Below are positions 1 to 64,000 of a stretch of 64,000 nucleotides of DNA, piece by piece. This DNA is from Trichormus sp. ATA11-4-KO1. GTDB taxonomy: Bacteria; Cyanobacteriota; Cyanobacteriia; Cyanobacteriales; Nostocaceae. The position numbers and the translations under genes were made by a program. The stretch is from NCBI GenBank assembly GCA_019358915.1, contig JAHHIM010000036.1, positions 96,001 through 160,000 on the forward strand, in the 5' to 3' direction. The notes beneath the pieces were generated by a model, which was not told the DNA's origin, did not search any database, and worked only from the letters and a program-made list of their open reading frames with translations. Numbering within the stretch: position 1 is the stretch's first letter; each line of letters starts with the position of its first letter.

Positions 1-39
1 TTATTGTGACTAATGACTAATGACAAATGACTATAATTT

Positions 40-462
40 ATGCTCAAAAAAAATCACCTAATCGATAAAAATGAGATTGCATCACTAGGTGCATCGCTAC
101 GAGCAATTGAGCAAAAGCTACTTAAACAAGGTTATCAAGAAGGTAATACAAAAATTTGGTTTCAGGGTGAAGAACCTTATTTTGATATATTTTTTGAATG
201 CCACAATGAGGAAATATTATGGTTTCAATTTACGTTAAGAGGTAAATCACTTTCCTGGGATAAAAGAAAACCAGAATTGCAAACGGGGATTACCAACGAA
301 TTGTGTGTTGATGATGTGAGCTTTTATGCAGCTACTAAAACAATTGATAACGATCATCAACCTGATGGGGATTTTATTTATTTAGTGAAATCGATTCTAG
401 CAACTAGAGCAGAAGAACCAATTTTTGTGAAGGCACTGGAATTGTTTAACTTGCCAAAATAG
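40..462 (+). CDS. Hypothetical protein
   Basis: 140-aa ATG ORF; no motif recognised. Confidence 0.7.
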   Translation: MLKKNHLIDKNEIASLGASLRAIEQKLLKQGYQEGNTKIWFQGEEPYFDIFFECHNEEILWFQFTLRGKSLSWDKRKPELQTGITNELCVDDVSFYAATKTIDNDHQPDGDFIYLVKSILATRAEEPIFVKALELFNLPK

Positions 463-544
463 CAGAATGAGAAGGCAGTTCCGATGAAACGAGTTTCACA
501 GCCAAGTATGAAAGAGAGACCAGAAGCTAGAGACTGGAATTTTT

Positions 545-603
545 ACTCAGCACTCAGCACTCAGCACTCAGCACTCAGCACTCAGCACTCAGCACTCAGC
601 ACT
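545..603. repeat. STRR-type heptamer tandem array (ACTCAGC)x8
   Basis: Eight perfect ACTCAGC copies at 545-600, between convergent genes. Confidence 0.95.
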
Positions 604-656
604 TTCAAGTCAGAAGGAAGAAGTCTTCTTTCTTCTTCCCTCTGACTTCGTTAAAA

Positions 657-1157
657 TTATTCAAATCTTTTAAACACGTTAAGCACTACAAAAGTTAGCA
701 CAGCCCCAATTAATCCTAATTGCCACAAACCAAACCCAGCCGCAACTCCTAATCCAGCCGAAACCCAAATAGATGCAGCTGATGTGAGTCCGTGAATTTC
801 TAATTGCTGTGATTGTTGGGAAGATTGACGCACAATTTCTCCAGCACCCAGAAAACCCACACCAGCTGCAATACCTTGGATAACGCGGCTAAGAGCATCA
901 GGATTCGGTGGTAGTATAGCTGTCTGTAGAGGTATGATCATAAACACTGCTGAGCCAAAACTTACCAGCATGTGAGTTCTTAAACCTGCCGGTTTATGCT
1001 TCATTTGGCGTTCTATGCCAATGATTGCCCCGATCAGCAAAGCGAGGCATAGCCTAAAGATGATTTTCAGCGAATCATTGGGCGTCAGGTAGTAAGTGTT
1101 CAACAATTTTGGATCGGGGAAAATACTATATCTTACATTACTTGATAATACTGACAA
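657..1157 (-). CDS. MgtC/SapB family membrane protein (true start may be TTG near 1106)
   Basis: GAIIGIER..KPAGLRTHMLV, SRVIQGIAAGVGFLGAG and GLTSAASIW motifs. Confidence 0.9.
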   Translation of the reverse strand: MSVLSSNVRYSIFPDPKLLNTYYLTPNDSLKIIFRLCLALLIGAIIGIERQMKHKPAGLRTHMLVSFGSAVFMIIPLQTAILPPNPDALSRVIQGIAAGVGFLGAGEIVRQSSQQSQQLEIHGLTSAASIWVSAGLGVAAGFGLWQLGLIGAVLTFVVLNVFKRFE

Positions 1158-1169
1158 CTAACAAATTGA

Positions 1170-3479
1170 GTGGATAAACTCTACTGGCTGGAACAAATTC
1201 AACTGCAAGACCGCGCCAAAGTAGGTGATAAAGCATTTTACTTGAGCAGAATTACGCAGCGTGGCTACCCGGTGGTGCCTGGTTTTGTCGTTTCAGCAGA
1301 AGTTTTACGACAATTTCTGGCAACGCTCAACAGTTCGGAGTCTTTAGTTGCAGACTTACCTGATTCTTCTTTACATTTGGATGTAGCTAATTGGCGTCAA
1401 CTTCAACAGGTAGCTGGTCGCTTGCGTCAGGAAATTATGACAGCGACTGTACCACCGCAATGGGTGAGGACAATTTTTACCGCAGCTAAAGAATGGCAAA
1501 CTAACTATGTGATTTTGCGACCAACTCTGGCATTATCGCCAGCAACATCAGGGGGAGCAAATACATCTGGGTTGCTGGATGCTATTTTTTGTCGCTGCGA
1601 TGAAGAAGCGATCGCCACAGCATTAAAGCGCACCTGGAGTCAGTTGTTTCGGGCTAGAAGTTTACTATATTGGCAGCGCATGGGAATTAGCCTGCAACAA
1701 ATTAATTTAGCCGTGTTGGTGCAACCAGTTCAAAATGCGATCGCCAGTGGTATCCTGTATGCCAACTCTTCAGGGTGGACAATAGAAGCGACCAAGGGCT
1801 TGGGAATTGCGATCGCCAAAGGTGATGTACTCCCAGATGTCTATTACATTCAACAGGAAACTGGGGCAATACTAGAACGACATCTCGGTAATAAAATGCT
1901 GGCTTATCGTTGTGATGATGCGGCAACCGTGGATTCACATCAATCAGTGATCACAGCAGATAATACTGATATAGTGGCCTATGTCCTTGAAGAAGCCCAA
2001 CAAAAACAGTACGCTTTACCGGAAGAATTTCTGCAAACAGTAATCACTCTGGGGAATCAACTTGTGAGTGAAATAGGCGAAAACTTTACCATTAAATGGA
2101 CTATTTCTCAGGAAACCCCAGTCCCCAATCTCTATTTAACTCAAGTGAGTACTCCTCAATCTGTAATTCCCAATTTACAGTTTGTCAAAGGATTAGGGGC
2201 AGCCGGGGGACGCGTAACAGCAACTGCTCATGTAATTAATGCTCAAAAGAAACCAGAACAAATTCCCGCAGGAGTAATTTTAGTAGTACCAACAATTACA
2301 CCAGATTGGTTGCCGTTGTTACAAAAAGTTGTGGCAATTGTCACTGTTCAGGGAGGATTAACTAGCCATGCAGCGATTTTATCTAGAGAATTGGGTATCC
2401 CCGCAGTTGTGAGCGCCACAGACGCCACAGTTTTGATTCAAAACGGTGAACGGTTGCTTGTAGATGGCGACAGGGGAGAAGTTTATCGGCTCAGGAAGGA
2501 CAAAGAAGTTAGTCATCAATCATCAGTAATTAGCCATTCCCCTTTGCCCATTGCTCATTCCCCATCCTCCCCCATGATTGCCACCCAATTGCTAGTTAAC
2601 TTGAGTCAACCTAGTTTAATAGAGCAAGTAAAAAGCCTACCCGTGGATGGAGTCGGCTTGTTACGTTCCGAACTGATGTTGCTCAACACACTAGAAGGGC
2701 AACATCCCCATAGTTGGCTCATAGGTGGCCGTCAGGCAGAATTATTAGAAAAATGGTCTGAGCAAATTCTGCTGTTTGCTCGTGCTTTGTCGCCGCGACC
2801 AGTTTTTTATCGCTCGTTGGATTGGCGATCGCACGAGTTACCATCAGCGAATCATCACCTACATTCTCTCTCACATTCGAGTTTAGGCGATCGCGGTACA
2901 TTCAGCTATCTGCAAAACCCGGCCGTTTTTGAATTGGAACTAGCAGCTTTAGCATCTGTACAAAAAGCTGGCTATAGCAATATTCATCTATTGTTGCCTT
3001 TTGTTCGCAGTGTGGCAGAGTTTTCCTTTTGTCGCGCCAAAGTTGAGCAAGCCGGGTTAACTCAAGTGCCGCAATTTCAACTATGGATCATGGCAGAAGT
3101 ACCAAGTATGCTATTCTTGCTCCCAGAATACGTGAAAGCAGGTGCAGTTGGCATTTCCATTGGTACAAATGACCTCACCCAACTATTACTAGGTGTAGAT
3201 CGAGAACAAGGACAGCTGACAAGAGTGTTGAATGAACGTCATCCGGCTGTCATAAGTGCGATCGCTCAACTGATCCAGATGGCGAAAAATGCGGGGATTC
3301 CTTGTTCAATTTGCGGTCAAGCACCAGTAATTTATCCAGAAATTATTGATCAATTGGTGCAATGGGGCATTACTTCTATTTCTGTGGAACCGGAAGCAGT
3401 GGAGAGGACTTATAGAGCGATCGCCCGTGCTGAGCAAAGGTTAATTTTAGCAGCAGCTCGTCAGCAACTTAATTCGTAA
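1170..3479 (+). CDS. PEP synthase / pyruvate-water-dikinase-like PEP-utilising protein with a divergent N-terminal domain
   Basis: Phospho-His motif GGLTSHAAILSRELGIP; DGVGLLRSE; MAEVP; SIGTNDLTQ; ICGQ. Confidence 0.85.
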   Translation: MDKLYWLEQIQLQDRAKVGDKAFYLSRITQRGYPVVPGFVVSAEVLRQFLATLNSSESLVADLPDSSLHLDVANWRQLQQVAGRLRQEIMTATVPPQWVRTIFTAAKEWQTNYVILRPTLALSPATSGGANTSGLLDAIFCRCDEEAIATALKRTWSQLFRARSLLYWQRMGISLQQINLAVLVQPVQNAIASGILYANSSGWTIEATKGLGIAIAKGDVLPDVYYIQQETGAILERHLGNKMLAYRCDDAATVDSHQSVITADNTDIVAYVLEEAQQKQYALPEEFLQTVITLGNQLVSEIGENFTIKWTISQETPVPNLYLTQVSTPQSVIPNLQFVKGLGAAGGRVTATAHVINAQKKPEQIPAGVILVVPTITPDWLPLLQKVVAIVTVQGGLTSHAAILSRELGIPAVVSATDATVLIQNGERLLVDGDRGEVYRLRKDKEVSHQSSVISHSPLPIAHSPSSPMIATQLLVNLSQPSLIEQVKSLPVDGVGLLRSELMLLNTLEGQHPHSWLIGGRQAELLEKWSEQILLFARALSPRPVFYRSLDWRSHELPSANHHLHSLSHSSLGDRGTFSYLQNPAVFELELAALASVQKAGYSNIHLLLPFVRSVAEFSFCRAKVEQAGLTQVPQFQLWIMAEVPSMLFLLPEYVKAGAVGISIGTNDLTQLLLGVDREQGQLTRVLNERHPAVISAIAQLIQMAKNAGIPCSICGQAPVIYPEIIDQLVQWGITSISVEPEAVERTYRAIARAEQRLILAAARQQLNS

Positions 3480-3622
3480 TTCGTAATATTTCCTATGGCT
3501 ACGCCACGCTGCGCTATCGGAAACGCTGCGCGAATGTAATTCGTAATTTAATAACTGGGAATTACAAACCTTCATGAGTTTTACCTAACGTTGATTACAC
3601 AGCATCCCGCAATTCTGCGAAT

Positions 3623-4420
3623 TTACTTAATATATCCAGTTTCCCGCAAAAATTGACGTAAACTAGCGAAGAATTGAGTGCGATCACTTTGTTTATAAGC
3701 CTGTTGTACACGCTGCCAACCATCCTGCTCCTGACCTAGCATATACTTATCTGCTAAGTAAGATGCTAAAAAACCCTTACCATCATCACCTTGTCGCCGC
3801 GCCTCGGTGTAGGTTTGCCATTGTTCAAAGGCATGATTATAAATTAACTGGGGATAGCGACGAGTAATATCAATCATCTTCCCTTGACGATACTGCCAAA
3901 TTTGTAGTGGGTAACCAGATGCAGCATAGGATGTAAAAGCATAAGCAAAGCGATCGTCTTGACTAATAAACTCTTGTACTCCATCCTGATCTACATCTTT
4001 GAGTTGATAACCACCATTACCCCATTCATGACGAATCTGAGTGTATCGCTGGGATTTACTGTCATAACGGTAAATTAATGAATATGTACAACAGTGCGCT
4101 CCCCCTGTAAAGAAATCAGCAATTATTTCTGGTTCTTTATTGCCATCTAAGTCCAGTACTGGCAACTTATTGTCTGTAAATAACCCTCCAATAGGTCGGT
4201 CATATTCGCTATCTTGGGGCAGTTTTTGATCCACAATAGTTTTACCTGCCCGGATAATTTGCAAACGAACGTCTTTATACTGGTATTCCTCTGATTGTTC
4301 GTAGGATATTTCTGCCCGGATATTGCCCCCTTGCCCAGTGATTATTTCTGCCTTACTAGACTGAGTAAAGATAGCCATTATGCTCACAAAAGCTAAACCG
4401 ACTAAAGATTTACTAATCAT
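3623..4420 (-). CDS. Secreted hypothetical protein with DxDGD/DxDGN-type repeats
   Basis: N-terminal signal-like segment; DLDGNKEPE, DVDQDG, TGGAHCC. Confidence 0.75.
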   Translation of the reverse strand: MISKSLVGLAFVSIMAIFTQSSKAEIITGQGGNIRAEISYEQSEEYQYKDVRLQIIRAGKTIVDQKLPQDSEYDRPIGGLFTDNKLPVLDLDGNKEPEIIADFFTGGAHCCTYSLIYRYDSKSQRYTQIRHEWGNGGYQLKDVDQDGVQEFISQDDRFAYAFTSYAASGYPLQIWQYRQGKMIDITRRYPQLIYNHAFEQWQTYTEARRQGDDGKGFLASYLADKYMLGQEQDGWQRVQQAYKQSDRTQFFASLRQFLRETGYIK

Positions 4421-4468
4421 GGGTGTTGTATATAGTTAGCTTCAACTTATACAACACCACAAAAACCA

Positions 4469-5632
4469 TCAATATCGGAAAATAGCTGCTACTGGTGCGC
4501 CATTTGGCATGTTTTCTGAATTAAGAGTATACACTTTGCCACCGTTTAAGAGAGTATGAATAGCGGCAAAATCTAACATATCGTCATCGTCTGGCTCTGG
4601 TTCTGAGTGTAAATCTACAGTCATGTTATCTGGATCAAATTTGCCCCAGATTTGCATATCTACTGGCACAAACATCGAATCTACTCTGTGACAATAAGTC
4701 GCTGACACGATTTCTTTAATATCACTAGAAGCTGTACCAGTACCAGCTAGTTGCTGATAAAGCGCCATTGCTGATTGCTGATTTTCATGAAACAAAGGTT
4801 TGACGATAGGCCAAGCCTGTTGATGCAACTCTTCTGGTTTCATTACTTCGGGATTACCAGTAATACCTGACTCGACAAAATGAGGATAAGTATTGGCCTC
4901 TTGGTAAATCGGGAATAGATACTCAACCCCTGCTAACACTAAAGGTGCATTTTGCCCTCGGATTTTCTCATGTACCGCCCTATCAACAATGTGAAAAAAC
5001 TGTAATATGTCTGCCTGGCGTTTATCTGTATCGGGACTTCCCTGACCATGAAAATCACCCGGTTGTTGAAACGGATTAGCGGTTCCCCCTTTAGATGTGG
5101 CAATACGATGTTGCACCCCTTTTTGAATATCGTCCTCCATCAGAGCTTCCTCCATACTCTGAGGCATATTTTCTACTTCCACTTCATTGAGGCTGTATCG
5201 CGTTCCTGCAAAAAACCTGACATCTTTTTGACTAAGAGCTAGGAGATAAAAGTGTCCATCACTGTTAATTAAATGCAACAATGGCTTTATATGGAAGCAA
5301 TCGCTAACAACTACCAATTCTTGAAACTCCATTGGCAGACGGTAATAGCGAAACATCTGGGGAGAAATAAAGACTGCTAATCCGTGGTCTTGATGTTCCC
5401 AAAAATCAGTCGTATCAAGTTCCTTAACTGGCTGGAGAAAATCTATCGCCTCAGTGCGGCGAATCCCCATAGCATCCAAACGTTCCTCAGCTTCCCGGGT
5501 TAAATTTTTAAAACGAATTGGATTTTGTCGAATCTCTGGCCCCGCCTTTTGCATAGGCATGTACAAAGATACACAAGGACTTTGAGAATTTTCAACTAAA
5601 ATTTTTAGTTCATCAACAGATAATAGTGTCAT
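4469..5632 (-). CDS. Bacterial archaeo-eukaryotic release factor (baeRF3/baeRF7-like) family protein
   Basis: PCVSLYMP, NPIRFKNL, GLAVF, PLVLAGV, GNP, C-terminal AAIFRY. Confidence 0.8.
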   Translation of the reverse strand: MTLLSVDELKILVENSQSPCVSLYMPMQKAGPEIRQNPIRFKNLTREAEERLDAMGIRRTEAIDFLQPVKELDTTDFWEHQDHGLAVFISPQMFRYYRLPMEFQELVVVSDCFHIKPLLHLINSDGHFYLLALSQKDVRFFAGTRYSLNEVEVENMPQSMEEALMEDDIQKGVQHRIATSKGGTANPFQQPGDFHGQGSPDTDKRQADILQFFHIVDRAVHEKIRGQNAPLVLAGVEYLFPIYQEANTYPHFVESGITGNPEVMKPEELHQQAWPIVKPLFHENQQSAMALYQQLAGTGTASSDIKEIVSATYCHRVDSMFVPVDMQIWGKFDPDNMTVDLHSEPEPDDDDMLDFAAIHTLLNGGKVYTLNSENMPNGAPVAAIFRY

Positions 5633-5797
5633 ATTATGGAACTCCTATCAATTAAAGCTAAAGAATCTAAATTCATTACAAAACATGAATCATCAAAATT
5701 CATCTTGCTTTTGATAAGAAATTTCCTACTACATACACCATTCTTTAGATAGATAAATAACCTCTTCCCTCATAGAAAACCTCACTTACTAACAAAA

Positions 5798-5830
5798 ATC
5801 TCACCGACTTTTTAAATAAATCGGTGAGAT
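5798..5830. terminator. Inverted repeat downstream of the DUF1361 gene
   Basis: ATCTCACCGA...TCGGTGAGAT stem. Confidence 0.5.
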
Positions 5831-5857
5831 GAGCCTCTCGTTTTTGAAGTTTAATAA

Positions 5858-6511
5858 TTAAGAGATATCAGTATTAGTTCGCCGTGATTGAATAGCTAAT
5901 CCATTTTGTGGTTGGCTAACAAATCCCAAAGATGCTCGTTTCATAATCCAGTACAAACCTACAAGAATTACAAAGGTAATAGCAATAATTACTAAAGGCT
6001 GTTTACCAAGTAATTCCTCTACACCTTTGGTTAGTAAAGCATCGGGTTGAGTCACAAAATCCCAACTATTGAAACGCAGGAACCGACCCCAATAAATACC
6101 AATTGCACAAAGAGCATGGGTAATTAATTCAACTCCCAAAATCCATTGAGATTTACCAATGCGGTGTAAATAGTAGCCCAAATTAATTAATGATATGACA
6201 TAAGCTTCAAACCCAGCCAGAATTACCAGTAAATAAATAGGAATTAGCACCAAGGTGATCATCCACACTGATTGAATCCTGCGCATATCGTCTATGAAAT
6301 GAATTACATCAGTCAACAAATAAGGTGCATTTGGTAAGAATGCAAAGAAAACCAGGAACCCTAGCCACCAAACCCAAGAGCGTCCGCGTTTGGTGCGGAA
6401 TAGCCAAACACTCAAAGCCAAAGGTATAAAAGCTAGAAATAAATTCCAAGTCATCCAACGCATATTGACGCGTAAGACTCCTAAAAATGTAGCTATCAAT
6501 TCCTCTTTCAT
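5858..6511 (-). CDS. DUF1361 family membrane protein
   Basis: WNLFLAFIP, FLPNAPYLLTD and GRFLRFNSWD motifs. Confidence 0.85.
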   Translation of the reverse strand: MKEELIATFLGVLRVNMRWMTWNLFLAFIPLALSVWLFRTKRGRSWVWWLGFLVFFAFLPNAPYLLTDVIHFIDDMRRIQSVWMITLVLIPIYLLVILAGFEAYVISLINLGYYLHRIGKSQWILGVELITHALCAIGIYWGRFLRFNSWDFVTQPDALLTKGVEELLGKQPLVIIAITFVILVGLYWIMKRASLGFVSQPQNGLAIQSRRTNTDIS

Positions 6512-6748
6512 AGTTCCTTACTCACAAGAAATTTGATGGACAAAATCTGACTATGAGGGTTAGGTTGTGAAAATTGCTACTGCTAATTTTTTTAATAAAC
6601 GCACTAAGTAACCAGTATAGCTAGAAACTCACCAAGGGCAAATAAATTACAAAAATAAGGTTCTCAATAGAGACTTTTGCCGCTACTAAGAACTTCTAAT
6701 TAAGGATATCGCTTTTTTCCTGACTATATATTTTGATGGCGTATAATT

Positions 6749-7969
6749 TTAACGCACCAAAACTCGACTGCGGGGGCCAATTGCTTGTTTAGATGTTGTA
6801 GGTCTTGTACGGCAATTCACAGAATCGGATAAACAACTACCTGAATTAACGGTAGATGCTTCTAAGCCAACTGGATTGATGGCAAATGAATTACCACTAC
6901 TGAATTCTATGGTGGGTTCAATAGAGGGTGATGGAAATTTAGACCCATTTGTGTCAGTCAAAGTTGCCGATGAAGTAAATGTCGGAGGTATGGCTTCACT
7001 AGATACACTATGGATTGTTGTGGGAGCAGGCGCATCACTTAATGGTGCTGGGGGAGGTGCAGGTACTGGCGCGGGTGCAGGTGTTGGAGGAGGTGTAGGT
7101 ACTGAGGGAGGTGCAGGTACTGAGGGAGGTGCAGGTGCTGGCGCAGGTGTAGATGCTGGGGGAGGCGCAGGTACTGGCACAGGTGCTGGAGGAGGTGCAG
7201 GTACTGGCACAGGTGCTGGAGGAGGTGCAGGTACTGGCGTTGGTGCTGGCGTAGGACTTTGGGGAGTGATGGGTGTTGCCTCTGCGGGTACTTTAATTGT
7301 TAATCGTACCAAGGGAGAGTTGGTTATTTGCCAGGTTGTGACTGTTGGCCGACCTGGTAAGTCAGACTTAAAATCAAAGACAGTCGGACTATCACCACCA
7401 TTGCGATCGCTATATCTTGGCCCTTGTCCACTCACTTCAAAAGTACCCTGATACTGTTGTCCAGTATTGGGGTCAGTAACAATACCAGTATAAAAGCCTC
7501 TTGTGAGTCCAAATTCATCCTGAACTACACCTTGAAATTGAGTTCCTGGTATTTTTCCTTGGTAAGTAAATGGTGTCAATTCCCCAGCAGATAGGGCTGG
7601 CGAGTTGAGAATCCCATTTAAGGAAATCACCGGAATACCTTTAAAATCGACAAAGTGATGTAGACTCCCATCCGCGCGTGTTGCTACCCTCACATAGTCT
7701 GATTGGTAGACAGGAACGTAATTGGGATTATTTCTGGAACCTGTGTTGCGGTAGTAAGTACCACTGGAATCGGTATCAATGCGAGTAATTCGGTTATTAA
7801 AATTGGGATTAAAGCTAGGAAGTTGGAGAGTTCCTGACAATGTACCAGTGCTTTGAATTGTGATTTGAGCCGAAGCACTAGTTCCTCCTAAACCAAGGAT
7901 GCAGGCTGCTAAACTGCTACCACTAACAATCGCAAAACCCAACTTAGTAGCTGATGAACTTAATTGCAT
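6749..7969 (-). CDS. Secreted protein with a Pro/Ala-rich repeat linker
   Basis: Signal peptide ending ASA-Q; tandem (PAPPPAPVPV)-type repeats; AAGGAG RBS upstream. Confidence 0.8.
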   Translation of the reverse strand: MQLSSSATKLGFAIVSGSSLAACILGLGGTSASAQITIQSTGTLSGTLQLPSFNPNFNNRITRIDTDSSGTYYRNTGSRNNPNYVPVYQSDYVRVATRADGSLHHFVDFKGIPVISLNGILNSPALSAGELTPFTYQGKIPGTQFQGVVQDEFGLTRGFYTGIVTDPNTGQQYQGTFEVSGQGPRYSDRNGGDSPTVFDFKSDLPGRPTVTTWQITNSPLVRLTIKVPAEATPITPQSPTPAPTPVPAPPPAPVPVPAPPPAPVPVPAPPPASTPAPAPAPPSVPAPPSVPTPPPTPAPAPVPAPPPAPLSDAPAPTTIHSVSSEAIPPTFTSSATLTDTNGSKFPSPSIEPTIEFSSGNSFAINPVGLEASTVNSGSCLSDSVNCRTRPTTSKQAIGPRSRVLVR

Positions 7970-8146
7970 GAAAAATTAACTCCTTATATTGATCAGGGGA
8001 GTGGGGACAAGGGGACAAGGGGAGTGGGAGAATAATTAACTAATGCCCAATGCCCAATGCCTCTTTTACTTTTGCTGTTCGCTAATAGTTGGGAATTACG
8101 TACTAGGGGTTTTACCCCTGGTGATTACATTTACATCAATACAAAA

Positions 8147-10039
8147 TTAAAACCGGAAGGTTGCTCTTAATGCTCCAACTACCAAGGGGTCATTGGCAGC
8201 GTTGTGATCAGGATTGAAAATGACAAATAAGCCTGGTGTCAGAGCAAGATTTTCATTAATTTGGGTGCGATAAAAAACTTCTACGTGGAGCGATGTATCG
8301 CTGCGTCCGCCTGGTGTTCCACCATCGGAAAAGTTAGGGAAATTTAATCCGTCGGGTAAGGTACTGGAGGTAATTTTGGGAGGTTGTCCGACGAGAATTC
8401 CTCCCAAATTGCCAGTGCGTAACAAATTAGGAAAAGCCGCAAATACCATCCAGTTTGTGGTTTCTACACTTCCTGAGAGGTCAACTGGTTTTGAGGAAGA
8501 AAAACCTCCCCAACCGCCCAACTGTAAGTTCGGGTTAACGCGCCATGCGACAGTTGCCCCCACAGCATGGGTGTTAAAAGCTGTAGTATCTACGAAAGGT
8601 GACATTAATTGAGCGTCACCAACACCGATTCCTAGCAAGTCATTAGGAGAGTGAGAGTACAGGTAATGTACCCCGGCATCTATATTATTCGTGGGTGCTA
8701 AAGTTAGTTGAGCGCCTGCTGTGTATCTACCACCAAATAGTCCAGCTTGATTGATATTGCCGGGAAAGGCAGGAATTTCAGCACTATAAACGCCTTGTAA
8801 ACTGATGCGATCGCTAATTTGCCAGTCAAAGCCTATACCACCGGTGCCGTTACCAATATTTAAAATCGGGTTACGCTGAGCAAATTGAGAAATTGCGCCA
8901 TCACCAGAACCTTCTAAAGGGTTAATACCACGAAAGGTGTTAATTGGGTTGACGCCAGCCGTACCGACAACGATTCCTAAGTTATCCGATACGGAAAATC
9001 TATAAGATAAGTCATTAAGAACTAAATTATTTTCTGTATTAGACTCGAAACTCAATCTCCCCATATTGGTAAATATTAACGGTGCTGTAGATGCCAAATT
9101 GCCCGCAGATAGACCTGTTAACAGTAAATCTTTTCCTGTAAACGAAGTTGCCAAAGTTAGTTGCACGCTATTTGCAAAAGTTAGATTTGCTTGACCCCGA
9201 CGTTCCGGGATTCCATCTCTGGGAAACAAATCTACATTGGTGCTGTTTGTTCCCTGAATGCTAAAAATTGCTTGACCGAATAATCTAGTAGTTGGAGAAA
9301 ATTGATTTGCTTGCAACTGGTCAGTCCGCTTTTCGAGTTTTTCCACACGCTGCTGTAATTGCTGTAACTCTTCCCGAAACTCGGTTTGCAATCGTTGCAA
9401 TAGAATTAAATCTTCATGATTAATCTGATTATTTTTATGATTAATAATTAATGCGGGAATTTTTTCTAGGCAAGTGTTTAAACCAGCTGCAAATTCATAA
9501 CGACTAATAGCATGATTACCTTGATATTTGCCAGATGGATATCCAGTAATGCAGCCATAACGCTCTACTAAAGACTGTAAAGCACCAAAAGCCCAGTCAG
9601 AAGGTTGTACATCATCCAGTTGAGACACCGATGTGACTGATGACATCTGCATCTGGTCGTCTGAGTCTGGAGAGGGTGAGGGCGATGGGGTGAATTCTGC
9701 TGTGCTTTCTAGTTCAGGTTTTTCGCTGATTACAAGCTGGGATTTCTGAGATTTAGATAAGATGGCAGCGCTTTGAGAATCAGCTTTATCTGTAATTCTC
9801 CTAAGTAAATTTTGATGCTCTTGGTTTGAGTCTGAGGAAATGTCCTGGAGACTACCATCCGAGGGCATGAATTCGGGTGATGTGATGTCAGCATCTGGGA
9901 ATATTTGAGCTAATTGTTCCTGGTTTGAATGCTGTATTGCTCTTTCTGACTCAATTACAGGCTGTTCTGGTAAGTTGTTGGGCAAAGATGTCTGCCCTGC
10001 TGTTAATACACCTACCATCAGTAGACTTATATCACTCAT
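8147..10039 (-). CDS. SLH-domain outer-membrane porin (cyanobacterial OprB / iron-uptake porin family)
   Basis: DVQPSDWAFGALQSLVERYGC SLH motif, coiled coil, QFSPTT, C-terminal LRATFRF; ATG start taken at 10039. Confidence 0.9.
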   Translation of the reverse strand: MSDISLLMVGVLTAGQTSLPNNLPEQPVIESERAIQHSNQEQLAQIFPDADITSPEFMPSDGSLQDISSDSNQEHQNLLRRITDKADSQSAAILSKSQKSQLVISEKPELESTAEFTPSPSPSPDSDDQMQMSSVTSVSQLDDVQPSDWAFGALQSLVERYGCITGYPSGKYQGNHAISRYEFAAGLNTCLEKIPALIINHKNNQINHEDLILLQRLQTEFREELQQLQQRVEKLEKRTDQLQANQFSPTTRLFGQAIFSIQGTNSTNVDLFPRDGIPERRGQANLTFANSVQLTLATSFTGKDLLLTGLSAGNLASTAPLIFTNMGRLSFESNTENNLVLNDLSYRFSVSDNLGIVVGTAGVNPINTFRGINPLEGSGDGAISQFAQRNPILNIGNGTGGIGFDWQISDRISLQGVYSAEIPAFPGNINQAGLFGGRYTAGAQLTLAPTNNIDAGVHYLYSHSPNDLLGIGVGDAQLMSPFVDTTAFNTHAVGATVAWRVNPNLQLGGWGGFSSSKPVDLSGSVETTNWMVFAAFPNLLRTGNLGGILVGQPPKITSSTLPDGLNFPNFSDGGTPGGRSDTSLHVEVFYRTQINENLALTPGLFVIFNPDHNAANDPLVVGALRATFRF

Positions 10040-10131
10040 TGTATCCCAGTTGACTGAACACCAATATTTACTTTGACAAAGCAAGTTGGTGTTCCTCAGG
10101 AATATTCCTGAAAATCAAGTAATAAAAATTA

Positions 10132-11277
10132 CTAATATTTAAACCGATGAGTCAATAAGTTAGCAATTTGCTGATTAATAGCTGTGACATCAAAACGCTG
10201 ACTAGCGATCGCCCTAGCATTACTGGCTATAGTTGCAGTAATTTCTGTTTGCTGAAGACAGGTGTTAATTACCTGTGCCAGTTCCTGGGATGCGCCTGGT
10301 GTCACTAGAAAACCATTAATCTCGTTTTCCACTAATTCCATTGCACCTCCAGCTTTGGCTGCAACCACAGGCCTACCGCATAACATAGCCTCAACAATCA
10401 CTCTGCCAAAGGGTTCTGGGGAAGTTGAGGTATGTGCTACCAAGTCACAAGCTGCCATTAGCTGAGGAATATCTGTCCGAAATCCTAAAAATTTGACGCG
10501 GTTTTCTAGTCCCATTGCTGCAACTTGTTGATGTAATTGTTGGACATAATCTTGTTCGCCAAATAAGGCATCACCAACTAAAATTGCTGTTACTTCTGGC
10601 GGACATTGGGCTAAGGCAGCAATTAAAATATGTTGACCTTTCCAAGGTGCCAAACGACTGAAGTGTCCAACGACAAATTTTCCTTGCAGTCCTAATTGTT
10701 GCTGTAAGTGGCTAATATCAGATTCAGCAGTTTGATAATTTTTTACCTCAAAGCCGTTATAGACAATTTCAGTGAGTTCCGCCCGTCCTCCTGCTTGCAC
10801 AAAAGCTGTTTGACTAGCTTGAGAATTAGCAATTACTAATGATGCCAAACGATTCGCCAAAGTCACAGCAATCCGCAGGTTAGTTTGACTAAAGTGTTCT
10901 CGGGAAAGAATATCGTGTAAATGATAAACCAAAGGACGACGAGCGAAAAAACTGGCTAATGCGCCAATGACAAATGCTTTTTGTGTGTTGGCGTAGATTA
11001 CATCATATTCTTTAGCTGTTTGTACTACCTTGGCTAGTAGGGGTGCAAGTTGTCCTAAACTTGCCAATGCTTGCACCAAATTACTTTGTTTACGAACTGC
11101 GATCGCCTCAGTTGTGAAAACTTCTACCGGGATATGATGCTGTTGTAGTAATGTTTTGAAAGAGCCGTCTGCAAATAAACCTACCAAAGCGCGATCGCGA
11201 TACGGTTTAGCAATATCTATTAAACACAGTTCTGCACCACCTGGTTTACCACTTTGGTCTAAGAATAGTATTTTCAT
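10132..11277 (-). CDS. GT4 glycosyltransferase
   Basis: GGAE, SRLAPWKGQ, EPFGRVIVEAM. Confidence 0.92.
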   Translation of the reverse strand: MKILFLDQSGKPGGAELCLIDIAKPYRDRALVGLFADGSFKTLLQQHHIPVEVFTTEAIAVRKQSNLVQALASLGQLAPLLAKVVQTAKEYDVIYANTQKAFVIGALASFFARRPLVYHLHDILSREHFSQTNLRIAVTLANRLASLVIANSQASQTAFVQAGGRAELTEIVYNGFEVKNYQTAESDISHLQQQLGLQGKFVVGHFSRLAPWKGQHILIAALAQCPPEVTAILVGDALFGEQDYVQQLHQQVAAMGLENRVKFLGFRTDIPQLMAACDLVAHTSTSPEPFGRVIVEAMLCGRPVVAAKAGGAMELVENEINGFLVTPGASQELAQVINTCLQQTEITATIASNARAIASQRFDVTAINQQIANLLTHRFKY

Positions 11278-11300
11278 ATAATCTCCGGGAATATCCAGAT

Positions 11301-12467
11301 TTAAGCTAAGAGAATTTGCCGTACTTGTTGGGCTACTTGCTGCCAGTCAAAGTTAGTCACTGCGTAATGGCGACAGTCTTGTCGTGCAGGGATTGATAAT
11401 TTGCCCAAAAGGATCTGTGCTAATTTTTCGGCAATAGCGGAAGCTTCAGTAGAAGTAGTAATTAAATCTGGCGAAAATGATGATAAAATTTCTGGCATTC
11501 CCCCAACAGGGGTACATAAAACTGGCGTACCACAAGCTAAAGATTCAACAATTGCTAATCCAAATCCTTCAAAAGATTGACTGGGCATCACAGTTAATTC
11601 AGCAGCTTGGTAAGCTATAGGTAATTGTGCCTCAGGTAGAAATCCTAAAAATTTAACGTTATCTTCTAATCCCAATTCTTGAGCCTGTTGCTGTAGTGTA
11701 GCTTGCAGATGACCCCGACCTGCGATCGCTAGCCAAACATCGGGTACTTGTGGCTTAATTATTGCTAGTGCTTGTAATAATTTATCAATACCAACTCGAT
11801 GCACTAAACGGCGGGATGTAAATAAAATCCGGCGATTATCAGGCCAGTTTAGCTGCTTACAAGCTTCTTGGGGTGATAAGTTTGGTTGAAACCAATGAAT
11901 ATTCACTCCACCAGGAATAATATGAATTTTGCTCCAAGGTACTTGATATTGTTGATGTAATATATTACCGAATGCTTTGCTAAGAACAATAAAGCGATCG
12001 CAACGATTATAAGTATTTTGTTCTATCCAGCGCTTCAGCCAAATACTGAGTTTACTATTTACCGTCTCTTGTTGACTTTCAGATGCCCAAGGGCCATGAA
12101 AGTTAAAAGTTATAGGTACTCCCTGAGGTAAAAGATCCAAAATAGGAAAGCTGTATAAGGCAAAATGCAGATTAATCGCATCTGGCTGGCCGAGTCGTGT
12201 TTTCTTGAAGTTATGACGAATAGATCCTAGTCGCTGCCAAATTATACTATCTGGATTAGCCAAATTAGTTAGCTTAATTGGCGAATTTAATTCAGTTTCT
12301 GGTAGACCAACTCCACATAGTTCTACCTGGTCTTGATTGGCTGCTAATCTATGAGTTAATTCATAAATATACCTTTCTAGTCCTCCGGGAGTTTTAGGAA
12401 ACCAGCCTATTCCCAGAGTGAGAATAGATGCAGATGTTGAATTTAAATTTTCTTTTTTACCTTCCAC
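11301..12467 (-). CDS. hepB: GT4 glycosyltransferase, probably HepB-like (heterocyst envelope polysaccharide)
   Basis: GGLERY, RRLVHRVG, EGFGLAIVESLACG; the tandem GT4 pair recalls hepB and its downstream neighbour in Anabaena PCC 7120 (from memory, unverified). Confidence 0.55.
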   Translation of the reverse strand: MEGKKENLNSTSASILTLGIGWFPKTPGGLERYIYELTHRLAANQDQVELCGVGLPETELNSPIKLTNLANPDSIIWQRLGSIRHNFKKTRLGQPDAINLHFALYSFPILDLLPQGVPITFNFHGPWASESQQETVNSKLSIWLKRWIEQNTYNRCDRFIVLSKAFGNILHQQYQVPWSKIHIIPGGVNIHWFQPNLSPQEACKQLNWPDNRRILFTSRRLVHRVGIDKLLQALAIIKPQVPDVWLAIAGRGHLQATLQQQAQELGLEDNVKFLGFLPEAQLPIAYQAAELTVMPSQSFEGFGLAIVESLACGTPVLCTPVGGMPEILSSFSPDLITTSTEASAIAEKLAQILLGKLSIPARQDCRHYAVTNFDWQQVAQQVRQILLA

Positions 12468-12914
12468 CTACTTAGCTCCTATGATGTATTGAGCGTAGAT
12501 ATGTTTACTTCCATACCAAGCTCAACTGCTTCTTTTTGAATTGAGCAGTAACTTAATTGATGCTATTAGTACTTATATCCAGCCATTATCTACATCATCA
12601 GTACCTTTCACGTCATACTCTGTAGAGATTTCGCTCAAAAGCATCAATACATTTTTTAAATAAAACACTAATTTATAATCTATTTATTTTGCTCTGTCAA
12701 TAAGTATAATTTTATTGCTTAGAGAGGATTTGCTATAAGAGATACAACCTTTTTGTTGCAGATAAACATACTTATTACTCTCATAATCTTGCTAAGTATT
12801 TAACTTGTAAATAAAAATGCTTATAAATAATATAGTGGTCTGAACTCAATTGTGAAAATTATAATCAGGTTACTCTTTTATTTCAAAAGTAAATATTAAT
12901 ACATTAGATAAATA

Positions 12915-13045
12915 TAAGTAGGTAGGCACAAATAAAATCAACTATGTAAAGAAAAATGAATCAGCTTAAAACCCTCTTCCCTTCTGCCTCCTGCCTTCTG
13001 CCTTCTGCCTTATCCTAGCGATAAATTTTCCCACCCACCTACTTA
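12915..13045. mobile_element. Putative MITE-like element with internal (CTGCCTT)n
   Basis: Ends TAAGTAGGTAGG / CCCACCTACTTA (11/12 inverted match). Confidence 0.55.
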
Positions 13046-13491
13046 AACTTAAAAGTTTGTGTAGTTTTGATGAATTTTTGGTAAATATGACAATTTCAAT
13101 CTCAACTATTTGTTATTTATGTATAGATGATGCTAAAAGAAAGATTAGTAAATAGAAACTTTGACACTGGGTGCTGAAAAGATGATAGTCCTAAACAAGC
13201 AAGAGTCTATAGTTTCAAGGGGAGCATTCCAGGATTATTAATTACTATTTAGCTAATACAGATTTACAAGTACAGTAAAAAATCGGTATTGCTAATTTGC
13301 AAGTATTAATTTAACTCAAATTAAGGCGAAGTAGCGCCTTGCTTGAGTTATCAAAGCTGTAGCGACTGTTATTGCCAAAATTGAAAAAATCGTTTTTTAG
13401 CCTCAGAGACAGCATGGCAAAAAGTATGCTGTAAATAATTCTTCTAAAAAGTAAGTTTTGGTACTTATTTTGATTTTCCCCCAGTTACTGA

Positions 13492-15738
13492 ATGCCATTG
13501 ATAATAATGGTTAAAAATAATATGCGAAATGGACTAATGCCGCAGTTGGGTAAAATTTCTCAAAAGCTTCATCAATATATCAATAAGCTATTTAATTCAC
13601 GAAACTTTCGCAAGTTAAAATTTATCAATTTGCTATTGGTTATAGGTATCGGATTAATTTTTACCTCCATCAGCATGATAACAGATTGGGCTACAAGTAA
13701 AACACCTACAACTGCATACCAAACATCTTGGATTGGTAATACTTTTCGTGGAGGAGATAAGTGGGTACAAAATAATATTGAAGCAATGTATGTTGCTCCC
13801 AATGGCATAGTTTATACCAATAGTATTTGGGATGAATCAGGAAGAGAAGCAGGCATATATAAAGATGGCGATGTGATTGGTAAGCTGAGTGATACTCACG
13901 GCTGGAGTCGTGGCGGTGGTCAAGCTGTAACAGCAAATAGTAAATATGTTTACATTGCCATGCGCCAAGGATCAGTTAACAGGAAAGATCAAGATTATCC
14001 GCCGGATGGCACAACTTGGTATTGTGTCAGACGCTATAATTTGTCTGGCAAACCTGCACCCTTTGCTGAAGGGCGTGGTTGGGATAAAAGTATGTTAATT
14101 ATCAGTGATAAAAGTAAAGTTACTGGATTAGCTACTGCTGGAAAAGAGTTATATGTCAGCGATGCTGCTGCTAACCGGGTGCGTGTCTATAATACCGACA
14201 CAATGAAGGAACTACGTAGCTTTAGTGTTGCTAGACCAGGGGTAATAACTGTTGATAAACAAGGCAATTTGTGGATTATTCAAGGCAAAAACAGTGATAC
14301 TCCTGCCAAGATTCGGCATTATTCTCAAGAAGGAAAGCAATTACCCCCAGAGATTACCGATGTTGTCGAACCAAGTGCGATCGCAGTTGATCGTCAAGGT
14401 AGATTGTTAGTAGCAGAAAATGGCCCCCGTCAACAAGTGCTGATTTACAAAATTGAGGATCAGCCAGTACAGGTTGGTACTCTTGGCAGCAAAGGTGGTG
14501 TATACAGTGGTGTTCCTGGTGAAGTTAAAGATTTGAAACTTTACGGTCTTACCGGAGTGGGTACAGACAGCGCAGGCAATATCTATGTAAATAGTAATGG
14601 TTTCAATTGGTCAGGCACAGATTTACGCAAGTTTTCACCATCAGGAAAGCTGTTATGGCAATTACTGGGTTTAATGTTTGTCGATAACGCTGATGCTGAC
14701 TCCAAGACTGATGGAGTAGATGTATTTACTAAGCAAGAACAATTCTTAATGGACTATGGTAAGTCTGCTGGTAAGCAATGGACTTACAAAGCCTACACAT
14801 TAAATCCTTTCAAATATCCGCAAGATCCACGCTTGCACACATCGCCAGATGCTACCTGGGTGCGCCGAATCAAAGGTAAACCATTTGTATTCCTCACCGA
14901 TATGTATGAAAGCTTTCTGCAAATTTATCGCTTCAATCCAGACAAGGATGGCAAAATTGCGATTCCGGCGGGAATGTTTGTTGGTACTCATGGCGGCGGT
15001 GGTAAATCAATGCGGGGAAATTGGCCGCCGGATCAACCGGAAACAGGAGAATGGATCTGGCGCGATCGCAACGGTAACGGTAAATTTGAAAAAAATGAAT
15101 ATGATACCAGTAAAGATTATCCTTACATCGGGGGATGGTGGGTAGACAGTAAAGGCGATGTCTGGAAAACCTTGCGAACTGAAGACGGCATCCGGCATTA
15201 TCCTTTGCAGGGACTAGATGATCATGGCAATCCCATCTACACCTATCGTTCCATGCAAAAGCAAAAAACACCGAGCATATTTACAGATTTGCGGCGGATT
15301 GAGTATTTACCAGAAACAGATACGATGTATTTGTCAGGCTTCACTGTAGATCATCCTGCCACTGGTGATGATACTAAAGTTGTAGGCTCAGAGATTGTGC
15401 GTTTTGACAATTGGAGTCAGGGAAATAGCACCCCTCGTTGGCGGATAGTAGTTCCTTACGACACCACAGGTAAACGCGAAGTTGCCACCGCCGCTATGAG
15501 TGTGGCGGGAGACTATGTTTTTGCTGTGACAGTGAAGACGGCAGAAGTGTACGTTTATCATGCCAAAACAGGAGCTACTGTACAAAAGTTAAAACCCGGC
15601 CCAGAAGTTGCAGGCGAAAGTGGCTGGATTGATATACCCTATGGTATTCGGGCTTTTCGCCGTGCCAATGGTGAGTATTTAGTGTTTGTGGAAGAAGATG
15701 CAAAAGGCAAGGTGATTGTGTATCGGCTGAAAAAATAA
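13492..15738 (+). CDS. Membrane-anchored or secreted NHL-like beta-propeller protein
   Basis: N-terminal TM; repeats LYVSDAAANRVRVY, PSAIAVDRQGRLLVAE, GVGTDSAGNIYV. Confidence 0.8.
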   Translation: MPLIIMVKNNMRNGLMPQLGKISQKLHQYINKLFNSRNFRKLKFINLLLVIGIGLIFTSISMITDWATSKTPTTAYQTSWIGNTFRGGDKWVQNNIEAMYVAPNGIVYTNSIWDESGREAGIYKDGDVIGKLSDTHGWSRGGGQAVTANSKYVYIAMRQGSVNRKDQDYPPDGTTWYCVRRYNLSGKPAPFAEGRGWDKSMLIISDKSKVTGLATAGKELYVSDAAANRVRVYNTDTMKELRSFSVARPGVITVDKQGNLWIIQGKNSDTPAKIRHYSQEGKQLPPEITDVVEPSAIAVDRQGRLLVAENGPRQQVLIYKIEDQPVQVGTLGSKGGVYSGVPGEVKDLKLYGLTGVGTDSAGNIYVNSNGFNWSGTDLRKFSPSGKLLWQLLGLMFVDNADADSKTDGVDVFTKQEQFLMDYGKSAGKQWTYKAYTLNPFKYPQDPRLHTSPDATWVRRIKGKPFVFLTDMYESFLQIYRFNPDKDGKIAIPAGMFVGTHGGGGKSMRGNWPPDQPETGEWIWRDRNGNGKFEKNEYDTSKDYPYIGGWWVDSKGDVWKTLRTEDGIRHYPLQGLDDHGNPIYTYRSMQKQKTPSIFTDLRRIEYLPETDTMYLSGFTVDHPATGDDTKVVGSEIVRFDNWSQGNSTPRWRIVVPYDTTGKREVATAAMSVAGDYVFAVTVKTAEVYVYHAKTGATVQKLKPGPEVAGESGWIDIPYGIRAFRRANGEYLVFVEEDAKGKVIVYRLKK

Positions 15739-15891
15739 AACTCAAGATCGCCCTTTGGGTTGCTCCTCTGGAGCATCGCCTGTACAAGAGTATCAGGCTG
15801 TACGCAATTGAATCAAGCCCGACACTAGGGGTTTCTACCTACCTTGGGATACAAGGACTGTTTCGCCCACAATTTCACTCGGTTTTAAACC

Positions 15892-15978
15892 TTCACTTCC
15901 CCAATGACTGCGAATAGAATTACCAAACTGTTCAGCATTATCTTCAAGGCTACTAATAAAATAACGAGTTTCAACTGT
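15892..15978 (-). pseudogene. ISAs1-family transposase fragment
   Basis: ETRYFISSL...IRSHWG, typical of the ISAs1 transposase C-terminal region. Confidence 0.75.
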
Positions 15979-15997
15979 CAGTAGACCGAAAAGTTTT

Positions 15998-16128
15998 GCG
16001 ATCGCGCGCAGCGATGCCCGTAAGGGCTGTAGAACGCCTTCTCTACGAGACACTACGTGTAGCTTGCTTCCCGAAGGGTACGCGAAGCGTCTCGTAGAGA
16101 AGAATTCGTTGAGTGTGCGTAAGTCCTA
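15998..16128. repeat. Nested small dispersed repeats ending in an IS-end-like TGCGTAAGTCCTA
   Basis: CTTCTCTACGAGAC...GTCTCGTAGAGAAG inverted pair; the terminal 13-mer also occurs at 45156-45168. Confidence 0.6.
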
Positions 16129-16276
16129 TAAATATTTAATAAAAATCCAGTCGCCAGGAAGCGTTGGAACACCAACTGTATCCTAGTCATCATCAACGTG
16201 TTCATCCTCGCGTATCCAAATATTCGCCGTCGCTAGTTTGAAAGAGATAGTAATCAAATGCTCATTAGCTTACCAA

Positions 16277-18055
16277 TCAAAACGGTGTTTTTGTAAATAA
16301 ATGAATAATTTGCCCTGAAAGCGGATGCTCAAAGCAAAGTTCTCTGGCGTGCAGATGTAGCCGACTGGTAACGGCGCTGCATCCATAAAGTTTATCTCCT
16401 AAAATAGTTACCCCCAGTTCTTGCTTATCGGCGGCGTGAACCCTTAACTGATGGGTGCGTCCTGTTAGGGGTATAAATTCTATACGTGTATAGTCTCCTT
16501 CCCTCGCCAGCACTCGGTATTTCGTCACGCTGGGTTTACCATGTTGCCAATTCACTTGCTGATAAGGGCGATGCTGCGGATCTCCCCATAACGGCAGTTC
16601 AATGACACCTTGCTCAACTGTCACAGCACCAGCAAGTATGGCTTCATAAACTTTGTGAACTTGGCGTTGCTGAAATTGCCGACTGAGTTGACGATGGGTT
16701 TGGCTATCTCGTGCTAGGAGTAAAATACCAGAAGTCTCCTGATCCAGGCGATGCACGGTCATAATTTCCTTGCCCTCTGGTAACAAATAACGTAAGCGAC
16801 TGAGAACACTATCTTGCTGATAACGACCAGGAACTGAAAGTAATCCTGGAGGTTTGTTCACAGCAATCAGCCATTCGTCTTCATAAATAACAGGGAACAG
16901 GTGTGTTTCTGGTATTGGTAGCGAAAGGCTGATCTCTTTCCTGTTAGATAAATTTTTTAATCCCGAAAGCAAAAACCCCATCAAAGGCTGACAGCGTTCG
17001 GCACAAGCACCATAAAATTCTCCCTGTACTTTATCTTGATTTATGGAAGACTTTCCCCACCAAAACTCTGCCATAGCCAATGGTTTGAGTCCATGTGTTG
17101 CCGCATAGTGCAACAGCTTAGGCGCACAACAATCTCCTGTACCTGTAGGTATGGAGCCACTTGGCATTAATTGTTGCAATGATACAGATTGCCCTAAAAA
17201 ATTCATCAGCGAGTAAGTGGCGTGCATCTGAGCCTGTAATTGCCGGGATAGTGCTTTCCGTCGTTGTTTTAATTCCTGTATTCGCGTATCTGCTTCGGCG
17301 ATTAACTGCTGAAGCGGCTGTAACATAGCATTTTGCTTCGCTTTAAATTTACGTCGCTCAATTCCCTGTTGACGGCTTTCTTCGTCGAGTTGTTCTAGGG
17401 CTGTATCCAGTGTTTCCCCTGCAAGGTTCTGGTAAAGTATTTGACGTTTTTTCTGTCGTTGCTGTTTGTCATGGCAATGGCGATCGCTCATTTGTTGCAA
17501 GTGCTGCTGAAATTCGTAAAATAGGGTTTCATACTGCTGCCTTTGAGTTAGTTGCTGTAGGGTAATGAGTTCCTGCTTGATAGCATCTAGTTCAGCTAGG
17601 GTGTGGGCTTCCTCTAAGGCTACTTCATCTCTTCCCGGAATCGGCGGAACCCAACCCTCAATTACACTACAACCATGCAAAAGACCAGAAAATGCTTTGA
17701 GTACTTGTGCTTCGCCAGTAGGCATTTCCGCCAGTAATACGCCATACATTTTACTCTCACGATGATTAAATTCATCTGTGGCAAGTTGCTGCATTAAATC
17801 ACGAGCGATCGCCTCTACGAAAGCAGTGCGGGGTAACCTAAGTAGATCGCCGCTTTGAGGACAACGCCCTTCATACCAATAGCTAGGAGATGAGTCGCTG
17901 ACCACAGAATTACTGTTTAATGAATTGAGAAATATCATGATTAAGATACCGTATAACCCCGACTTTATCCATGTACATAACAAAGTATTTTGCTCAACAA
18001 CCATGCCAAGATAGAAAGTAGAGCATGAAAAGTGCTGACTTAAAAAACCGCCCAC
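16277..18055 (-). CDS. Long RluA-family pseudouridine synthase (start likely ATG near 17938)
   Basis: VNKPPGLLSVPG, HRLDQETSG, TGRTHQLRVH, LHLHA; N-terminal coiled coil and Cys-motif domain. Confidence 0.9.
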   Translation of the reverse strand: MGGFLSQHFSCSTFYLGMVVEQNTLLCTWIKSGLYGILIMIFLNSLNSNSVVSDSSPSYWYEGRCPQSGDLLRLPRTAFVEAIARDLMQQLATDEFNHRESKMYGVLLAEMPTGEAQVLKAFSGLLHGCSVIEGWVPPIPGRDEVALEEAHTLAELDAIKQELITLQQLTQRQQYETLFYEFQQHLQQMSDRHCHDKQQRQKKRQILYQNLAGETLDTALEQLDEESRQQGIERRKFKAKQNAMLQPLQQLIAEADTRIQELKQRRKALSRQLQAQMHATYSLMNFLGQSVSLQQLMPSGSIPTGTGDCCAPKLLHYAATHGLKPLAMAEFWWGKSSINQDKVQGEFYGACAERCQPLMGFLLSGLKNLSNRKEISLSLPIPETHLFPVIYEDEWLIAVNKPPGLLSVPGRYQQDSVLSRLRYLLPEGKEIMTVHRLDQETSGILLLARDSQTHRQLSRQFQQRQVHKVYEAILAGAVTVEQGVIELPLWGDPQHRPYQQVNWQHGKPSVTKYRVLAREGDYTRIEFIPLTGRTHQLRVHAADKQELGVTILGDKLYGCSAVTSRLHLHARELCFEHPLSGQIIHLFTKTPF

Positions 18056-18217
18056 ACTTCGACAAGTGATACAGTGAACCTGTCGAACTACTCAGTGACC
18101 GCAAGGGGCGGAGCTTGTACCAAGTGCGAAAGCCCTGAGTATTCTTCTTCTGACTCAGCACTCAGCACTCAGCACTGAGTCAGGTCAAATTCAGCAAGAG
18201 GAAGGCTAAAAAACGCT

Positions 18218-19177
18218 GTGCAGATAACATTTTTAGGGACGAGTTCCGGTGTACCCACGCGATCGCGCAATGTTTCTAGCGTGGCGCTGAGATTACCTCA
18301 AAGGGCAGAACTGTGGTTATTCGACTGTGGCGAAGGTACTCAGCATCAACTTTTACGGAGTGACCTAAAAATCAGTCAACTATCCCGAATTTTTATCACC
18401 CATATGCACGGCGACCACATTTTTGGCTTGATGGGACTTCTTGCCAGTTGCGGTTTAGCTGGTAATGTGCAACGAGTTGATATCTACGGACCACCTGGAT
18501 TAAATGAATACATCCAAGCTGCCATACGTTACTCTCACACACATTTTTCCTATCCAGTTAAAGTTCACGTTGTCCGCCCAGGAATCATCTATGAAGATAA
18601 TGAGTTTACAGTTAGCTGTGGTGTTTTACATCACCGCATTACAGCTTTTGGTTACCGCATAGCAGAAAAAGACCGCCCAGGACGCTTTGATGTGGAAAAA
18701 GCCAAGGCGTTGCAAATTCCTCCTGGTCGGATTTACGGTCAACTCAAACGTGGTGAAACGGTAACACTAGCCGATGGACGAGTGATTAATGGTACTGAGT
18801 TATGTGGTGAGACAGAAATTGGGCGCAAAATCGCCTATTGTACAGATACCATTTATTCCGAAGGTGCGGTGGAGTTAGCACAGGATGCGGATGTGTTAAT
18901 TCATGAGGCTACCTTTGCCCATCAAGATGCAGACTTGGCTTTTCAGCGATTGCATTCCACAACCACAATGGCAGCGCAAACAGCTTTAGTTGCTGAGGCA
19001 CATCGGTTAATTATGACTCATTTCAGTCCCCGCTATGCTCCTGGAAATACCGTGGAGTTAAAAGATTTACTTCATGAGGCCAGGGCTATTTTTCCGAATA
19101 CAGATATGGCTTATGATTTCATGACTTATAGTGTACCTAGACGGAGGCAAGCCGAGTTAATTAAAATGAGCAATTGA
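18218..19177 (+). CDS. rnz: Ribonuclease Z
   Basis: [34 protein letters not shown]. Confidence 0.97.
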
Positions 19178-19290
19178 ACAAGAAGGAAGAAGTCAGAAGG
19201 AAGATCGTCCTTCTGACTTTGTTAAACCTGGATACCAAGAGATTTTCAAGCTTGTTTTTTGTCCCATGTGATAAGTAGAAAGATTTAATA

Positions 19291-19360
19291 AAATAAAAGT
19301 TTGTAGTTAGCGGCTCTAGCCCTTTAAAACCTTGCAATAAAGCGATAAATCGCTCACTAC
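19291..19360 (+). repeat. Dispersed ~65-bp repeat, diverged copy
   Basis: AAATAAAAGTTTGTAGT..GGCTCTAGCCCT..AAAACCTTG..CTCACTAC, similar to the copies at 39206 and 40664. Confidence 0.75.
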
Positions 19361-19978
19361 GAACAAAAATTTCTCTTACATTTAAGTATGTCTACTTACT
19401 CACAAGCACTTCAACTGACAAACCGGAAAATATTGGAGATATTTACACAATCTTGAATTGCCATAATCAATCTCAAATAAAAATGTATTATCATTTACTT
19501 TTTAAATAAAAAAGTACTTAAAAGTACAGCTTATATTATACATATTTAAATATTTGCAAATTACTAATATGTATATTTTATTATGGATTTTTTTCTGATT
19601 TACAAATTGCTAATTTTAAAAATATTACCAGTGCAAACTGTTACTATTTAGTAGAGCATGATGCTTATATTCCTCTAAAAGGTATTAATTTGCGATTTAG
19701 TCAATTTTATCTATAAGCAATTTGATTCACATGAAAGTATTTTTATATACCTATTATTTGCAAACAGAAAATATCATCAAAGCATCATTTTTTATTGATA
19801 TAAATAAAGTACTTGCGTGTCAATTAAAGCCGAATTAATTATTCCACAAATTCTTCATATCTCAAACAAGAAACATTGAGTATTATGTTGAGTCTATAGG
19901 TTGATAAAACTTCATTTACAATCAATGGTCTCATAATCGTCCATATATATTGTTTCTGTATTTCGATAGTAGAGGAAT

Positions 19979-22237
19979 TTGATAGTGGCTAACACAAGTC
20001 TGAATCAAGAGCAACTGGTTAAAAACACTTCATTAAGCGCAGTTGATATCAGACAAATACCCAAAATTTTGCTTCGTAGACGCTTTTTGTGCTTAGGTGT
20101 TTCCTGCATAGTCATGTCAATTGCTAGCTTATTGGCTGTTAATACAAAACCGAATTACCAAAGCTCTATGCAGATATTGGTAAATTCCAATTTATATGCA
20201 GGGGTACGCTCAAGTGATATCCGGGTAGGTGTAAATAGTGAGTTTACTGAGCCAAATCTTCCAGTGTTTGACTACAGCGCTCAAATGAAACTAATGCTGA
20301 GTTCTAAACTTATCCAGAAAGCTGTAGATATTCTGCGTCCTGATTATCCAAACTTAACTGTAGAAGATATAAAAGGTAACAATGATAACACTAAAAAAGC
20401 ACCTTTAGTAGTTACTCAATTAAAGGGTAAAGCTGGATTTAATCAAGGTCTTAGTCAAGTATTTGAAGTTTCCTTTCATGACGATGATGCAGTCAAAACA
20501 CAAAAGGTACTTCAAGCTCTACGCAAAGTTTATCAAGACTATAATATAGAGCAACAAAACGAACGTCTGAATAAAGGACTTGCTTTTGTTAGTGCCCGCT
20601 TGCCCCAGATTAAAAAAGAGGTGAGTCAAGCAGAGAAAAACTTAGAACAGTTTCGCAGAAAACATAATATACTAGATCCGGAAGTACAAAGTAAAATCCT
20701 GCTAGAGTCTCTCGCCAATATCCAAAAACAGCGACAAACTACCCGTGCAGAACTTCAAGATGTACAAGCTCGCTACAATAATTTAGAAAAAGAAATAGCA
20801 TTTTTATCTCAAAATGCACTAATTACCTCTCGTTTAAATCAGTCAACACGTTACCAGTCGCTATTGACTGAGTTTCAAAAAACAGAACTGGCTCTAGCTA
20901 ACGAACAGAGGCGCTACACAGAAGAGTCACCCATCATAGAACAACTTCAGCAACAACGCCAGAGTCAACTAGATCTGTTACGACAAGAGGTAAAACAATT
21001 ACTAAGTGACAAAGCTATCAATACCAGAAATACGGAAAAAACACTGTTGACGCAGGGACAGATAGCAGGAGTTGACCCAATACTAGTGCAAGAGTTCATT
21101 CAAGTGCAAACAGTTGTTCAAGGACTAATTGCCAATGAAAAGAGCCTAGCTGAATCAGAAGAACGACTGCGATCGCAACTCAGCAAATATCCCAGCCTCA
21201 TAGCAGAATATAATCGTTTATTACCAGAGGTAGAAGCAAAACGCAAAACACTTGAGCAACTACTCCAAACACAACAGTATCTGGGACTGAAAATTTCTCA
21301 GGGAGGTTTTGATTGGCAAGTGTTAGAAGAGCCGGCGCTGGGAACCTCTACAAGTAACCGCAGATTATTACTTTTATTTGGGGGAGTTGTAGTCAGTCCC
21401 ATTTTAGGTATCGTAGTTGCCCTAACTTGGGGGATGTTTAATTACACTATTTATTCTGTACAAGAATTACAGAAGCTAACGAAACTGCGATTACTGGGGT
21501 CAGTACCTAAATTAGCGCCGCTTGGTATCAAGAAGCGGCTTCCCAGCTTGTTTATGAATCGGCGGCGAAATTTGGCTCCTTCTTTGGTAGAAGCTAACAC
21601 TTGGTTACCTTGCCACGAAAGCTTGGATATTGTCTACCAAAACATTCAAATATTCAAATATCCTTTCCTCTTCAAGTCCATAATGTTAACTTCAGCATTA
21701 TCTGGGGAAGGCAAGACAATCTTATCACTGGGACTGGCGGCTAGTGCTGCTCGTATGCATCGACGCATACTACTGATTGATGCCAACCTGCGGTATCCTA
21801 ACCTGCATAAAATCCTGAAACTATCCAATGACTGGGGACTATCTTTGTTATTACTCGATGAAACAAACACCCATGTTCAGGATTACATCCAGCCGATTCA
21901 CCCTGCCATTGATATTTTGACTGCTGGCCCTACACCGGAAGATACAATCAAGCTGCTGAGTTCTCAGCGAATGCAAGAACTAATAGAGTTGTTTGAGCAG
22001 ACCTATGATTTAGTGTTAGTAGATGCTCCACCCATTTTAGGTATGGTGGATGCCAGGATTTTAGCATCATTCTGTCATGGGATTGTGATGGTGGGGCGCA
22101 TTGGTCAAATAACCCCAAAAGAATTGACACAAACGATAGAAATTTTGAGCAATTTGAATTTAATTGGCATTATCGCTAATGATGTGAGTAATTCTCAAGG
22201 GGAATGGGGAATGGGGAATGGGGAGATGAGGAGATAG
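19979..22237 (+). CDS. Wzc/GumC-like polysaccharide co-polymerase / BY-kinase without a Tyr cluster (start may be GTG 19985)
   Basis: Two TMs around a coiled coil; SGEGKT, LIDANLR, LVDAPP. Confidence 0.9.
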   Translation: MIVANTSLNQEQLVKNTSLSAVDIRQIPKILLRRRFLCLGVSCIVMSIASLLAVNTKPNYQSSMQILVNSNLYAGVRSSDIRVGVNSEFTEPNLPVFDYSAQMKLMLSSKLIQKAVDILRPDYPNLTVEDIKGNNDNTKKAPLVVTQLKGKAGFNQGLSQVFEVSFHDDDAVKTQKVLQALRKVYQDYNIEQQNERLNKGLAFVSARLPQIKKEVSQAEKNLEQFRRKHNILDPEVQSKILLESLANIQKQRQTTRAELQDVQARYNNLEKEIAFLSQNALITSRLNQSTRYQSLLTEFQKTELALANEQRRYTEESPIIEQLQQQRQSQLDLLRQEVKQLLSDKAINTRNTEKTLLTQGQIAGVDPILVQEFIQVQTVVQGLIANEKSLAESEERLRSQLSKYPSLIAEYNRLLPEVEAKRKTLEQLLQTQQYLGLKISQGGFDWQVLEEPALGTSTSNRRLLLLFGGVVVSPILGIVVALTWGMFNYTIYSVQELQKLTKLRLLGSVPKLAPLGIKKRLPSLFMNRRRNLAPSLVEANTWLPCHESLDIVYQNIQIFKYPFLFKSIMLTSALSGEGKTILSLGLAASAARMHRRILLIDANLRYPNLHKILKLSNDWGLSLLLLDETNTHVQDYIQPIHPAIDILTAGPTPEDTIKLLSSQRMQELIELFEQTYDLVLVDAPPILGMVDARILASFCHGIVMVGRIGQITPKELTQTIEILSNLNLIGIIANDVSNSQGEWGMGNGEMRR

Positions 22238-22416
22238 GGGGATGAGGAAGCATTTTCGTTCTTGTCCCCTTTTCTTATTTGATGAGCTGATTTTCAATTC
22301 CGATCGCATAATTAGTGAGGAAGTGGCAACTTCCCAGGGTGGAGTACTGTCTCATCTTGAGTAGTAGACACTATAGTCCAGAACGTCAAACAGATACTTG
22401 CTTAAATGTGATTTAA

Positions 22417-23571
22417 ATGATCAGTATGAAATTTCAACTGTTATTAGGCTCTTTATTTTCCCAGATCAAAGTACGTCATTGGTGGATAGGTATCTTCTTG
22501 TGGATGGCTTTAGTGGCCCCAGCTCAAGCATCTGTAATTTTGCGCGTAGCAATTGAGAGGGGAGTTAATCAGGTGAGAGTTGGCAGTTCTACGGCGGCGG
22601 TTGTTAAGGATAGCACGGGTCGTACTCTCGGACAATTGCCGGCAATGAGTTCATTTTATGCCCAAACCATCCCTGGTGGAGTGGCTTTGGAACGGTGGCA
22701 ATCTGGCTTATTTTGGATTGAGCCAACAGGTGATGGATTTGTTTATATTGGCGATCGCTGGTATCGGGGTAGAACGCTGGTTGTCCCTACAGAGAAAGGT
22801 TTAGATGCCGTTAACTGGGTTGATTTAGAAGAGTATCTTTACAGTGTTCTAGGTGGCGAAATGGATTCTGGATGGCCTCAAGAGGCTCTCAAAGCTCAAG
22901 CGATCGCTGCCCGTACCTATGCTCTCTACAAGCGCAATGAACAGCGCAATAATCCCATTTACGACTTAGGTGCTAGTCCAGATCGCTGGCAAATTTATCA
23001 AGGAATCAGCAGCGAGTCTCCCAGTACATACAACGCAGTCGATGCCACAGCCGGGAAGGTACTAACTTATAAAAATGAGATTATTCTCTCAGTGTTCCAC
23101 GCCTGCTCTGGAGGGCACACTGAAAATGTCGAAGATGTTTGGGGAAACCCTTTAGCTTACCTGCGTGCTGTTCAAGACTTCGATCAAAATATCAGCGCGT
23201 GTAATTGGGTAAAAACCTTTTCTCCTGATGAAATTAGCAGCACAATTTCTGGTGTAGGCAATGTCAAAGAGATGATTCCAGAAGCCTACTCACCTTTCCG
23301 TAGTGTTAAAGCCTTAAAAATTGTTGGTGACAAAGGTACAAAGGTGCTAAAGGGCGAAGAAGTGCGGACTGCGCTCAAACTGAGAAGTACTCGCTTCAAT
23401 ATCACTAAAGGCGCAGATGGTAACTTTGTATTACAAGGGCTAGGCTTTGGTCATGGTTTAGGCATGAGTCAATGGGGAGCGTACAATCTGGCTCGACAAG
23501 GAGCAAACCACCTGCAAATTTTAGGACATTATTACCAAGGCGTAGCTCTAACGCCAATTAAAACGAAGTAA
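22417..23571 (+). CDS. SpoIID/LytB domain protein
   Basis: EEYLYSV, EALKAQAIAARTYA, GGHTE, GFGHGLGMSQWGA. Confidence 0.92.
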   Translation: MISMKFQLLLGSLFSQIKVRHWWIGIFLWMALVAPAQASVILRVAIERGVNQVRVGSSTAAVVKDSTGRTLGQLPAMSSFYAQTIPGGVALERWQSGLFWIEPTGDGFVYIGDRWYRGRTLVVPTEKGLDAVNWVDLEEYLYSVLGGEMDSGWPQEALKAQAIAARTYALYKRNEQRNNPIYDLGASPDRWQIYQGISSESPSTYNAVDATAGKVLTYKNEIILSVFHACSGGHTENVEDVWGNPLAYLRAVQDFDQNISACNWVKTFSPDEISSTISGVGNVKEMIPEAYSPFRSVKALKIVGDKGTKVLKGEEVRTALKLRSTRFNITKGADGNFVLQGLGFGHGLGMSQWGAYNLARQGANHLQILGHYYQGVALTPIKTK

Positions 23572-23674
23572 ATAGGGCATGGGGAATGGGGAGATGAGGA
23601 AGCATTTTCGTTCTTGTCCCCTTCCTTGTCACCTTGTCACCGTTCGACTGAGCGCTCACGCCGAAGCCTGTCAC

Positions 23675-24991
23675 CTACTCCCCACTTCCTTCTTGCAAAC
23701 GCCGTTGCCATTCAGCATCAATTTGTGCAGAACGCTCAACTTCTTGGTCGAGTAAGTCGGTTTCGGTGGAATATACTAAATCGTCTTTACCGATGATTGT
23801 TTCATTGGCAAACTGACGGGCATAATCAATTTTTCGCTGTATGGTGTCATCTGGATTAGCTAATAGCCTGGATCGGGACAGGCGATCGCGGTTGCGTGCA
23901 GCAATCTTTTTATTGCGCCACTGAATCCAGAAATAACGCAATAAAGGTATAGCCAAGAAACCTGTGCCGTAACCTAACAATAGCCAGTAAATTCCTTGTA
24001 CAAATGCTACTAATCCACCTAATTCGGCGGCAACTGTACCATCTGCTAATAATCCTCCCAGTATTAATGCAGCAACAAAATTTAGTATCCCCAACCCAGC
24101 CGCCAGCATAATTTGTCCTGAACCCGCCGCACTAAAATGCCAAGGGAATTCCTCCAGATACGTTGCTATTGACTGACGATGCTTGTTGCTTGCTTTTACC
24201 TGTAATTCTGGAAAGTAATAGACAATATGTCCCTCAGGACTTACCTGCGGTTGGCCGTTAAATCGCAGGAGAACAGGTAACATATAATCTTCGTACTCTT
24301 GTGTATAACTTTCACCAAGATTATCCAGATACGGGGCAATTTGTTCTGCAACTACTGCACCACGGTTATTCCGAATCACAGCCGCAATTTCTTGCCAACG
24401 GCGTTCTTCTAAGTTGGCATTAGGATTACCATCGCCAAACAGAAACGAAAATACAGCCTCAAAGAAATTTAAATTACTTTCTTGGCTTCTGTCTTGGCGT
24501 CTTTCGTATCGCTGCTCCTGGTAGCGAGTGCGATAATTGGGGCTAAAGTACCAAAATAAATCTGGAAAGGGGAAAAAGAAGAACCCACCACCCCTAGAAT
24601 TACTTCCTCTATTGTTGCCGTCACGATCTGAGTTAGCAGCAGTGATGATGACAATGATGGTAATAGTTATTAGGGCAATGGAAACAATTAAGAAAATGGC
24701 AAAAGAAATACGAATGAGGTAAAACAGAACTCCCCAAACCTTTTTCCACCATTCTTGCAACTGTAACTGAAAGTATTTTTTACGTAAATTTTCTTTAAAA
24801 TTTCGTGGAAATTGGTAAACAATATCACCAGTCTCTGCAACTTGTAAATGTCCGCCTGTATCGGAAGCCAGGGCTAATAACCCTTGCCCAGCCTCTGCAA
24901 CATTCAATCCTGCCTGGGTTGCCACATCACCAACGGTGACTCGGTAACCCAGTTTTTCTATAGCTTGCATGATGGTGGGATTGGGAGCCAT
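23675..24991 (-). CDS. Conserved cyanobacterial/plastid membrane protein (At5g03900-like)
   Basis: RVTVGDVA..LALASDTGGHLQV..GDIVYQFP; FSFLFGDGNPN; recognised from memory. Confidence 0.7.
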   Translation of the reverse strand: MAPNPTIMQAIEKLGYRVTVGDVATQAGLNVAEAGQGLLALASDTGGHLQVAETGDIVYQFPRNFKENLRKKYFQLQLQEWWKKVWGVLFYLIRISFAIFLIVSIALITITIIVIITAANSDRDGNNRGSNSRGGGFFFFPFPDLFWYFSPNYRTRYQEQRYERRQDRSQESNLNFFEAVFSFLFGDGNPNANLEERRWQEIAAVIRNNRGAVVAEQIAPYLDNLGESYTQEYEDYMLPVLLRFNGQPQVSPEGHIVYYFPELQVKASNKHRQSIATYLEEFPWHFSAAGSGQIMLAAGLGILNFVAALILGGLLADGTVAAELGGLVAFVQGIYWLLLGYGTGFLAIPLLRYFWIQWRNKKIAARNRDRLSRSRLLANPDDTIQRKIDYARQFANETIIGKDDLVYSTETDLLDQEVERSAQIDAEWQRRLQEGSGE

Positions 24992-25236
24992 TACTCTTCC
25001 CTCCTATTAAAAGTTTCTCTATCTTTATCAAGTATAAAGTTTTATTTTGGTTGCCTTAGCTGGGGATTGGAGACTGGGGAGCGGGGGAGAGTATGATATA
25101 AGTCCTTTCCCCTCTGCTCTCCCTCCTCACTCAGCGATTGGTTATTTTTTTATTTGTCAGTCCATAAGTTGCTACTCTCTTCATGTTAGAATTATTCGGC
25201 TTGGCTTGGTTAATCAGCAACTTTTCTGTCCTAAAT

Positions 25237-25716
25237 ATGGTTCAGTACACTCTCGCTCAAAGCCCAGAAATCATCCTCAATGTTTCTGGAAAAGATTCAG
25301 CCAAAGCCCGTGATAAAGCTATGGATCAGCTGATGGAATTGATGGATGCTGGTAAGCTACCCACTGAACTGGAAGAGGGATTTAGCCCTCAACAATTAAT
25401 TGAGGTGAAAGAACCAGCTAACGATTCTGCCAGTGGTGAGGACGGCATTACCCAAGCTGTCCAAATTTTAAATAATTTGGCTACACTCAAGCTAAAAGTG
25501 CAGGAATCACGCGCTGAAGCACTAGAAATTCGCAAGGCTGTTGATGTTTTATTTTCAGATAATTCAGTAAGTGAAGAGGAAATTGCTCGTCTCAAGGAAG
25601 GTTTTAAAGTCCTGAAAAATTTTGCCCAAGCTAATTTGCGTTACCAAGAAGCCAAAGCTAAAGCAGAACATGCTCGGCAAGTTTTGGATCAAGCTTTAAA
25701 ATCACCTGATAAGTAG
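25237..25716 (+). CDS. Conserved hypothetical coiled-coil protein
   Basis: ATG at 25237 (MVQYTLAQSP...); terminator follows. Confidence 0.75.
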   Translation: MVQYTLAQSPEIILNVSGKDSAKARDKAMDQLMELMDAGKLPTELEEGFSPQQLIEVKEPANDSASGEDGITQAVQILNNLATLKLKVQESRAEALEIRKAVDVLFSDNSVSEEEIARLKEGFKVLKNFAQANLRYQEAKAKAEHARQVLDQALKSPDK

Positions 25717-25742
25717 TTTTTTGTTGGTATATTAAGTAATAC

Positions 25743-25777
25743 AAAAGTCAAAAGAAAGAAGTTTTCTTTTGACTTTT
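25743..25777. terminator. Probable bidirectional intrinsic terminator
   Basis: AAAAGTCAAAAGAAA / TTTCTTTTGACTTTT between convergent genes. Confidence 0.7.
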
Positions 25778-25790
25778 TCAATTATTAAAC

Positions 25791-28073
25791 TTAACGTCGT
25801 CTATTTCTTCTCAAAGCAGAGGAAAGTGAACCGTTGTTATTTTCTGCGTCTTCAGCAATTCTTTCAGCACCGATATTTTGTTGGTAATATTGCTGATAGT
25901 AGTTGTGAGAAACAGGGATAGAATCTTTAGATTTGTTAGCTATCATTCCTAACATGGGAGTGCCAGATATCTGAATTTCTTCTAATACTTGCTGGAGTGC
26001 AGTACGTTTTAACTTACCCAAACCAGCCACTAGCACAATGCCATTAGTATTAGCAGCCATGAGGTGAGCATCTGCAAATCCTAAAAGCGGCGGTGTGTCA
26101 TAAATGACTAAATCAAAATCTGCTTGCAGGTTGTCCATGAGATCCTGCATTTTTTGAGAAGCTAGCAACCTCACTGAGTCCGGTGGAATTGGCCCAGCAG
26201 TCATGACAAACAAATTTTCTTCTAGAGGCGATCGCTCGATCACATTATGCCAATCTAGATCTTGGGAAATTACATCAGTCAAGCCTTGAATATTCATCAG
26301 TCCTACACGATTGTGTAGGCTAGGACAACGGAGATTAGCATCTACTAACAAGACTCTTTGTCCCATCGCGGCAGCTGCCTGTGCTAGCTGTATAGCAACA
26401 GTAGATTTACCATCTCCTTGTCCCGGTGAACTGATGACTAAAGAGCGAATTGGCGTATCTGAACCCAAAAGCAGAATGTTTGTGTAAAGCGAGCGAAAAA
26501 CTTCAAAAAATGAGGCGCTACTTGGTTGTTGTATCCCTCTAGCTAAATTTCCTTGGGTAGATGTTGCCAATTCTTTCTTCAAAGGCACTATTCCTAGTAG
26601 TGGGAGTCTAGTAGTATCTTTAAGTTCTTTAGCTGTGTAGAAAATGTTGCTCAGTTTATCTACAACTAAAGCTGCTCCTAGACCCAATAGTAGCCCTAAA
26701 GCACCCCCCAATGCTAAGTTTCTCGTAGCACTGTCGGAAATCGCCGCAGGACTATTAACTCCAGCCAAGTTTGGATCAAGTAACAGCCAAGGTTGCTGCT
26801 TTTGAGCTTTCTCGATCTGCAATGCTTGTTGTTTAGCGGTAAATTGAGTCAGAGCATCAGTGGCAATTAGTAATTCCCGTTGAATGTTAGCGTAATCACG
26901 GCTAATGGTTGCCAACCCTCTGATTTCACTGCTAACATTTCGGATTTTCTCCGCCAGAGATACATCTCTGGCTGAAAGTGCGCGGATACGACTTTGAAAA
27001 TCTCTTTGTACTCGTAATTCTTCGCCAGCTAGCAAGGGAAGTAAATAAGCTTTCCGCTCTCTTAATGTCACCATTGTGGGATTGTCTTCAGTCAATATGG
27101 CTGACTGATTCGTAATTTCAACTTCCGCAGCTTGGACTTGATCCAGTATCCTTTGGTATCGGGGATTTTCACTCAGTAAAGAATTACCAGCTCTCTCTCC
27201 TGGCTGTTGTGCTAACTCTACTTGTAAATCTTGATATCTGGCTACCGATTGTTCTAGCTCTACTCGATTATTGATTCGCTGTTGACTCAAAGCAGCAAGT
27301 TGACTAGATAATTCTTGAGCTTTCTGGTCTGGCTCAATTAAGCTATTATTTAATCGCAGGTTTCGCAGTTGATTTTGCCAGTATTGCACTCGCTCATCCA
27401 GAGGCTTTCTTTGTTGATTAACAAAATTAATAGCTTGAACTACGTCTGATTGACGATCTTCCAGACTGTAATTTAGATAAGCATCAGCCAGTAAATTTGA
27501 AAAATTCCTCACTAGCTCCTGATCTGGATTGGTAAATTGAACATTTATGATATTTGGTTGTTCGGATGTAATAGTTAAGTTACTAACAAAGAGGCCGTAA
27601 AGCAGGTTAGGAGTAATTTCTGGGTATCGAGCTTGAAGACCTTCAATAAAGTCTGGGTATTGCGCCTGAAGCCTATCAATAAAATTCGGGTCTTGAGTCT
27701 TGAGTTGTTCAATGATGGGTTCAATAATTCGAGGACTCTGTAAGACTGCAATTGTTGTCTGAAGTTCTTGTTGTTGTGACGTACTATTTGTATTCCCTTG
27801 GGCATTTAAAGCTTGGGGGACATTGGCAATAACCTGACTTTCTCCAGTCACACGTTTGGTTAATATATCGAACCTCCCTTGATAAACTGGAGGATCAGTT
27901 TTTGCCTTCAAAACTGCTGCTGTTGCTAATAAGCCTGTTATGCCAACAATTAACAACAATCGGCGACGCAAGACTGCTGCAATTTGACCTAGATTCAATT
28001 CATCATCACTATCATTTAACTGAGCAGTTTTAGCATTTGATAACAGGTGAGGATATTTGTCTGATTGCAGCAT
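25791..28073 (-). CDS. wzc: Wzc-like polysaccharide export BY-kinase
   Basis: GDGKST, LVDANLR, IYDTPP, C-terminal NYYQQYYQQ Tyr cluster. Confidence 0.88.
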   Translation of the reverse strand: MLQSDKYPHLLSNAKTAQLNDSDDELNLGQIAAVLRRRLLLIVGITGLLATAAVLKAKTDPPVYQGRFDILTKRVTGESQVIANVPQALNAQGNTNSTSQQQELQTTIAVLQSPRIIEPIIEQLKTQDPNFIDRLQAQYPDFIEGLQARYPEITPNLLYGLFVSNLTITSEQPNIINVQFTNPDQELVRNFSNLLADAYLNYSLEDRQSDVVQAINFVNQQRKPLDERVQYWQNQLRNLRLNNSLIEPDQKAQELSSQLAALSQQRINNRVELEQSVARYQDLQVELAQQPGERAGNSLLSENPRYQRILDQVQAAEVEITNQSAILTEDNPTMVTLRERKAYLLPLLAGEELRVQRDFQSRIRALSARDVSLAEKIRNVSSEIRGLATISRDYANIQRELLIATDALTQFTAKQQALQIEKAQKQQPWLLLDPNLAGVNSPAAISDSATRNLALGGALGLLLGLGAALVVDKLSNIFYTAKELKDTTRLPLLGIVPLKKELATSTQGNLARGIQQPSSASFFEVFRSLYTNILLLGSDTPIRSLVISSPGQGDGKSTVAIQLAQAAAAMGQRVLLVDANLRCPSLHNRVGLMNIQGLTDVISQDLDWHNVIERSPLEENLFVMTAGPIPPDSVRLLASQKMQDLMDNLQADFDLVIYDTPPLLGFADAHLMAANTNGIVLVAGLGKLKRTALQQVLEEIQISGTPMLGMIANKSKDSIPVSHNYYQQYYQQNIGAERIAEDAENNNGSLSSALRRNRRR

Positions 28074-28827
28074 AATATTTGTAATTTAAACTACTGGAAT
28101 TGTTTACACAGACGAATGCCTCGATTCAATCTTGGCGTAGTTAGTCTTCTTGGCAGTTGCCTTATTTTGCACTATACCGGGCAAACTACTGAATTGACTG
28201 ACTAGTCATATGATTCAAACACCCCAAAAGGATATTAGGTATTGTCAAAAACCTAGCTATGATACCCATTATGTTAACTACAGTGTTGAGAATACAGGCT
28301 AACTGGGAGCAATGCAATATCACTACAGTAACATTGCGTAGCCTAAATTGGCTGGCTCACTGACGTTTTCAGTTAAAGCTATACATAATTTTTACTCATT
28401 CAACATACTAATATGACCTACAACTTTGTATAGACTTTATCTACAGTCAGCTTAACTTGATATTGTAATCAATGATTTTGGCACCATCAACGAGGTAATA
28501 CCAATTTCAAAAAAAAAGGAGTTAGACCCCAATACGATTTAATTACAGATAATTTTAGTAACGCGACAAGCTTAATTTACTGTATGGAGTCATAATCCAT
28601 ACTTTGGGTAGCTTTACTGTACTAAAGCTACATGTGTAGTGATCTTTTGCAAAAATTTTTATCATGCTTGTGATGGCAAGTTGTCAGAAGTCATAGCCAA
28701 GTGCTGATTGCTGAGGATAAACCCAGTTACCTCCAGGCTAGTAATCAACACTGTCCTAACCTATGTGACTACGGCTATGAATTAAAAACAAAAAAATGAG
28801 GAGCAGATTTTTTTACTCCTCTTTAAA

Positions 28828-28899
28828 CTGGGGCGCTAGGATTCGAACCTAGGGATGGCGGGACCAAAACCCGCTGCCTTACCACTTGGCTACGCCCCA
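28828..28899 (-). tRNA. trnQ: tRNA-Gln(TTG)
   Basis: TGGGGCGTAGCCAAGTGGTAAGGC..TTTTGGT..GGTTCGAATCC..CCCCAG cloverleaf. Confidence 0.97.
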
Positions 28900-29532
28900 A
28901 TACTTGACTCGTAACACTATAGCAGCTTCTACCGGGGTCATGTCAAGTACCTGGAGAAAAAAATTAGGACAAATCAGTCTGCATTTTAGCCGTTCATTAT
29001 AAAATCGCGATCGCTCGTGGCGTTTTTGGCTCGGCACACGATTTCCTCCCCTGGTTTCTGAATGCCAGAGACCATACTTCACCTCGGATTGATTTCAACT
29101 GACCAGGTTGTGAATTAACCTCAGGATATTCTTTTTGAGAATTCTTGGTTTAGTTGACTATGTAAATCAGCCCAAACAGCTTTATAAAAAATTAACAGCT
29201 TTGTATTTTTTCTATGAACCTGACTTGAAAAGTCAATACACGTATGTATACTGGCTATGGGCATATTACGTAAGTATTTCACTGTGCTAAATTCCTGATA
29301 GGTAAAAGTGAATACTTAAGTTAAATCCCTGTTGTTTTTACCAAAGATTAGAATTTTTTATCAAAAGATTTAAGGGTTTATACCAAAATTCAGACTACAA
29401 CTACTAAATTGTCTAATGTAAATCTTGTACTGATTCCGTCCATCTAAAAGTTAAAAGTGTGTAGATATTATGAGGTTCTACCACGTGTTTAGAAAAAAGT
29501 AGTCACAGAACAAAAGGAAAATTAGGATAAGG

Positions 29533-29847
29533 ATGAAAATTACAGAACTAGACGCTCACATCTCAGACTCTTCAATAGTAGTAGCAATTCCAGAACAAAT
29601 TTTTTCCGACATTGGCGATGAAGCAGTTATTCTGCATCTGAAGACAGGAATTTACCACGGACTAAATGAGGTAGGGGCGCGGATCTGGACTTTGATTCAA
29701 GAACCAAAAGCTGTGAAAGATATCAAGCAGAGCATTTTAGAAGAATATGAGGTGGCATCTGAAGAATGCGATCGCGACTTGATAGCATTGCTAAAAGACT
29801 TTCTTGCAGCTGGACTAATTGAGGTTAAAAATGAGACGAATGCGTAA
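29533..29847 (+). CDS. Lasso peptide B1 protein (PqqD-family RiPP recognition element)
   Basis: EAVILHLKTGIYHGLNEVGARIW...EYEV..C..D...GLIEV. Confidence 0.93.
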   Translation: MKITELDAHISDSSIVVAIPEQIFSDIGDEAVILHLKTGIYHGLNEVGARIWTLIQEPKAVKDIKQSILEEYEVASEECDRDLIALLKDFLAAGLIEVKNETNA

Positions 29848-30274
29848 GTTCTTGCATTTGAGTGCAGGCGATCGCTATTTTTTAATCAAGACCTTATTTT
29901 TACTAGGAGCAATCAGGTTAGGGCTGGGGTTACTACCGTTTAATAAATTACTAAAACTCCTCACGAAAATTAGTCAGCCCAGTCAAGGAACGCAGAGTAT
30001 CCACCAAGTATCTGTGAGCAAAATTGTTTGGGCTGTGAACGCAGTGACTCGCTGTGTACCAGGTGCTAAATGTCTGGCGCGGGCTTTAACTACCCAAGTG
30101 TTGATGAGTCGTTATGGATACCTACCCGAATTCCGCATTGGCGTGGCCAAGGGAGAAACAGGAAAGTTAGAAGCTCATGCTTGGATTGAATATCAAGGGC
30201 TAGTTGTCATCGGTAATCTCCAAGACCTTTCGCGTTATATGCCACTGCCGTCCCTGGAAGGAGTGAGATTATGA
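29831..30274 (+). CDS. Lasso peptide B2 leader peptidase (transglutaminase-like)
   Basis: KCLARAL...IGVAK...EAHAWIE; overlaps B1 and C. Confidence 0.93.
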   Translation: MRRMRKFLHLSAGDRYFLIKTLFLLGAIRLGLGLLPFNKLLKLLTKISQPSQGTQSIHQVSVSKIVWAVNAVTRCVPGAKCLARALTTQVLMSRYGYLPEFRIGVAKGETGKLEAHAWIEYQGLVVIGNLQDLSRYMPLPSLEGVRL

Positions 30275-32307
30275 GCGGTATTGTGGGTGTTCATTATCTC
30301 AACAATCGGGCTGTAAATCATCAAGACTTAGAACGGATGGTTGAGATCATCGCCCATAGAGGACCCGATGGTGCAGACATTTGGGTCAATGGTTCTGTTG
30401 GTTTTGGACATCGAATGTTGTGGACAACCCCCGAATCTTTAATAGAAAAATTACCCCTAGTCAATGAAGCAGCAAATCTCGTAATTACTGCGGATGCCAG
30501 AATTGATAATCGGGATGAATTAGCATCAGTGTTAGAACTACCTAATCGCCCCATAGAAAAAATTACAGATAGTGAATTTATCTTAGCTGCCTATGAAAAG
30601 TGGGGTGAGTCCTGCTCAGAACATCTTTTAGGTGATTTTGCTTTTGCCATTTGGGATCAAAACAAACAATCTTTGTTTTGCGCTAGAGACCATTTGGGGG
30701 TAAAGCCGTTTTATTACTATTATCAACCAGGTAAAGTTTTTGTATTTGCCTCAGAAATTAAGGCGATCTTCGGTTTACCGCAAATATCACGCCGACTGAA
30801 CGAGGTGAGAATTGCCGATTACTTGGCACTGATGATGGAAGATAAAGTCATCACTACTTACCAAGATATTCTGCGGTTGCCCCCTGCTCACAGCATGGTG
30901 ATCAATAAATCTGTAATTAGGACATGGCCATATTGGGAACTTGACAAATATCGGGAATTACGGTTATCATCCAACGATGAGTATGCTAAGGAATTTCAAA
31001 AAATCTTTACCGAGGCAGTACACTGTCGTTTGCGTAGTGCCTTTGCGATCGCTAGCCACTTGAGCGGTGGATTAGATTCCTCTGCCGTTACCTGTGTAGC
31101 TCGGCATCTACTGTCAAAAACACCAGAAAAACCTACTCAGCTACACACGATTTCCACCATTTTTGACCAAATCGCAGAATGTGATGAACGACCATTCATC
31201 AATGCGGTACTCGAACAAGGTGAGTTTATTCCCCACTACATTCAGGGAGATAAGAATGGCCCATTATCCAACTTGGATAACATTTTCCAGTATGAAGATG
31301 AAGCACTGTTAGGCCCTAGCCATTTTTATCCTTGGAACATGAACCTTGCGGTAAAGGATTTAGGACTGCGAATTTCTCTAGATGGTTTTGATGGTGATAC
31401 CACAGTTAGTCATGGTACAACCAGGCTCACGGAACTTGCCCGTCAAGGTAAATGGCAGAGTTTAATTCAGGAAGCAAAAGCAATTGCACCACACCACAAT
31501 GTATCACCCCAGGCTGTGTTTGGGTTTCATGGATTACCGTATTTGAGAGAATTGCCGAAGCGGTTGCGATGGATAGAGTTTGCCAAAGCAGTGCAACAAA
31601 TTCACCAGCATTTAGGTATTTCGCGCCAGCTTTTAATTATTCATCACGGTATTAAACCCCTACTGCTAGAACCGATAAAAAAGTTATGGCAGTGGGTTCG
31701 TAGACAAGAGAAACCGACTAAAGTTGCTTCATCTTTAACACCTCTAGTCAATCGTAACTTTGCCAAAAATATTGGTTTAGATGAACGCATCAATCAGCTA
31801 GGAGGCTCAACAGAAGCGCCCCTCACCGTCAAAGAACATCATTGGCGTAGTCTGAATCAAGGGTTACTAGCGTACACCTTAGAGCAGATGGATCAATATG
31901 CAGCTATGTTTTCTCTAGAAGCTCGTCATCCGTTCATGGATAAGCGACTGATTGAATTTTGCCTAGCATTACCTTCTGACCAAAAGCTCTACCAAGGATG
32001 GGGACGCATAGTTATGCGCCGTGCCTTAGAAGGTATTCTCCCAGAAAAAGTTCAATGGCGAGGAGATAAAACCAATCTGACACCAAATTTTTATGATGGA
32101 CTTTTAAAGCGCGATCGCCAAATTTTAGATGATGTCATGTCCAACAAGCTAGGAATTATTGAAAAATATCTAAATATAGATTTTTTACAATCAGCTTATC
32201 AACGAATAATCTCAGAAGAAAACCAAATTAATAATGAAGACATTATGGCAGTTTGGCAAGCAGTTACCTTAGCTTTGTGGCTAGACCATAAACAGGTAAA
32301 TTTGTAG
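30271..32307 (+). CDS. Lasso cyclase (asparagine-synthetase-like C protein)
   Basis: MSGIVG (Ntn Cys replaced by Ser), HRGPDG, ARIDNR, LSGGLDSS, RHPFMDKRLIEFCLALP. Confidence 0.93.
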   Translation: MSGIVGVHYLNNRAVNHQDLERMVEIIAHRGPDGADIWVNGSVGFGHRMLWTTPESLIEKLPLVNEAANLVITADARIDNRDELASVLELPNRPIEKITDSEFILAAYEKWGESCSEHLLGDFAFAIWDQNKQSLFCARDHLGVKPFYYYYQPGKVFVFASEIKAIFGLPQISRRLNEVRIADYLALMMEDKVITTYQDILRLPPAHSMVINKSVIRTWPYWELDKYRELRLSSNDEYAKEFQKIFTEAVHCRLRSAFAIASHLSGGLDSSAVTCVARHLLSKTPEKPTQLHTISTIFDQIAECDERPFINAVLEQGEFIPHYIQGDKNGPLSNLDNIFQYEDEALLGPSHFYPWNMNLAVKDLGLRISLDGFDGDTTVSHGTTRLTELARQGKWQSLIQEAKAIAPHHNVSPQAVFGFHGLPYLRELPKRLRWIEFAKAVQQIHQHLGISRQLLIIHHGIKPLLLEPIKKLWQWVRRQEKPTKVASSLTPLVNRNFAKNIGLDERINQLGGSTEAPLTVKEHHWRSLNQGLLAYTLEQMDQYAAMFSLEARHPFMDKRLIEFCLALPSDQKLYQGWGRIVMRRALEGILPEKVQWRGDKTNLTPNFYDGLLKRDRQILDDVMSNKLGIIEKYLNIDFLQSAYQRIISEENQINNEDIMAVWQAVTLALWLDHKQVNL

Positions 32308-32437
32308 TTTTAGCTTGGCAGGTTGTGAATATCGGTAGGCAATATTATACTTATTTATTGTTACCAGTACACACTGTAAGTCCAAGTCACAGGTAAATTC
32401 CACTAAATTTCAATTACTCTAAATGAGGAGTTTTAAA

Positions 32438-32662
32438 ATGAAAAAACAGTACAGCACACCAACCCTGAAAACTCACGGAAACGTTGAAGAAATCACCCAG
32501 TTCTTCGGCGCTTCCTCTCAAAATGATTTCTTGTTCTTTGCTGGAAATAATTCTCCTATCTCTGCTCCTGGTGGCCCCATCACTGGTGGTGGTTCTATTG
32601 ATGGGGTTATTAATCCATCTGAAAACAGCGTTCGATCAAGAGGAACATTACAAGGAAATTAG
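32438..32662 (+). CDS. Lasso peptide precursor (21-aa leader + 53-aa core)
   Basis: GAGGAG RBS; leader MKKQYSTPTLKTHGNVEEITQ has YxxPxL, a Gly and Thr(-2); core starts FFGASSQND (Asp9). Confidence 0.9.
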   Translation: MKKQYSTPTLKTHGNVEEITQFFGASSQNDFLFFAGNNSPISAPGGPITGGGSIDGVINPSENSVRSRGTLQGN

Positions 32663-32720
32663 TTCTTTAGGTAAAATCTTTTGATTGAACCTTTTGATAC
32701 TACCTGAGTAAACTGCCAAA

Positions 32721-32749
32721 GAGGCAAAACTAAATCTTAGTTTTGCCTC
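32721..32749. terminator. 13-bp stem hairpin downstream of the precursor gene
   Basis: GAGGCAAAACTAA-ATC-TTAGTTTTGCCTC. Confidence 0.65.
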
Positions 32750-32851
32750 ATAAAATATGTATCTTTCTTGGTGTCTTAGTGCCTTTGTGGTTCAAAATTA
32801 AAAAAAACACAATAATAAAAAGCCTAATTGATTTGCAATCAATAAAAACAT

Positions 32852-33757
32852 GTGATGAAAACTTATCAAGCCTACAATCTATCAATTGCTTCCGAATTGT
32901 TGTTGCCCGAATTAATTGAAATAGAAAAAGAAGGCAACCCAGACGTAATTGTACGGTTTGGTAAGCCAGAGGATATCACTAATGTGGAATTTGATCGGGG
33001 TAGCAAATTTCGTGGGGATGTAGCCGAAGTTGGCATGTTTTTGGTTCAGAAAGGATGTGAAATTACTATTGCTCCTGAGCCGGGAGTTGATGAAGCTCTT
33101 CTGTGTACCATACTTCTAGGTCCCATATTATCGATACTATTACGACAACGAGGACTGCTGGTTCTCCATGCTAGTTGTGTTGACATCAACAACAAAGCAG
33201 TGGCGTTTATGGGTGGTTCAGGCTGGGGTAAGTCAACCTTGGCAACAGCTTTTCATACAAGTGGCTTTGATGTCTTAAGTGATGATGTCATGCCGATCCA
33301 AATTGATTCAGGACAGCCAATAGTATTTCCTGCCTATCCCCAGTTCAAACTTTGGCCGGAAGCGGCTGCTTCTTTGGGACAGGATACCGAGAGTTTGTCT
33401 CCTATTCACCAAAACGCGCCTAAACTAGGCTACAAATTTGCTCGTGGTTTTCAACAAAATCCCCTGCCGTTACAGCGAATTTATGTACTGGCTAGGGGAG
33501 ATGAGCATGAAATTACTGAACTGCAACCCCAAGATGCCTTTGTCGAATTAGTGCGTCATACCCGTGCTATGAGTTTAGTAACAGAGCAGGAATTCCTGAC
33601 TTCCCATATGCGTCTGTGTACAGAACTAGTGAAAAAAGTGGATTTCTGTAGGTTTACTCGCAAGCCTTCTTTAGCAGATTTGCCCGATTTAGTCAAGCTA
33701 ATTGAAAATGATGTAGCAGACAACAACAAAAGCACTTTAACGTTAGCTGTCCAATAA
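32852..33757 (+). CDS. HPr-kinase-like lasso-associated kinase
   Basis: LHAS, GGSGWGKSTL Walker A, SDDV. Confidence 0.88.
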   Translation: MMKTYQAYNLSIASELLLPELIEIEKEGNPDVIVRFGKPEDITNVEFDRGSKFRGDVAEVGMFLVQKGCEITIAPEPGVDEALLCTILLGPILSILLRQRGLLVLHASCVDINNKAVAFMGGSGWGKSTLATAFHTSGFDVLSDDVMPIQIDSGQPIVFPAYPQFKLWPEAAASLGQDTESLSPIHQNAPKLGYKFARGFQQNPLPLQRIYVLARGDEHEITELQPQDAFVELVRHTRAMSLVTEQEFLTSHMRLCTELVKKVDFCRFTRKPSLADLPDLVKLIENDVADNNKSTLTLAVQ

Positions 33758-33794
33758 TTGCAAAATATCTGGGAATTTAGAGGGTTTTAATATC

Positions 33795-35660
33795 TTGAAC
33801 AGCAAACTCCGTAGCGCAAAGACCATACTCTCCCATGTCATCAAAACATTTAAATTAGTCTGGGTGGCATCTCACTACTGGACTGTAACCTGGATGGTAG
33901 CGCTGTTTGTTCAAGGATTGCTACCTGCCGCCTCCATTTCCCTCACGCCTCAAGTAGTCAACGCTTTAGTTAAAGCCACTGGCTCCGGCGTTTCTATGGC
34001 AAGTGTGCAGCAGATTCTCCTTCCTGTGGGATTGATGGCAGGGATCATGGTATTGGGGGAGGTTTTGAATAGTGCTAGTGAATGGATTCGCACTGCTCAA
34101 TCAGAGCTAATACACGACTACATCACTGGTTTAATTCATAAACAATCAGTGGCAGTGGATTATGGCTTTTATGAATACTCTGAATACAATGACAAGCTAG
34201 AGAGAGCGCGAGAGGGAGCTAGTGGGCGATCGCTGGCTTTATTAGAAAGCACTGGTAGTTTATTGCAAAACACAGTGACTTTGTTGGCAATGGCCACAAT
34301 TCTGCTTTCCTATGGTCTGTGGTTACCTGCAATTCTGGTGATCAGTGCTTTCCCGGCTTTTTATTTTTTGACGTATATAAATAAAGTACAGTATCAATGG
34401 TCACAACGGACGACAACTGATCGTCGATGGCTCATGTACTACGATTACCTATTGACAAACAGTGCGATCGCCGCAGAAATCCGCTTGTTTGACTTTGCTG
34501 ATTACTTCCAATCTTCTTACCAAAATCTGCGTCGGCGACTCAGACGTGAACATTTCAACTTGTTGAAATTACAAACAGCAGGCCGCCTGATTGCTGTACT
34601 GATTGCTTTGATCATTGCCGGTTCTGCTTTAGCCTGGATGGGACGGCAAGTTTTATTAGGAATTTTAACTTTAGGCGATTTAGCCTTATTTTTCCAAGCT
34701 TTCAATCAAGGACAAAGCATTGTCAAAAATCTTTTAAGCAACTTGGGGCAAATTTATCGCAATGGCTTGTTTCTGGGTAACTTGTTTGAATTTTTACAGA
34801 TTCAGCCAACAATTGTCAGTCCACCTAACCCGATTCCTGTACCATCAGCGCTTAAACAGGGAATTAAATTTAGACAAGTTTGCTTTCGCTACCCTGGCAG
34901 TCAAGAACCAGTGTTAGATAACTTTAACCTAACGCTACCGGCTGGTAAAATTGTGGCGATCGTCGGTGACAATGGTGCTGGCAAAAGTACTTTAATTAAG
35001 CTCTTGTGCCGCTTCTATGACCCGGATTCGGGAAGTATTGAACTAGATGGCATAGATTTTCGCAGCTTTTCTGTCAAAGAACTCCGCCGCTTAATTACTG
35101 TATTGTTCCAGTCTCCCATCCCATACAACACAACGGCTGGTGAAAATATTGCTTTGGGTAATATATCAACGGCATTTAACCAAAAAGACATTGAAGTAGC
35201 TGCTCAAGCATCGGGCATCCATGAAAAATTGTTACGCTTGCCTCTAGGGTATAACAGCATGTTGGGTAAGTTGTTTCCTGACGGCACTGACTTAAGCGGC
35301 GGCGAGTGGCAACGTCTGGCACTGGCACGGGCATTTTTCAGACGTGCCCAAATTATTATCTTGGATGAACCAACTAGTGCTATGGACCCGTGGGCTGAAC
35401 ATGACTGGCTGGAGAGGTTCCGTAAATTGGCAAGCGATCGCACTGCGGTTGTGATTACTCACCGCTTTACACTAGCGATGCAGGCAGATATTATTCACGT
35501 TATGCGTGCTGGTAAGATTGTAGAATCGGGAAATCATGATGAACTTCTAGCCTTAGATGGACTGTATGCTCAATCTTGGAAAACCCAAATGGAAGCTAAT
35601 TTCCATCGCGTTGTCGAGAACAGCATTGCTGAGAATTGTGTGCCCAATACGCATGTTTAG
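33795..35660 (+). CDS. ABC exporter (fused TMD + NBD), lasso-associated
   Basis: GDNGAGKST, LSGGEWQR, ILDEPT, ITHR. Confidence 0.95.
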   Translation: MNSKLRSAKTILSHVIKTFKLVWVASHYWTVTWMVALFVQGLLPAASISLTPQVVNALVKATGSGVSMASVQQILLPVGLMAGIMVLGEVLNSASEWIRTAQSELIHDYITGLIHKQSVAVDYGFYEYSEYNDKLERAREGASGRSLALLESTGSLLQNTVTLLAMATILLSYGLWLPAILVISAFPAFYFLTYINKVQYQWSQRTTTDRRWLMYYDYLLTNSAIAAEIRLFDFADYFQSSYQNLRRRLRREHFNLLKLQTAGRLIAVLIALIIAGSALAWMGRQVLLGILTLGDLALFFQAFNQGQSIVKNLLSNLGQIYRNGLFLGNLFEFLQIQPTIVSPPNPIPVPSALKQGIKFRQVCFRYPGSQEPVLDNFNLTLPAGKIVAIVGDNGAGKSTLIKLLCRFYDPDSGSIELDGIDFRSFSVKELRRLITVLFQSPIPYNTTAGENIALGNISTAFNQKDIEVAAQASGIHEKLLRLPLGYNSMLGKLFPDGTDLSGGEWQRLALARAFFRRAQIIILDEPTSAMDPWAEHDWLERFRKLASDRTAVVITHRFTLAMQADIIHVMRAGKIVESGNHDELLALDGLYAQSWKTQMEANFHRVVENSIAENCVPNTHV

Positions 35661-36079
35661 GTAGTCAATCATAATATCCTAGTAATAGGATGTAATACTA
35701 GTAAAAATCTTACTTGATTAAAGATTTTGAAGAAAAATTGGGAAATTATCACTTATTTGTATATTTACAGGTTGAAATTTTTTTTTAATGATATATTGAA
35801 TCCGAATACTCAAGATAATAAATTTTCGCGAATACATAGTTTATTTGAGTATTTTGGTCAAAAATCTGAGGTTCTGCATATTCACAGTAAATACTTTAGT
35901 CATGTCACAAACAACATAAGTCAAAATTAAGAGGATACTTCTGTCATTGTGATAACTCACCGCTTAACCTGGGCGAACTTACATCTTTATATCTCAACAG
36001 GTGTTGACTACAGTATCGAACTAGTAAGCTCTGGATTTTAGTTCTGGGCAAAAGGACACAAACTTAATCTCAAGTTCTG

Positions 36080-37210
36080 ATGAAAACCAAACCCGATACT
36101 GAAAATCAGGAAATTACAAATCGCCCTGAGGTTGAGCTACTTCTTTGTATTGCTCGTACTCATCCAGATACCGCAACTATTGAACGCATCAAAACCCTGC
36201 TTGAGCAAGACCTTGACTGGGCCTACATAATTCAAACAGCAACATTTCACAAGGTCATGCCACTGCTGTACCAAAACTTGAATACTAACTGTACAGAGCT
36301 AGTTCCCAAAGATGTTTTGGCGGATCTGCTGTATTATTTCAAAGCCAATGCTAGACGCAACTTGTTCCTGACTAACGAGTTGCTTAAACTGCTGAATCTA
36401 TTTGAATCCCATGACCTCACCGTAATTCCAATTAAAGGAGCTATCCTTGCTGTCTCAGTCTACAATAATCTCGCACTCCGACAGTTCACAGACATAGATA
36501 TCTTAGTTCGCCCGCAAGATGCCATAGTAGCTAGGGATCTGCTGGTTGCTCAGGGATTTCAAAATACATACAATCATACTCGAGACCAAGAAGTCGCCAG
36601 GCTACAATCTCCATTCTGCAAGGATAATAACTACACACACAAACATACAGGGGTTAATTTAGACCTTCACTGGCAACTCTTGCAGAAATATCTATCTTTT
36701 CCCATTGCACATGAACGCCTGTGGGAGCGTCATGGGGCAATATCCTTGGCAGGTAAAACAGTAATTAACCTATCACCAGAAGATAACCTTTTATTCCTCT
36801 GTGTACATGCTTGCAGGGATCGTTGGAACAAGTTGAGTTTAATCAGCGATGTTGCTACACTCATCTGTGTTTCGTCAGAGATGAATTGGGATTGGGTTAT
36901 AGAGCAAGCCAAGCTATTAGGTTGTTGGCGGAGATTATTGCTTGGTATGCTCTTAGCTAAGAATTTACTGGAAACAGAGATTCCCGAAATAATTTTGCAA
37001 AAAATAAAGGCTGAATCTGGGCTAAAAACAATTACGAAACAAGTGGAAGAAAGGCTTTTTATTCAAACTTACAAGCCACCCACACTCTGGACAAGATATT
37101 TTTTCGATTTGAGCCTAAGGGAACGTCTACAAGATAAAGTTCAGTACGGTGTTTACCAATCTGTCCTGATTACTGCCAGAAGCAATAAACTATTCCCGGC
37201 TTGGATATAG
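36080..37210 (+). CDS. Nucleotidyltransferase family protein (NTP_transf_5-like)
   Basis: IKGAIL...LRQFTDIDILV, LDLHW, LFLCVH. Confidence 0.88.
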   Translation: MKTKPDTENQEITNRPEVELLLCIARTHPDTATIERIKTLLEQDLDWAYIIQTATFHKVMPLLYQNLNTNCTELVPKDVLADLLYYFKANARRNLFLTNELLKLLNLFESHDLTVIPIKGAILAVSVYNNLALRQFTDIDILVRPQDAIVARDLLVAQGFQNTYNHTRDQEVARLQSPFCKDNNYTHKHTGVNLDLHWQLLQKYLSFPIAHERLWERHGAISLAGKTVINLSPEDNLLFLCVHACRDRWNKLSLISDVATLICVSSEMNWDWVIEQAKLLGCWRRLLLGMLLAKNLLETEIPEIILQKIKAESGLKTITKQVEERLFIQTYKPPTLWTRYFFDLSLRERLQDKVQYGVYQSVLITARSNKLFPAWI

Positions 37211-37733
37211 TAGGGTATTTAAAAACTTAGGTTTTATCCCTTATTGGGTGACTATATCCTTCAAGCTGTGAGCCAATAAAAAGCAAAAGCCACTGTGAAA
37301 CAACAAGCTATTTCCTTAATATCAGTTTAAAAGGGAATAGTGGTAATGACTACTTATGGCATAAAGCAATTTGGGTTATTAAAGTAATTTAACTTTGCCA
37401 TAAGTTAATGAATCGTCATTTCTTTTTCCTGGATGATTCGCTTGTAGTAAGGGCTTCAGCCCTGGTTTTATGCAACTCGAATGCTCATTAGCTTATCAAT
37501 AACCAAAAGTCTTGCTATACAAGATTTTGAAAGCTATCAGATTTTACCTGCCTGTAGAATGCTTTTTGCATGACATTTACGTATTTTCTCTAACACTGCT
37601 TCTGCAAATAGTGAGTTAACCTCAAAAACATTGTACTGCCACCCCCCATTTACACGGTTCCGTTAATACAAAGGAACTACAAAATTTTCAAAATTTTAGT
37701 GTCGCCAACTTAATTTGTTCCAGGATTTTTATC

Positions 37734-39176
37734 ATGAATAAGCATACTTCTCTTTTGTGTTCAGTTCTTGCATCTTCTGTTTTCTTAGCTCAGCCATCAG
37801 GCTATACGTTGGCAAATACACCTGTTACGATTACAGTTAAACAAGGAGCAAGACAAGCGCTTCAAGGCTTAGGTGCTAGTCAAACTATTGGTGGTGGCAG
37901 AAATTATTCAAAACTGGCACAATCTGAAAAAAATACGCTGCAAAAACTTGTGTGTACTGACATAAAGTTTAAAATTGTCAGGTTATGGTTTAATCCTTCT
38001 CAATATGCACCTGAGCCTGGTGTAGAAGATAATTCTGCGTTTTTAAAATCTTTTGTAAACTCAGGATTTATTTCTGATGCCTTGGTCAATGGCTGTAACA
38101 CACTTCTACTTGCTCCCACCGGAATTCCAGCATATATGGGTCCTTCTAGTGGACGTGGCTACATTCGTGACTCTCAGGTCAAAAATTATGCCGCACTCTT
38201 AGCAGATTTTATATATAAAGTGAAGCAAGAAAACGGAGTAACAATTCACGCTACAGGTGTGTTGAATGAGCCAAACGACCGTCCTATAAAATTCTCAGAT
38301 GAGCAGTGGCCTGTCATCATCAAAAATCTCCGTAAAGAGCTTGATAATCGTGGGTTGAAAGATGTGAAAATTATTGCCCCAGAACTAGCAAATGCCGATG
38401 CTGTAGCGGATCGAGTGATTAAAGCTATAAAGCAAGACCCTGAAGCATGGGAAGTTTTGGACGGGATCTCAACCCACTCCTATAACATGGCAGCGAGACC
38501 AAGTATTTCCAATTTGATTGAGGGAACAGATAAAGAATATTGGATGACAGAAGCTGGTACTAACGGTCCAGAAGAACCAGGGGATGCATTAAACGCTGCT
38601 GCTGCGGCTACTCGGTTTCTCAATGACATGAACCATAGAGTTAGTCACTGGATTTGGTTTATTGGTCACGCATCAGCAGATCCCAAAGATAATGCTACAC
38701 GCCTGATTCGTTATTCGTTTGATCCATTTCGTTATGATATTTTTCAGAAGTATTACTACTTTCTCCAACTCAGCAAGACATTTGACTTGGGGGCAGTATT
38801 TAGAAAAAGTGTAAGTTCCCTAGACGGCAACATGACCTGGACTTACGGTAAAAAGCCCCGAATTACTGTCGCTAGTGCCAAAAATCCAGATGGTTCTTGG
38901 GGAATAGCTGTCAGCAACTTTACAGACGATAGGTTTGAGGTTACCCTTCCTAACGGTTACAAAGTGTCAAACCCACAAGGGGGTCGTGCAGCAGAGGATT
39001 TTGCGGTAACAGTCTTTGTGGAGGAACTTGCCCAAGCAGGAGACAAAACAATGAGAATGTATCGCTCAAATAGTAATGTCAATAACGTATATGTTGGTGA
39101 TGCTGTGATGCGTAGAGGAAAGGTGACTATACCTAATGTACGCAGTTTGGATTTAATTACTTTGCGAAGTCAATAA
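37734..39176 (+). CDS. Secreted clan GH-A glycoside hydrolase (GH30-like)
   Basis: Signal peptide; QGLGAS; acid/base LNEP; nucleophile WMTE; C-terminal KNPDGS beta domain. Confidence 0.75.
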   Translation: MNKHTSLLCSVLASSVFLAQPSGYTLANTPVTITVKQGARQALQGLGASQTIGGGRNYSKLAQSEKNTLQKLVCTDIKFKIVRLWFNPSQYAPEPGVEDNSAFLKSFVNSGFISDALVNGCNTLLLAPTGIPAYMGPSSGRGYIRDSQVKNYAALLADFIYKVKQENGVTIHATGVLNEPNDRPIKFSDEQWPVIIKNLRKELDNRGLKDVKIIAPELANADAVADRVIKAIKQDPEAWEVLDGISTHSYNMAARPSISNLIEGTDKEYWMTEAGTNGPEEPGDALNAAAAATRFLNDMNHRVSHWIWFIGHASADPKDNATRLIRYSFDPFRYDIFQKYYYFLQLSKTFDLGAVFRKSVSSLDGNMTWTYGKKPRITVASAKNPDGSWGIAVSNFTDDRFEVTLPNGYKVSNPQGGRAAEDFAVTVFVEELAQAGDKTMRMYRSNSNVNNVYVGDAVMRRGKVTIPNVRSLDLITLRSQ

Positions 39177-39205
39177 ATCCTCAAAACAAGTAGTTGAAAA
39201 AAATA

Positions 39206-39269
39206 AAAGTTTGTAGTCAGTGGCTCTAGCCCTGAAAACCTTGAATATAAGCGCTAAAGCACTCACTAC
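39206..39269 (+). repeat. Dispersed 64-bp repeat, copy A
   Basis: 63/64 identical to the reverse complement of 40664-40727. Confidence 0.9.
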
Positions 39270-39404
39270 ACACTATTAGGCAATAAAATTCAGTTAATTT
39301 TGGGTTTGTTTTTCAACTCAATGTTAACTGAATTATCTTATTCTCTAGCTGTAATTTACAATTTTGCAAATTAATTTTCTTATTTTGTATAAGAGCTTTA
39401 TTGA

Positions 39405-40583
39405 CTATTTAATAAATTGTTGGTAAATGTCCATTAATTGCCGATAATTAGTTTTAGGAGTATACTTACTTTCATAAGTATGGCGAGCATTCTTTCCCAT
39501 ACAAATTATATCTTGGGGGTTATCTATAGCCCATTTAATTTTTGCTGCCAAACTTACAGAATCTCCTGCTTGAAAATGTAAACCGTTTACACCATTTTCT
39601 ACAATTTCTGCCATACTACCTAATTTAGGAGCTAGCACAGGTAGACCACAAGCAAAAGCTTCTATGATCGTTAAAGGAAAACCTTCATACCAAATCGAAG
39701 GAAACACTAAAAAATCTGCATTATACATTAATTCAAAAACTGTTTCTCTGTCCTGAAAGCCTAGAAATTCAATTAACTTTCCATAACCTGTGTGCTGGGC
39801 TTTCTCTTGCAAAACCTGGTATAACGGCCCATCACCAACAATTTTTAGAGGTATAGATAAGTCGTTTTGGATATAAGCATCAATCAGAATTGAAACTCCT
39901 TTTTCTTCTGATAGCCTACCTACAAAAAGTAAGTAGCTACCACGCTTAATATATTTGTCAGAGTAATCGCTATGGAAAATAAAATTTGGTTTGATGTGGA
40001 TTTTATCGCCTGGCATTCCAGCTTGAACCATCTTGTCTTTTTGAAATTGTGTAAAAACAATATAAGCATCTACTCGCTCATGCCAAGTACCTCTTAGTCG
40101 GTGGTAGGTAGTCATTGCTGCCACAACCGAGCTTTGGAGACGGGAGTTGCGGTAACAGCCATGTACAATTGCAGACCAAGGTATTAACGTACCAATACAA
40201 TCTTCGCAAATTTTGCCGTCTCGAAATGGCATTGCTTTAGGACAAGCAAGTCGATAGTTGTGCAGAGTTTGTACAACAGGTACTCTGGCACTACGGCAAG
40301 CATCGTAAACCGAAGGAGAAAAGAGCGGGAAAAAGTTATGCACGTGGACTATTTCGGGACAAAAGCGACTTATTGCTGCTTTGACCTGCTTTTTAGCTGC
40401 AAAAGAGTAGATAGCCTTTCCCGATGCAACAGTCGTGTCCCAAATATTGGCAATTTTGTGATTATTTTCTTCCAATAAAATCACTTCATGCCCGTTGGCT
40501 TCTAATAGGTTTTTCTCTTCCTGAACTACCCTATCTTCTCCACCTGCAAATCGGTAGCGATTATGTAAAATTAACAGCTTCAT
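39405..40583 (-). CDS. GT4 glycosyltransferase
   Basis: GGED, HNYRLACP, GRLSEEKG, WYEGFPLTIIEAFA. Confidence 0.92.
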   Translation of the reverse strand: MKLLILHNRYRFAGGEDRVVQEEKNLLEANGHEVILLEENNHKIANIWDTTVASGKAIYSFAAKKQVKAAISRFCPEIVHVHNFFPLFSPSVYDACRSARVPVVQTLHNYRLACPKAMPFRDGKICEDCIGTLIPWSAIVHGCYRNSRLQSSVVAAMTTYHRLRGTWHERVDAYIVFTQFQKDKMVQAGMPGDKIHIKPNFIFHSDYSDKYIKRGSYLLFVGRLSEEKGVSILIDAYIQNDLSIPLKIVGDGPLYQVLQEKAQHTGYGKLIEFLGFQDRETVFELMYNADFLVFPSIWYEGFPLTIIEAFACGLPVLAPKLGSMAEIVENGVNGLHFQAGDSVSLAAKIKWAIDNPQDIICMGKNARHTYESKYTPKTNYRQLMDIYQQFIK

Positions 40584-40663
40584 GCTTGTTTTTCTAAGCT
40601 GAATATAGATAGTCTACAAGTAAGCAAGTAGGTGCAATTCAAATCTCAATATACTCATGCCTC

Positions 40664-40727
40664 GTAGTGAGTGCTTTAGCGCTTATATTCAAGGTTTTCA
40701 GGGCTAGATCCACTGACTACAAACTTT
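40664..40727 (-). repeat. Dispersed 64-bp repeat, copy B (inverted)
   Basis: Inverted partner of 39206-39269. Confidence 0.9.
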
Positions 40728-40785
40728 CCTTTACTTAAATGAGACATAACCCAGCAATATTATCAAAATTTGTCAAATTAGGTAT

Positions 40786-42024
40786 CTACTGCTGAGTGCA
40801 GATTTCTTTATATAGTTGAGACAGGAAAAAACCTTTAGTTTCCCAACTAAAAACATCTTTTACTCTCTTTTGTCCTGCTTGACCCATACGCAATCTCAAC
40901 TCTGGGTCTTTAACCAAAAATAACATTGCTTTAGCAATACTTTGTACTGCTTCTTCAGGTGTACGTGCCTGAATTTTAAAGCCAGTTTCTTCCGTAACCT
41001 GAACAGATGGACCTCCCAAATCCAAACAAATTACTGGACACCCTGCTGCCATTGCTTCTAAGCAAACCCAACCACCAGAATCATGCAGGCTAGGGTGAAC
41101 TAGCACCGCGCACTCGCTAAGTTTACACAAAGTTTCATTTCTGGATAATCTACCCCAAAATTTAACTTGGTGAGCAACACCAAGTTCTGCGGCAAAAGTC
41201 TTTAATCGTTCCAGTTCAGGCCCGTCTCCCAAAATCCAGTATTCTGTATTTTCAGGTAAATCTGCTGTAGCAAATGCTTGCACTCCCAGATGAAACCCTT
41301 TCCAGTGCAACAATCTGGCCATACTAATAAACCGAATTGGTAAAATATCAGAATTATTATGCTGGGCAAGTTGCTGAATTTCCTCTTTTGATAAACCTGA
41401 CTCAGGAAGAATTTGGACATTTTTTGCACCCATTTGGTGCAGTCGTTGAGCGGTATCTTTTGTTGTTGCCCAAGCTAAAATACTACGCCTAGCAGTCAGG
41501 CGAACAAAGGGGTCGTTTTCCCCAAACAAGCGGGCTAGATTTCGCAGAAATTCATAAATTTTGCCACGCCAGCTAAAATTTTGCCAAAAGGTTTTGGGCG
41601 CTAATTCTCCACCTCCCACAGGACCCCAGATAAAAGGAATCGGTAAAAGTGCAAGAAAACTGGGACTAGAGTATTTAACATAGGTTACATGATGTGAAAT
41701 ATCAAAGCAAATATCTTGATGTAGTGAGCGACTGACAAAATATGCTTTAATTTGCCAGAGATAGTAGTGAAAATAAACCCATTTTTGTGTGTGCTTTCCT
41801 TTTGGACTCCAATCTATAATCCAGCCCCAGGGATCTAGATAAATGAAGTGTAAGTTGGGTATTGGGCTACGTGCAAGTTCAGCTTCAATGCCTGAGCGGT
41901 GGCAATTTGATGTTAAGACCCAGACATGACAATACTTGCTTACTTCCCGGACAACATTCCAGCCTACTCCTGGTTCGGAGCCTTGACCTGGTTCACAGGC
42001 GTATGCAGAAATCAGAATATTCAT
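40786..42024 (-). CDS. GT4 glycosyltransferase
   Basis: SAYACEPGQGSEPGVGW, RLLHWKG, HDSGGWVCLEAM. Confidence 0.92.
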   Translation of the reverse strand: MNILISAYACEPGQGSEPGVGWNVVREVSKYCHVWVLTSNCHRSGIEAELARSPIPNLHFIYLDPWGWIIDWSPKGKHTQKWVYFHYYLWQIKAYFVSRSLHQDICFDISHHVTYVKYSSPSFLALLPIPFIWGPVGGGELAPKTFWQNFSWRGKIYEFLRNLARLFGENDPFVRLTARRSILAWATTKDTAQRLHQMGAKNVQILPESGLSKEEIQQLAQHNNSDILPIRFISMARLLHWKGFHLGVQAFATADLPENTEYWILGDGPELERLKTFAAELGVAHQVKFWGRLSRNETLCKLSECAVLVHPSLHDSGGWVCLEAMAAGCPVICLDLGGPSVQVTEETGFKIQARTPEEAVQSIAKAMLFLVKDPELRLRMGQAGQKRVKDVFSWETKGFFLSQLYKEICTQQ

Positions 42025-42042
42025 AATTTGAAAGCATATTTT

Positions 42043-43338
42043 TTAAGTCAGAATTTCGGGATGAGTTTTATAAATTTTTATTGCTGCTAGACCTACACCA
42101 TACATTGTCCAGAGCCAAATACCACCTGTAGGCCCTTCAATAATTACTTCAAATGTTGTGACTGTCATACAAGCTACCCAATAAGCAAGCAGCGTCAAAA
42201 ATATTCCAGCCCATTTTGTTTGTCCTTTTGCTCTGCATTGCAAATACTTGGCTAGTATGGTTCCAGCCCAACTTAATTGAACCAGTAGCCACAGAACGAG
42301 GCCAGGAACACCAGTACGACCCAGAACTGTTATGTGCCCATTGTGCGGACTACGAACTATACCACCACCTATAGGATCAAAGCCGATTCCAGCACCCAAA
42401 TTGAAACCAAATCCTCTACCCGTCCAAAAGTAATCTCCAAAAATAGTAGTGTCGATTATGTATGTCCACCATTCTAAACGATACTCTTTTGAACCCTGTC
42501 TTTCTTGGTTATCAACAAAAATACTATTTATTCTTACAAACAAAGGTTCAAATATTTCTGGATTTATTATAAATAATACTAAAATTACAAATATTAAAAT
42601 TGTTAATATCTTCCAAATTTTACTATTTTTATACTTAGTAAAGCTGATAAAAGAAAAAGCATTTAAAAATGCCAAAATTCCTGATCTATTTGAACTAGTA
42701 CCAACCACAGCTAAATTTATTAGAAATACTAATATAAAAAATGCAGTTTGCAATCTCAATAAATTTGAGCCAATAAAAAATGCAGTAATTGTAGACAAGT
42801 GAGTCATTGTGTCAGCTGGTTTAAGAGTAATTATCTCAACAGCCGAACCAGGTACACGTGGTAATGATATTGTTCTTGATATTAACCAAATGAATGGCAT
42901 GAGAATAATAAAAATTCTGCTAAAACGTTCATATTGGTTAATTATAAAAGTAAAACGATGTGGTTTACCAACTAATAATGCAGCAATTATCAGGGCAAAA
43001 GAACAGTAATACCACAAAGCAGCATCACGTATTGAGTCTAAGCCATATTGAGGAAAATAGGGTATGGTGTTGATGCAACACCATAGCATAAATATTATTA
43101 GAAACCAGGTTTGAGGTAGTTTGAGTATTTTGGGAATGGATTTATTAATACTTAAAGTTATCAATCCAAATAATAGAGTAATTTCACCAATGTAAGCAGG
43201 AGGAATACCCCAGTAAGAAAAACCTCTACCACAAAGGGCATAACCTAGAAGAACCCAGCTATGCCAGGTTAAAAATTTATCGGCAAGTGCAAATTTTTTT
43301 CCAGATTTATTCGCTGAAACACTTGTCTCTCCTAGCAT
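42043..43338 (-). CDS. O-antigen ligase / Wzy-like polymerase
   Basis: About 11 TM segments; NRSG, R..WW, TGRGFG, RSPHNG..G..G. Confidence 0.8.
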   Translation of the reverse strand: MLGETSVSANKSGKKFALADKFLTWHSWVLLGYALCGRGFSYWGIPPAYIGEITLLFGLITLSINKSIPKILKLPQTWFLIIFMLWCCINTIPYFPQYGLDSIRDAALWYYCSFALIIAALLVGKPHRFTFIINQYERFSRIFIILMPFIWLISRTISLPRVPGSAVEIITLKPADTMTHLSTITAFFIGSNLLRLQTAFFILVFLINLAVVGTSSNRSGILAFLNAFSFISFTKYKNSKIWKILTILIFVILVLFIINPEIFEPLFVRINSIFVDNQERQGSKEYRLEWWTYIIDTTIFGDYFWTGRGFGFNLGAGIGFDPIGGGIVRSPHNGHITVLGRTGVPGLVLWLLVQLSWAGTILAKYLQCRAKGQTKWAGIFLTLLAYWVACMTVTTFEVIIEGPTGGIWLWTMYGVGLAAIKIYKTHPEILT

Positions 43339-43532
43339 CTTATTTTCTACCTGCTATAATTGGTTGTGAAATTTATTTAAGTAATTACGCTTTTGCCATT
43401 GAAACAAAGGGTAGAAACAAATAGCAATCTTAAATCATTATTCGTAGTGATTGATTTAGTGTTTAAGCTCAGGTTTAAAGCCTTTATCAGATACTTGGTT
43501 TTAATTTTATTTTGGCTGTTATTGACCTTAAT

Positions 43533-44711
43533 TTAAATTTTTGAGAACTTGCGACTAGAAACCAGTTCGTAAATTTCCATTATTCGGTGGTAGTTTTGCT
43601 GCGCTGTGTATTTGGCTATAAACTCAGCTCGTGCTTCTTGGCGCATCTGAGCAAGCATAATTGGATTTGCTATAGCCCACTGTACCTTAGATGCAAGATC
43701 CTCTGGGTCACCAGGAGAGAAATGTAAGCCTGTTCGACCAGATTCTATTAATTCTGCGATCGCTCCAATATTAGCAGCAATTACAGGGGTACCTTTGGCA
43801 AAAGCTTCAACTGCTACCCGACCAAAGGTTTCGTACCATTTGGAGGGGAAGATTAAAAACATTGCTTCCCCCATCAATTGATGTACTTCTGACATCGGTC
43901 TACGTCCTAGCCATTCCACCTTAGGCAATTTTTTTGCTGATTCCACTACCTCAGAAGCCAAGGGACCATCACCGACAATCTTTAAAGGGATTTTCCCTTC
44001 TAAAAGTTGCCAAGCAGCAAGCAGGGTATCTAATCCCTTTTCAGTAGAAAGTCTGCCTACAAAAAGGGCATAGCCACCAGAACCGCCACCGATACCAGGA
44101 TCTGGATGCACAAAGTTAGGCTTAACTACAATTTTTTCTGCGGGCAAACCACCTGCAATAAATTTTTGGCGTGCAAACTCAGTTAAACAAATGTAAACAT
44201 CTACCATTTCGCTCCATGTACGCATGGCACGATGCAAGGTTAACATTGTTGCTACAGCAACAGTTGCTGGGCGATTTTCGCGGTAGCAGCTATGTAAAAC
44301 TCCAGGATAGGGAACAAACTTCCCCAGACAATCTTCACAGACTTGCCCATCACGGAAAAATAAGCCATTAGGACAAAGGAGTCGGTAATTCCTTAGTGTC
44401 TGGACTACGGGTACACCTTCTGATTTGGCTGCGTAGTAAACAGATGGGGAAATCAGGGGGAAAAAATTTTGGATATGGACTAAATCGCAGTCAGACTGCC
44501 TAAGTTTTTTTTTAACTATGTTGTAAGACTCTGTTGACCAAACGGTTCTAAGTGCCATTGGTACAGCGCCAATAGCTGCTACCCGATCATTGTGTTCTTG
44601 GTAGACATCAACTTCATGACCCATTTCCCGTAATAGGCGTTCCTCTGACTCGCGGGATTCATCCTCCCCGCCACGAATTTGATAGTTGTTATGAACACTT
44701 AGGATTCGCAT
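43533..44711 (-). CDS. GT4 glycosyltransferase (paralog of 39405-40583)
   Basis: GGED, NYRLLCP, GRLSTEKG, WYETFGRVAVEAFA. Confidence 0.92.
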   Translation of the reverse strand: MRILSVHNNYQIRGGEDESRESEERLLREMGHEVDVYQEHNDRVAAIGAVPMALRTVWSTESYNIVKKKLRQSDCDLVHIQNFFPLISPSVYYAAKSEGVPVVQTLRNYRLLCPNGLFFRDGQVCEDCLGKFVPYPGVLHSCYRENRPATVAVATMLTLHRAMRTWSEMVDVYICLTEFARQKFIAGGLPAEKIVVKPNFVHPDPGIGGGSGGYALFVGRLSTEKGLDTLLAAWQLLEGKIPLKIVGDGPLASEVVESAKKLPKVEWLGRRPMSEVHQLMGEAMFLIFPSKWYETFGRVAVEAFAKGTPVIAANIGAIAELIESGRTGLHFSPGDPEDLASKVQWAIANPIMLAQMRQEARAEFIAKYTAQQNYHRIMEIYELVSSRKFSKI

Positions 44712-44725
44712 AGCTCTTGTTAGTG

Positions 44726-45169
44726 TTAGGACTTACGCAACTGGCACAAACAATGGGTGGTACGGGATTGGATAAGAGCAGAATATAACTCAAACTAATG
44801 TCATACGAATATCCGGCGTTTGAGTTGCTGAGCCAATAAGAATTAATTGCATCATGACTGATACTTTTCAAATGCTCTGCTAAATTAGTAATGGTATAAT
44901 TGACTTGACTGCTAAGTAAATACTGGCAATAATCTAATTTAGTGAATTTCATACTCAATAACCAGTCAGCGATTAATATCTATTAATTATTTTCCCAGAT
45001 CAAGCAAAATCCGTCTATTTTTAGAATTTATTATTTTTGGATATCAAAGTCTATTTTTACAGTTGTAACATTTGTTTTTTACCTAATTTTAGCTTTTTAA
45101 ACTAGTTTGATTATCGATGGTACGGCTACGCCGTACCGAGACTCATTGTGCCAGTTGCGTAAGTCCTAA
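44726..45169 (-). mobile_element. Internally deleted IS701-like element
   Basis: Perfect 24-bp inverted ends TTAGGACTTACGCAACTGGCACAA; transposase-like N-terminus MKFTKLDYCQYLLSSQVNYT..SHDAIN. Confidence 0.85.
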
Positions 45170-45177
45170 GTGTGTCT

Positions 45178-46431
45178 TTAAGCTAAAGCTTTACCACTGT
45201 AATCATTATCATGAATAATTGTTTCATAGAGCTGTGTTAAAGATTTAGCCTTCATATCCCAGTTAAAGAATTGAGCAACTCGCTTTTGTCCTACCTGACC
45301 CATCCTCACTCGTAATTCTGAGTCCTTAGCTAAACAAGCCATAACCTCAGCTAGGTCATGTATTGCTTGGGTGGGGGTGTTAGCCGGAACTTTGAAGCCT
45401 GTTTCTTCTGTGACCTGAACGGCTGGACCACCTAAATCTAAGCAAATCACTGGACGGCCTGCTGCCATTGCTTCTAAACAGACAAATCCTCCCGATTCAT
45501 GTAAACTTGGATGTACTAATACATGGCAGTTTCCTATCTTGCTTAAGGTCTGTTCCCTTGACAAATTACCCCAAAATTTAACTTGTTGAGCAATACCTAA
45601 TTGTTGAGCAATCATTTCCAGGCGTTGCTTCTCCAATCCCTCTCCTACAATCCAATACTCACAATCAGGGAGGTTGGCTTGAGCAAATGCCTTTAATCCC
45701 AAGTCAAATCCTTTCCAATGTAACAGTCTACCTACGCTGATAAACCTGAGAGGAAGATTGTCGGATATTGTGTAATTGGCGAGTTTGGCTAATTCTTCCT
45801 GCGATATCCCTAACTGAGAACATACCTGAACATTTTTAGCTCCTATCTTATGTAACCTTTGACTTGTATCATTGGTTGTCCCCCAAGCTAAGATACTGCG
45901 CCGCGCAGTCATACGAACAAAAGGGTCTTTTTCTCCAAGCCAACGCAACAAATTTCGTGCATACTCGTAAATTTTGCCACGAAGACTAAAATCCTCCCAA
46001 AATGCTTTTGGGGCAGACTCCCCACCTCCAACAGGACCCCAGATGAAGGGTATTGGTAGGAGTGAAAGAAAACTTGGTGATGAATACCTGACATAAGTTA
46101 TGTGATGTGCTAAATCAAAGCTGATATTACTGTGCAACTTGCGAGCAACCAAATAGGCTTTAATTTGCCAAATATAGTTGTGAAGATGTACTCCCCCAAT
46201 ACCTCGTTTCCACCATTTAGATCCGGGTAAGTCAACATACACAAATTTTATTTTAGATATGTAGTTATTATTTGTTAACTCAGCCTCAATAGATGTGCGA
46301 TTATCTTCTCGAGTCAGTACCCATACTTGATGATATTTAGCCAGTGCTTGAACTGTATTCCAACCTACTCCAGGTTCGGAACCCATATTCGGTCTACAGG
46401 AATAAGCAGACACTAAAATTTTTAAAGACAT
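45178..46431 (-). CDS. GT4 glycosyltransferase (paralog of 40786-42024)
   Basis: SAYSCRPNMGSEPGVGW, RLLHWKG, HESGGFVCLEAM. Confidence 0.92.
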   Translation of the reverse strand: MSLKILVSAYSCRPNMGSEPGVGWNTVQALAKYHQVWVLTREDNRTSIEAELTNNNYISKIKFVYVDLPGSKWWKRGIGGVHLHNYIWQIKAYLVARKLHSNISFDLAHHITYVRYSSPSFLSLLPIPFIWGPVGGGESAPKAFWEDFSLRGKIYEYARNLLRWLGEKDPFVRMTARRSILAWGTTNDTSQRLHKIGAKNVQVCSQLGISQEELAKLANYTISDNLPLRFISVGRLLHWKGFDLGLKAFAQANLPDCEYWIVGEGLEKQRLEMIAQQLGIAQQVKFWGNLSREQTLSKIGNCHVLVHPSLHESGGFVCLEAMAAGRPVICLDLGGPAVQVTEETGFKVPANTPTQAIHDLAEVMACLAKDSELRVRMGQVGQKRVAQFFNWDMKAKSLTQLYETIIHDNDYSGKALA

Positions 46432-46512
46432 TATTATCTAATCCATTACTATACTGAATTTCAACCAAAGTCTTGGGAAAATTTGATGCCTTGCGAACAA
46501 AAGGTATTGTTT

Positions 46513-47655
46513 TTAAACTTCATTTTCTAACACTGCTTCATAGATACCTTCCAAAATTTTGATTTGCTTAAAGTTATCAAAATTTTTTCGCATATTTTCC
46601 CGTCCTTTTAAGCTGAAGTATTGCCACTGTTCAGAGTTTTTCAATAACTGCAAAGCATATTCTGCAAGCGCTTGTGAATCTCTTTCGGTTGCCAAGAAAC
46701 CAGTTGTTCCATGAATAACTGCTTCTGGGATACCTGCATGAACTGTACTAATTACAGGGAGTCCCATAGCTTGAGCCTCAACAACAACTGTAGGCAATCC
46801 CTCCGAATCTCCTTCGATAGCAGTGACACTTGGTGCTGCAAGTAATTGAGCGCGATTCATCCAACTTTTAACAACATCTGAAGGCTGAAGTCCCAGAAAT
46901 TGATAGCGATAAAGCATTTTTGTTGCTTGTGCTTCTAAGTCTAACCGCAGAGGACCATCACCAATAATTACTAGTTTTACATTAGGAAGAACTGACTGCA
47001 CTTTAGCCATTGCCTTAATCAGGTATTCACACCCTTTCTTTTCTGTCAATCTCCCAACAAAAAGCACCACTGGCTCTCGTGGTACTGCTGGATCTGGTTG
47101 AAATTTATTAATATCTATCCCATCATAATGCGTAATAACTTTATTACTGGGAAACCCCTGTTCTAATAGTTTTGCTTTGATAAAATCAGAGACGGCAATA
47201 AACAACTGCGCTTCACGCTTAAGTGTTTCACGGCGGCGATAGTAAATCCAGTGGTTAAAGGAGGAATAGCGGGCGTACTCTTCTTTAACAGTGGCATCAG
47301 CACCTCGAAAGTGAACTAATAAAGGAATATTGAGGTTTTGTGCCAAAGGAAGTGCTAGCACCCCACTTAGCCCAAACTGGGCATTGATTAAAACGGGATT
47401 CACATGCTGAACTTGTCGATATAATTTAGGAGCAAATCCTGCAAGTTTGAATAACCCTTCTACTGATTGACCTAAAAACCCTCCTTGATTAACAACTAGA
47501 GTGCGTTCTGGAGGTAAGGTTAATCCTTTTACTAAACGTGAGCCTACGTAGTAAGGAGTAAAGTGTTGCAATTGTTCGCCCAACAAATCGCGAACAAAGG
47601 TTTGAGAAGGAGGAAGCAGTAAACTACTAAATATAACTATATTGGGTTTGACCAT
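46513..47655 (-). CDS. GT4 glycosyltransferase (WcaL/AmsK-like)
   Basis: GRLTEKKG, GDSEGLPTVVVEAQA, HAGIPE. Confidence 0.9.
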   Translation of the reverse strand: MVKPNIVIFSSLLLPPSQTFVRDLLGEQLQHFTPYYVGSRLVKGLTLPPERTLVVNQGGFLGQSVEGLFKLAGFAPKLYRQVQHVNPVLINAQFGLSGVLALPLAQNLNIPLLVHFRGADATVKEEYARYSSFNHWIYYRRRETLKREAQLFIAVSDFIKAKLLEQGFPSNKVITHYDGIDINKFQPDPAVPREPVVLFVGRLTEKKGCEYLIKAMAKVQSVLPNVKLVIIGDGPLRLDLEAQATKMLYRYQFLGLQPSDVVKSWMNRAQLLAAPSVTAIEGDSEGLPTVVVEAQAMGLPVISTVHAGIPEAVIHGTTGFLATERDSQALAEYALQLLKNSEQWQYFSLKGRENMRKNFDNFKQIKILEGIYEAVLENEV

Positions 47656-47714
47656 GCCCTGGCTTTTACTCCTGTGACATATAGCAATTTAATTTCAACA
47701 TAATAATTGAACAT

Positions 47715-49055
47715 TTACAATTGTACTCCGTTAAATTCATCCCATGCTTTTTTAACTTTTTTACCTGATTCTAAAGCACGATTTCTTTCAGCAAGAACTT
47801 TCAGAAAGAGAGCAGAACTTATTTCAGGTAATTTTATCAAAAAATCATCTAATGAAGTTATTATAACTTCTTTATTTATTGTTTCAATATCTTGTACCCA
47901 TTCATCCATACCCAGTCTTCTAAATAATTCTTTTGTCTTAAATTCATAGGCAATAGGAAATACAGGAGTACCAGCTATCAAAGACAAGATGGCCATGTGC
48001 ATTCTTGTTGCTATAACTACATCATAATTTCTAATTATTCCTACTAGTTTTTTTGGAGAGTGAAAATCTTTATTCAAGTGAACTTGTTTTTGAATTTGAT
48101 TAGGAAGCAAATTAATAATTTCTTCAGCTACTTTTGAATCGTCAGTCCAATATTCAGGAATACCCTGGCAAGTAGAAATATATGTAATTTCAGCATTATA
48201 TTTCTCAATTAAATATTGAGTAACTTCACTCATGACTTCTACAAAATTTGTGAATCCATCTTTTTGACTAACTTTTGTGAAGTGATTCCAGTACCTCACC
48301 GAAATTGCTATTTTTACTCGCGAACTACTTACATTTTTTTTATAAATATCTTTGTGAAATCCCACATCATCGGTAAATGAAAATACTACATCTGAGCTAA
48401 TTAGCACTTTGTTCAGGTTAGCATTTATTTGTTTAAGATTATCATAAGATGCTTCATCCCGCAGCATAACAAGAGTAGACTTATTAAATATTTTTCTGAA
48501 TATATTTTGGTTTTTTATTTTATTAAATGGACCTAATGACTGGGTAAAAAACACTAGTGGTCGTCTCAGCATTAGTGTCATTTTATAATCGAATATCCTA
48601 GCTTTAAGTGAATATTTTTCTATTAGATATGTTCCACCTGTACTTACTACTAAATCAGCAGAACTGTAGTTTTTAAAATCTTGTATTTCTTCGCTATTTA
48701 ATAGAAATTTAACAGCAAAGTAGTTCTGATTTCTCCAGAGCCATACTGCTAAATATAGTCGAATAGGATTAATCATTAATATTATTTTTATAAAAATAAC
48801 CAAGAAATTTCTTACAGTAGATCCAAATAGAGACTTTCCTAAAAAATTCATAGAGGGAGGCTGTGTCGCTTTCAAATATACCAGTTTGCGAAATAATAAA
48901 TTAGAATAATATTTACTGGCTATTTCTGGCTGACTATCATAAATAATAATTTCTGTATCTTGACCAAATTCGAGACGAAGTAAGTCAACAATTGAAAAAA
49001 GAATAGCCGCGTCTCCACCATTCAAAGCGACAGTATTAGTGATAATTATTTTCAT
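47715..49055 (-). CDS. Polysaccharide pyruvyltransferase (WcaK/AmsJ-like)
   Basis: NGGDAAI, STGG, QSLGPF, LRDEAS, TRMH. Confidence 0.88.
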   Translation of the reverse strand: MKIIITNTVALNGGDAAILFSIVDLLRLEFGQDTEIIIYDSQPEIASKYYSNLLFRKLVYLKATQPPSMNFLGKSLFGSTVRNFLVIFIKIILMINPIRLYLAVWLWRNQNYFAVKFLLNSEEIQDFKNYSSADLVVSTGGTYLIEKYSLKARIFDYKMTLMLRRPLVFFTQSLGPFNKIKNQNIFRKIFNKSTLVMLRDEASYDNLKQINANLNKVLISSDVVFSFTDDVGFHKDIYKKNVSSSRVKIAISVRYWNHFTKVSQKDGFTNFVEVMSEVTQYLIEKYNAEITYISTCQGIPEYWTDDSKVAEEIINLLPNQIQKQVHLNKDFHSPKKLVGIIRNYDVVIATRMHMAILSLIAGTPVFPIAYEFKTKELFRRLGMDEWVQDIETINKEVIITSLDDFLIKLPEISSALFLKVLAERNRALESGKKVKKAWDEFNGVQL

Positions 49056-49417
49056 GATTTTTAACTGATTTCTAAGATAGAGTTGAATTCTTTGACAAAA
49101 TAAAATTTTGTTTTTAAATATGCAAAATTACAAGAATTTTGTAGTGTTTTTTATTGCTAGCAACTTTTGCATCCATATTAGTCTATTTTTTTGACCTATT
49201 GTCAGCTTAATCTACCCATAATGTAAATATAAAAGGGGCTAAATTCTTAAATCCTTCTTCTTTAATTGTATTTCAAGCTACTTTTGGAACTACATTTAAT
49301 TTAGTTTACAAGCATAGGGCAATACTAAAACTTTTAGTCTATTTTAATTTACTAATTTATGATGCCCATATGGGACACAGCACAGAAAACATTTTTGATA
49401 ATTAATGCTAAGAAAAA

Positions 49418-50566
49418 TTAGAACAATAGTTTTTTATACTCCTCTAAAGTAAAAGATGCAATTTTTTCCCACTGGAGATTGTCGAGCACATAATGCCTTC
49501 CTGCCAAACCCATTTCTTTCCACTCTGAACGGCGTTGAAGTAATTTTCCAATACCTGACTTAACATCTGATATGTTTGATGCAACTACAACACCACAACC
49601 GCTAGCTTCAACATGAGGTGCAATGCCTGCAATTTCCGAAACCAATAAGACCCGACCTGCTAGCATAGCTTCTACAGCAGCTAAACTAAAGCCTTCAAAA
49701 CGTGAGGGAATACAAAATACATCATGACTTTGTATAAGGAAAGAAGGAGATTTATCGAAATCAGGATTAAGAAATGAAACTTTTTTGTCAAGGTTTAGTT
49801 TTGCTACTTGTGCTTGTAAAGTCTGCTTATCTCCCCAATCTGGACCCTGTATTGTCAGATGAATATTTTCCTTTTCAGCAATTTGAGAAAAAGCATCTAT
49901 GAGGATATCTAATCCTTTATTATATGAATCTATACGGCCTAAGAAAAACAATTTGGCATTATCATTTTTTTGCCATTGCAGTGATGACTCCGGATAAACA
50001 TCTTTTGCAGAAAAACCATTATATACGGTTAAAACAGGAGTATTAACTTGCCGTTGATGTAGAAATTTAGCATGTCGAGAGTCCAGAACCTGAATAGCCT
50101 TTGCTTGCTTCAACATTTTTCGCTCAAAAAGGTACCAGTATGGTAACTTCAAATGAGCATTTTTACTAAAGATAGCAGGACTATAAGGATCATGTGGTGC
50201 GACAATATATGGCACTCCATACTTTTTTAGTATGCGAGACATGGAGTATACACCTGCATGAAAGATGCCATTCAGAATTACAAGGCTTTTGTCATCTAAA
50301 TAATCGCGAATGTAGTTTTGCAAATCAAATGCAATATTGAATTTTCGTGGGTTCATATTTGAGCTACCAAAAGCTATAATTTCATAGCCAGATTGGGTTT
50401 CATACAAACCTTGCTTCGATGAGTGTGTTTCACATAGGACTTTTACTCTAGCTCCGCAGTTGACTAACCCTGAAGCCAATCCATGTACAGCCTTAATTGT
50501 TCCCTGTGGTAGCATTACTTTATCACCCAATGGTGGAAAGTTTTTTAGATAAAAATAAATATTCAT
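49418..50566 (-). CDS. GT4 glycosyltransferase
   Basis: GRIDSYNKG, SRFEGFSLAAVEAM. Confidence 0.9.
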   Translation of the reverse strand: MNIYFYLKNFPPLGDKVMLPQGTIKAVHGLASGLVNCGARVKVLCETHSSKQGLYETQSGYEIIAFGSSNMNPRKFNIAFDLQNYIRDYLDDKSLVILNGIFHAGVYSMSRILKKYGVPYIVAPHDPYSPAIFSKNAHLKLPYWYLFERKMLKQAKAIQVLDSRHAKFLHQRQVNTPVLTVYNGFSAKDVYPESSLQWQKNDNAKLFFLGRIDSYNKGLDILIDAFSQIAEKENIHLTIQGPDWGDKQTLQAQVAKLNLDKKVSFLNPDFDKSPSFLIQSHDVFCIPSRFEGFSLAAVEAMLAGRVLLVSEIAGIAPHVEASGCGVVVASNISDVKSGIGKLLQRRSEWKEMGLAGRHYVLDNLQWEKIASFTLEEYKKLLF

Positions 50567-50777
50567 AGCTTACCATTGAAGAGATTTTGATATTTAAACT
50601 TAACCTATTCTTAATTTGAATTAAGTCTTGAAACAATCGCAATTTCGCAATTAGTTCCAAAATAATATTTTTGGACGAGTTCGGAAACCCTTGTAGTACA
50701 ACAAGCATTTACATGTTATGTAATAAAATGTAACTTGCATTTAAACGTGTAATATGATTACTTACTACATATCTTAC

Positions 50778-51641
50778 TCAAGCCAAACCTAACCACCCTT
50801 GCATCCTACCTTGAAATGTAAACCAATAAGATCGAACTTTATCTAAACGACCTTGTAAAAGTGATATTGCTATTCCCATCAATGGGCGAACCCAATTATA
50901 AATCACGAACCACAAGGGAGCTTTATGTTTACGAAGAACGCGACCTCTACCCATTGCGTAAGCATAAGTTTTGGAATAGGTTGCATTTTTGCTGGCTTTA
51001 ATAAGTTGGATAGGTTCTGATGGTGTTAACTTGATTGGATGAATTACAGTTATCGAGGGTTCGTAATATAAGCCAGTGTTAATTGCACGCAACAAGTAAT
51101 CAGTTTCCTCAGCGGAACCCCAAGGTGTATTTGCTCCAACTCCTAAACTTTCATCAAATTTACCTACCTGCATTACAGTAGCTCGGCGAAGAAATATAGT
51201 ATACGAAATACCCCTTCGCCACACATTAAATTGGTTAATTAATCCAGGTGGACTGCCAAGATGTCTACCAGAGTCTCTACCTTGCTCATCAATAGAACTT
51301 CCTGTTAAACCATTTAACTCGGGATGATTAATAAAAAAACTCGCTACACGCTCAAGAATATCTGGTGGATAAGCGCAATCATCATCAGGGAAAGCCACAA
51401 TATCACCATTAATCTGCTCCAAAGCAACATTACGAGCGCGGGAAAGCCCTGGGGCTGAACGCAGGTGTATGATGGGATATCTATGCTGATAAATCTGGAT
51501 AAATTTTACAAGGCGGTCATCTGGATTTTGATCTACAACAATCAAATCAAAGCTACGATAAGTTTGACAATCTAAAATTTTTAAAAAATTTTCAACCTCA
51601 GCAGTACGATTTAAAGTTGCTAGAATTAGGGAAAACTTCAT
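50778..51641 (-). CDS. GT2 glycosyltransferase
   Basis: IVVDQ, GLSRARN, AFPDDD, FDESLG..EETD. Confidence 0.9.
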   Translation of the reverse strand: MKFSLILATLNRTAEVENFLKILDCQTYRSFDLIVVDQNPDDRLVKFIQIYQHRYPIIHLRSAPGLSRARNVALEQINGDIVAFPDDDCAYPPDILERVASFFINHPELNGLTGSSIDEQGRDSGRHLGSPPGLINQFNVWRRGISYTIFLRRATVMQVGKFDESLGVGANTPWGSAEETDYLLRAINTGLYYEPSITVIHPIKLTPSEPIQLIKASKNATYSKTYAYAMGRGRVLRKHKAPLWFVIYNWVRPLMGIAISLLQGRLDKVRSYWFTFQGRMQGWLGLA

Positions 51642-51701
51642 GATTTTACTTCCTATTAATTAGTTACAAGTGCTACCACTTTCAGGTTTATGGTAAAGCT
51701 G

Positions 51702-52694
51702 TTACTTTGCTATTAAGTAAAATTTATCCTTGAATTTAATTAAATTTTTATGTCCTTCACGTCCGAATATTATTAATATCAATCCAGTTAATATGTATGT
51801 TCCAGAAATAGGTAAGAATTGCAATAAACTAAGTGTGTAACGTAAAGCTAAAAATCTATTATTTGCATCAACCGCTTTTCCTAATCGATTTACTTGTATA
51901 ATTGAAGTTTTTAACCCTACACACTCACGATAACCTTTATATCCAAGATGCTGTTTTATAATTGAACCCCACTTATTTTCAAATATATGAAAACCTTGCA
52001 AGTTAGCTGATAGATTGCCTCCAATTTGCTTATTATGAAAATATCTGATGATTAATGGTTCGTTCACAGTAAGAAAGTGATTATTAGCTTGAGCTAAACT
52101 TAGCCATAGGTCATAATCTTGAAAGCTAGGTAACCTTTCGTCAAAGCCACCGACATCTATTAAAGCGGAGCGCTTAATCATAAAAAGGGATGTAGTTGGA
52201 GGTAACCATCCTCTTAATAAATGATTAAAAACATCCCCCTCATGGGCAATCAAATTTGGCAGTTTCTTGCGTTGGATTGATTCATAATATTCATATCCCG
52301 AACAATAAACTACAGTGGCATGAGGATTATCACTAGACTGGAGACGAGCTAACTGTAATTCTAGTTTTCTGGGTAGCCATTCATCATCACTATCTAAAAA
52401 AGCTATATAGTCTGCACGCGCTGCTTTAATACCTTGATTTCGTGCATGGCTACCACCGCAATTTTTTCCTAAAGGTAAAAATCTAATTCGTGGATCTATA
52501 AAGTTCTTAACTACTTCATCTGTATTATCTGTAGAACCATCGTCTACAATAATTAATTCAAAATTTGAAAATGTCTGTGCAAGAACGCTAGAGATCGCTC
52601 TTGGTAGTAGATTAGCTCGGTTAAAAGTGGGTATGACAACACTAACAGTTAGCTGATTTTCAAGTGTTAACGACACGTTGCCTGAAACTGCCAT
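51702..52694 (-). CDS. GT2 glycosyltransferase
   Basis: SVVIPTFNR, VDDGSTD, FLDSDDEW, QDYDLW. Confidence 0.93.
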   Translation of the reverse strand: MAVSGNVSLTLENQLTVSVVIPTFNRANLLPRAISSVLAQTFSNFELIIVDDGSTDNTDEVVKNFIDPRIRFLPLGKNCGGSHARNQGIKAARADYIAFLDSDDEWLPRKLELQLARLQSSDNPHATVVYCSGYEYYESIQRKKLPNLIAHEGDVFNHLLRGWLPPTTSLFMIKRSALIDVGGFDERLPSFQDYDLWLSLAQANNHFLTVNEPLIIRYFHNKQIGGNLSANLQGFHIFENKWGSIIKQHLGYKGYRECVGLKTSIIQVNRLGKAVDANNRFLALRYTLSLLQFLPISGTYILTGLILIIFGREGHKNLIKFKDKFYLIAK

Positions 52695-52746
52695 TGCTTT
52701 AATCCTTTAAGCTAAAATCTTTTACAACTTCTACAATAACCTCTTT

Positions 52747-54012
52747 CTAGTTAGTCAAAGCAGCTAAGTTTTTAACTAAGGCTATAACTTGAGAACGAAT
52801 TTTTTCCATTTCAAATAGATTGATTAATTCAGACTGTCGTTTAAACTCGTCGTCTTCCAAAATTTTTAGTACTTGCAATACAACTTGTTCATTTAGTACA
52901 GATACTGTATGTTTAGATATCCCCAAAGTCGAAAAAAAATTTTCTATTTTGGGACCGACAAAAAGCCCTAGCACCGGAACACCCTCAGCAAGAGCCAAAA
53001 TAGCTGAGTGTAACCTAGTAGCAAGGACAGCTGTACTAGAACGCATCAAAGTTCTAAGTTGCTCAACATTGGTGCAAACATGAAGGCTACTACTAGATGT
53101 TGACAACTGGCTGAGTATAATTTTCGCTCGTTTAATATCTCCTGAATTACCAGTTGTGAACAACTTGACACAAGATTGGTTGTTTCCTGAATGTTTATCT
53201 AACCATGCGTTAATTATTTTACAAAGGACATCATCATACCTAGATTGGTAATGGGAAACGTGCTTTTTGTAAGCCATTACATTTACAGCTAATATTTGCT
53301 GGTTTGAAGTATGTGGCATTAATTGCCTTGGCTTGATTGCAAGTAAGGCAAAATCACCAAAAACTGGAACCTGAGTTCCTAGTCTTTGTGACAAACGGTT
53401 TGCTGTATTATGGTCTCTTGTAGCTATAAAATAACAAGATTTAGCAAAGGCAGTAATTATTTTTTCACCTTGTTTAGACCATTCAGTTTCTGCACTACAG
53501 CCTAGACAGATTAGTGGAATTTGAAGCTTTTTAGATGCCCACATAATTGTAGATAGAGATTGGGGAAAATGCAAATCCGTATCTGATAGCAATGCTCCAC
53601 CTCCAACCATAATTACTTGAGCATTTTTTAGCTTTGGTATGAGCTTTTGTATTCGGATGCGCTGAATTATTGGTCTAAGTCCTCGTTTTAAAATTTTAGT
53701 TAGTTCTATCTTTAAACTATAAAAATTGCTGGGAGAAGAAATGTTTTTGAAAGATGAGTATGGGGTCTTATAGTTCATTTCTTTAGGAAAATAGACTTCA
53801 CCAGACTTTTCGTGCGAAGAGAGTAGATGTATGGGATTTTGAACAGGTTTTAAAGTTCCAAAATTATAGGCATCAACACTGTAACCAGCCTTTTGAAAAA
53901 ATTCAGTCACACCTTGACAAATAGCTCTGTCCCCCAAATTTGTAGTGTTCCATTCTCCAAATGCAGCAATTTTTATATCTTTGCTTTTATCCACTTCCAT
54001 ATTTTTATCCAA
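52747..54012 (-). CDS. Polysaccharide pyruvyltransferase family protein
   Basis: NLGDRAI, VGGG, TRD, TRLHSAI. Confidence 0.82.
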   Translation of the reverse strand: MDKNMEVDKSKDIKIAAFGEWNTTNLGDRAICQGVTEFFQKAGYSVDAYNFGTLKPVQNPIHLLSSHEKSGEVYFPKEMNYKTPYSSFKNISSPSNFYSLKIELTKILKRGLRPIIQRIRIQKLIPKLKNAQVIMVGGGALLSDTDLHFPQSLSTIMWASKKLQIPLICLGCSAETEWSKQGEKIITAFAKSCYFIATRDHNTANRLSQRLGTQVPVFGDFALLAIKPRQLMPHTSNQQILAVNVMAYKKHVSHYQSRYDDVLCKIINAWLDKHSGNNQSCVKLFTTGNSGDIKRAKIILSQLSTSSSSLHVCTNVEQLRTLMRSSTAVLATRLHSAILALAEGVPVLGLFVGPKIENFFSTLGISKHTVSVLNEQVVLQVLKILEDDEFKRQSELINLFEMEKIRSQVIALVKNLAALTN

Positions 54013-54060
54013 AATTAAATTTATTTATTGTTAATATTTATTTGTTCTCATAAGTAATTA

Positions 54061-54906
54061 TCAATCAACTTTAATTAGTTCAAGAGCAGTTTTTTGCCTA
54101 GTTACGAAATGTAAAAAATTAGCTATTTTAATCAGAAGAATTATTGAATAAGTACTATGAGACTTGTTGAGTATCCAGTTACTTGTTTTAGGAGAAAACA
54201 TAGCTCTACCAATGGAGACACCTTTAAGCTTTTCAAGTATACTGAAGTTAGCATTTTTGAATACAGAGCCACAGTTAGGTGCCGTATTATCTTGATGTTC
54301 TTTTGCCCAAATTTGTCTTGAGACTAAAGGATTGTCATTAAATTCTGTTCGTTCAAACTTGAAAACCGCACTTAATATCAGTTTAGAATGTATACCAGTA
54401 AATATCGTCTCTCTATAACCTCGCACAATTTGATTATTTTGAAGTGTTTTAATACATCCATTCTCAAAGAAAGTTACACTTTCAACAAAATCATATATTG
54501 TACATCCATATTGTCTCCCTCTACCAGCATTCATTGCTAATGCACCTCCAATCGTTGCCGGGACAGACGCAAGATAATAAAAAGAATTCATGGAGTTTTG
54601 GTAACAGTGTTTTAAAACCTCCATGATTAAAACTGAAGAAGATATTTCTAATTTATCTTCAGTTAAAGAATTTATGTACTTAGGTAGTTTGTTTTTTAGT
54701 ATCAATGATTTGATATTTTTTTTCACGAACAAGGTATTGGAGCCATTTCCAATTATGTAAATGTTTACTTTGTTTTCTTTTGCCCAAATACAGTACTCAC
54801 GGAGGTCATCTAAACTACTAATTTCTCCTACTCGCTCAAAATGATGGCGAGTTCTATAGTGAGAAAGACTAGTTGATGTTAAAGACTCAATTTTTAAATT
54901 AGACAT
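54061..54906 (-). CDS. MurB-like FAD-dependent enolpyruvyl reductase paralog
   Basis: IGNGSN, PATIGGALAMNAG, GYR, PNCGSVFKN, SPKTSNWILN, terminal LEL. Confidence 0.85.
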   Translation of the reverse strand: MSNLKIESLTSTSLSHYRTRHHFERVGEISSLDDLREYCIWAKENKVNIYIIGNGSNTLFVKKNIKSLILKNKLPKYINSLTEDKLEISSSVLIMEVLKHCYQNSMNSFYYLASVPATIGGALAMNAGRGRQYGCTIYDFVESVTFFENGCIKTLQNNQIVRGYRETIFTGIHSKLILSAVFKFERTEFNDNPLVSRQIWAKEHQDNTAPNCGSVFKNANFSILEKLKGVSIGRAMFSPKTSNWILNKSHSTYSIILLIKIANFLHFVTRQKTALELIKVD

Positions 54907-54917
54907 CTTCTCTCTTT

Positions 54918-56075
54918 CTACTCCTTGCTACACTCAACCTTATTTTTATTACGGTCTGCTCCTTCTGTAATTGCTTCCAGTAAATATTTTTTTGATTCCA
55001 AAATTTTTAATTCCAAAACTTTAGACACTATTTCATAGTCTATATCAAAAGCTTTTTCTTTTACTTGGGATATAGTATTTTCTGAAAATATCCTATCTTC
55101 CAATGATAAATCTCTAAGTAAATCGGTTACTTTGTTCGATTTGTTGCTAGGAACAAATACACTAAAAGGTTTTTGAAAAATAATTGCAAATATAGTTCCA
55201 TGATAAGTATTAGTTACAATGTATGATGCTTGGCTGAACGCTCCAATCCATTCCTGTGGACAAGCATTTTCTAGATTCACTTTTGCTACTTGATTACATT
55301 TACCAATTGAAACTATATTTAATCCATGACGTTCTGCTATTGATTTCACTAAATCCTCCTCAGTCGAAGCTAATTCATCCTGGTTATAAATTAAAAGATA
55401 TTTACCTTCTATTTTGGGAATATGTTTAATTGCATCATAGTTAATTAAAAACGTAGGATCTAAAACTTTTTTAGCTACCATATTACATTGATTTACAATT
55501 ATTCGCTCGCTGTTAGAATCACGAACCAAAATCGTTTGAAATTGATTAACTAGATTACATATTTCTTCTCGATGATTATTTAGTACTGTTAACTCGCCAA
55601 AACTAGCTGCATAACTTATCTTACGGGTAGCTTGATTATTAACAAAATCTAAAAAGAAAGAGGCATCAAATCCTCTGATAGAATTGAGAGACCATATTTG
55701 ATCACTACCGCATATTACTACATCATATTTACTATTAAAGTGTTGCAAGCCTTTTTTTCTATAAAATTTCCTCTGGCTTAACCTGACGTGGGAAAGCAAA
55801 AATTGCCTGATTTTCCAAGCTCTAGAAATATTGACGAATATCTTTTCATTAATATGGAGTTGATGAATACTAAGCTTTTGACTTTCATGAATGCTAAGTT
55901 TTTTCCTTCTGATAGGTCTTAAACTTTTTGTATAGTATCTAACTGCCCTATAAGGCCTATAGTCTATTATTTCAACGTCATAGCCTTGACTGTTAAGGAA
56001 ATTCCATAGAGCATAAGCTTGAAGTGTTGCCCCGTAGTTATCTATATGGTGAAAAGTTATAATTCCTATTTTCAT
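54918..56075 (-). CDS. Polysaccharide pyruvyltransferase family protein (NYGA / GSDQIW type)
   Basis: MKIGIITF..NYGATLQAYAL, CGSDQIW, SYAASFG, VRD, DPTFL, NTYHG. Confidence 0.88.
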   Translation of the reverse strand: MKIGIITFHHIDNYGATLQAYALWNFLNSQGYDVEIIDYRPYRAVRYYTKSLRPIRRKKLSIHESQKLSIHQLHINEKIFVNISRAWKIRQFLLSHVRLSQRKFYRKKGLQHFNSKYDVVICGSDQIWSLNSIRGFDASFFLDFVNNQATRKISYAASFGELTVLNNHREEICNLVNQFQTILVRDSNSERIIVNQCNMVAKKVLDPTFLINYDAIKHIPKIEGKYLLIYNQDELASTEEDLVKSIAERHGLNIVSIGKCNQVAKVNLENACPQEWIGAFSQASYIVTNTYHGTIFAIIFQKPFSVFVPSNKSNKVTDLLRDLSLEDRIFSENTISQVKEKAFDIDYEIVSKVLELKILESKKYLLEAITEGADRNKNKVECSKE

Positions 56076-56289
56076 CTTTGCTGTCTCCAAATCAAAGTAC
56101 TAATTTGATATATCACACATTTCGTAAGCTAATTTACAAAATTATTTTGATTCTAGCTTTTGTTTCTTATGTTTCTTAAATAAATTCATTTAAACTTCTC
56201 CTGGCTATATTAAGTTGATTTTATTCAGTTATAATCTAATTTTAAAATTTACTTATTTAAGTTAGGTACTCATTAATGTATGAAAAATT

Positions 56290-57798
56290 TTATATCTTTT
56301 TTTTTCTTTTAAGCTTGATGTTTACAAAATCGGTTAAGCCAAGAATCTTTTTGAAAAGCTTTGGTGATATTACAAAAACGATAAAAATATAACTTAAAGT
56401 ACCAACTAAGATTAAACTAGCTGTTAATAACTTCATTTCAATGCCAATAAATGTTACCAATAAATATTTAATAGCTATCATACTTCCAATCATCCCTAAA
56501 GAAGCTACTAAAGGTACCATATATAAACGCAAATATTGAATAAAATTAAGTTTAACCAATTTGTGAATAGCCACCAGTGAAATAGGTAAGAGTAGATAAC
56601 CACGAATTACATAAGCAGATGCTACAGCTAAGATACCCCATTTTACTACTAGTATAAAAGATACGACATTAACAACTGTATTTATAATTTGTATCCATAA
56701 CCTCCAGGCGGGTTTGCCCAATGCCATAATCACAGAACTGTTATAGAAGGCAATTATATGAACAGGCCCAATAAGTGCTAGAACTTGCATTACTGGAATA
56801 CTTTGAGTCCATTGCTTACCAAATAAAATTTGGACTAATTCAGGTGCCAAAACTGTGAAGCTAAGAAACATCGGAAAAGCAATGGTACTACCAACTTCAG
56901 TAACATTATAGAAAGCTTTTATTAACCGTTCTGGTTCTCCCTGCAATCTAGAAAATACCGGGAATGCAACTTTACCTATCGTACTAATTAAAACTTGTGT
57001 CATTACTTGTAATATTCTGTAAGCAACAGAGTAATAACCTAGTGCAACTGATCCAAGGTAGCGTCCAATGAGTAAATCATCTGACCTACGATTAAAAAAG
57101 TTAATTATACTAAACGCAGTTACATTAATGCCAAAAGCATAAAGTTCTTTAGCATGAATGGCTGAAAATTTAAATCCTGGTCGCCAATCGCTAACTCGCC
57201 ACAAAACCAAAACCTGCAATAAGCTATTAGATATTTGTTGACCCACGAGGCTCCAAACTCCAAAGTTTAGAAAAGCCATTCCTACACCAACCATTCCACC
57301 GAATACAACTGCGATTAGTGAACGTATTGCTAAAGTCTTGAAAGCAAGATTACGTGTAAGAATAGCGCTTTGTACACTGCTTAAACCACTAAATATAAAA
57401 CTTATTGATAAGTACTGAATAATTGGTGTTAATTGGGGTTGGTCAAAGAAATTAGCAGCTAATCCGGCACAAGATATACTTAATACGGTCAAGAATACAC
57501 TAATTGTTAAAGTTGTCCAGAAGGCTGTATCTAGGTGTTCTGCTTCTAATTCTTGACGTTGGATAAGTGCTTGAGAAAATCCTTGATCAAGAAAAATTTG
57601 CACAAATCCAAGAAAAACTGAAGCTAAAGCAACTAGACCAAAAATTTCTGGATTGAGTAACCGAGCTAGAACGAAGAAAACAATTAAGGAAACTCCTTGG
57701 CGTCCCCAATTTTCAATAGCAGACCAAGCTAAACCTTTAACTGCCTGTTTTCGTAAATTTGATGGCTTTTCAGGTGATTCCATTATCGGATTTACCAA
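56290..57798 (-). CDS. wzx: Wzx-type (MOP superfamily) flippase
   Basis: LARLLNPEIFG, GFSQALIQ, multiple TMs, LGYYSVAY. Confidence 0.88.
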   Translation of the reverse strand: MVNPIMESPEKPSNLRKQAVKGLAWSAIENWGRQGVSLIVFFVLARLLNPEIFGLVALASVFLGFVQIFLDQGFSQALIQRQELEAEHLDTAFWTTLTISVFLTVLSISCAGLAANFFDQPQLTPIIQYLSISFIFSGLSSVQSAILTRNLAFKTLAIRSLIAVVFGGMVGVGMAFLNFGVWSLVGQQISNSLLQVLVLWRVSDWRPGFKFSAIHAKELYAFGINVTAFSIINFFNRRSDDLLIGRYLGSVALGYYSVAYRILQVMTQVLISTIGKVAFPVFSRLQGEPERLIKAFYNVTEVGSTIAFPMFLSFTVLAPELVQILFGKQWTQSIPVMQVLALIGPVHIIAFYNSSVIMALGKPAWRLWIQIINTVVNVVSFILVVKWGILAVASAYVIRGYLLLPISLVAIHKLVKLNFIQYLRLYMVPLVASLGMIGSMIAIKYLLVTFIGIEMKLLTASLILVGTLSYIFIVFVISPKLFKKILGLTDFVNIKLKRKKKI

Positions 57799-58000
57799 TT
57801 AAAGGGTTAACGACTTTGATGATGTGTCAATCAAGTTAGTGCATGAGATAAAAATTGAAAGTTGTACAAGACTTGATTTACAGCATTCTTGTATAAAGTA
57901 TTACCTTAGTCTTGCTTGTACAGAATAAGTACACAGTAACAGTAAGCACAAGAGAAGAAATTACTCGTGCTTTTCATGAAACCGTTACAGTACCGAACTT

Positions 58001-58795
58001 TCAGTCACCTGTTCCCAGGAAACCCCCTGCAAAACGACTTGATGAAAGCATCTGTTTAGTCGCCAACCAAATAAAGGGCGGAATTGTTGTACCATAACGC
58101 CGCCAGAGTCGGCGCGGCTCTTGAACCCAGCGATAAAGCCACTCAAACCCTAGGTCTCGAACTATGCGGGGTGCGCGCTTTTGAATGCCTGCATAAACAG
58201 GGAAAACCCCACCCACGCCAATCATGACTGCCTGAATTTTATCTTGATGCTGAGCCATCCACTTTTCTTGTTTTGGACACCCCAGGGATACAAAAACTAC
58301 CCCAGCGCCACTGGAGTTAACTGTATTTATTAAAGCCTCGTCTTCAGTCTCAGTTAGAGGGCGAAAAGGTAAAGGTTCCATCGCCGCTACTTTTAGCTTA
58401 GGAAATTCATCTTCTAGACGTTCTCTCATCCTAGAAAGAATTTCGGTTTGCGAACCAACAAAGAAAACACTGACATTTTGCGTTTGAGCTTTTTCACACA
58501 AAGCTAGAAAAAGATCCATTCCCGCGACACGGTCTTGGTAACGCGCCCCCATATACCTCATCATCCACACGAGGGGCATACCATCAGGGGTCACTAAATC
58601 TGCATTGTGTAGTACGTTAGCAAACTCTGGATTCCAGTGAGCTTCCATCAGCATGTGTACATTCGCTACACATACAGCTTTACTCTCACGAGCGATCGCC
58701 CACCTCAGTATTGTTTGTATCTGATCATCAAAGCGCAAAGCAGTAATAGGGAAATCAAGCACTTTTTGAGTAGGCAGAAAAGTTCTTCCTACCAT
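58001..58795 (-). CDS. WecB/TagA/CpsF family glycosyltransferase (GT26)
   Basis: PDGMP, RVAGMDL, LGCPKQE, FEWLYR..QEPRRLWRRY. Confidence 0.93.
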   Translation of the reverse strand: MVGRTFLPTQKVLDFPITALRFDDQIQTILRWAIARESKAVCVANVHMLMEAHWNPEFANVLHNADLVTPDGMPLVWMMRYMGARYQDRVAGMDLFLALCEKAQTQNVSVFFVGSQTEILSRMRERLEDEFPKLKVAAMEPLPFRPLTETEDEALINTVNSSGAGVVFVSLGCPKQEKWMAQHQDKIQAVMIGVGGVFPVYAGIQKRAPRIVRDLGFEWLYRWVQEPRRLWRRYGTTIPPFIWLATKQMLSSSRFAGGFLGTGD

Positions 58796-59543
58796 AAATC
58801 ACTCCTTGTGTCAAGAACAAAAACTAGACATTACCTAAGGCATTCCCAAATTTAAAAAATCAAGTAAGATAGCCTCCTTGATTCCTTTTTCAGGTTTGTA
58901 AGATGCTCATACGTAAACACATGGAGATGAATCATTGTCTCAGTAATTTTATTGTTTATCGTAAATTACTACAATTTCCAATAAACGTATATTAGCTTAC
59001 TGTGTGAATTAAGACTTGTTACATCCTTGACAACAAACTTTATCATTATTTCATATTTTTCTGCAACTTGTTTCACGCAAGCATTACAATTTTGCAAAAT
59101 ATTTTACATAATCATATTAATTACAGCCAAATGACTTTGATAGTAAAACGAAAGCCTAGACTGTAATGCCGCCAAATTCTGAGGTATGACTATAGAGAAT
59201 CGCCAATTTTGATTTAAAATACTGTAGTTTTAAGAATCAAATGATATTTTTTTTTAATACTTTGCAGGAATCTTACCCATCTTTACTTTTGCAGAGACTT
59301 TGGGGCAATTAACCTTGAGGGGTTTAACCCCTCAATATCAAAATTTTTAACTTTACGTTGTCTACTTGCCCTTATATAAATTTTGGGTCAATGGGCTAAT
59401 AGCTAAAATGTGTTTTAACGTATTGCAATTAAAGCAAATTCTTCTTAATGCAATACAGTGTAGTAAAAAGAATTGTAGCAAGAATATTGGGAGCAAATGG
59501 ATGTCTGACGATGCCGTTTTAATCAAGCACACAACTTAAACTA

Positions 59544-59747
59544 CTAAAAATTCTCTAAGAAAAAGGGGGAAGATTTTTTCTCTTCCCCCTGGCGATTATT
59601 TTGAATGTTGTCTGGTTTATTATTTTCTTTTAGCTTTTGTCGTAGCATCTGCCTTTGTTTTTTGAGTTGTCGTTTTCTGGCTGAACCGCCTCTACCTTTC
59701 TCATTTCTCCCTTCTCTACGGGGGGATTCCCATCTTTTCAGTCGCAT
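59544..59747 (-). CDS. Small basic protein; candidate alternative ribosome-rescue factor
   Basis: AAGGA RBS + ATG; Lys/Arg-rich; KGRGGS; terminator inside the CDS. Confidence 0.6.
   Translation of the reverse strand: MRLKRWESPRREGRNEKGRGGSARKRQLKKQRQMLRQKLKENNKPDNIQNNRQGEEKKSSPFFLENF
59557..59590 (-). terminator. Intrinsic terminator within the small ORF
   Basis: Minus strand: AGGGGGAAGA-gaaaaaa-TCTTCCCCCT followed by TTTTCTT. Confidence 0.8.
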
Positions 59748-59912
59748 ATTGGTTTTTCCTTAAAACAAACACGATATACACTAAAATGTAGCATATATGT
59801 TTACACTAGCTATCTGACTTGAAATGCTGAGTAAAAGTCAATAAATCAGTAAAGAAGACTTTCATTCGTCTTGGTTACATAGTTCACGATCGCTAGTTAA
59901 AATCTTTAGAAG

Positions 59913-59996
59913 TGGGCAGGAGGAGAATCGAACTCCTATGACCGCAAGGCCGCCACATTTTGAGTGTGGTGCGTCTACCAGTTTCGCCACCCGCCC
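59913..59996 (-). tRNA. trnL: tRNA-Leu(CAA)
   Basis: GGGCGGGTGGCGAAACTGGTAGACGC..CTCAAAA..long variable arm..GTTCGATTC..GCCCA. Confidence 0.96.
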
Positions 59997-60105
59997 TTAG
60001 GTGCAACTTTACTATTATAGTCTATAGAGTGAATTTGCAACAAGTAAATTCAAAATTTTTTTGGGATCTGATTTGATTCCAGTTGAATGGACTCTGGTTT
60101 AGTTT

Positions 60106-60306
60106 AACGTGAGTTCGATGAACCTCACCCCAACCTCTCTCCGACACGGAGAGGGGCTTAAATATCTTGAAAGCTCAACGAGAAATTAAGATTTTGAAGC
60201 CTCTAACGCCACGTGCTACAACGCGGGGAACCCGCGCAACGCAGTGGCTCCTCCTTGCAGGGGAGAGGTTTGGAGAGGGGTTTTTTCAACTTGTCGAACT
60301 CACGTT
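60106..60306. mobile_element. MITE with 13-bp TIRs and a 5-bp target duplication
   Basis: AACGTGAGTTCGA / TCGAACTCACGTT, flanked by AGTTT on both sides. Confidence 0.85.
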
Positions 60307-60943
60307 AGTTTAAAGTAACTAAACTAGAGTCCACATTTTGTAGCTGGGTACAGCCACTGAGAGCCATTGCCACGTTTAACTCATTTTGTAGCAGCGAAAT
60401 GACATGAGATACACCGGCTTGTCCTCCTACTGCTAGTCCCCACAAAATAGGTCGTCCTATCATTAAGGCTTTTGCTCCTATTGCTAGGGCTTTGAGAATG
60501 TCTGTACCTCTGCGGATACCTCCATCTAATAGCACCTCTACTCTGCCATCTACTGCTGCTACTATCTCAGTTAAAGCATCTAAAGAGGCGATCGCTCCAT
60601 CTAGTTGTCTGCCACCATGATTGGAAACTACAATTGCCTTAGCTCCATACTCCACAGCACGCACAGCATCATCTCCCCGCAAAATTCCTTTGATTACCAA
60701 AGGTAGTGGTTGCCCTAAAATAGAGGTACTAAGATAGCGATCGCTTACATCTACCAATATCCGAGGTCTGAGTTTAATTCGCTCAAAGGCAGTACGATTA
60801 TCTCGCAGTGTGATTTCATCCCCAGCGCCACTACTGTAGTAATCAAAAGCCATCTGAGACAGATGCTTTTTTGCTAGCTGTTCGTATTCAAATAAGTTAA
60901 TGGGTTGGCAATAATCATCGTTTGCTAAAGCTGGTAAGCTCAC
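60305..60943 (-). pseudogene. FMN-dependent alpha-hydroxy-acid oxidase (glycolate/lactate oxidase-like) with a large in-frame internal deletion
   Basis: N-terminal [14 protein letters not shown] joined directly to LVIKG..SNHGGRQ..DGGIRRG; only about 212 aa. Confidence 0.82.
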
Positions 60944-61815
60944 CAATTGCGCCACCCACCCTGGGATGCAACTTCACCCTGAGAATTCAACCCGTGATTT
61001 TGCAATAAAGATTGATATTCTGTACTGCTGGACCAACGGTCAATTTCTTTAGCTCGTAGTACTGGTACCGGATGGGTTAATTGAGCTGTGCGGGCTTCTT
61101 TGACCATTTCACCCAGTTCAGTTTTACTAATATCATCGTAAGCACGAGCTTGGGCAACGAAAGCATCTAAATTAAGTTGTGGTGCTAGGGTTGGTGAACC
61201 ACCTGCTAGTTTCATCAACACCGACATGACAACTTTAGGGTCTTGGGTAGCTAACAAGGCGGCGCGATCGCAGGTAAACTCAGCACAGCGTACCCATTCT
61301 AATAGTTGTGCCTGTATCGCTTGGGCAATAAAAGCTCCGACATTAGGCACAATCGCAGCTGCTAGCACTAATAAGTTTACAGGCGTCAGATAAACACTGT
61401 GGTCACACTTAAGATGCCCCAACTCATGGGCAATTACTGCCTGTATTTCGGCTGGTGTGAGGATATCAACTAGAGAAGTGTGCAGCACAATAAACGGCTG
61501 TTTACCCCGCATAGCAAAGGTGTAGGCATTAGGAGCCGGATGTTGGCGGATATACAACTGGGGAGGTTCTATATCTAAGATTTTGCAAGCTTCTAATAAT
61601 AGTTTGTATAAATCAGGCAATTGTTTTTCACCCACCAGAACACTGGCGGCAATATTTTCCACATAAAAAACCTGTTCTGCCATTGGTCCGAGCCAATTTC
61701 GCACCATCATATCCAGACCTGGTATTTGCTTGAGAGATTTAGTTGCTTCCAGGTCTAATGGGTGACGAAATGAATCAGCTTTTAAACCGATTAATGGAGT
61801 TTTAAAGAAGGACAT
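60940..61815 (-). CDS. M48 family Zn metallopeptidase
   Basis: PNAYT, AHELGH, AEFTCDR, THP. Confidence 0.92.
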
Positions 61816-61874
61816 GATGTAGCCAGCTGGAAAAACGAAATATCAACAGCCTCCCACAGTTAGTATAACGAGTA

Positions 61875-62047
61875 TGAGTGCTGAGTGCGCTTGCCCTGAG
61901 CGAAGTCGAAGGGGAGTGCTGAGTGCTGAGTAAAAAATACCAGTCCCCAGTCCCCAGCGATGCACTAAGCTTATCGTACAGCCTACGGCATAGCTGCGCT
62001 TAGCGCGGAGCGTCTCGCACAGAAGGTCCCCAGTCCCCAGTCCCCCA
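61875..62047. repeat. STRR arrays (TGAGTGC)n and (CCCCAGT)n interrupted by small dispersed repeats
   Basis: Heptamer arrays resume after GC-rich inserts. Confidence 0.8.
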
Positions 62048-62064
62048 TCTCTGGCGAAGTAATG

Positions 62065-63414
62065 CTACTTAGAAGCTAATTCTGCATCTGTTGACACTTC
62101 GCCTACGCGCCGGATTTTAGCTCCTAATTGCTGTAACTTGAGATCAATTTGGTCATAGCCACGATCAAGGTGGTGTAATCCCTGAACTGTAGTTTGTCCT
62201 TCGGCTGCCAATCCTGCTAAAACTAATGCTGCTGATGCCCGTAAGTCTGTACCTATTACTGGTGCGCCCGATAACATTGGTACTCCCCTAACAAAAGCGG
62301 CATTGCCTTTAACACGAATGTCTGCTCCCAAGCGATTCAACTCGGAGGCATGACGCAAGCGATTTTCAAAGACAGATTCATTAATCAGGCTGTCACCTTC
62401 AGCCAATGCCAGCAAGGCCATAAATGGGGCTTGCATATCTGTAGGAAAGCCAGGATGAGGTAAGGTTTCGATGTCCCTGGCTCTGAGAGTTTCTGCTGGC
62501 AGGATGCGTAAGCAATCTGGCGCATCCTCAATAATCGTCACTCCAATTTCCCGCAGTTTGGCAATTATTGGGATTAAATGGTCTGGTAACACTGGCGACA
62601 GACTAATTTCTGAACGGGTAATAGCTCCAGCAACCAAGAACGTTCCTGCCTCAATGCGATCAGGGATAATGCTGTAGTCGATAGAATGCAGCTGGGCAAC
62701 ACCAGCGATTGTAATCTTACTACTGCCTGCACCCTGAATTTTAGCTCCCATGGCATTACAAAAATTTGCCAGATCGACTACTTCTGGCTCCCGCGCGGCG
62801 TTTTCAATGATTGTTTCGCCATCTGCGAGAGTGGCGGCCATCATCAAAGTTTCCGTTGCTCCTACACTGGGGCTGTCTAGGTAAATTGTGGCTCCTTTTA
62901 ATCTGCCATTACTACCAGGAACATAAGCATTACAGATACCATGCTCAATCTGCACTTCGGCTCCCATTGCTTGCAGTCCTCGGACATGCAAATCAACAGG
63001 CCTAGCACCAATTGCACAACCACCTGGTAATGGCATTTGTGCCACTCCTAGCCGTGCCAAAATTGCCCCAATGGCAAAAAAACTTGCCCGTAGTTGGGTA
63101 ACTAGTTCGTAAGGAGCTTTTGATGTGGTAATTTCGCTGGCATTGATATCTAAAATGTCGCCTTGTCGTGTTAGGCGCACACCCAAAGCTGATAAAACCT
63201 GACCCATCCGCTCGACATCCGCTAATAAAGGCACATTACGGATACGACAATCACCTGAACACAGCAAAGAGCCAGCCATGATCACCAATGCTGAATTTTT
63301 GGCCCCGCTAATTTTCACATGCCCTCGCAAAGGATGCCCACCCCATATTTGCAAGACTGAGGAGTCTGCTTCAGGAGAAAGCTTGGCATCTGGTAAGCTG
63401 CTAGAAGGATTAAT
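62065..63414 (-). CDS. murA: UDP-N-acetylglucosamine 1-carboxyvinyltransferase (probable ATT start at 63414; TTG 63354 is the alternative)
   Basis: [40 protein letters not shown]. Confidence 0.96.
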
Positions 63415-63765
63415 AAGCCTACCTCCAAAAAAATACGTAATTTTATAGGTTAGAAGTTGGTTTTGATTCTACAGTAAAGAATTGGTTTGTCTACATTTTG
63501 TCTTTATATCTTGCAGGAATAAATTTTGTCCTAGATGTGAAATAATCGCTGTAAACAAGTAGCAGCAAGCTTTATCAGCATTTGGCAATTCCAGTCTGAA
63601 CAAATGCTCAACTATACCCTTTGAGCAAAACTCAATACACAGTGAAGTTACGATAGGGTTACTTAGATACTGGGCATGGGGATTAATTCCTTCTCTTCTT
63701 TAGTATCTTGACAAACATAAATAAATAGGCAATAATAAGAAATTGTCGATAAATATAGATATTAA

Positions 63766-63847
63766 GCGGAACTGGCGGAATTGGCAGACGCGCTAGATTC
63801 AGGTTCTAGTGCCGCAAGGCTTCCGGGTTCAAGTCCCGGGTTCCGCA
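63766..63847 (+). tRNA. trnL: tRNA-Leu(CAG)
   Basis: GCGGAACTGGCGGAATTGGCAGACGC..TTCAGGT..GGTTCAAGTCC..TTCCGCA. Confidence 0.96.
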
Positions 63848-63927
63848 TGATTGTGTTGAGTGCTAAGTTTTTGAGTCCTGAAGAAGGTAAAAACTCAGCA
63901 CTTTGTATTTAGCACTCCGAAGTTTTA

Positions 63928-64000
63928 ATGTTAACTAGTTTACAAAACTCCTTAGTTAAACAAATCCGTAAGCTACACTCAACCAAGGAGAGGCATAAGC
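63928..64000 (+). CDS. TrmH/SpoU-family RNA methyltransferase, 5' end only (runs off the window)
   Basis: MLTSLQNSLVKQIRKLHSTKERHK matches the typical TrmH-family N-terminus. Confidence 0.7.
   Translation, partial: MLTSLQNSLVKQIRKLHSTKERHK

Follow-up and report, generated by a model that had tools for sequence, protein, structure and literature searches.

A kinase- and nucleotidyltransferase-bearing lasso peptide gene set facing a Wzx/Wzy-type polysaccharide block in Trichormus sp. ATA11-4-KO1

The lasso gene set and its precursor

The window, the whole 64-kb stretch of DNA that was analysed, harbors on its plus strand a lasso peptide gene set in the order B1, B2, cyclase, precursor, kinase, ABC exporter, nucleotidyltransferase (NT) and glycoside hydrolase, which meets glycan genes on the minus strand (Table 1). 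Profile searches bear out this order, already read from the DNA in the original prediction. The motifs of the cyclase, the RRE protein and the B2 peptidase are intact, as expected of a lasso cluster. The HprK-like kinase (K) exhibits only weak profile matches; it possesses His106, a GxGKS motif (GKS126) and an Asp-Asp pair. Together with a PF14907 NT retaining its catalytic residues, this kinase matches the enzyme content of the paeninodin/pseudomycoidin subfamily. The linear polyphosphorylated peptide (LPP) family is recognized by a SipW-like peptidase and the lack of a cyclase, whereas cyclase and B2 are both encoded here. The glycoside hydrolase is confined to blocks of the window's type (L003-L005, L037 and L225). 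The nearest named relatives belong to Nostocales, and a PDB sequence search with NT and K returned no match below E 0.03. The host genome also contains a second lasso cluster (C9), devoid of NT and of glycan neighbours.

Table 1. Coordinates of the lasso genes, the glycan block and their flanking features.
Feature	Position	Strand	Evidence
Second Wzc-like gene	19979-22237		
Wzc-like co-polymerase/tyrosine kinase, left flank of conserved slot	25791-28073	-	Wzz + CbiA/ParA, TIGR01007
tRNA-Gln(TTG), between wzc and B1, left slot boundary	28827-28900	-	ARAGORN
Lasso B1, leader-binding RRE	29533-29847	+	PF05402, E 1e-18
Lasso B2, leader peptidase	29819-30274	+	NF033537, 105 bits, over cut-off; Cys85 and His120 motifs
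Lasso cyclase C, cyanobacterial subgroup	30271-32307	+	NF033535, 1058 bits (cut-off 525); SGGLDS motif
Precursor A	32438-32662	+	NF033528, 70 bits (cut-off 33)
HprK-like peptide kinase K	32852-33757	+	Hpr_kinase_C, E 4e-4; TIGR04352, E 2e-9
ABC exporter, MsbA-like	33795-35660	+	Profile matches
PF14907 nucleotidyltransferase-fold enzyme (NT), PsmN-like, junction gene	36080-37210	+	PF14907, E 2e-60
Glycoside hydrolase, GH30/GH59-like, secreted-looking	37734-39176	+	GH59, E 6.5e-8; signal-peptide-like N-terminus
Five GT4 glycosyltransferases around the Wzy_C gene	39405-47655	-	PF00534
Wzy/WaaL-family membrane protein	42043-43338	-	PF04932 (Wzy_C), sole domain at E<=0.01
Three pyruvyltransferases, GT4, two GT2, MurB-like flavoprotein, Wzx flippase	47715-57798	-	Low GC (0.34)
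WecG/TagA glycosyltransferase, first block gene	58001-58795	-	PF03808, E 4e-64
tRNA-Leu(CAA), right slot boundary	59912-59996	-	ARAGORN

The precursor has the hallmarks of a lasso precursor, with a 21-residue leader harboring YxxPxL and a Thr at -2, followed by a 53-residue core. Calculated neutral monoisotopic masses for the whole core, on which tail trimming may act, are 5293.55 Da in cyclic form, 5373.51 Da with a phosphate and 5535.56 Da with phosphate and hexose. The Tyr, Pro, Gly and Thr are invariant across an alignment of 20 precursors. The ring is predicted to link Phe1 to Asp9, within positions 7-9 where an Asp or Glu is expected, and Asp9 is found in 96 of 113 distinct related precursors. 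A Phe at position 1 and a 44-residue tail are unusual for a lasso peptide. The core ends in Asn, a feature overlooked in the original prediction, and thus lacks the C-terminal Ser that is the phosphosite of paeninodin and pseudomycoidin; such a Ser is present in 4 of 80 precursors of the window's type, as compared to 24 of 33 others. Conversely, an internal Ser32 in a G-S-x-D motif is invariant in the 20 aligned sequences, and [GDN]-S-x-[DN] occurs in 58 of the 80 (shuffles: mean 16.8, maximum 28). Ser32 is therefore the predicted phosphosite. The cores of related precursors are hypervariable and often multiple.

The closest known systems are pseudomycoidin (psm) and paeninodin (pade) of Bacillota, which possess the same B1, B2, C, HprK-like kinase, PF14907 NT and ABC exporter (PMC6993621; PMC13381572, available part). 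They share the catalytic DD and DxD motifs and, according to the latter source, often lie beside capsular polysaccharide loci. They differ by their C-terminal Ser and by the WxxP leader that marks the Bacillota clusters in the available part of PMC13381572, where the window has a YxxP leader, a 53-residue core, a predicted Phe1-Asp9 ring, a cyclase of the cyanobacterial subgroup and a glycan block that is convergent instead of surrounding. The bsf cluster of Bradymonas sediminis, likewise from a Gram-negative host, is built of the same seven genes, and its kinase acts on a non-terminal Ser, as predicted here, but this site is ring Ser3, with Ile at -2 and non-glycan flanking genes (PMC10368454). 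The window's precursor has Gly3 and Thr at -2 in place of Ser3 and Ile/Val, and Ser3 is found in none of the 80. LPP clusters combine an RRE, a kinase, an NTP transferase, plus an exporter similar to MsbA, within polysaccharide loci, and it has been suggested that their NT depends on a partner from beyond the core cluster (PMC13381572, in part). Davasins are lasso peptides glycosylated on Ser by IgtG, a single dedicated GT2 fusion inside a cluster for which the accessible text describes no kinase or NT (PMC11912497), whereas the window's glycosyltransferases are grouped in a Wzx/Wzy block of their own. Orthologous A, B1, B2 and C genes are known from Cyanocohniella sp. LLY (L005), the available sections of the report describing these four without mention of kinase, NT or glycan neighbours (PMC9332814).

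The glycan block and its slot

The block (39405-58795) comprises 15 minus-strand genes, convergent with the lasso genes, and encodes nine glycosyltransferases (six GT4, two GT2 and WecG/TagA), one Wzy_C protein, three pyruvyltransferases, a MurB-like protein and Wzx. Together with Wzc, this content defines a Wzx/Wzy-dependent polysaccharide system. Cyanobacterial Wzx/Wzy exopolysaccharide loci display the same Wzx, Wzy_C, Wzc, GT4/GT2 and pyruvyltransferases, with other steps encoded elsewhere; the window differs by the optional RiPP cassette at the 3' end of the block (PMC4594306, available part). As predicted originally, profile searches of the 64-kb window detect neither a PF02397 priming transferase nor Wza, but the rest of the genome encodes four PF02397 priming transferases and two Wza (PF02563). 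Their absence from the window is thus uninformative, since cyanobacterial EPS genes are scattered over the genome (PMC4594306, in part).

The Wzc-like gene nearest the lasso set lies 1.5 kb from B1 and has an orthologue in 40 of 60 family genomes; the tRNA-Gln adjoins it in most relatives mapped as well. Both tRNAs were absent from the earlier description of the locus. Island integration at these tRNAs was rejected, as no att-like direct repeat was found between 28000 and 60500. Likewise, the idea that the block is the heterocyst polysaccharide island was abandoned: a locus at C36:429-441 kb, distinct from the block and with Wzc, priming transferase, ABC and GT genes, is a better candidate for that island. 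No upstream motif is common to the B1 and wecG ends, and promoter-like (28 vs 30.8) and terminator-like (11 vs 10.2) counts equal those of shuffled sequences. A site before B1, presumably NtcA-like, is not kept in the nearest relative.

Linkage of NT and glycan genes across genomes

Among 44 named loci with an NT, nine were dropped at locus edges; in 30 of the 35 informative ones the NT faces glycosyltransferase/Wzy genes across a convergent junction. At least two glycan genes are found in 29 of 38 related NT-bearing lasso loci, which were chosen by likeness to the window's cyclase and are kin, compared with 16 of 260 20-kb tiles of the host genome and, for control stretches taken from other genomes, 2 of 34. 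An even phylum-wide sample of kinase-bearing loci of at least 15 kb was scored for a glycan gene within about 10 kb: 10 of 14 loci with NT possess one, versus none of nine without (background: 6 of 34 controls and 51 of 260 host tiles). Among the NT-bearing loci with a cyclase, six of ten have such a gene and four have none. The orphan Wzy-slot profile, being built from the test loci, was excluded from these counts. A tree-aware test over 13 independent pairs, which included four loci mislabelled as NT-free because their NT lies just past the locus edge, gave 5.4 pairs in the same direction, 0.3 in the opposite one and 7.3 without difference (median p 0.06), and is only suggestive.

The expectation that lasso-glycan synteny extends beyond the window thus holds within Nostocaceae, where orthologous lasso clusters are mostly linked to glycan genes. 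Outside this family, in a sample of 10 of 30 NT loci, one of six complete cyclase, kinase and NT clusters borders a glycan block, and five have no glycan gene by the profiles used. Glycan loci with the same kit also occur in Halopiger, Antarctobacter, Thalassobaculum, Azospirillum, Paenibacillus and Priestia, spanning Archaea, Alphaproteobacteria and Bacillota. A Runella plasmid match was set aside, its cyclase-like gene being accompanied by neither NT nor glycan genes. Co-location of such clusters with capsule loci has been published for Bacilli (PMC13381572, available part); a search of largely open-access literature returned no description of it in cyanobacteria or archaea.

The cassette is an optional inhabitant of the slot. 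Of 34 informative genomes, 13 have the lasso core beside wzc, 15 have glycan genes but no lasso core there, one has only the NT and five have neither; divergent cyclase clades as well as tandem clusters occupy this position. Where the block has moved away from wzc (L228, L229) or stands inverted (L231, L234, L237), the cassette is still attached to it.

The NT stands out in this respect. Its Asp138/Asp140 are invariant in 102 sequences, and its structure model (pLDDT 92) displays a pol-beta NTase fold. The NT tree follows the Wzy type: 3 changes suffice over 39 typed rows, against an average of 6.6 and a minimum of 4 in shuffles. L056 and L225 are two exceptions. Loci whose cyclases are 68-74% identical have NTs of only 35-42% identity, while NTs are 56-62% identical in loci whose cyclases share 44-58%. 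Moreover, the NT adjoins glycosyltransferases in six of nine genomes whose lasso core lies elsewhere. Judged from these sequence comparisons, the NT is co-inherited with the glycan block and not with the cyclase; since no other lasso gene lies closer to the block, this pattern would equally arise, with no functional cause, from breakpoints falling between ABC and NT.

A proposed coupling and its alternatives

The best explanation is an optional phospho-glycosylated lasso peptide that would be coupled via the NT to a Wzy-type exopolysaccharide without being its required anchor, to which we assign a probability of about 0.5. It builds on the observed genes and motifs, the convergent junction, the apparent NT-block co-inheritance and the lasso-free blocks. 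By analogy with the known families, B1 and B2 would remove the 21-residue leader, C would close Phe1 to Asp9, K would phosphorylate a Ser, the NT would add a hexose to the Ser phosphate, and the ABC protein would export the product. Our comparisons further suggest that this Ser may be Ser32, that the donor or partner of the NT may come from the neighbouring glycan pathway, and that glycopeptide and polymer may come to share one envelope layer. PsmN is required for the hexose on the phosphate and acts on the phosphopeptide (PMC6993621), while LppN is inactive away from its native locus and lasso, LPP and EPS genes are up-regulated together (PMC13381572, in part). Several points count against this coupling. 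Besides the only suggestive tree-aware test, the NT-bearing clusters free of glycan genes, the possible ABC-NT breakpoints and the two NT exceptions, PsmN functions in E. coli without native glycan genes (PMC6993621), the lasso genes and the block lie on opposite strands without a detected shared upstream motif, and precursors from loci lacking both NT and glycan genes retain the S-x-D motif.

What phosphorylated lasso peptides do and which substrate PF14907 enzymes truly use are open questions according to PMC6993621 and the available part of PMC13381572. To these the locus contributes a family from cyanobacteria whose predicted phosphosite is internal, and the inheritance of the NT with polysaccharide genes points to the source of the missing donor or partner. 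Named strains provide natural variants, in which the block is accompanied by the cassette, by NT only or by neither, or the cassette occurs alone, and these allow the RiPP-matrix link to be studied by comparison. Should the polymer's sugars prove to be on the peptide, the latter would be a RiPP playing a structural part in the envelope.

A possible though doubtful alternative is linkage without chemistry, the cassette being a passenger in a surface-glycan slot swapped by recombination (wzc/tRNA-Gln to wecG/tRNA-Leu) and the peptide a stand-alone phospho(hexosyl) lasso for signalling or competition. The 13 of 34 occupancy, the divergent and tandem clusters in the slot, the hypervariable cores, the unlinked state of most NT-bearing clusters examined outside Nostocaceae and the plain second cluster C9 all fit such a passenger. 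It accounts poorly for the recurrence of the pairing at unrelated positions in Archaea, Alphaproteobacteria and Bacillota, for a cassette that moves with the block when this leaves wzc and tRNA-Gln, for NT-free clusters without glycan neighbours (0 of 9) and for the lack of att-like repeats. A bolder version of the coupling, which we regard as rather improbable, makes the lasso phosphoserine a soluble carrier on which the NT, with the block glycosyltransferases or the Wzy/WaaL-like protein, would install the polysaccharide repeat unit; the knotted glycopeptide would be a covalent, optional sheath component, and such a design would also account for the kinase/NT lasso kits found in archaeal, alphaproteobacterial and Bacillota glycan loci.

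The original prediction saw in the phosphopeptide a possible acceptor or anchor of the glycan, perhaps a sheath component and not an antibiotic. In such a covalent model, its Ser-(pyro)phosphate-sugar would mimic the lipid carrier for extension by block enzymes, or the Wzy/WaaL-like protein would ligate chains to it in the periplasm. We consider this version quite unlikely. WecG is a second-step enzyme, and its presence in a window without priming transferase agrees with such an anchor, as do the cassette's lack of an outer-membrane export partner and the WaaL-like fold of the commonest Wzy-slot protein (7tpg, E 5e-4), a fold that does not separate ligase from polymerase. Native Paenibacillus, moreover, gave no product ions (PMC13381572, in part). 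Conversely, eight of 15 genomes examined, 96-100% complete, keep the glycan block, no lasso B2 peptidase or kinase being found in them, and six of the eight lack any PF14907 gene; this persistence makes the peptide unlikely as the polymer's required anchor or primer. The notion that the peptide is the primer for want of a priming transferase was rejected on the same eight blocks and on the four priming transferases encoded, like the two Wza, elsewhere; in L064/L066 a priming transferase even adjoins the lasso genes. The ligase route is likewise unsupported. A Wzx/Wzc system needs a Wzy-type polymerase, and the block's only Wzy/WaaL-type gene, with Wzy_C alone, counterparts in lasso-free blocks and homologues named O-antigen ligase/polymerase, is likely that polymerase. 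PglL-type protein O-oligosaccharyltransferases carry extra PglL domains besides Wzy_C, and none is detected in this protein at E<=0.01; short TfpO-like enzymes are compatible with a Wzy_C-only result. The NT, the other route proposed, looks like the bridge between lasso and glycan genes, and the original interpretation is partly supported overall.

Least probable is that the NT is mainly a polysaccharide enzyme, decorating the repeat unit with a phospho-linked substituent or activating a sugar for the block, with lasso genes that only adjoin or borrow it: it follows the Wzy type, stays with the block, is placed within glycan operons or at their ends in Priestia, Hyphomicrobiales and G026 and has a weak fold match (E 0.06) to FKRP, a phospho-ribitol transferase, yet PF14907 is missing from those six lasso-free block genomes, PsmN acts on a phosphopeptide (PMC6993621), and the NT tracks B2 and K, occurring in 12 of 12 genomes with both and in 2 of 10 without them.

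Gene content and precursor of the lasso–glycan locus

The plus strand of the window encodes B1, B2, the cyclase C, the precursor A, an HprK-like kinase (K), an ABC exporter, a PF14907 nucleotidyltransferase (NT) and a glycoside hydrolase. The catalytic motifs of B2, C, K and NT are all present, and the closest named relative is a Nostocales strain whose cyclase is 95% identical. The 15 minus-strand genes encode six GT4 and two GT2 glycosyltransferases (GTs), WecG, one Wzy_C protein, three pyruvyltransferases, a MurB-like protein and Wzx. The original prediction listed these genes and strands correctly; it overlooked that tRNA-Gln and tRNA-Leu bracket the region and that the precursor lacks a terminal Ser. 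It also observed rightly that the window lacks a priming transferase and Wza; the absence is ordinary, because priming transferases (PF02397, four genes) and Wza (two genes) are encoded elsewhere in the genome. Cyanobacterial EPS genes are described as scattered (PMC4594306). The most plausible role for the Wzy_C protein is that of the polymerase, because it is the only such gene of the block and carries no other domain. In most relatives this slot holds a 455-residue membrane protein without any Pfam or NCBIfam match, the model of which (pLDDT 80) matches WaaL (E 5e-4), a predicted fold that does not distinguish ligase from polymerase.

The precursor comprises a 21-residue leader and a core of 53 residues, in which Asp9 predicts a Phe1-Asp9 ring. 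Asp9 recurs in 96 of the 113 distinct precursors from related loci (80 window-type and 33 others). Among the window-type precursors, [GDN]-S-x-[DN] is found in the tail of 58/80 (shuffle mean 16.8, maximum 28) and S-x-[DN] in 72/80 (mean 39.4, maximum 50), enrichments that the shuffles overstate since the precursors are kin. When 20 hand-picked precursors are aligned, Asp9 and the motif Ser (core Ser32 in the window) are the sole invariant core residues. The cassette would work like the pseudomycoidin, Bsf and LPP kits, yet differs from each in its predicted phosphosite: the kinases are reported to target the C-terminal Ser in pseudomycoidin (PMC6993621) and Ser3 in Bsf (PMC10368454), and Ser3 is given as the site for LPP (PMC13381572), whereas window-type precursors have a terminal Ser in 4/80 and Ser3 in 0/80. 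The other precursor types end in Ser in 24/33 cases. We infer from this pattern that Ser32 would be the phosphorylation site. The motif also persists where a locus has neither NT nor glycan genes, which counts against a tie between motif and glycan. This genome's second lasso cluster has a precursor ending in Ser, and neither NT nor glycan neighbours; since the window NT is the only one in the genome, it could act in trans on that peptide.

Conservation of the arrangement

The lasso–glycan arrangement is real and conserved. Related loci (73, from the best 80 of 190 matches) were picked by likeness to the window cyclase; 44 bear NT, of which nine end too early. In 30 of the remaining 35, NT is met within three ORFs by a facing GT or Wzy-type gene; within Nostocaceae, this runs counter to the refuting condition of the original prediction, that orthologous clusters be mostly unlinked to glycan loci. 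With glycan profiles seeded from this genome alone, loci of at least 15 kb from the same best 80 of 190 matches contain a glycan gene in 36/38 cases with NT (at least two in 29/38) and in 6/15 without (at least two in 2/15), four of these six having NT just past the locus edge. The background is 51/260 for tiles of the genome itself (at least two, 16/260) and 6/34 for control stretches (at least two, 2/34; four short controls dropped).

A search spread evenly over the phylum detected B2 in 31/401 genomes. Where its loci carry a kinase and span 15 kb or more, a glycan gene occurs in 10/14 with NT versus 0/9 without; four of these ten are operons that lack a cyclase and contain GTs themselves, and cyclase-bearing clusters are linked in 6/10. 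On a quick cyclase tree (74 rows, no mixture model), NT presence differs within 13 independent pairs; glycan linkage differs the same way in 5.4, the opposite way in 0.3 and not at all in 7.3 (median p 0.06), by which the association is suggestive only. Outside Nostocaceae, 10 PF14907 loci were examined among 30 chosen: of six clusters with cyclase, K and NT, L255 reproduces the exact architecture of the window and the other five are without a glycan gene, and three loci not among the six have GTs. The link is weaker there.

In the literature searched, no description was found of a cyanobacterial lasso–glycan linkage, of an internal-Ser precursor family or of NT co-inheritance with a glycan block. 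The accessible text of PMC9332814 describes an orthologous cluster by its core genes, without kinase, NT or glycan context, that of a 2026 review (PMC13352647) contains neither "cyanobacteri" nor "polysaccharide", and the davasins, as described in the available part of PMC11912497, involve a different enzyme.

Relation of peptide and polysaccharide

Our preferred reading, with a probability of about one half, is that an optional phosphorylated, sugar-capped lasso peptide accompanies a pyruvylated Wzy-type polysaccharide. By family precedent, the leader would be removed, the ring closed, the peptide phosphorylated by K (presumably on Ser32) and the product moved out by the ABC exporter, probably to the envelope. 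NT would cap the phosphate with a sugar, its donor or partner coming from the neighbouring glycan pathway. Precedent for this need cuts both ways: PsmN is reported to hexosylate in E. coli without native glycan genes (PMC6993621), whereas LppN is inactive in a foreign host and an outside partner has been proposed (PMC13381572). That the peptide carries the polymer's own repeat unit is doubtful. A somewhat unlikely alternative is that the cassette is a passenger in a variable slot.

The left-flank gene wzc has an orthologue in 40/60 family genomes, six with too little flank; in the other 34, its neighbours are the lasso core (13), glycan genes without lasso core (15), NT alone (1) or neither (5). 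Four of the 15 (G013, G026, G441, G454) carry lasso genes elsewhere on that contig, at a distance of 22-52 kb from wzc that includes glycan genes. Eight of the 15 (G005, G017, G020, G024, G027, G036, G448, G456; 96-100% complete) yielded neither B2 nor K, and PF14907 is also missing in six; seven of the eight have the Wzy-slot protein types of lasso-bearing blocks. Polymer genes therefore exist without peptide genes. At L228 and L229, block and cassette stay together when both leave wzc. A role of the peptide as covalent anchor or carrier of the polysaccharide, close to the acceptor or anchor that the original prediction considered, is improbable, the block being kept in those eight genomes.

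NT lies at the junction. Loci that combine the commonest Wzy-slot type with a cyclase 68-74% identical to that of the window have NTs only 35-42% identical, while L037, L045, L050 and L128 have cyclases 44-58% and NTs 56-62% identical and, where in view, one of the two Wzy_C types. On an NT tree of 76 rows (39 typed for Wzy), Wzy type changes three times (shuffled mean 6.6, minimum 4), L056 and L225 being exceptions; the window NT falls in a starred 11-row clade. NT is present in 12/12 genomes with B2 and K and in 2/10 without. Among nine genomes with NT apart from the lasso core, it lies by GTs in six (two being close kin), by wzc only in one and by neither in two. By these comparisons, NT tracks the peptide system at the genome level and the glycan block at the locus level; breakpoints alone could produce this co-inheritance, because no lasso gene lies nearer to the block than NT. 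The predicted NT structure (pLDDT 92) shows the fold of a pol-beta nucleotidyltransferase, matching MenT, LnuA and ANT(2'') best and FKRP weakly. That NT decorates the polysaccharide itself is very doubtful.

Other phyla and cyclase-free sets

A plasmid search with the cyclase gave 357 records, the top matches mostly annotated asnB or unannotated. Among five examined, the lasso kit sits amid flippase, GT and nucleotide-sugar genes on the plasmids of Halopiger, Antarctobacter, Paenibacillus and Priestia, but not on that of Runella. With NT, 13 records were obtained and nine examined. Lasso genes accompany GTs in Thalassobaculum and in Azospirillum, the latter with the same NT-facing-GT junction as the window; a Priestia polysaccharide block ends with NT, and Crinalium has a cyclase-free set with GTs. 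In Hyphomicrobiales, NT lies among glycan genes and no lasso gene was seen; the profiles used find no GT in Gemmatirosa, and Deinococcus has a single GT, again without a lasso gene. For Bacilli, co-location of lasso and polysaccharide genes is published in a paper that assigns them no role and mentions biofilm formation speculatively (PMC13381572), and GTs are reported near rumen lasso clusters (PMC7533575).

Four Nostocaceae genomes share a cyclase-free operon, whose cores are short, Gly/Thr-rich and without ring Asp/Glu; it resembles a system for a linear glycosylated phosphopeptide that brings its own transferases.

Features of the window and of related loci
Feature	Locus	Coordinates	Observation
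Conserved gene	window	23675-24991	between spoIID and wzc; no Pfam match; 73-97% identity in relatives
Conserved gene	window	25183-25716	between spoIID and wzc; no Pfam match; 73-97% identity in relatives
Dispersed repeat, 76 nt	window	39194-39269, 40664-40739	inverted orientation, flanking last GT4 gene; 8 matches in genome
Intergenic stretch, 444 bp	window	44726-45169	perfect 24-nt inverted repeats at both ends; second full copy not found in genome
GTA-N8-TAC site	window	~58987-59000	upstream of wecG; kept 154-213 nt before wecG in 10/15 upstream regions; resembles an NtcA site
FMN-dependent dehydrogenase ORF, 216 aa	window	60305-60955	matches 350-position profile in two stretches; appears internally deleted
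Second lasso cluster of this genome (G000)	L001	C9:69016-75114	B1, B2, C (46% identical), K, ABC
Wzy-slot family, 455 aa	L024	17403-18797	with 23 homologues
Tandem pairs of different lasso clusters	L021, L039, L040, L044, L049, L051, L053, L057, L063, L069, L071		often both precursor types (internal G-S-x-D and C-terminal Ser)
Lasso clusters, other cyanobacterial orders	L132, L247, L249, L250		arginine-methyltransferase-like gene between K and ABC
Priestia plasmid lasso genes	L108	15382-21941	downstream of galU and two genes annotated as SinI-family anti-repressors (biofilm regulators)
Cyclase-free operon, Nostocaceae	L113, L114, L117, L121	~6500-16300 in each	B1-GT4-precursors-K-GT2-(epimerase)-B2-ABC-NT
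Related cyclase-free sets	L248, L254, L240

Follow-up and report, generated by a model that had tools for sequence, protein, structure and literature searches.

Lactyl ethers are common in bacterial glycans, and the enzymes that make them are known only from genetics. The (R)-lactyl group of MurNAc is made by MurB. Lactyl groups are listed for the E. coli O-antigens O58, O69, O124, O146 and O150, and the loss of lactyl in O164 was ascribed to a frameshift in wfeP, the pyruvyltransferase gene of O124 (PMC7685785). The passages of that paper on wfeP, which cite Liu 2008, hold the gene responsible for UDP-GlcpLA by assignment rather than by assay. Two genes for a lactyl sugar in S. boydii 17 are named in a reference title (Senchenkova 2006), and a preprint passage links Campylobacter to a pyruvyltransferase-dependent lactyl route (bioRxiv 10.64898/2026.05.23.727390). 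A two-gene route of this kind is already known from enterobacterial genetics. In Nostoc, nosturonic acid is the 3-O-lactyl ether of glucuronic acid in the (R) configuration (PMC6017307, PMC5983295), and a role in colony rheology and water handling has been proposed for it (PMC6017307). A previous, sequence-only reading of the locus studied here knew of no genes assigned to this sugar. This stood for nosturonic acid in the literature we searched, which left out key carbohydrate papers, but not for lactyl sugars in general, which had been assigned in E. coli O124/O164 and, by its title, in S. boydii 17.

In this study, we analyzed a stretch of 64 kb from Trichormus sp. ATA11-4-KO1, called the window below. 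The same reading had placed a MurB-like gene 11 nt after a pyruvyltransferase gene within an exopolysaccharide (EPS) cluster. Both open reading frames proved real, the spacer lies at 54907-54917, and the surroundings are of the Wzx/Wzy type; the genes of the cluster are all on the minus strand. PVT1 (54918..56072) is a PF04230 pyruvyltransferase of the NYGA/GSDQ subtype (Pfam E 1.2e-42). Its reading frame (54918-56090) reaches back to a TTG at 56090, and the ATG at 56072, which has GGAG upstream and gives 384 aa, is likely the start. The purine-rich spacer likely carries the ribosome-binding site of murB2 (54061..54906), which encodes a MurB paralog of 281 aa matching PF01565 and, marginally, PF02873. 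Upstream of PVT1 are a Wzx-type flippase gene (56290..57798; PF13440, E 9.5e-96), kept in many relatives, and a WecG/TagA/CpsF glycosyltransferase gene (58001..58795; PF03808). The latter is the first gene of a tagA-wzx-PVT1-murB2 unit whose order recurs in loci L027 and L128. Downstream, 48 nt after murB2, begins PVT2 (52747..54012), a second PF04230 gene with a ketal-like NxGD motif. The rest of the EPS operon (39405..52694) holds six GT4 genes, two GT2 genes, a Wzy/O-antigen-ligase-like gene (42043-43338) and a third PF04230 gene, PVT3 (47715..49055), of the WcaK/CsaB-like NxGD type. The whole forms an operon-like run of tagA-type glycosyltransferase, wzx, PVT1, murB2, PVT2, GT2/GT4 genes, PVT3 and the Wzy-like gene. 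The sequence-only reading did not mention PVT2 and PVT3, which are probably ketal-forming enzymes acting on the polymer that PVT1 and MurB2 would modify.

We next describe MurB2. The MurB motifs reported earlier are kept in it, namely GNGSN, PATIGGALAMNAG, YR (164-165), GSVFKN (213-218) and E276. The protein has FAD-binding and MurB_C domains, and MurB structures were the first Foldseek matches of its AF2 model (pLDDT 87.5; TM 0.84, E 2.5e-19). It reached none of the 7 NCBIfam MurB cut-offs (best 127/259; TIGR00179 99/144.5), and its closest named relatives are Nostoc proteins (79-84%). The genome is 99.9% complete and contains one other murB, directly after murC on contig C1, so MurB2 is not the sole murB, a point on which the earlier proposal depended. 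The two proteins are 25-28% identical. A FastTree phylogeny was built from 113 sequences, comprising the MurB2 loci, one third of 69 housekeeping-type loci and about half of 121 full-length representatives. In this tree 83 sequences, MurB2 among them, formed a clade of their own (SH-like support 0.985). It included members from archaea, fusobacteria and alphaproteobacteria as well as the fused forms, and none of the 24 MurBs from housekeeping loci.

R159, S229 and E325 of E. coli MurB are residues that we take to be catalytic. They are described as pocket residues in a passage on the enzyme (PMC11643738). R165 of MurB2 aligned to R159, and S214 and E276 matched the catalytic positions when aligned to housekeeping-type MurBs. 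Within the MurB2 clade, R165 and E276 were kept in 83/83 members and S/T214 in 81/83. Four residues ahead of the Q in the QP motif, the 30 sequences outside the clade have Arg (28) or Lys (2); this Arg is gone in MurB2 (A201), and a new Arg/Lys appears at position 197 in 79/83 clade members. The His of KHANF, present in 30/30 sequences outside, is mostly Thr within the clade (T241 here). Since both this Arg and this His are lost, the electron donor or the substrate could differ from that of MurB. In addition, the C-terminal helix of the MurB2 subclade that contains the cyanobacteria is comparatively cationic and hydrophobic (net +3.6, KD 0.54, against +0.2 and -0.18 in housekeeping MurBs), a weak hint of membrane contact. 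These comparisons indicate a site preserved for chemistry and remodelled for substrate, and they mark MurB2 as a MurB by fold, not by membership in the housekeeping enzyme group (EC 1.3.1.98).

The linkage between MurB2 and PVT1-type genes was then assessed, with counts in which the genomes are not independent samples. MurB2 was found in 14/300 Nostocaceae genomes, and all 14 had a PVT1-type gene within 3 kb of it, in one case across wzx. Among 400 genomes of the phylum it was found in at least 2, with 6 candidates scored per genome, so that copies may be missed. By these counts its distribution is patchy. Named MurB2 loci carried a PVT1-type gene in 10/11 cases, including Lentisphaeria, Peribacteraceae and Fuerstiella; one of these loci seems to come from the same genome as locus L012, and the exception ends 214 nt after murB2. 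A motif specific to MurB2 retrieved 101 metagenome stretches and had no match in viral contigs. After 21 stretches lacking flanks and a probable self match were set aside, 54 of the remaining 79 loci had a PVT1-type gene (46 upstream, 8 downstream). The proportion was 28/29 where the flanks reached 2 kb on both sides, and 43/64 and 21/35 after clustering at 90% and 60% identity. Because the order of the two genes is swapped in some loci, the linkage is more than synteny. As a control, one MurB search gave 80 loci, 69 of them of the housekeeping type; a Mur ligase gene was present at 59/69, and a PVT1-type gene at 0/70, housekeeping-type loci. Annotated pairs also occur in Cetobacterium, in Novosphingobium and in the haloarchaeon Natrinema pellirubrum, where the pair lies beside a flippase gene, aglF and aglM. 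The two domains are joined in a natural PF04230-MurB2 fusion (family P0245, 3 members); one search of longer proteins, with 8000 candidates scored, gave no PVT fusion among its 45 matches.

It is highly improbable that MurB2 is partnered with PVT2 or that the module has decayed in this strain. The closeness of PVT2 to murB2 would fit the former, as would loci L139 and L196, where PF04230 genes of another subtype neighbor MurB2; these two, together with L149, which has no PF04230 gene, are the exceptions in the metagenome set. Broken murB2 copies, found in L027 and on a plasmid of N. flagelliforme, would fit the latter. However, PVT2 did not adjoin murB2 in any of the 14 Nostocaceae relatives with MurB2 and it retains NxGD, while PVT1 and MurB2 are both full length with conserved residues.

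We also considered whether MurB2 reduces UDP-GlcNAc-enolpyruvate made by the housekeeping MurA, yielding extra UDP-MurNAc for peptidoglycan or MurNAc for the EPS. The retained MurB fold and Arg/Ser/Glu agree with this, as does the position of the only murA of the genome, which lies in the window, 6 kb upstream on the same strand. Against it, murC was beside MurB2 at 0/79 metagenome loci, the tie to PVT1 is left unexplained, and MurB2 occurs in a haloarchaeon. Haloarchaea are a group without peptidoglycan. We therefore consider this very unlikely. The earlier suggestion that the housekeeping MurA could supply the first step for the pair is likewise improbable, given that the pair is found in a haloarchaeon and as a fusion.

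We examined PVT1 against lactylated E. coli O-antigen clusters, covering O69, O124 and O146 out of the five listed types, which also include O58 and O150. The O146 cluster contains a nitroreductase gene, wzx and PVT; O69 contains an FrhB-like gene, wzx and PVT; and O124/O164 contains wzx, an FrhB-like gene and PVT, the last being split in 3/6 genomes. In all three clusters, a PVT carrying the NYG/GSDQ motifs is thus accompanied by an FrhB-like or nitroreductase gene, and MurB2 was found in 0/3. Neither an enzyme assay nor a strain in which the PVT1/MurB2 pair goes with a solved lactylated EPS was found. Direct blastn searches of E. coli genomes gave no useful match. Strain SE15, looked up for O150, is annotated O16, and three glf-led loci were of other types.

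PVT1 shares 29-30% identity, and the NYG, GSDQ and SFH motifs, with the enzymes of O146 and O124; with WcaK, PVT2, PVT3 and a CsaB-like protein the identity is 13-16%. In a tree of 55 PVT sequences, 45 grouped together with the partner types mixed (support 0.861), and a subclade held PVT1 with the O124 and O146 enzymes (support 0.982). The Asp of the NxG-D motif was absent in 45/45 members of this group and present in 9/10 outside, and an S-D pair was invariant in 45/45, counts that are partly circular since the PVT profile was built from NYG-type seeds. The Asp position is Ala in PVT1 and Asp in PVT2 and PVT3, and it corresponds by alignment to D106 of Pvg1p. The D106A variant of Pvg1p is reported to be inactive, and modelling placed D106 at the O6 of the acceptor (PMC10435577). 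Loss of this residue in the PVT1 clade would fit an enzyme that does not close the ketal ring.

PVT1 may alternatively be an ordinary pyruvate ketal enzyme, and MurB2 may tailor the sugar by an unrelated flavin redox reaction. All characterized PF04230 enzymes are described as ketal transferases (PMC6801904), the active-site residues of MurB2 are changed, and a reductase partner is missing beside some PVT1-type genes. Nevertheless, PVT1 clusters with the enzymes of lactylated O-antigens and not with WcaK or CsaB, lactyl is lost through the O164 frameshift, and three unrelated flavoproteins swap beside PVT1, two of them also as fusions. On this evidence we regard the ketal explanation as improbable.

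This exchange of partners was observed at two levels. A PVT1-like gene was present in 108 plasmid records, and 13 of these loci were opened. Four had MurB2 (one a remnant), four a nitroreductase (one fused) and three an FrhB-like protein; at the other two no flavoprotein partner was found within 13 kb. PVT1 was present in 25/300 Nostocaceae genomes, 14 with MurB2 and 7 others with a close nitroreductase ortholog, which lay in the PVT1 locus in 6 and on another contig end in 1. In 4/25 no MurB-like, FrhB-like or nitroreductase partner was found near PVT1. The close nitroreductase occurred together with MurB2 in none of the 14 MurB2 genomes, one of which (G011) has a distant nitroreductase elsewhere, beside another PF04230 subtype. 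The present genome lacks the close nitroreductase, and its only PF04432 gene lies outside the contig of the window. Some nitroreductases adjoin other PF04230 subtypes (L282-L284), as does the close one in genome G206. Fusions of PVT with MurB2 and with nitroreductase both exist. Locus L267 reads murA, M48, tagA, nitroreductase, wzx, PVT and genome G029 reads tagA, murB2, wzx, PVT; the L267 nitroreductase occupies the position of murB2 in L127/L006, a replacement in place by gene order. Since the nitroreductase version stands at the same murA-linked locus, proximity to murA is a property of the locus and not of MurB2. The capsules of Klebsiella K22, K37 and K66 are presumably lactylated. In the account of PMC4616057, these types have pyruvyltransferase genes without ketals, and the set includes 2 nitroreductase genes and 1 F420-hydrogenase gene. 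We regard MurB2 as one of three flavoprotein types (MurB-like, FrhB-like and nitroreductase) that can stand in for one another beside the transferase. That a single slot is filled by three unrelated flavoproteins, a MurB homolog among them, points to the reduction of an enolpyruvyl ether.

Co-occurrence, fusion, the transferase clade and reductase swapping together make the chemistry first suggested from the sequence the best reading: PVT1 would transfer an enolpyruvyl group to a sugar of the EPS repeat unit and MurB2 would reduce it to an O-lactyl ether, a reading to which we give a probability of about 0.8. PVT1 would move the enolpyruvyl group from PEP to a sugar hydroxyl and, without the Asp that contacts the second hydroxyl in ketal enzymes, would leave an enolpyruvyl ether instead of a cyclic ketal. 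With FADH2 and a proton from Ser, MurB2 would saturate the enol ether to a lactyl (O-(1-carboxyethyl)) ether, as MurB does on UDP-GlcNAc-enolpyruvate, and the lactyl group formed is probably (R).

We hold it reasonably likely that the acceptor is the repeat unit on undecaprenyl-PP, modified before Wzx flips it. CsaB and WcfO are described as requiring lipid-PP acceptors and rejecting UDP-sugars (PMC6801904), so a lipid-linked repeat unit is likelier than UDP-GlcA, and the UDP-GlcA put forward earlier as an assay substrate is doubtful. The same chemistry could instead take place at the nucleotide-sugar level, from UDP-sugar through UDP-enolpyruvyl-sugar to UDP-lactyl-sugar, a sub-case that differs in the acceptor. 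MurB itself acts on a UDP-sugar, and the UDP-GlcpLA credited to wfeP is in line with this, whereas the specificity of CsaB and WcfO and, more faintly, the MurB2 C-terminal helix speak against it; we consider this version possible but rather unlikely.

As a wider and tentative proposal, the large PF04230 subfamily with NYG-x and GSDQ and without the NxG-D Asp may transfer enolpyruvyl groups to lipid-linked glycans independently of MurA. The three flavoenzymes would then set the stereocenter, MurB2 and FrhB-like proteins giving (R) and nitroreductases (S), and the MurB2 version would lead to nosturonic acid in Nostoc and to a lactylated sugar in haloarchaeal glycans. The O69 and O146 configurations used here follow the order in a paper title (Knirel 2017).

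MurB2 is encoded in N. commune NIES-4072, and the strain of the nosturonic acid work is another one, DRH-1. Because MurB gives (R), nosturonic acid is (R) and NIES-4072 encodes MurB2, PVT1/MurB2 is a natural candidate for nosturonic acid in N. commune, where we would put the chances at about even. For Trichormus sp. ATA11-4-KO1 the same product is doubtful; a UDP-glucose dehydrogenase homolog lies on contig C1 and does not fix the acceptor sugar. The pair offers a testable candidate for the nosturonic acid route in Nostoc. The motif change together with the three-way reductase exchange would provide a rule by which sequence could tell lactyl ethers from ketals, and perhaps R from S. MurB2 proteins are annotated as 'UDP-N-acetylmuramate dehydrogenase' or 'FAD-binding protein', even in an archaeon, and the present reading would correct this.

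Compared with known systems, the Trichormus module resembles the E. coli O124/O164, O69 and O146 clusters. These surface-glycan clusters likewise pair a PF04230 transferase of the same subtype with the gene of a flavoprotein, near wzx, and their products carry a lactyl ether. The Trichormus module differs in the partner, which is FrhB-like in O69 and O124, a nitroreductase in O146 and a MurB paralog here. No MurB paralog tied to a pyruvyltransferase lactyl route was found in the literature searched, which left out most subscription journals. A possible parallel is offered by the E. faecalis cps locus, in which cpsG is annotated as 'MurB family protein' (PMC2766626) and whose product carries 3-O-lactyl-Galf (PMC3060912); the passages of these papers on the locus do not tie the gene to the lactyl group. 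WcaK, CsaB, WcfO and Pvg1p share with PVT1 the Pfam family and the invariant N, G, R and H of the PEP-site motifs; PVT1 differs in having the invariant S-D instead of the NxG-D Asp. To our knowledge, ketal pyruvyltransferases have no reductase partner. The proposed chemistry is that of MurA and MurB, enolpyruvyl transfer followed by flavin reduction. MurA belongs to PF00275, however, and PVT1, of PF04230, is unrelated to it. MurB2 shares with MurB the fold, the FAD motifs and Arg/Ser/Glu, and differs from it in falling below the curated cut-offs, in the loss of the conserved Arg and His, and in being tied to glycan clusters.

In the window, the pair formed by PVT1 (PF04230 pyruvyl-transferase gene, 54918-56072, minus strand) and murB2 (MurB paralog gene, 54061-54906, minus strand) follows the glycosyltransferase gene tagA and the flippase gene wzx, and the rest of the EPS operon, the GT block (39405-52694, minus strand), lies downstream of this unit. 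The GT block is absent after the same tagA-wzx-PVT1-murB2 unit in the Nostoc loci L128, L017, and L027. Therefore, the unit in these three loci must work with genes located elsewhere. The GC content of positions 54001-57000 was 0.30-0.31, compared to approximately 0.40 across the window.

The product of an FMN-dependent dehydrogenase gene (60305-60955, minus strand) is 216 aa long and lacks an internal segment that the 374-aa L128 ortholog has; the gene is probably broken. A gene for a secreted GH59-like glycoside hydrolase (37734-39176, plus strand) lies where the EPS operon ends; a GH59-like glycoside hydrolase gene is likewise present in locus L261. The EPS locus also contains a lasso-peptide-like cassette (29533-37210, plus strand) with a precursor-like ORF of 79 aa (32423-32662), a transglutaminase-like B2 protein, an asparagine-synthase-like cyclase, HPr-kinase-like, ABC transporter, and nucleotidyltransferase genes, and an ORF that is PqqD-like judging by its motif.

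The PVT1-murB2 pair was also found in a Candidatus Peribacteraceae genome (L025). On an N. flagelliforme plasmid (L100:3742-5162), a murB2 remnant of 54 aa and transposases come after wzx and PVT1. In L149:1311-2558 and L184:1411-2625, two alike proteins of approximately 410 aa, with no Pfam match, adjoin MurB2, and no PVT was seen there.

MurB2 also occurs in fusions. It is joined to a formyl-transferase domain in P0149 (476 aa, 14 members) and to an FrhB-like Fe-S domain in P0234 (674 aa), in which the FrhB-like domain may supply electrons to MurB2, or two reductases may have been joined. In Paracoccus alcaliphilus (L114:2593-5142), a nitroreductase is fused to PF04230.

Follow-up and report, generated by a model that had tools for sequence, protein, structure and literature searches.

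A small basic protein family of oxygenic cyanobacteria and cyanophages with a terminator inside its reading frame: a candidate back-up ribosome-rescue factor

The locus

The candidate ORF lies on the minus strand of the 64-kb window (the whole stretch of DNA that was analysed) at 59544..59747 and comprises 67 codons from an ATG start, giving a product of 67 aa. A Shine-Dalgarno-like AAGGA (59757..59761, minus strand) precedes the ATG by 9 nt, and the translation contains the motif EKGRGGSARKR. The sequence-only reading had pointed to a 67-aa frame with this ribosome-binding site and this motif, and all three are present on the minus strand at 59747-59544. On this strand, the ORF can be divided into a conserved basic core of residues 1-42 (59622..59747; arm 1-18, predicted helix 19-42, as delimited by alignments and AlphaFold2), a variable N/K/Q/D-rich linker (59591..59621) that is free of in-frame stops by the stop-codon count across loci, an intrinsic terminator stem-loop (59564..59590) recognised by its fold and found in the equivalent place in homologs, and a U-tract (59557..59563). 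The latter is the predicted 3' end of the transcript, with a nonstop product of ~63 aa. The first in-frame stop, a TAG at 59544..59546, is past this predicted end; family-wide, the distance from stem to stop is 5-250 nt and unconstrained.

The stem has 10 pairs, 6 of them G-C, and a loop of 7; it is formed on the minus strand only, and the gap between U-tract and TAG is 10 nt. The perfect 10-bp stem with a U-tract ending 10 nt short of the stop, as originally described, was thereby recovered. The hairpin has a folding energy of -18.5 kcal/mol (z -3.3), equalled by 1 of 200 shuffles. In the surrounding 5-kb region, 5 terminators were found against 4.3 expected, a count not above chance; it is the position of the window terminator, not the regional count, that is unusual. 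Among 2725 long ORFs of this genome, a terminator-like site stood 6-150 nt before the stop in 49, in mid-gene in 49 and after the stop in 215. When ORFs of 40-130 aa with any start were taken, 11 of 23,315 had a strong internal terminator, and the candidate is the only one of those 11 having an ATG plus a ribosome-binding site.

The gene for tRNA-Leu(CAA) (59912..59996, minus strand), a conserved neighbour, lies on the same strand, 164 nt upstream. The stretch separating it from the ORF in the window yielded no terminator, and this tRNA was the sole Rfam match on the locus. A 216-aa ORF of an FMN-dependent dehydrogenase (60305-60955) sits between the tRNA-Leu and a likely M48 peptidase gene and matches only part of the 350-position Pfam model, perhaps owing to an internal deletion. 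An inverted-repeat-like stretch spotted by eye at 60080-60320, between the tRNA-Leu and the dehydrogenase, is possibly a small mobile or repeated element.

Distribution and conservation of the family

Homologs number 1026 at 90% clustering and fall into 450 representatives at 50%. Named records come from Nostoc, Trichormus, Microcystis, Cyanobacterium, Geminocystis, Picosynechococcus, Thermostichus and others, and all of them are hypothetical proteins. The protein family was found in 36 of 41 relatives, in 92 of 301 genomes of the phylum (33/37 in the taxonomic family of the window, 1/166 in the last ten families) and in 11 of 20 further genomes of the class, one of these copies being divergent; in the taxonomic family f33 it was found in 23 of 41. 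Nearly all carriers have one copy per genome. A broader profile run on 39 previously negative genomes gave nothing beyond one match at E 0.045, which has a stop. The range first proposed, Nostocales, was therefore too narrow: the family is present there, but it extends to most of the class Cyanobacteriia and to cyanophages. Another match, L257, was discarded as due to chance.

The ORF had no Pfam match and no NCBIfam match near the cut-off. PHROGs gave nothing meaningful, Foldseek found no match in the PDB, and the matches in the ESM Atlas were unnamed cyanobacterial clusters only. A literature search that included motif strings and locus tags, with subscription papers largely and supplements wholly beyond its coverage, found no description of the family. 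By these database comparisons, the family is an unnamed one, spread across oxygenic cyanobacteria.

Conservation of the N-terminal part, which had been suggested as a check, is seen among the homologs at the protein level over residues 2-42 (the 41-aa basic core), while the sequence of the tail is random. Pairwise counts over the core gave 29,746 synonymous vs 14,188 non-synonymous differences, with third-position changes dominating; judged by the alignments, the core is under protein-level selection. AlphaFold2 predicts a single helix at residues 19-42 (pLDDT 85-95 for residues 21-40) and an uncertain extended arm (about 60 for residues 1-20). Residues K4, E7-R10, G13-N15, K17, A23, Q27 and K30 are invariant across hosts and phages, and the segment 18-21 is replaced in f33 and in most phages.

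A strongly diverged copy (L249:1459-1722, E 0.009) keeps the internal terminator, and one homolog of it was found, in a Leptolyngbya record. A bin carrying the label Acetobacteraceae includes a 5.9-kb contig with a 91%-identical copy (L088), probably through misbinning.

Nonstop design across host loci

The terminator was scored in 165 unique loci (180 minus 15 duplicates), and the detector called one in 157. The first in-frame stop was more than 8 nt past the stem in 152 of these, 8 nt past it in 1, 5 nt past it in 3 borderline loci whose stop is inside the U-tract, and before the stem in 1 (L145); at least 5 nt were thus found between stem and stop in 156 of the 165. The 8 uncalled loci include six with a weaker hairpin and a U-run before the stop (by eye), one short form of 41 codons (L157) and one running off the contig end. 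Two later independent sets from other orders, scored by the same rule, had the terminator before the stop in 10/10 and, in f33, 19/20 loci. That a terminator would precede the stop in homologs had been proposed as a check on the window gene, and it does so in 185 of 195 genome loci, as far as sequence can tell.

In-frame stops were counted from the core to the end of the stem in 60 non-redundant loci, with L145 and the loci without a called terminator left out; kin are not independent, and binomial significance figures would be too strong for this reason. None was found in 1048 codons, the other two frames having 20 and 78 and the same frame just downstream having 62. The nonstop product has a median length of 63 aa; the full ORF varies from 50 to 148 aa, its length being random past the terminator. 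At present, the nonstop design can be read from the sequences and termination is predicted; control of the family by tmRNA is very probable.

Some hosts have an ordinary stop, as follows from two sources. A metagenome scan that was aimed on purpose at short forms gave, after removal of 11 duplicates, 69 loci: the terminator was inside the ORF in 52, 10 were long without a call, 1 had a call after the stop, 5 were true short forms and 1 met the contig end. A host lineage of 45-47 aa with an ordinary stop is likewise represented by records from Tumidithrix and Synechococcus sp. PCC 7502. Among the host genome loci, an ordinary stop after the core was found in three: L145, L157 and L309. The short copy L157 (161-755) has a rimM gene 13 nt behind it.

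RNA contigs cover the homolog L166 in 4 of 4 runs, and single contigs bridge its terminator in 3 of the 4, so read-through or DNA exists there; being contigs, these data are uninformative on ends, strand and level. One contig (L352:742-784) matches L357 exactly until about codon 48 of the gene and then continues, to the contig end, with 42 nt of the tag-coding region of tmRNA, out of frame. This gene-tmRNA junction was seen once in 389 loci and is probably a chimera with an abundant RNA, yet it joins exactly this mRNA to tmRNA. Differing tails are also seen at residues 47-54 of the proteins P0272-P0274.

Neighbouring genes

The tRNA-Leu(CAA) gene was found upstream in 40 of 94 loci, and in 16 of these 40 it is 25-32 nt away. 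Of the 72 flanking ORFs that were scanned (71 of the 88 listed, plus one), 11 were an M48 peptidase gene lying upstream. This might reflect an old arrangement of peptidase and tRNA genes in which the mRNA forms the trailer of the tRNA. The possibility that the hairpin simply ends the tRNA-Leu transcript, raised along with the original observation, is argued against by the loci without tRNA-Leu in 1400 nt, 46 of 51 of which keep the internal terminator; stop exclusion likewise holds with or without the tRNA. Since the design is kept without the tRNA, the hairpin is part of the gene. Visual inspection of the loci revealed no upstream motif common to them. The neighbours (tRNA-Leu, tRNAs at viral loci and rimM behind one short host copy) point to translation. 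In one host locus (L304:2134-2526), the sole case in 388, the copy is about 500 nt from the tmRNA gene.

Phage copies

Scans of viral sequences gave 6 and then 23 loci, with phage-family neighbours at five of the first six. A normal stop closes 18 of the 23, which are core-only copies of 40-47 aa (6 of these have a terminator past the stop); the other 5 have the nonstop form. No cultured phage came up in tblastn when the query was the host core or one viral copy; with a T4-like variant instead, the family was found in S-CREM1, DSL-LC02, S-SSM4, S-SSM6b, P-SSM7 and A-HIS1. No annotation of the gene exists for S-CREM1, DSL-LC02 or S-SSM4; in A-HIS1 it is recorded as similar to Acaryochloris AM1_2888. 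The five cultured-phage copies shown are 41-52 aa long, with the stop after the core. As most phage copies are core-only, the core would be the working unit and the tail a regulatory one; ending right after the core, these copies would be made without tmRNA control.

Genes for tRNA were found near 3 of the 23 viral loci, and one is located 15 nt downstream of the S-SSM4 copy. Two copies (L252 and L254) lie about 7 kb apart on one 119-kb viral contig, both near tRNA genes.

Comparison with known rescue factors

Two characterised proteins have the nonstop design, ArfA and BrfA, and both are rescue factors that recruit RF2, according to PMC8012679 and PMC6881298. ArfA of E. coli shares with the candidate the nonstop design and a dispensable, unconserved tail; in the family, the ORF is 50-148 aa long, its tail is poorly conserved and core-only copies exist. 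The likeness in sequence is limited to residues 13-25 vs ArfA 30-42 and consists of a local N-x-K-G-K/R-G-x-x-x-R-K pattern resembling ArfA 32-42 (hhalign E 0.03, probability 1.6%). No PF03889 match was found in the ORF, in this genome or in 37 family members. When KGKGS-centred ArfA windows of 11-21 residues (flanks 3-8) were used as queries, the ORF ranked 1st-10th of 46,106 ORFs; with flanks of 0-2 it ranked 42nd-368th, and in whole-protein searches 67th and 616th (mature ArfA blastp 67th, E 91). One of the ArfA motif windows had been picked after the fact. Among the host copies, K17-G18-K/R19-G20-G21 is kept at 99-100% in 164, whereas segment 18-21 is replaced in 19 of 20 f33 loci, and 14 of 21 phage copies have another residue in place of G18. 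The KGKGS-like motif, to which weight had been given in the first description, is weaker evidence than it seemed. At most, the Gly-rich motif is a hint of convergence.

BrfA (YqkK) of B. subtilis has a Rho-independent terminator in its ORF and a nonstop product of about 62 of 71 aa (PMC6881298). The terminator inside the ORF, the small size and basic character, and a genome that has RqcH and lacks both ArfA and ArfB are common to the two systems. In BrfA the helices are N-terminal and a KH motif is present, whereas the candidate has one C-terminal helix at 19-42, and no conserved KH of the ArfA/BrfA type occurs in residues 2-42. The basic helix here comes after the motif, unlike the order in ArfA and BrfA. 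In a PDB sequence profile search, none of the chains up to E 10 was a rescue factor.

ArfT of Francisella tularensis has about 40 aa (PMC6299226), a size close to that of the core and of the phage copies, and its KKGGSTNKK shares KGGS with the K19 variants. The arfT gene is without an internal terminator, whereas host copies of the candidate have one. A Pfam scan of 37 members gave weak matches of the coiled-coil type only and no family linking them to ArfT. As for ArfB and SmpB, with their basic C-terminal tails (PMC8012679), the comparison suggests that a basic helix could occupy the mRNA channel. The GGQ hydrolase domain of ArfB was not found in the candidate by translation, Pfam or NCBIfam, and profile comparison with the tails of 20 ArfB loci (2 of them wrongly extracted) and of the host SmpB gave a probability under 0.5%. 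On these comparisons the family is none of ArfA, BrfA and ArfB and, judged by Pfam and gene design, probably not ArfT either; the candidate is BrfA-like by gene design and, by sequence, no member of a known family.

The present genome has RF1, RF2, SmpB, tmRNA and RqcH; ArfA and ArfB were not found in it. In the order of the window, 46 of 62 genomes without ArfB carry the candidate, and no alternation with ArfB was seen (both 38, candidate only 46, ArfB only 6, neither 16, n=106; Fisher p 0.15, kin not independent). The family f32 alone fits complementarity, with the candidate in 0/14 and ArfB in 14/14. E. coli possesses both ArfA and ArfB, so the missing alternation neither supports nor refutes a rescue function. 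When a complex with host RF2 (domains II-IV) was predicted from alignments of both partners, the score was 0.20 against a mark of 0.32, which is evidence neither way.

Interpretation

The family probably serves as a back-up for ribosome rescue in the manner of ArfA and BrfA, having evolved independently of them and being held down by tmRNA tagging. Transcripts would end at the U-tract and the ribosome would stall at the 3' end of the nonstop mRNA. The tmRNA-SmpB system would then tag the ~63-aa product for proteolysis, and untagged protein would build up only when trans-translation is short. The least certain steps are the last: the basic helix may bind the empty mRNA channel, and the invariant arm (W/H-E-S-P-R, G-R-N-x-K) may recruit a release factor, by analogy rather RF2 than RF1, after which the peptidyl-tRNA would be hydrolysed.

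This reading draws on the nonstop design, the size, the charge, the translation-linked neighbours and the fit with the missing ArfA and ArfB, homology being absent. The lack of homology to known factors, the replaced motif, the absent KH, the different helix order and the lack of complementarity with ArfB appear to count against it, as do the ordinary-stop host copies, the 3 stops in the U-tract and the bridged terminator of L166.

The same architecture would serve a tmRNA-gated protein with another job on the ribosome, such as that of a brake, of a hibernation factor or of an aid to quality control of the RqcH/MutS2 type, switched on when trans-translation is overloaded. The presence of RqcH, the absence of homology to release-factor recruiters and the variable motif would agree with this, but an unregulated phage form fits a translation-sustaining factor better than a brake, and both characterised proteins of this design are rescue factors; we regard such a job as unlikely, though with some real chance. 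A small basic RNA- or DNA-binding protein, for instance one acting in tRNA processing, might owe its nonstop design merely to a need to limit its level. The frequent place in the tRNA-Leu trailer, at times immediately behind the tRNA, and the tRNAs near some phage copies speak for it; the design persists in loci lacking the tRNA, however, and a weak promoter or ribosome-binding site would be a simpler control of level, which makes this quite improbable.

A role in phage-host conflict, with the host protein sensing that infection or a nuclease has disabled trans-translation and the phage copies acting as mimics or counter-defence, has a slightly smaller chance still. The family does occur in T4-like cyanophages and A-HIS1, mostly in uncontrolled form, but hosts have close to one copy each, at a conserved place in the chromosome that follows the M48 peptidase gene and tRNA-Leu, and the host query matched no plasmid. 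Absence of any nonstop control, with the hairpin ending the tRNA-Leu precursor or leaking and the protein coming from read-through mRNA with a normal stop, would accord with the lack of a terminator found between tRNA and ORF in the window, with the bridged hairpin of L166 and with the normal stops of some host and most phage copies, but it is very improbable given that stops before the stem are avoided specifically in the frame of the ORF, that the tail is random in length and sequence and that the design persists without the tRNA.

For the back-up rescue factor, a wider proposal may be made, with somewhat less than an even chance of being right. The family would be a fourth, independently evolved group of release-factor-recruiting rescue factors, present in most oxygenic cyanobacteria and captured by cyanophages, where a stop placed behind the core would release it from tmRNA control and so keep stalled ribosomes recycled during infection. 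Among 162 genomes of the cyanobacterial group surveyed in PMC11633108, 0 are listed with arfA and 90 with arfB, so many cyanobacteria would be without a known alternative rescue factor. A review considers that further small factors probably exist beyond the reach of similarity searches (PMC8012679). The present family, found through its gene design, is a concrete candidate for this gap and can be tested by standard assays. Phage copies with and without the nonstop design offer a natural comparison of regulated and unregulated alleles.
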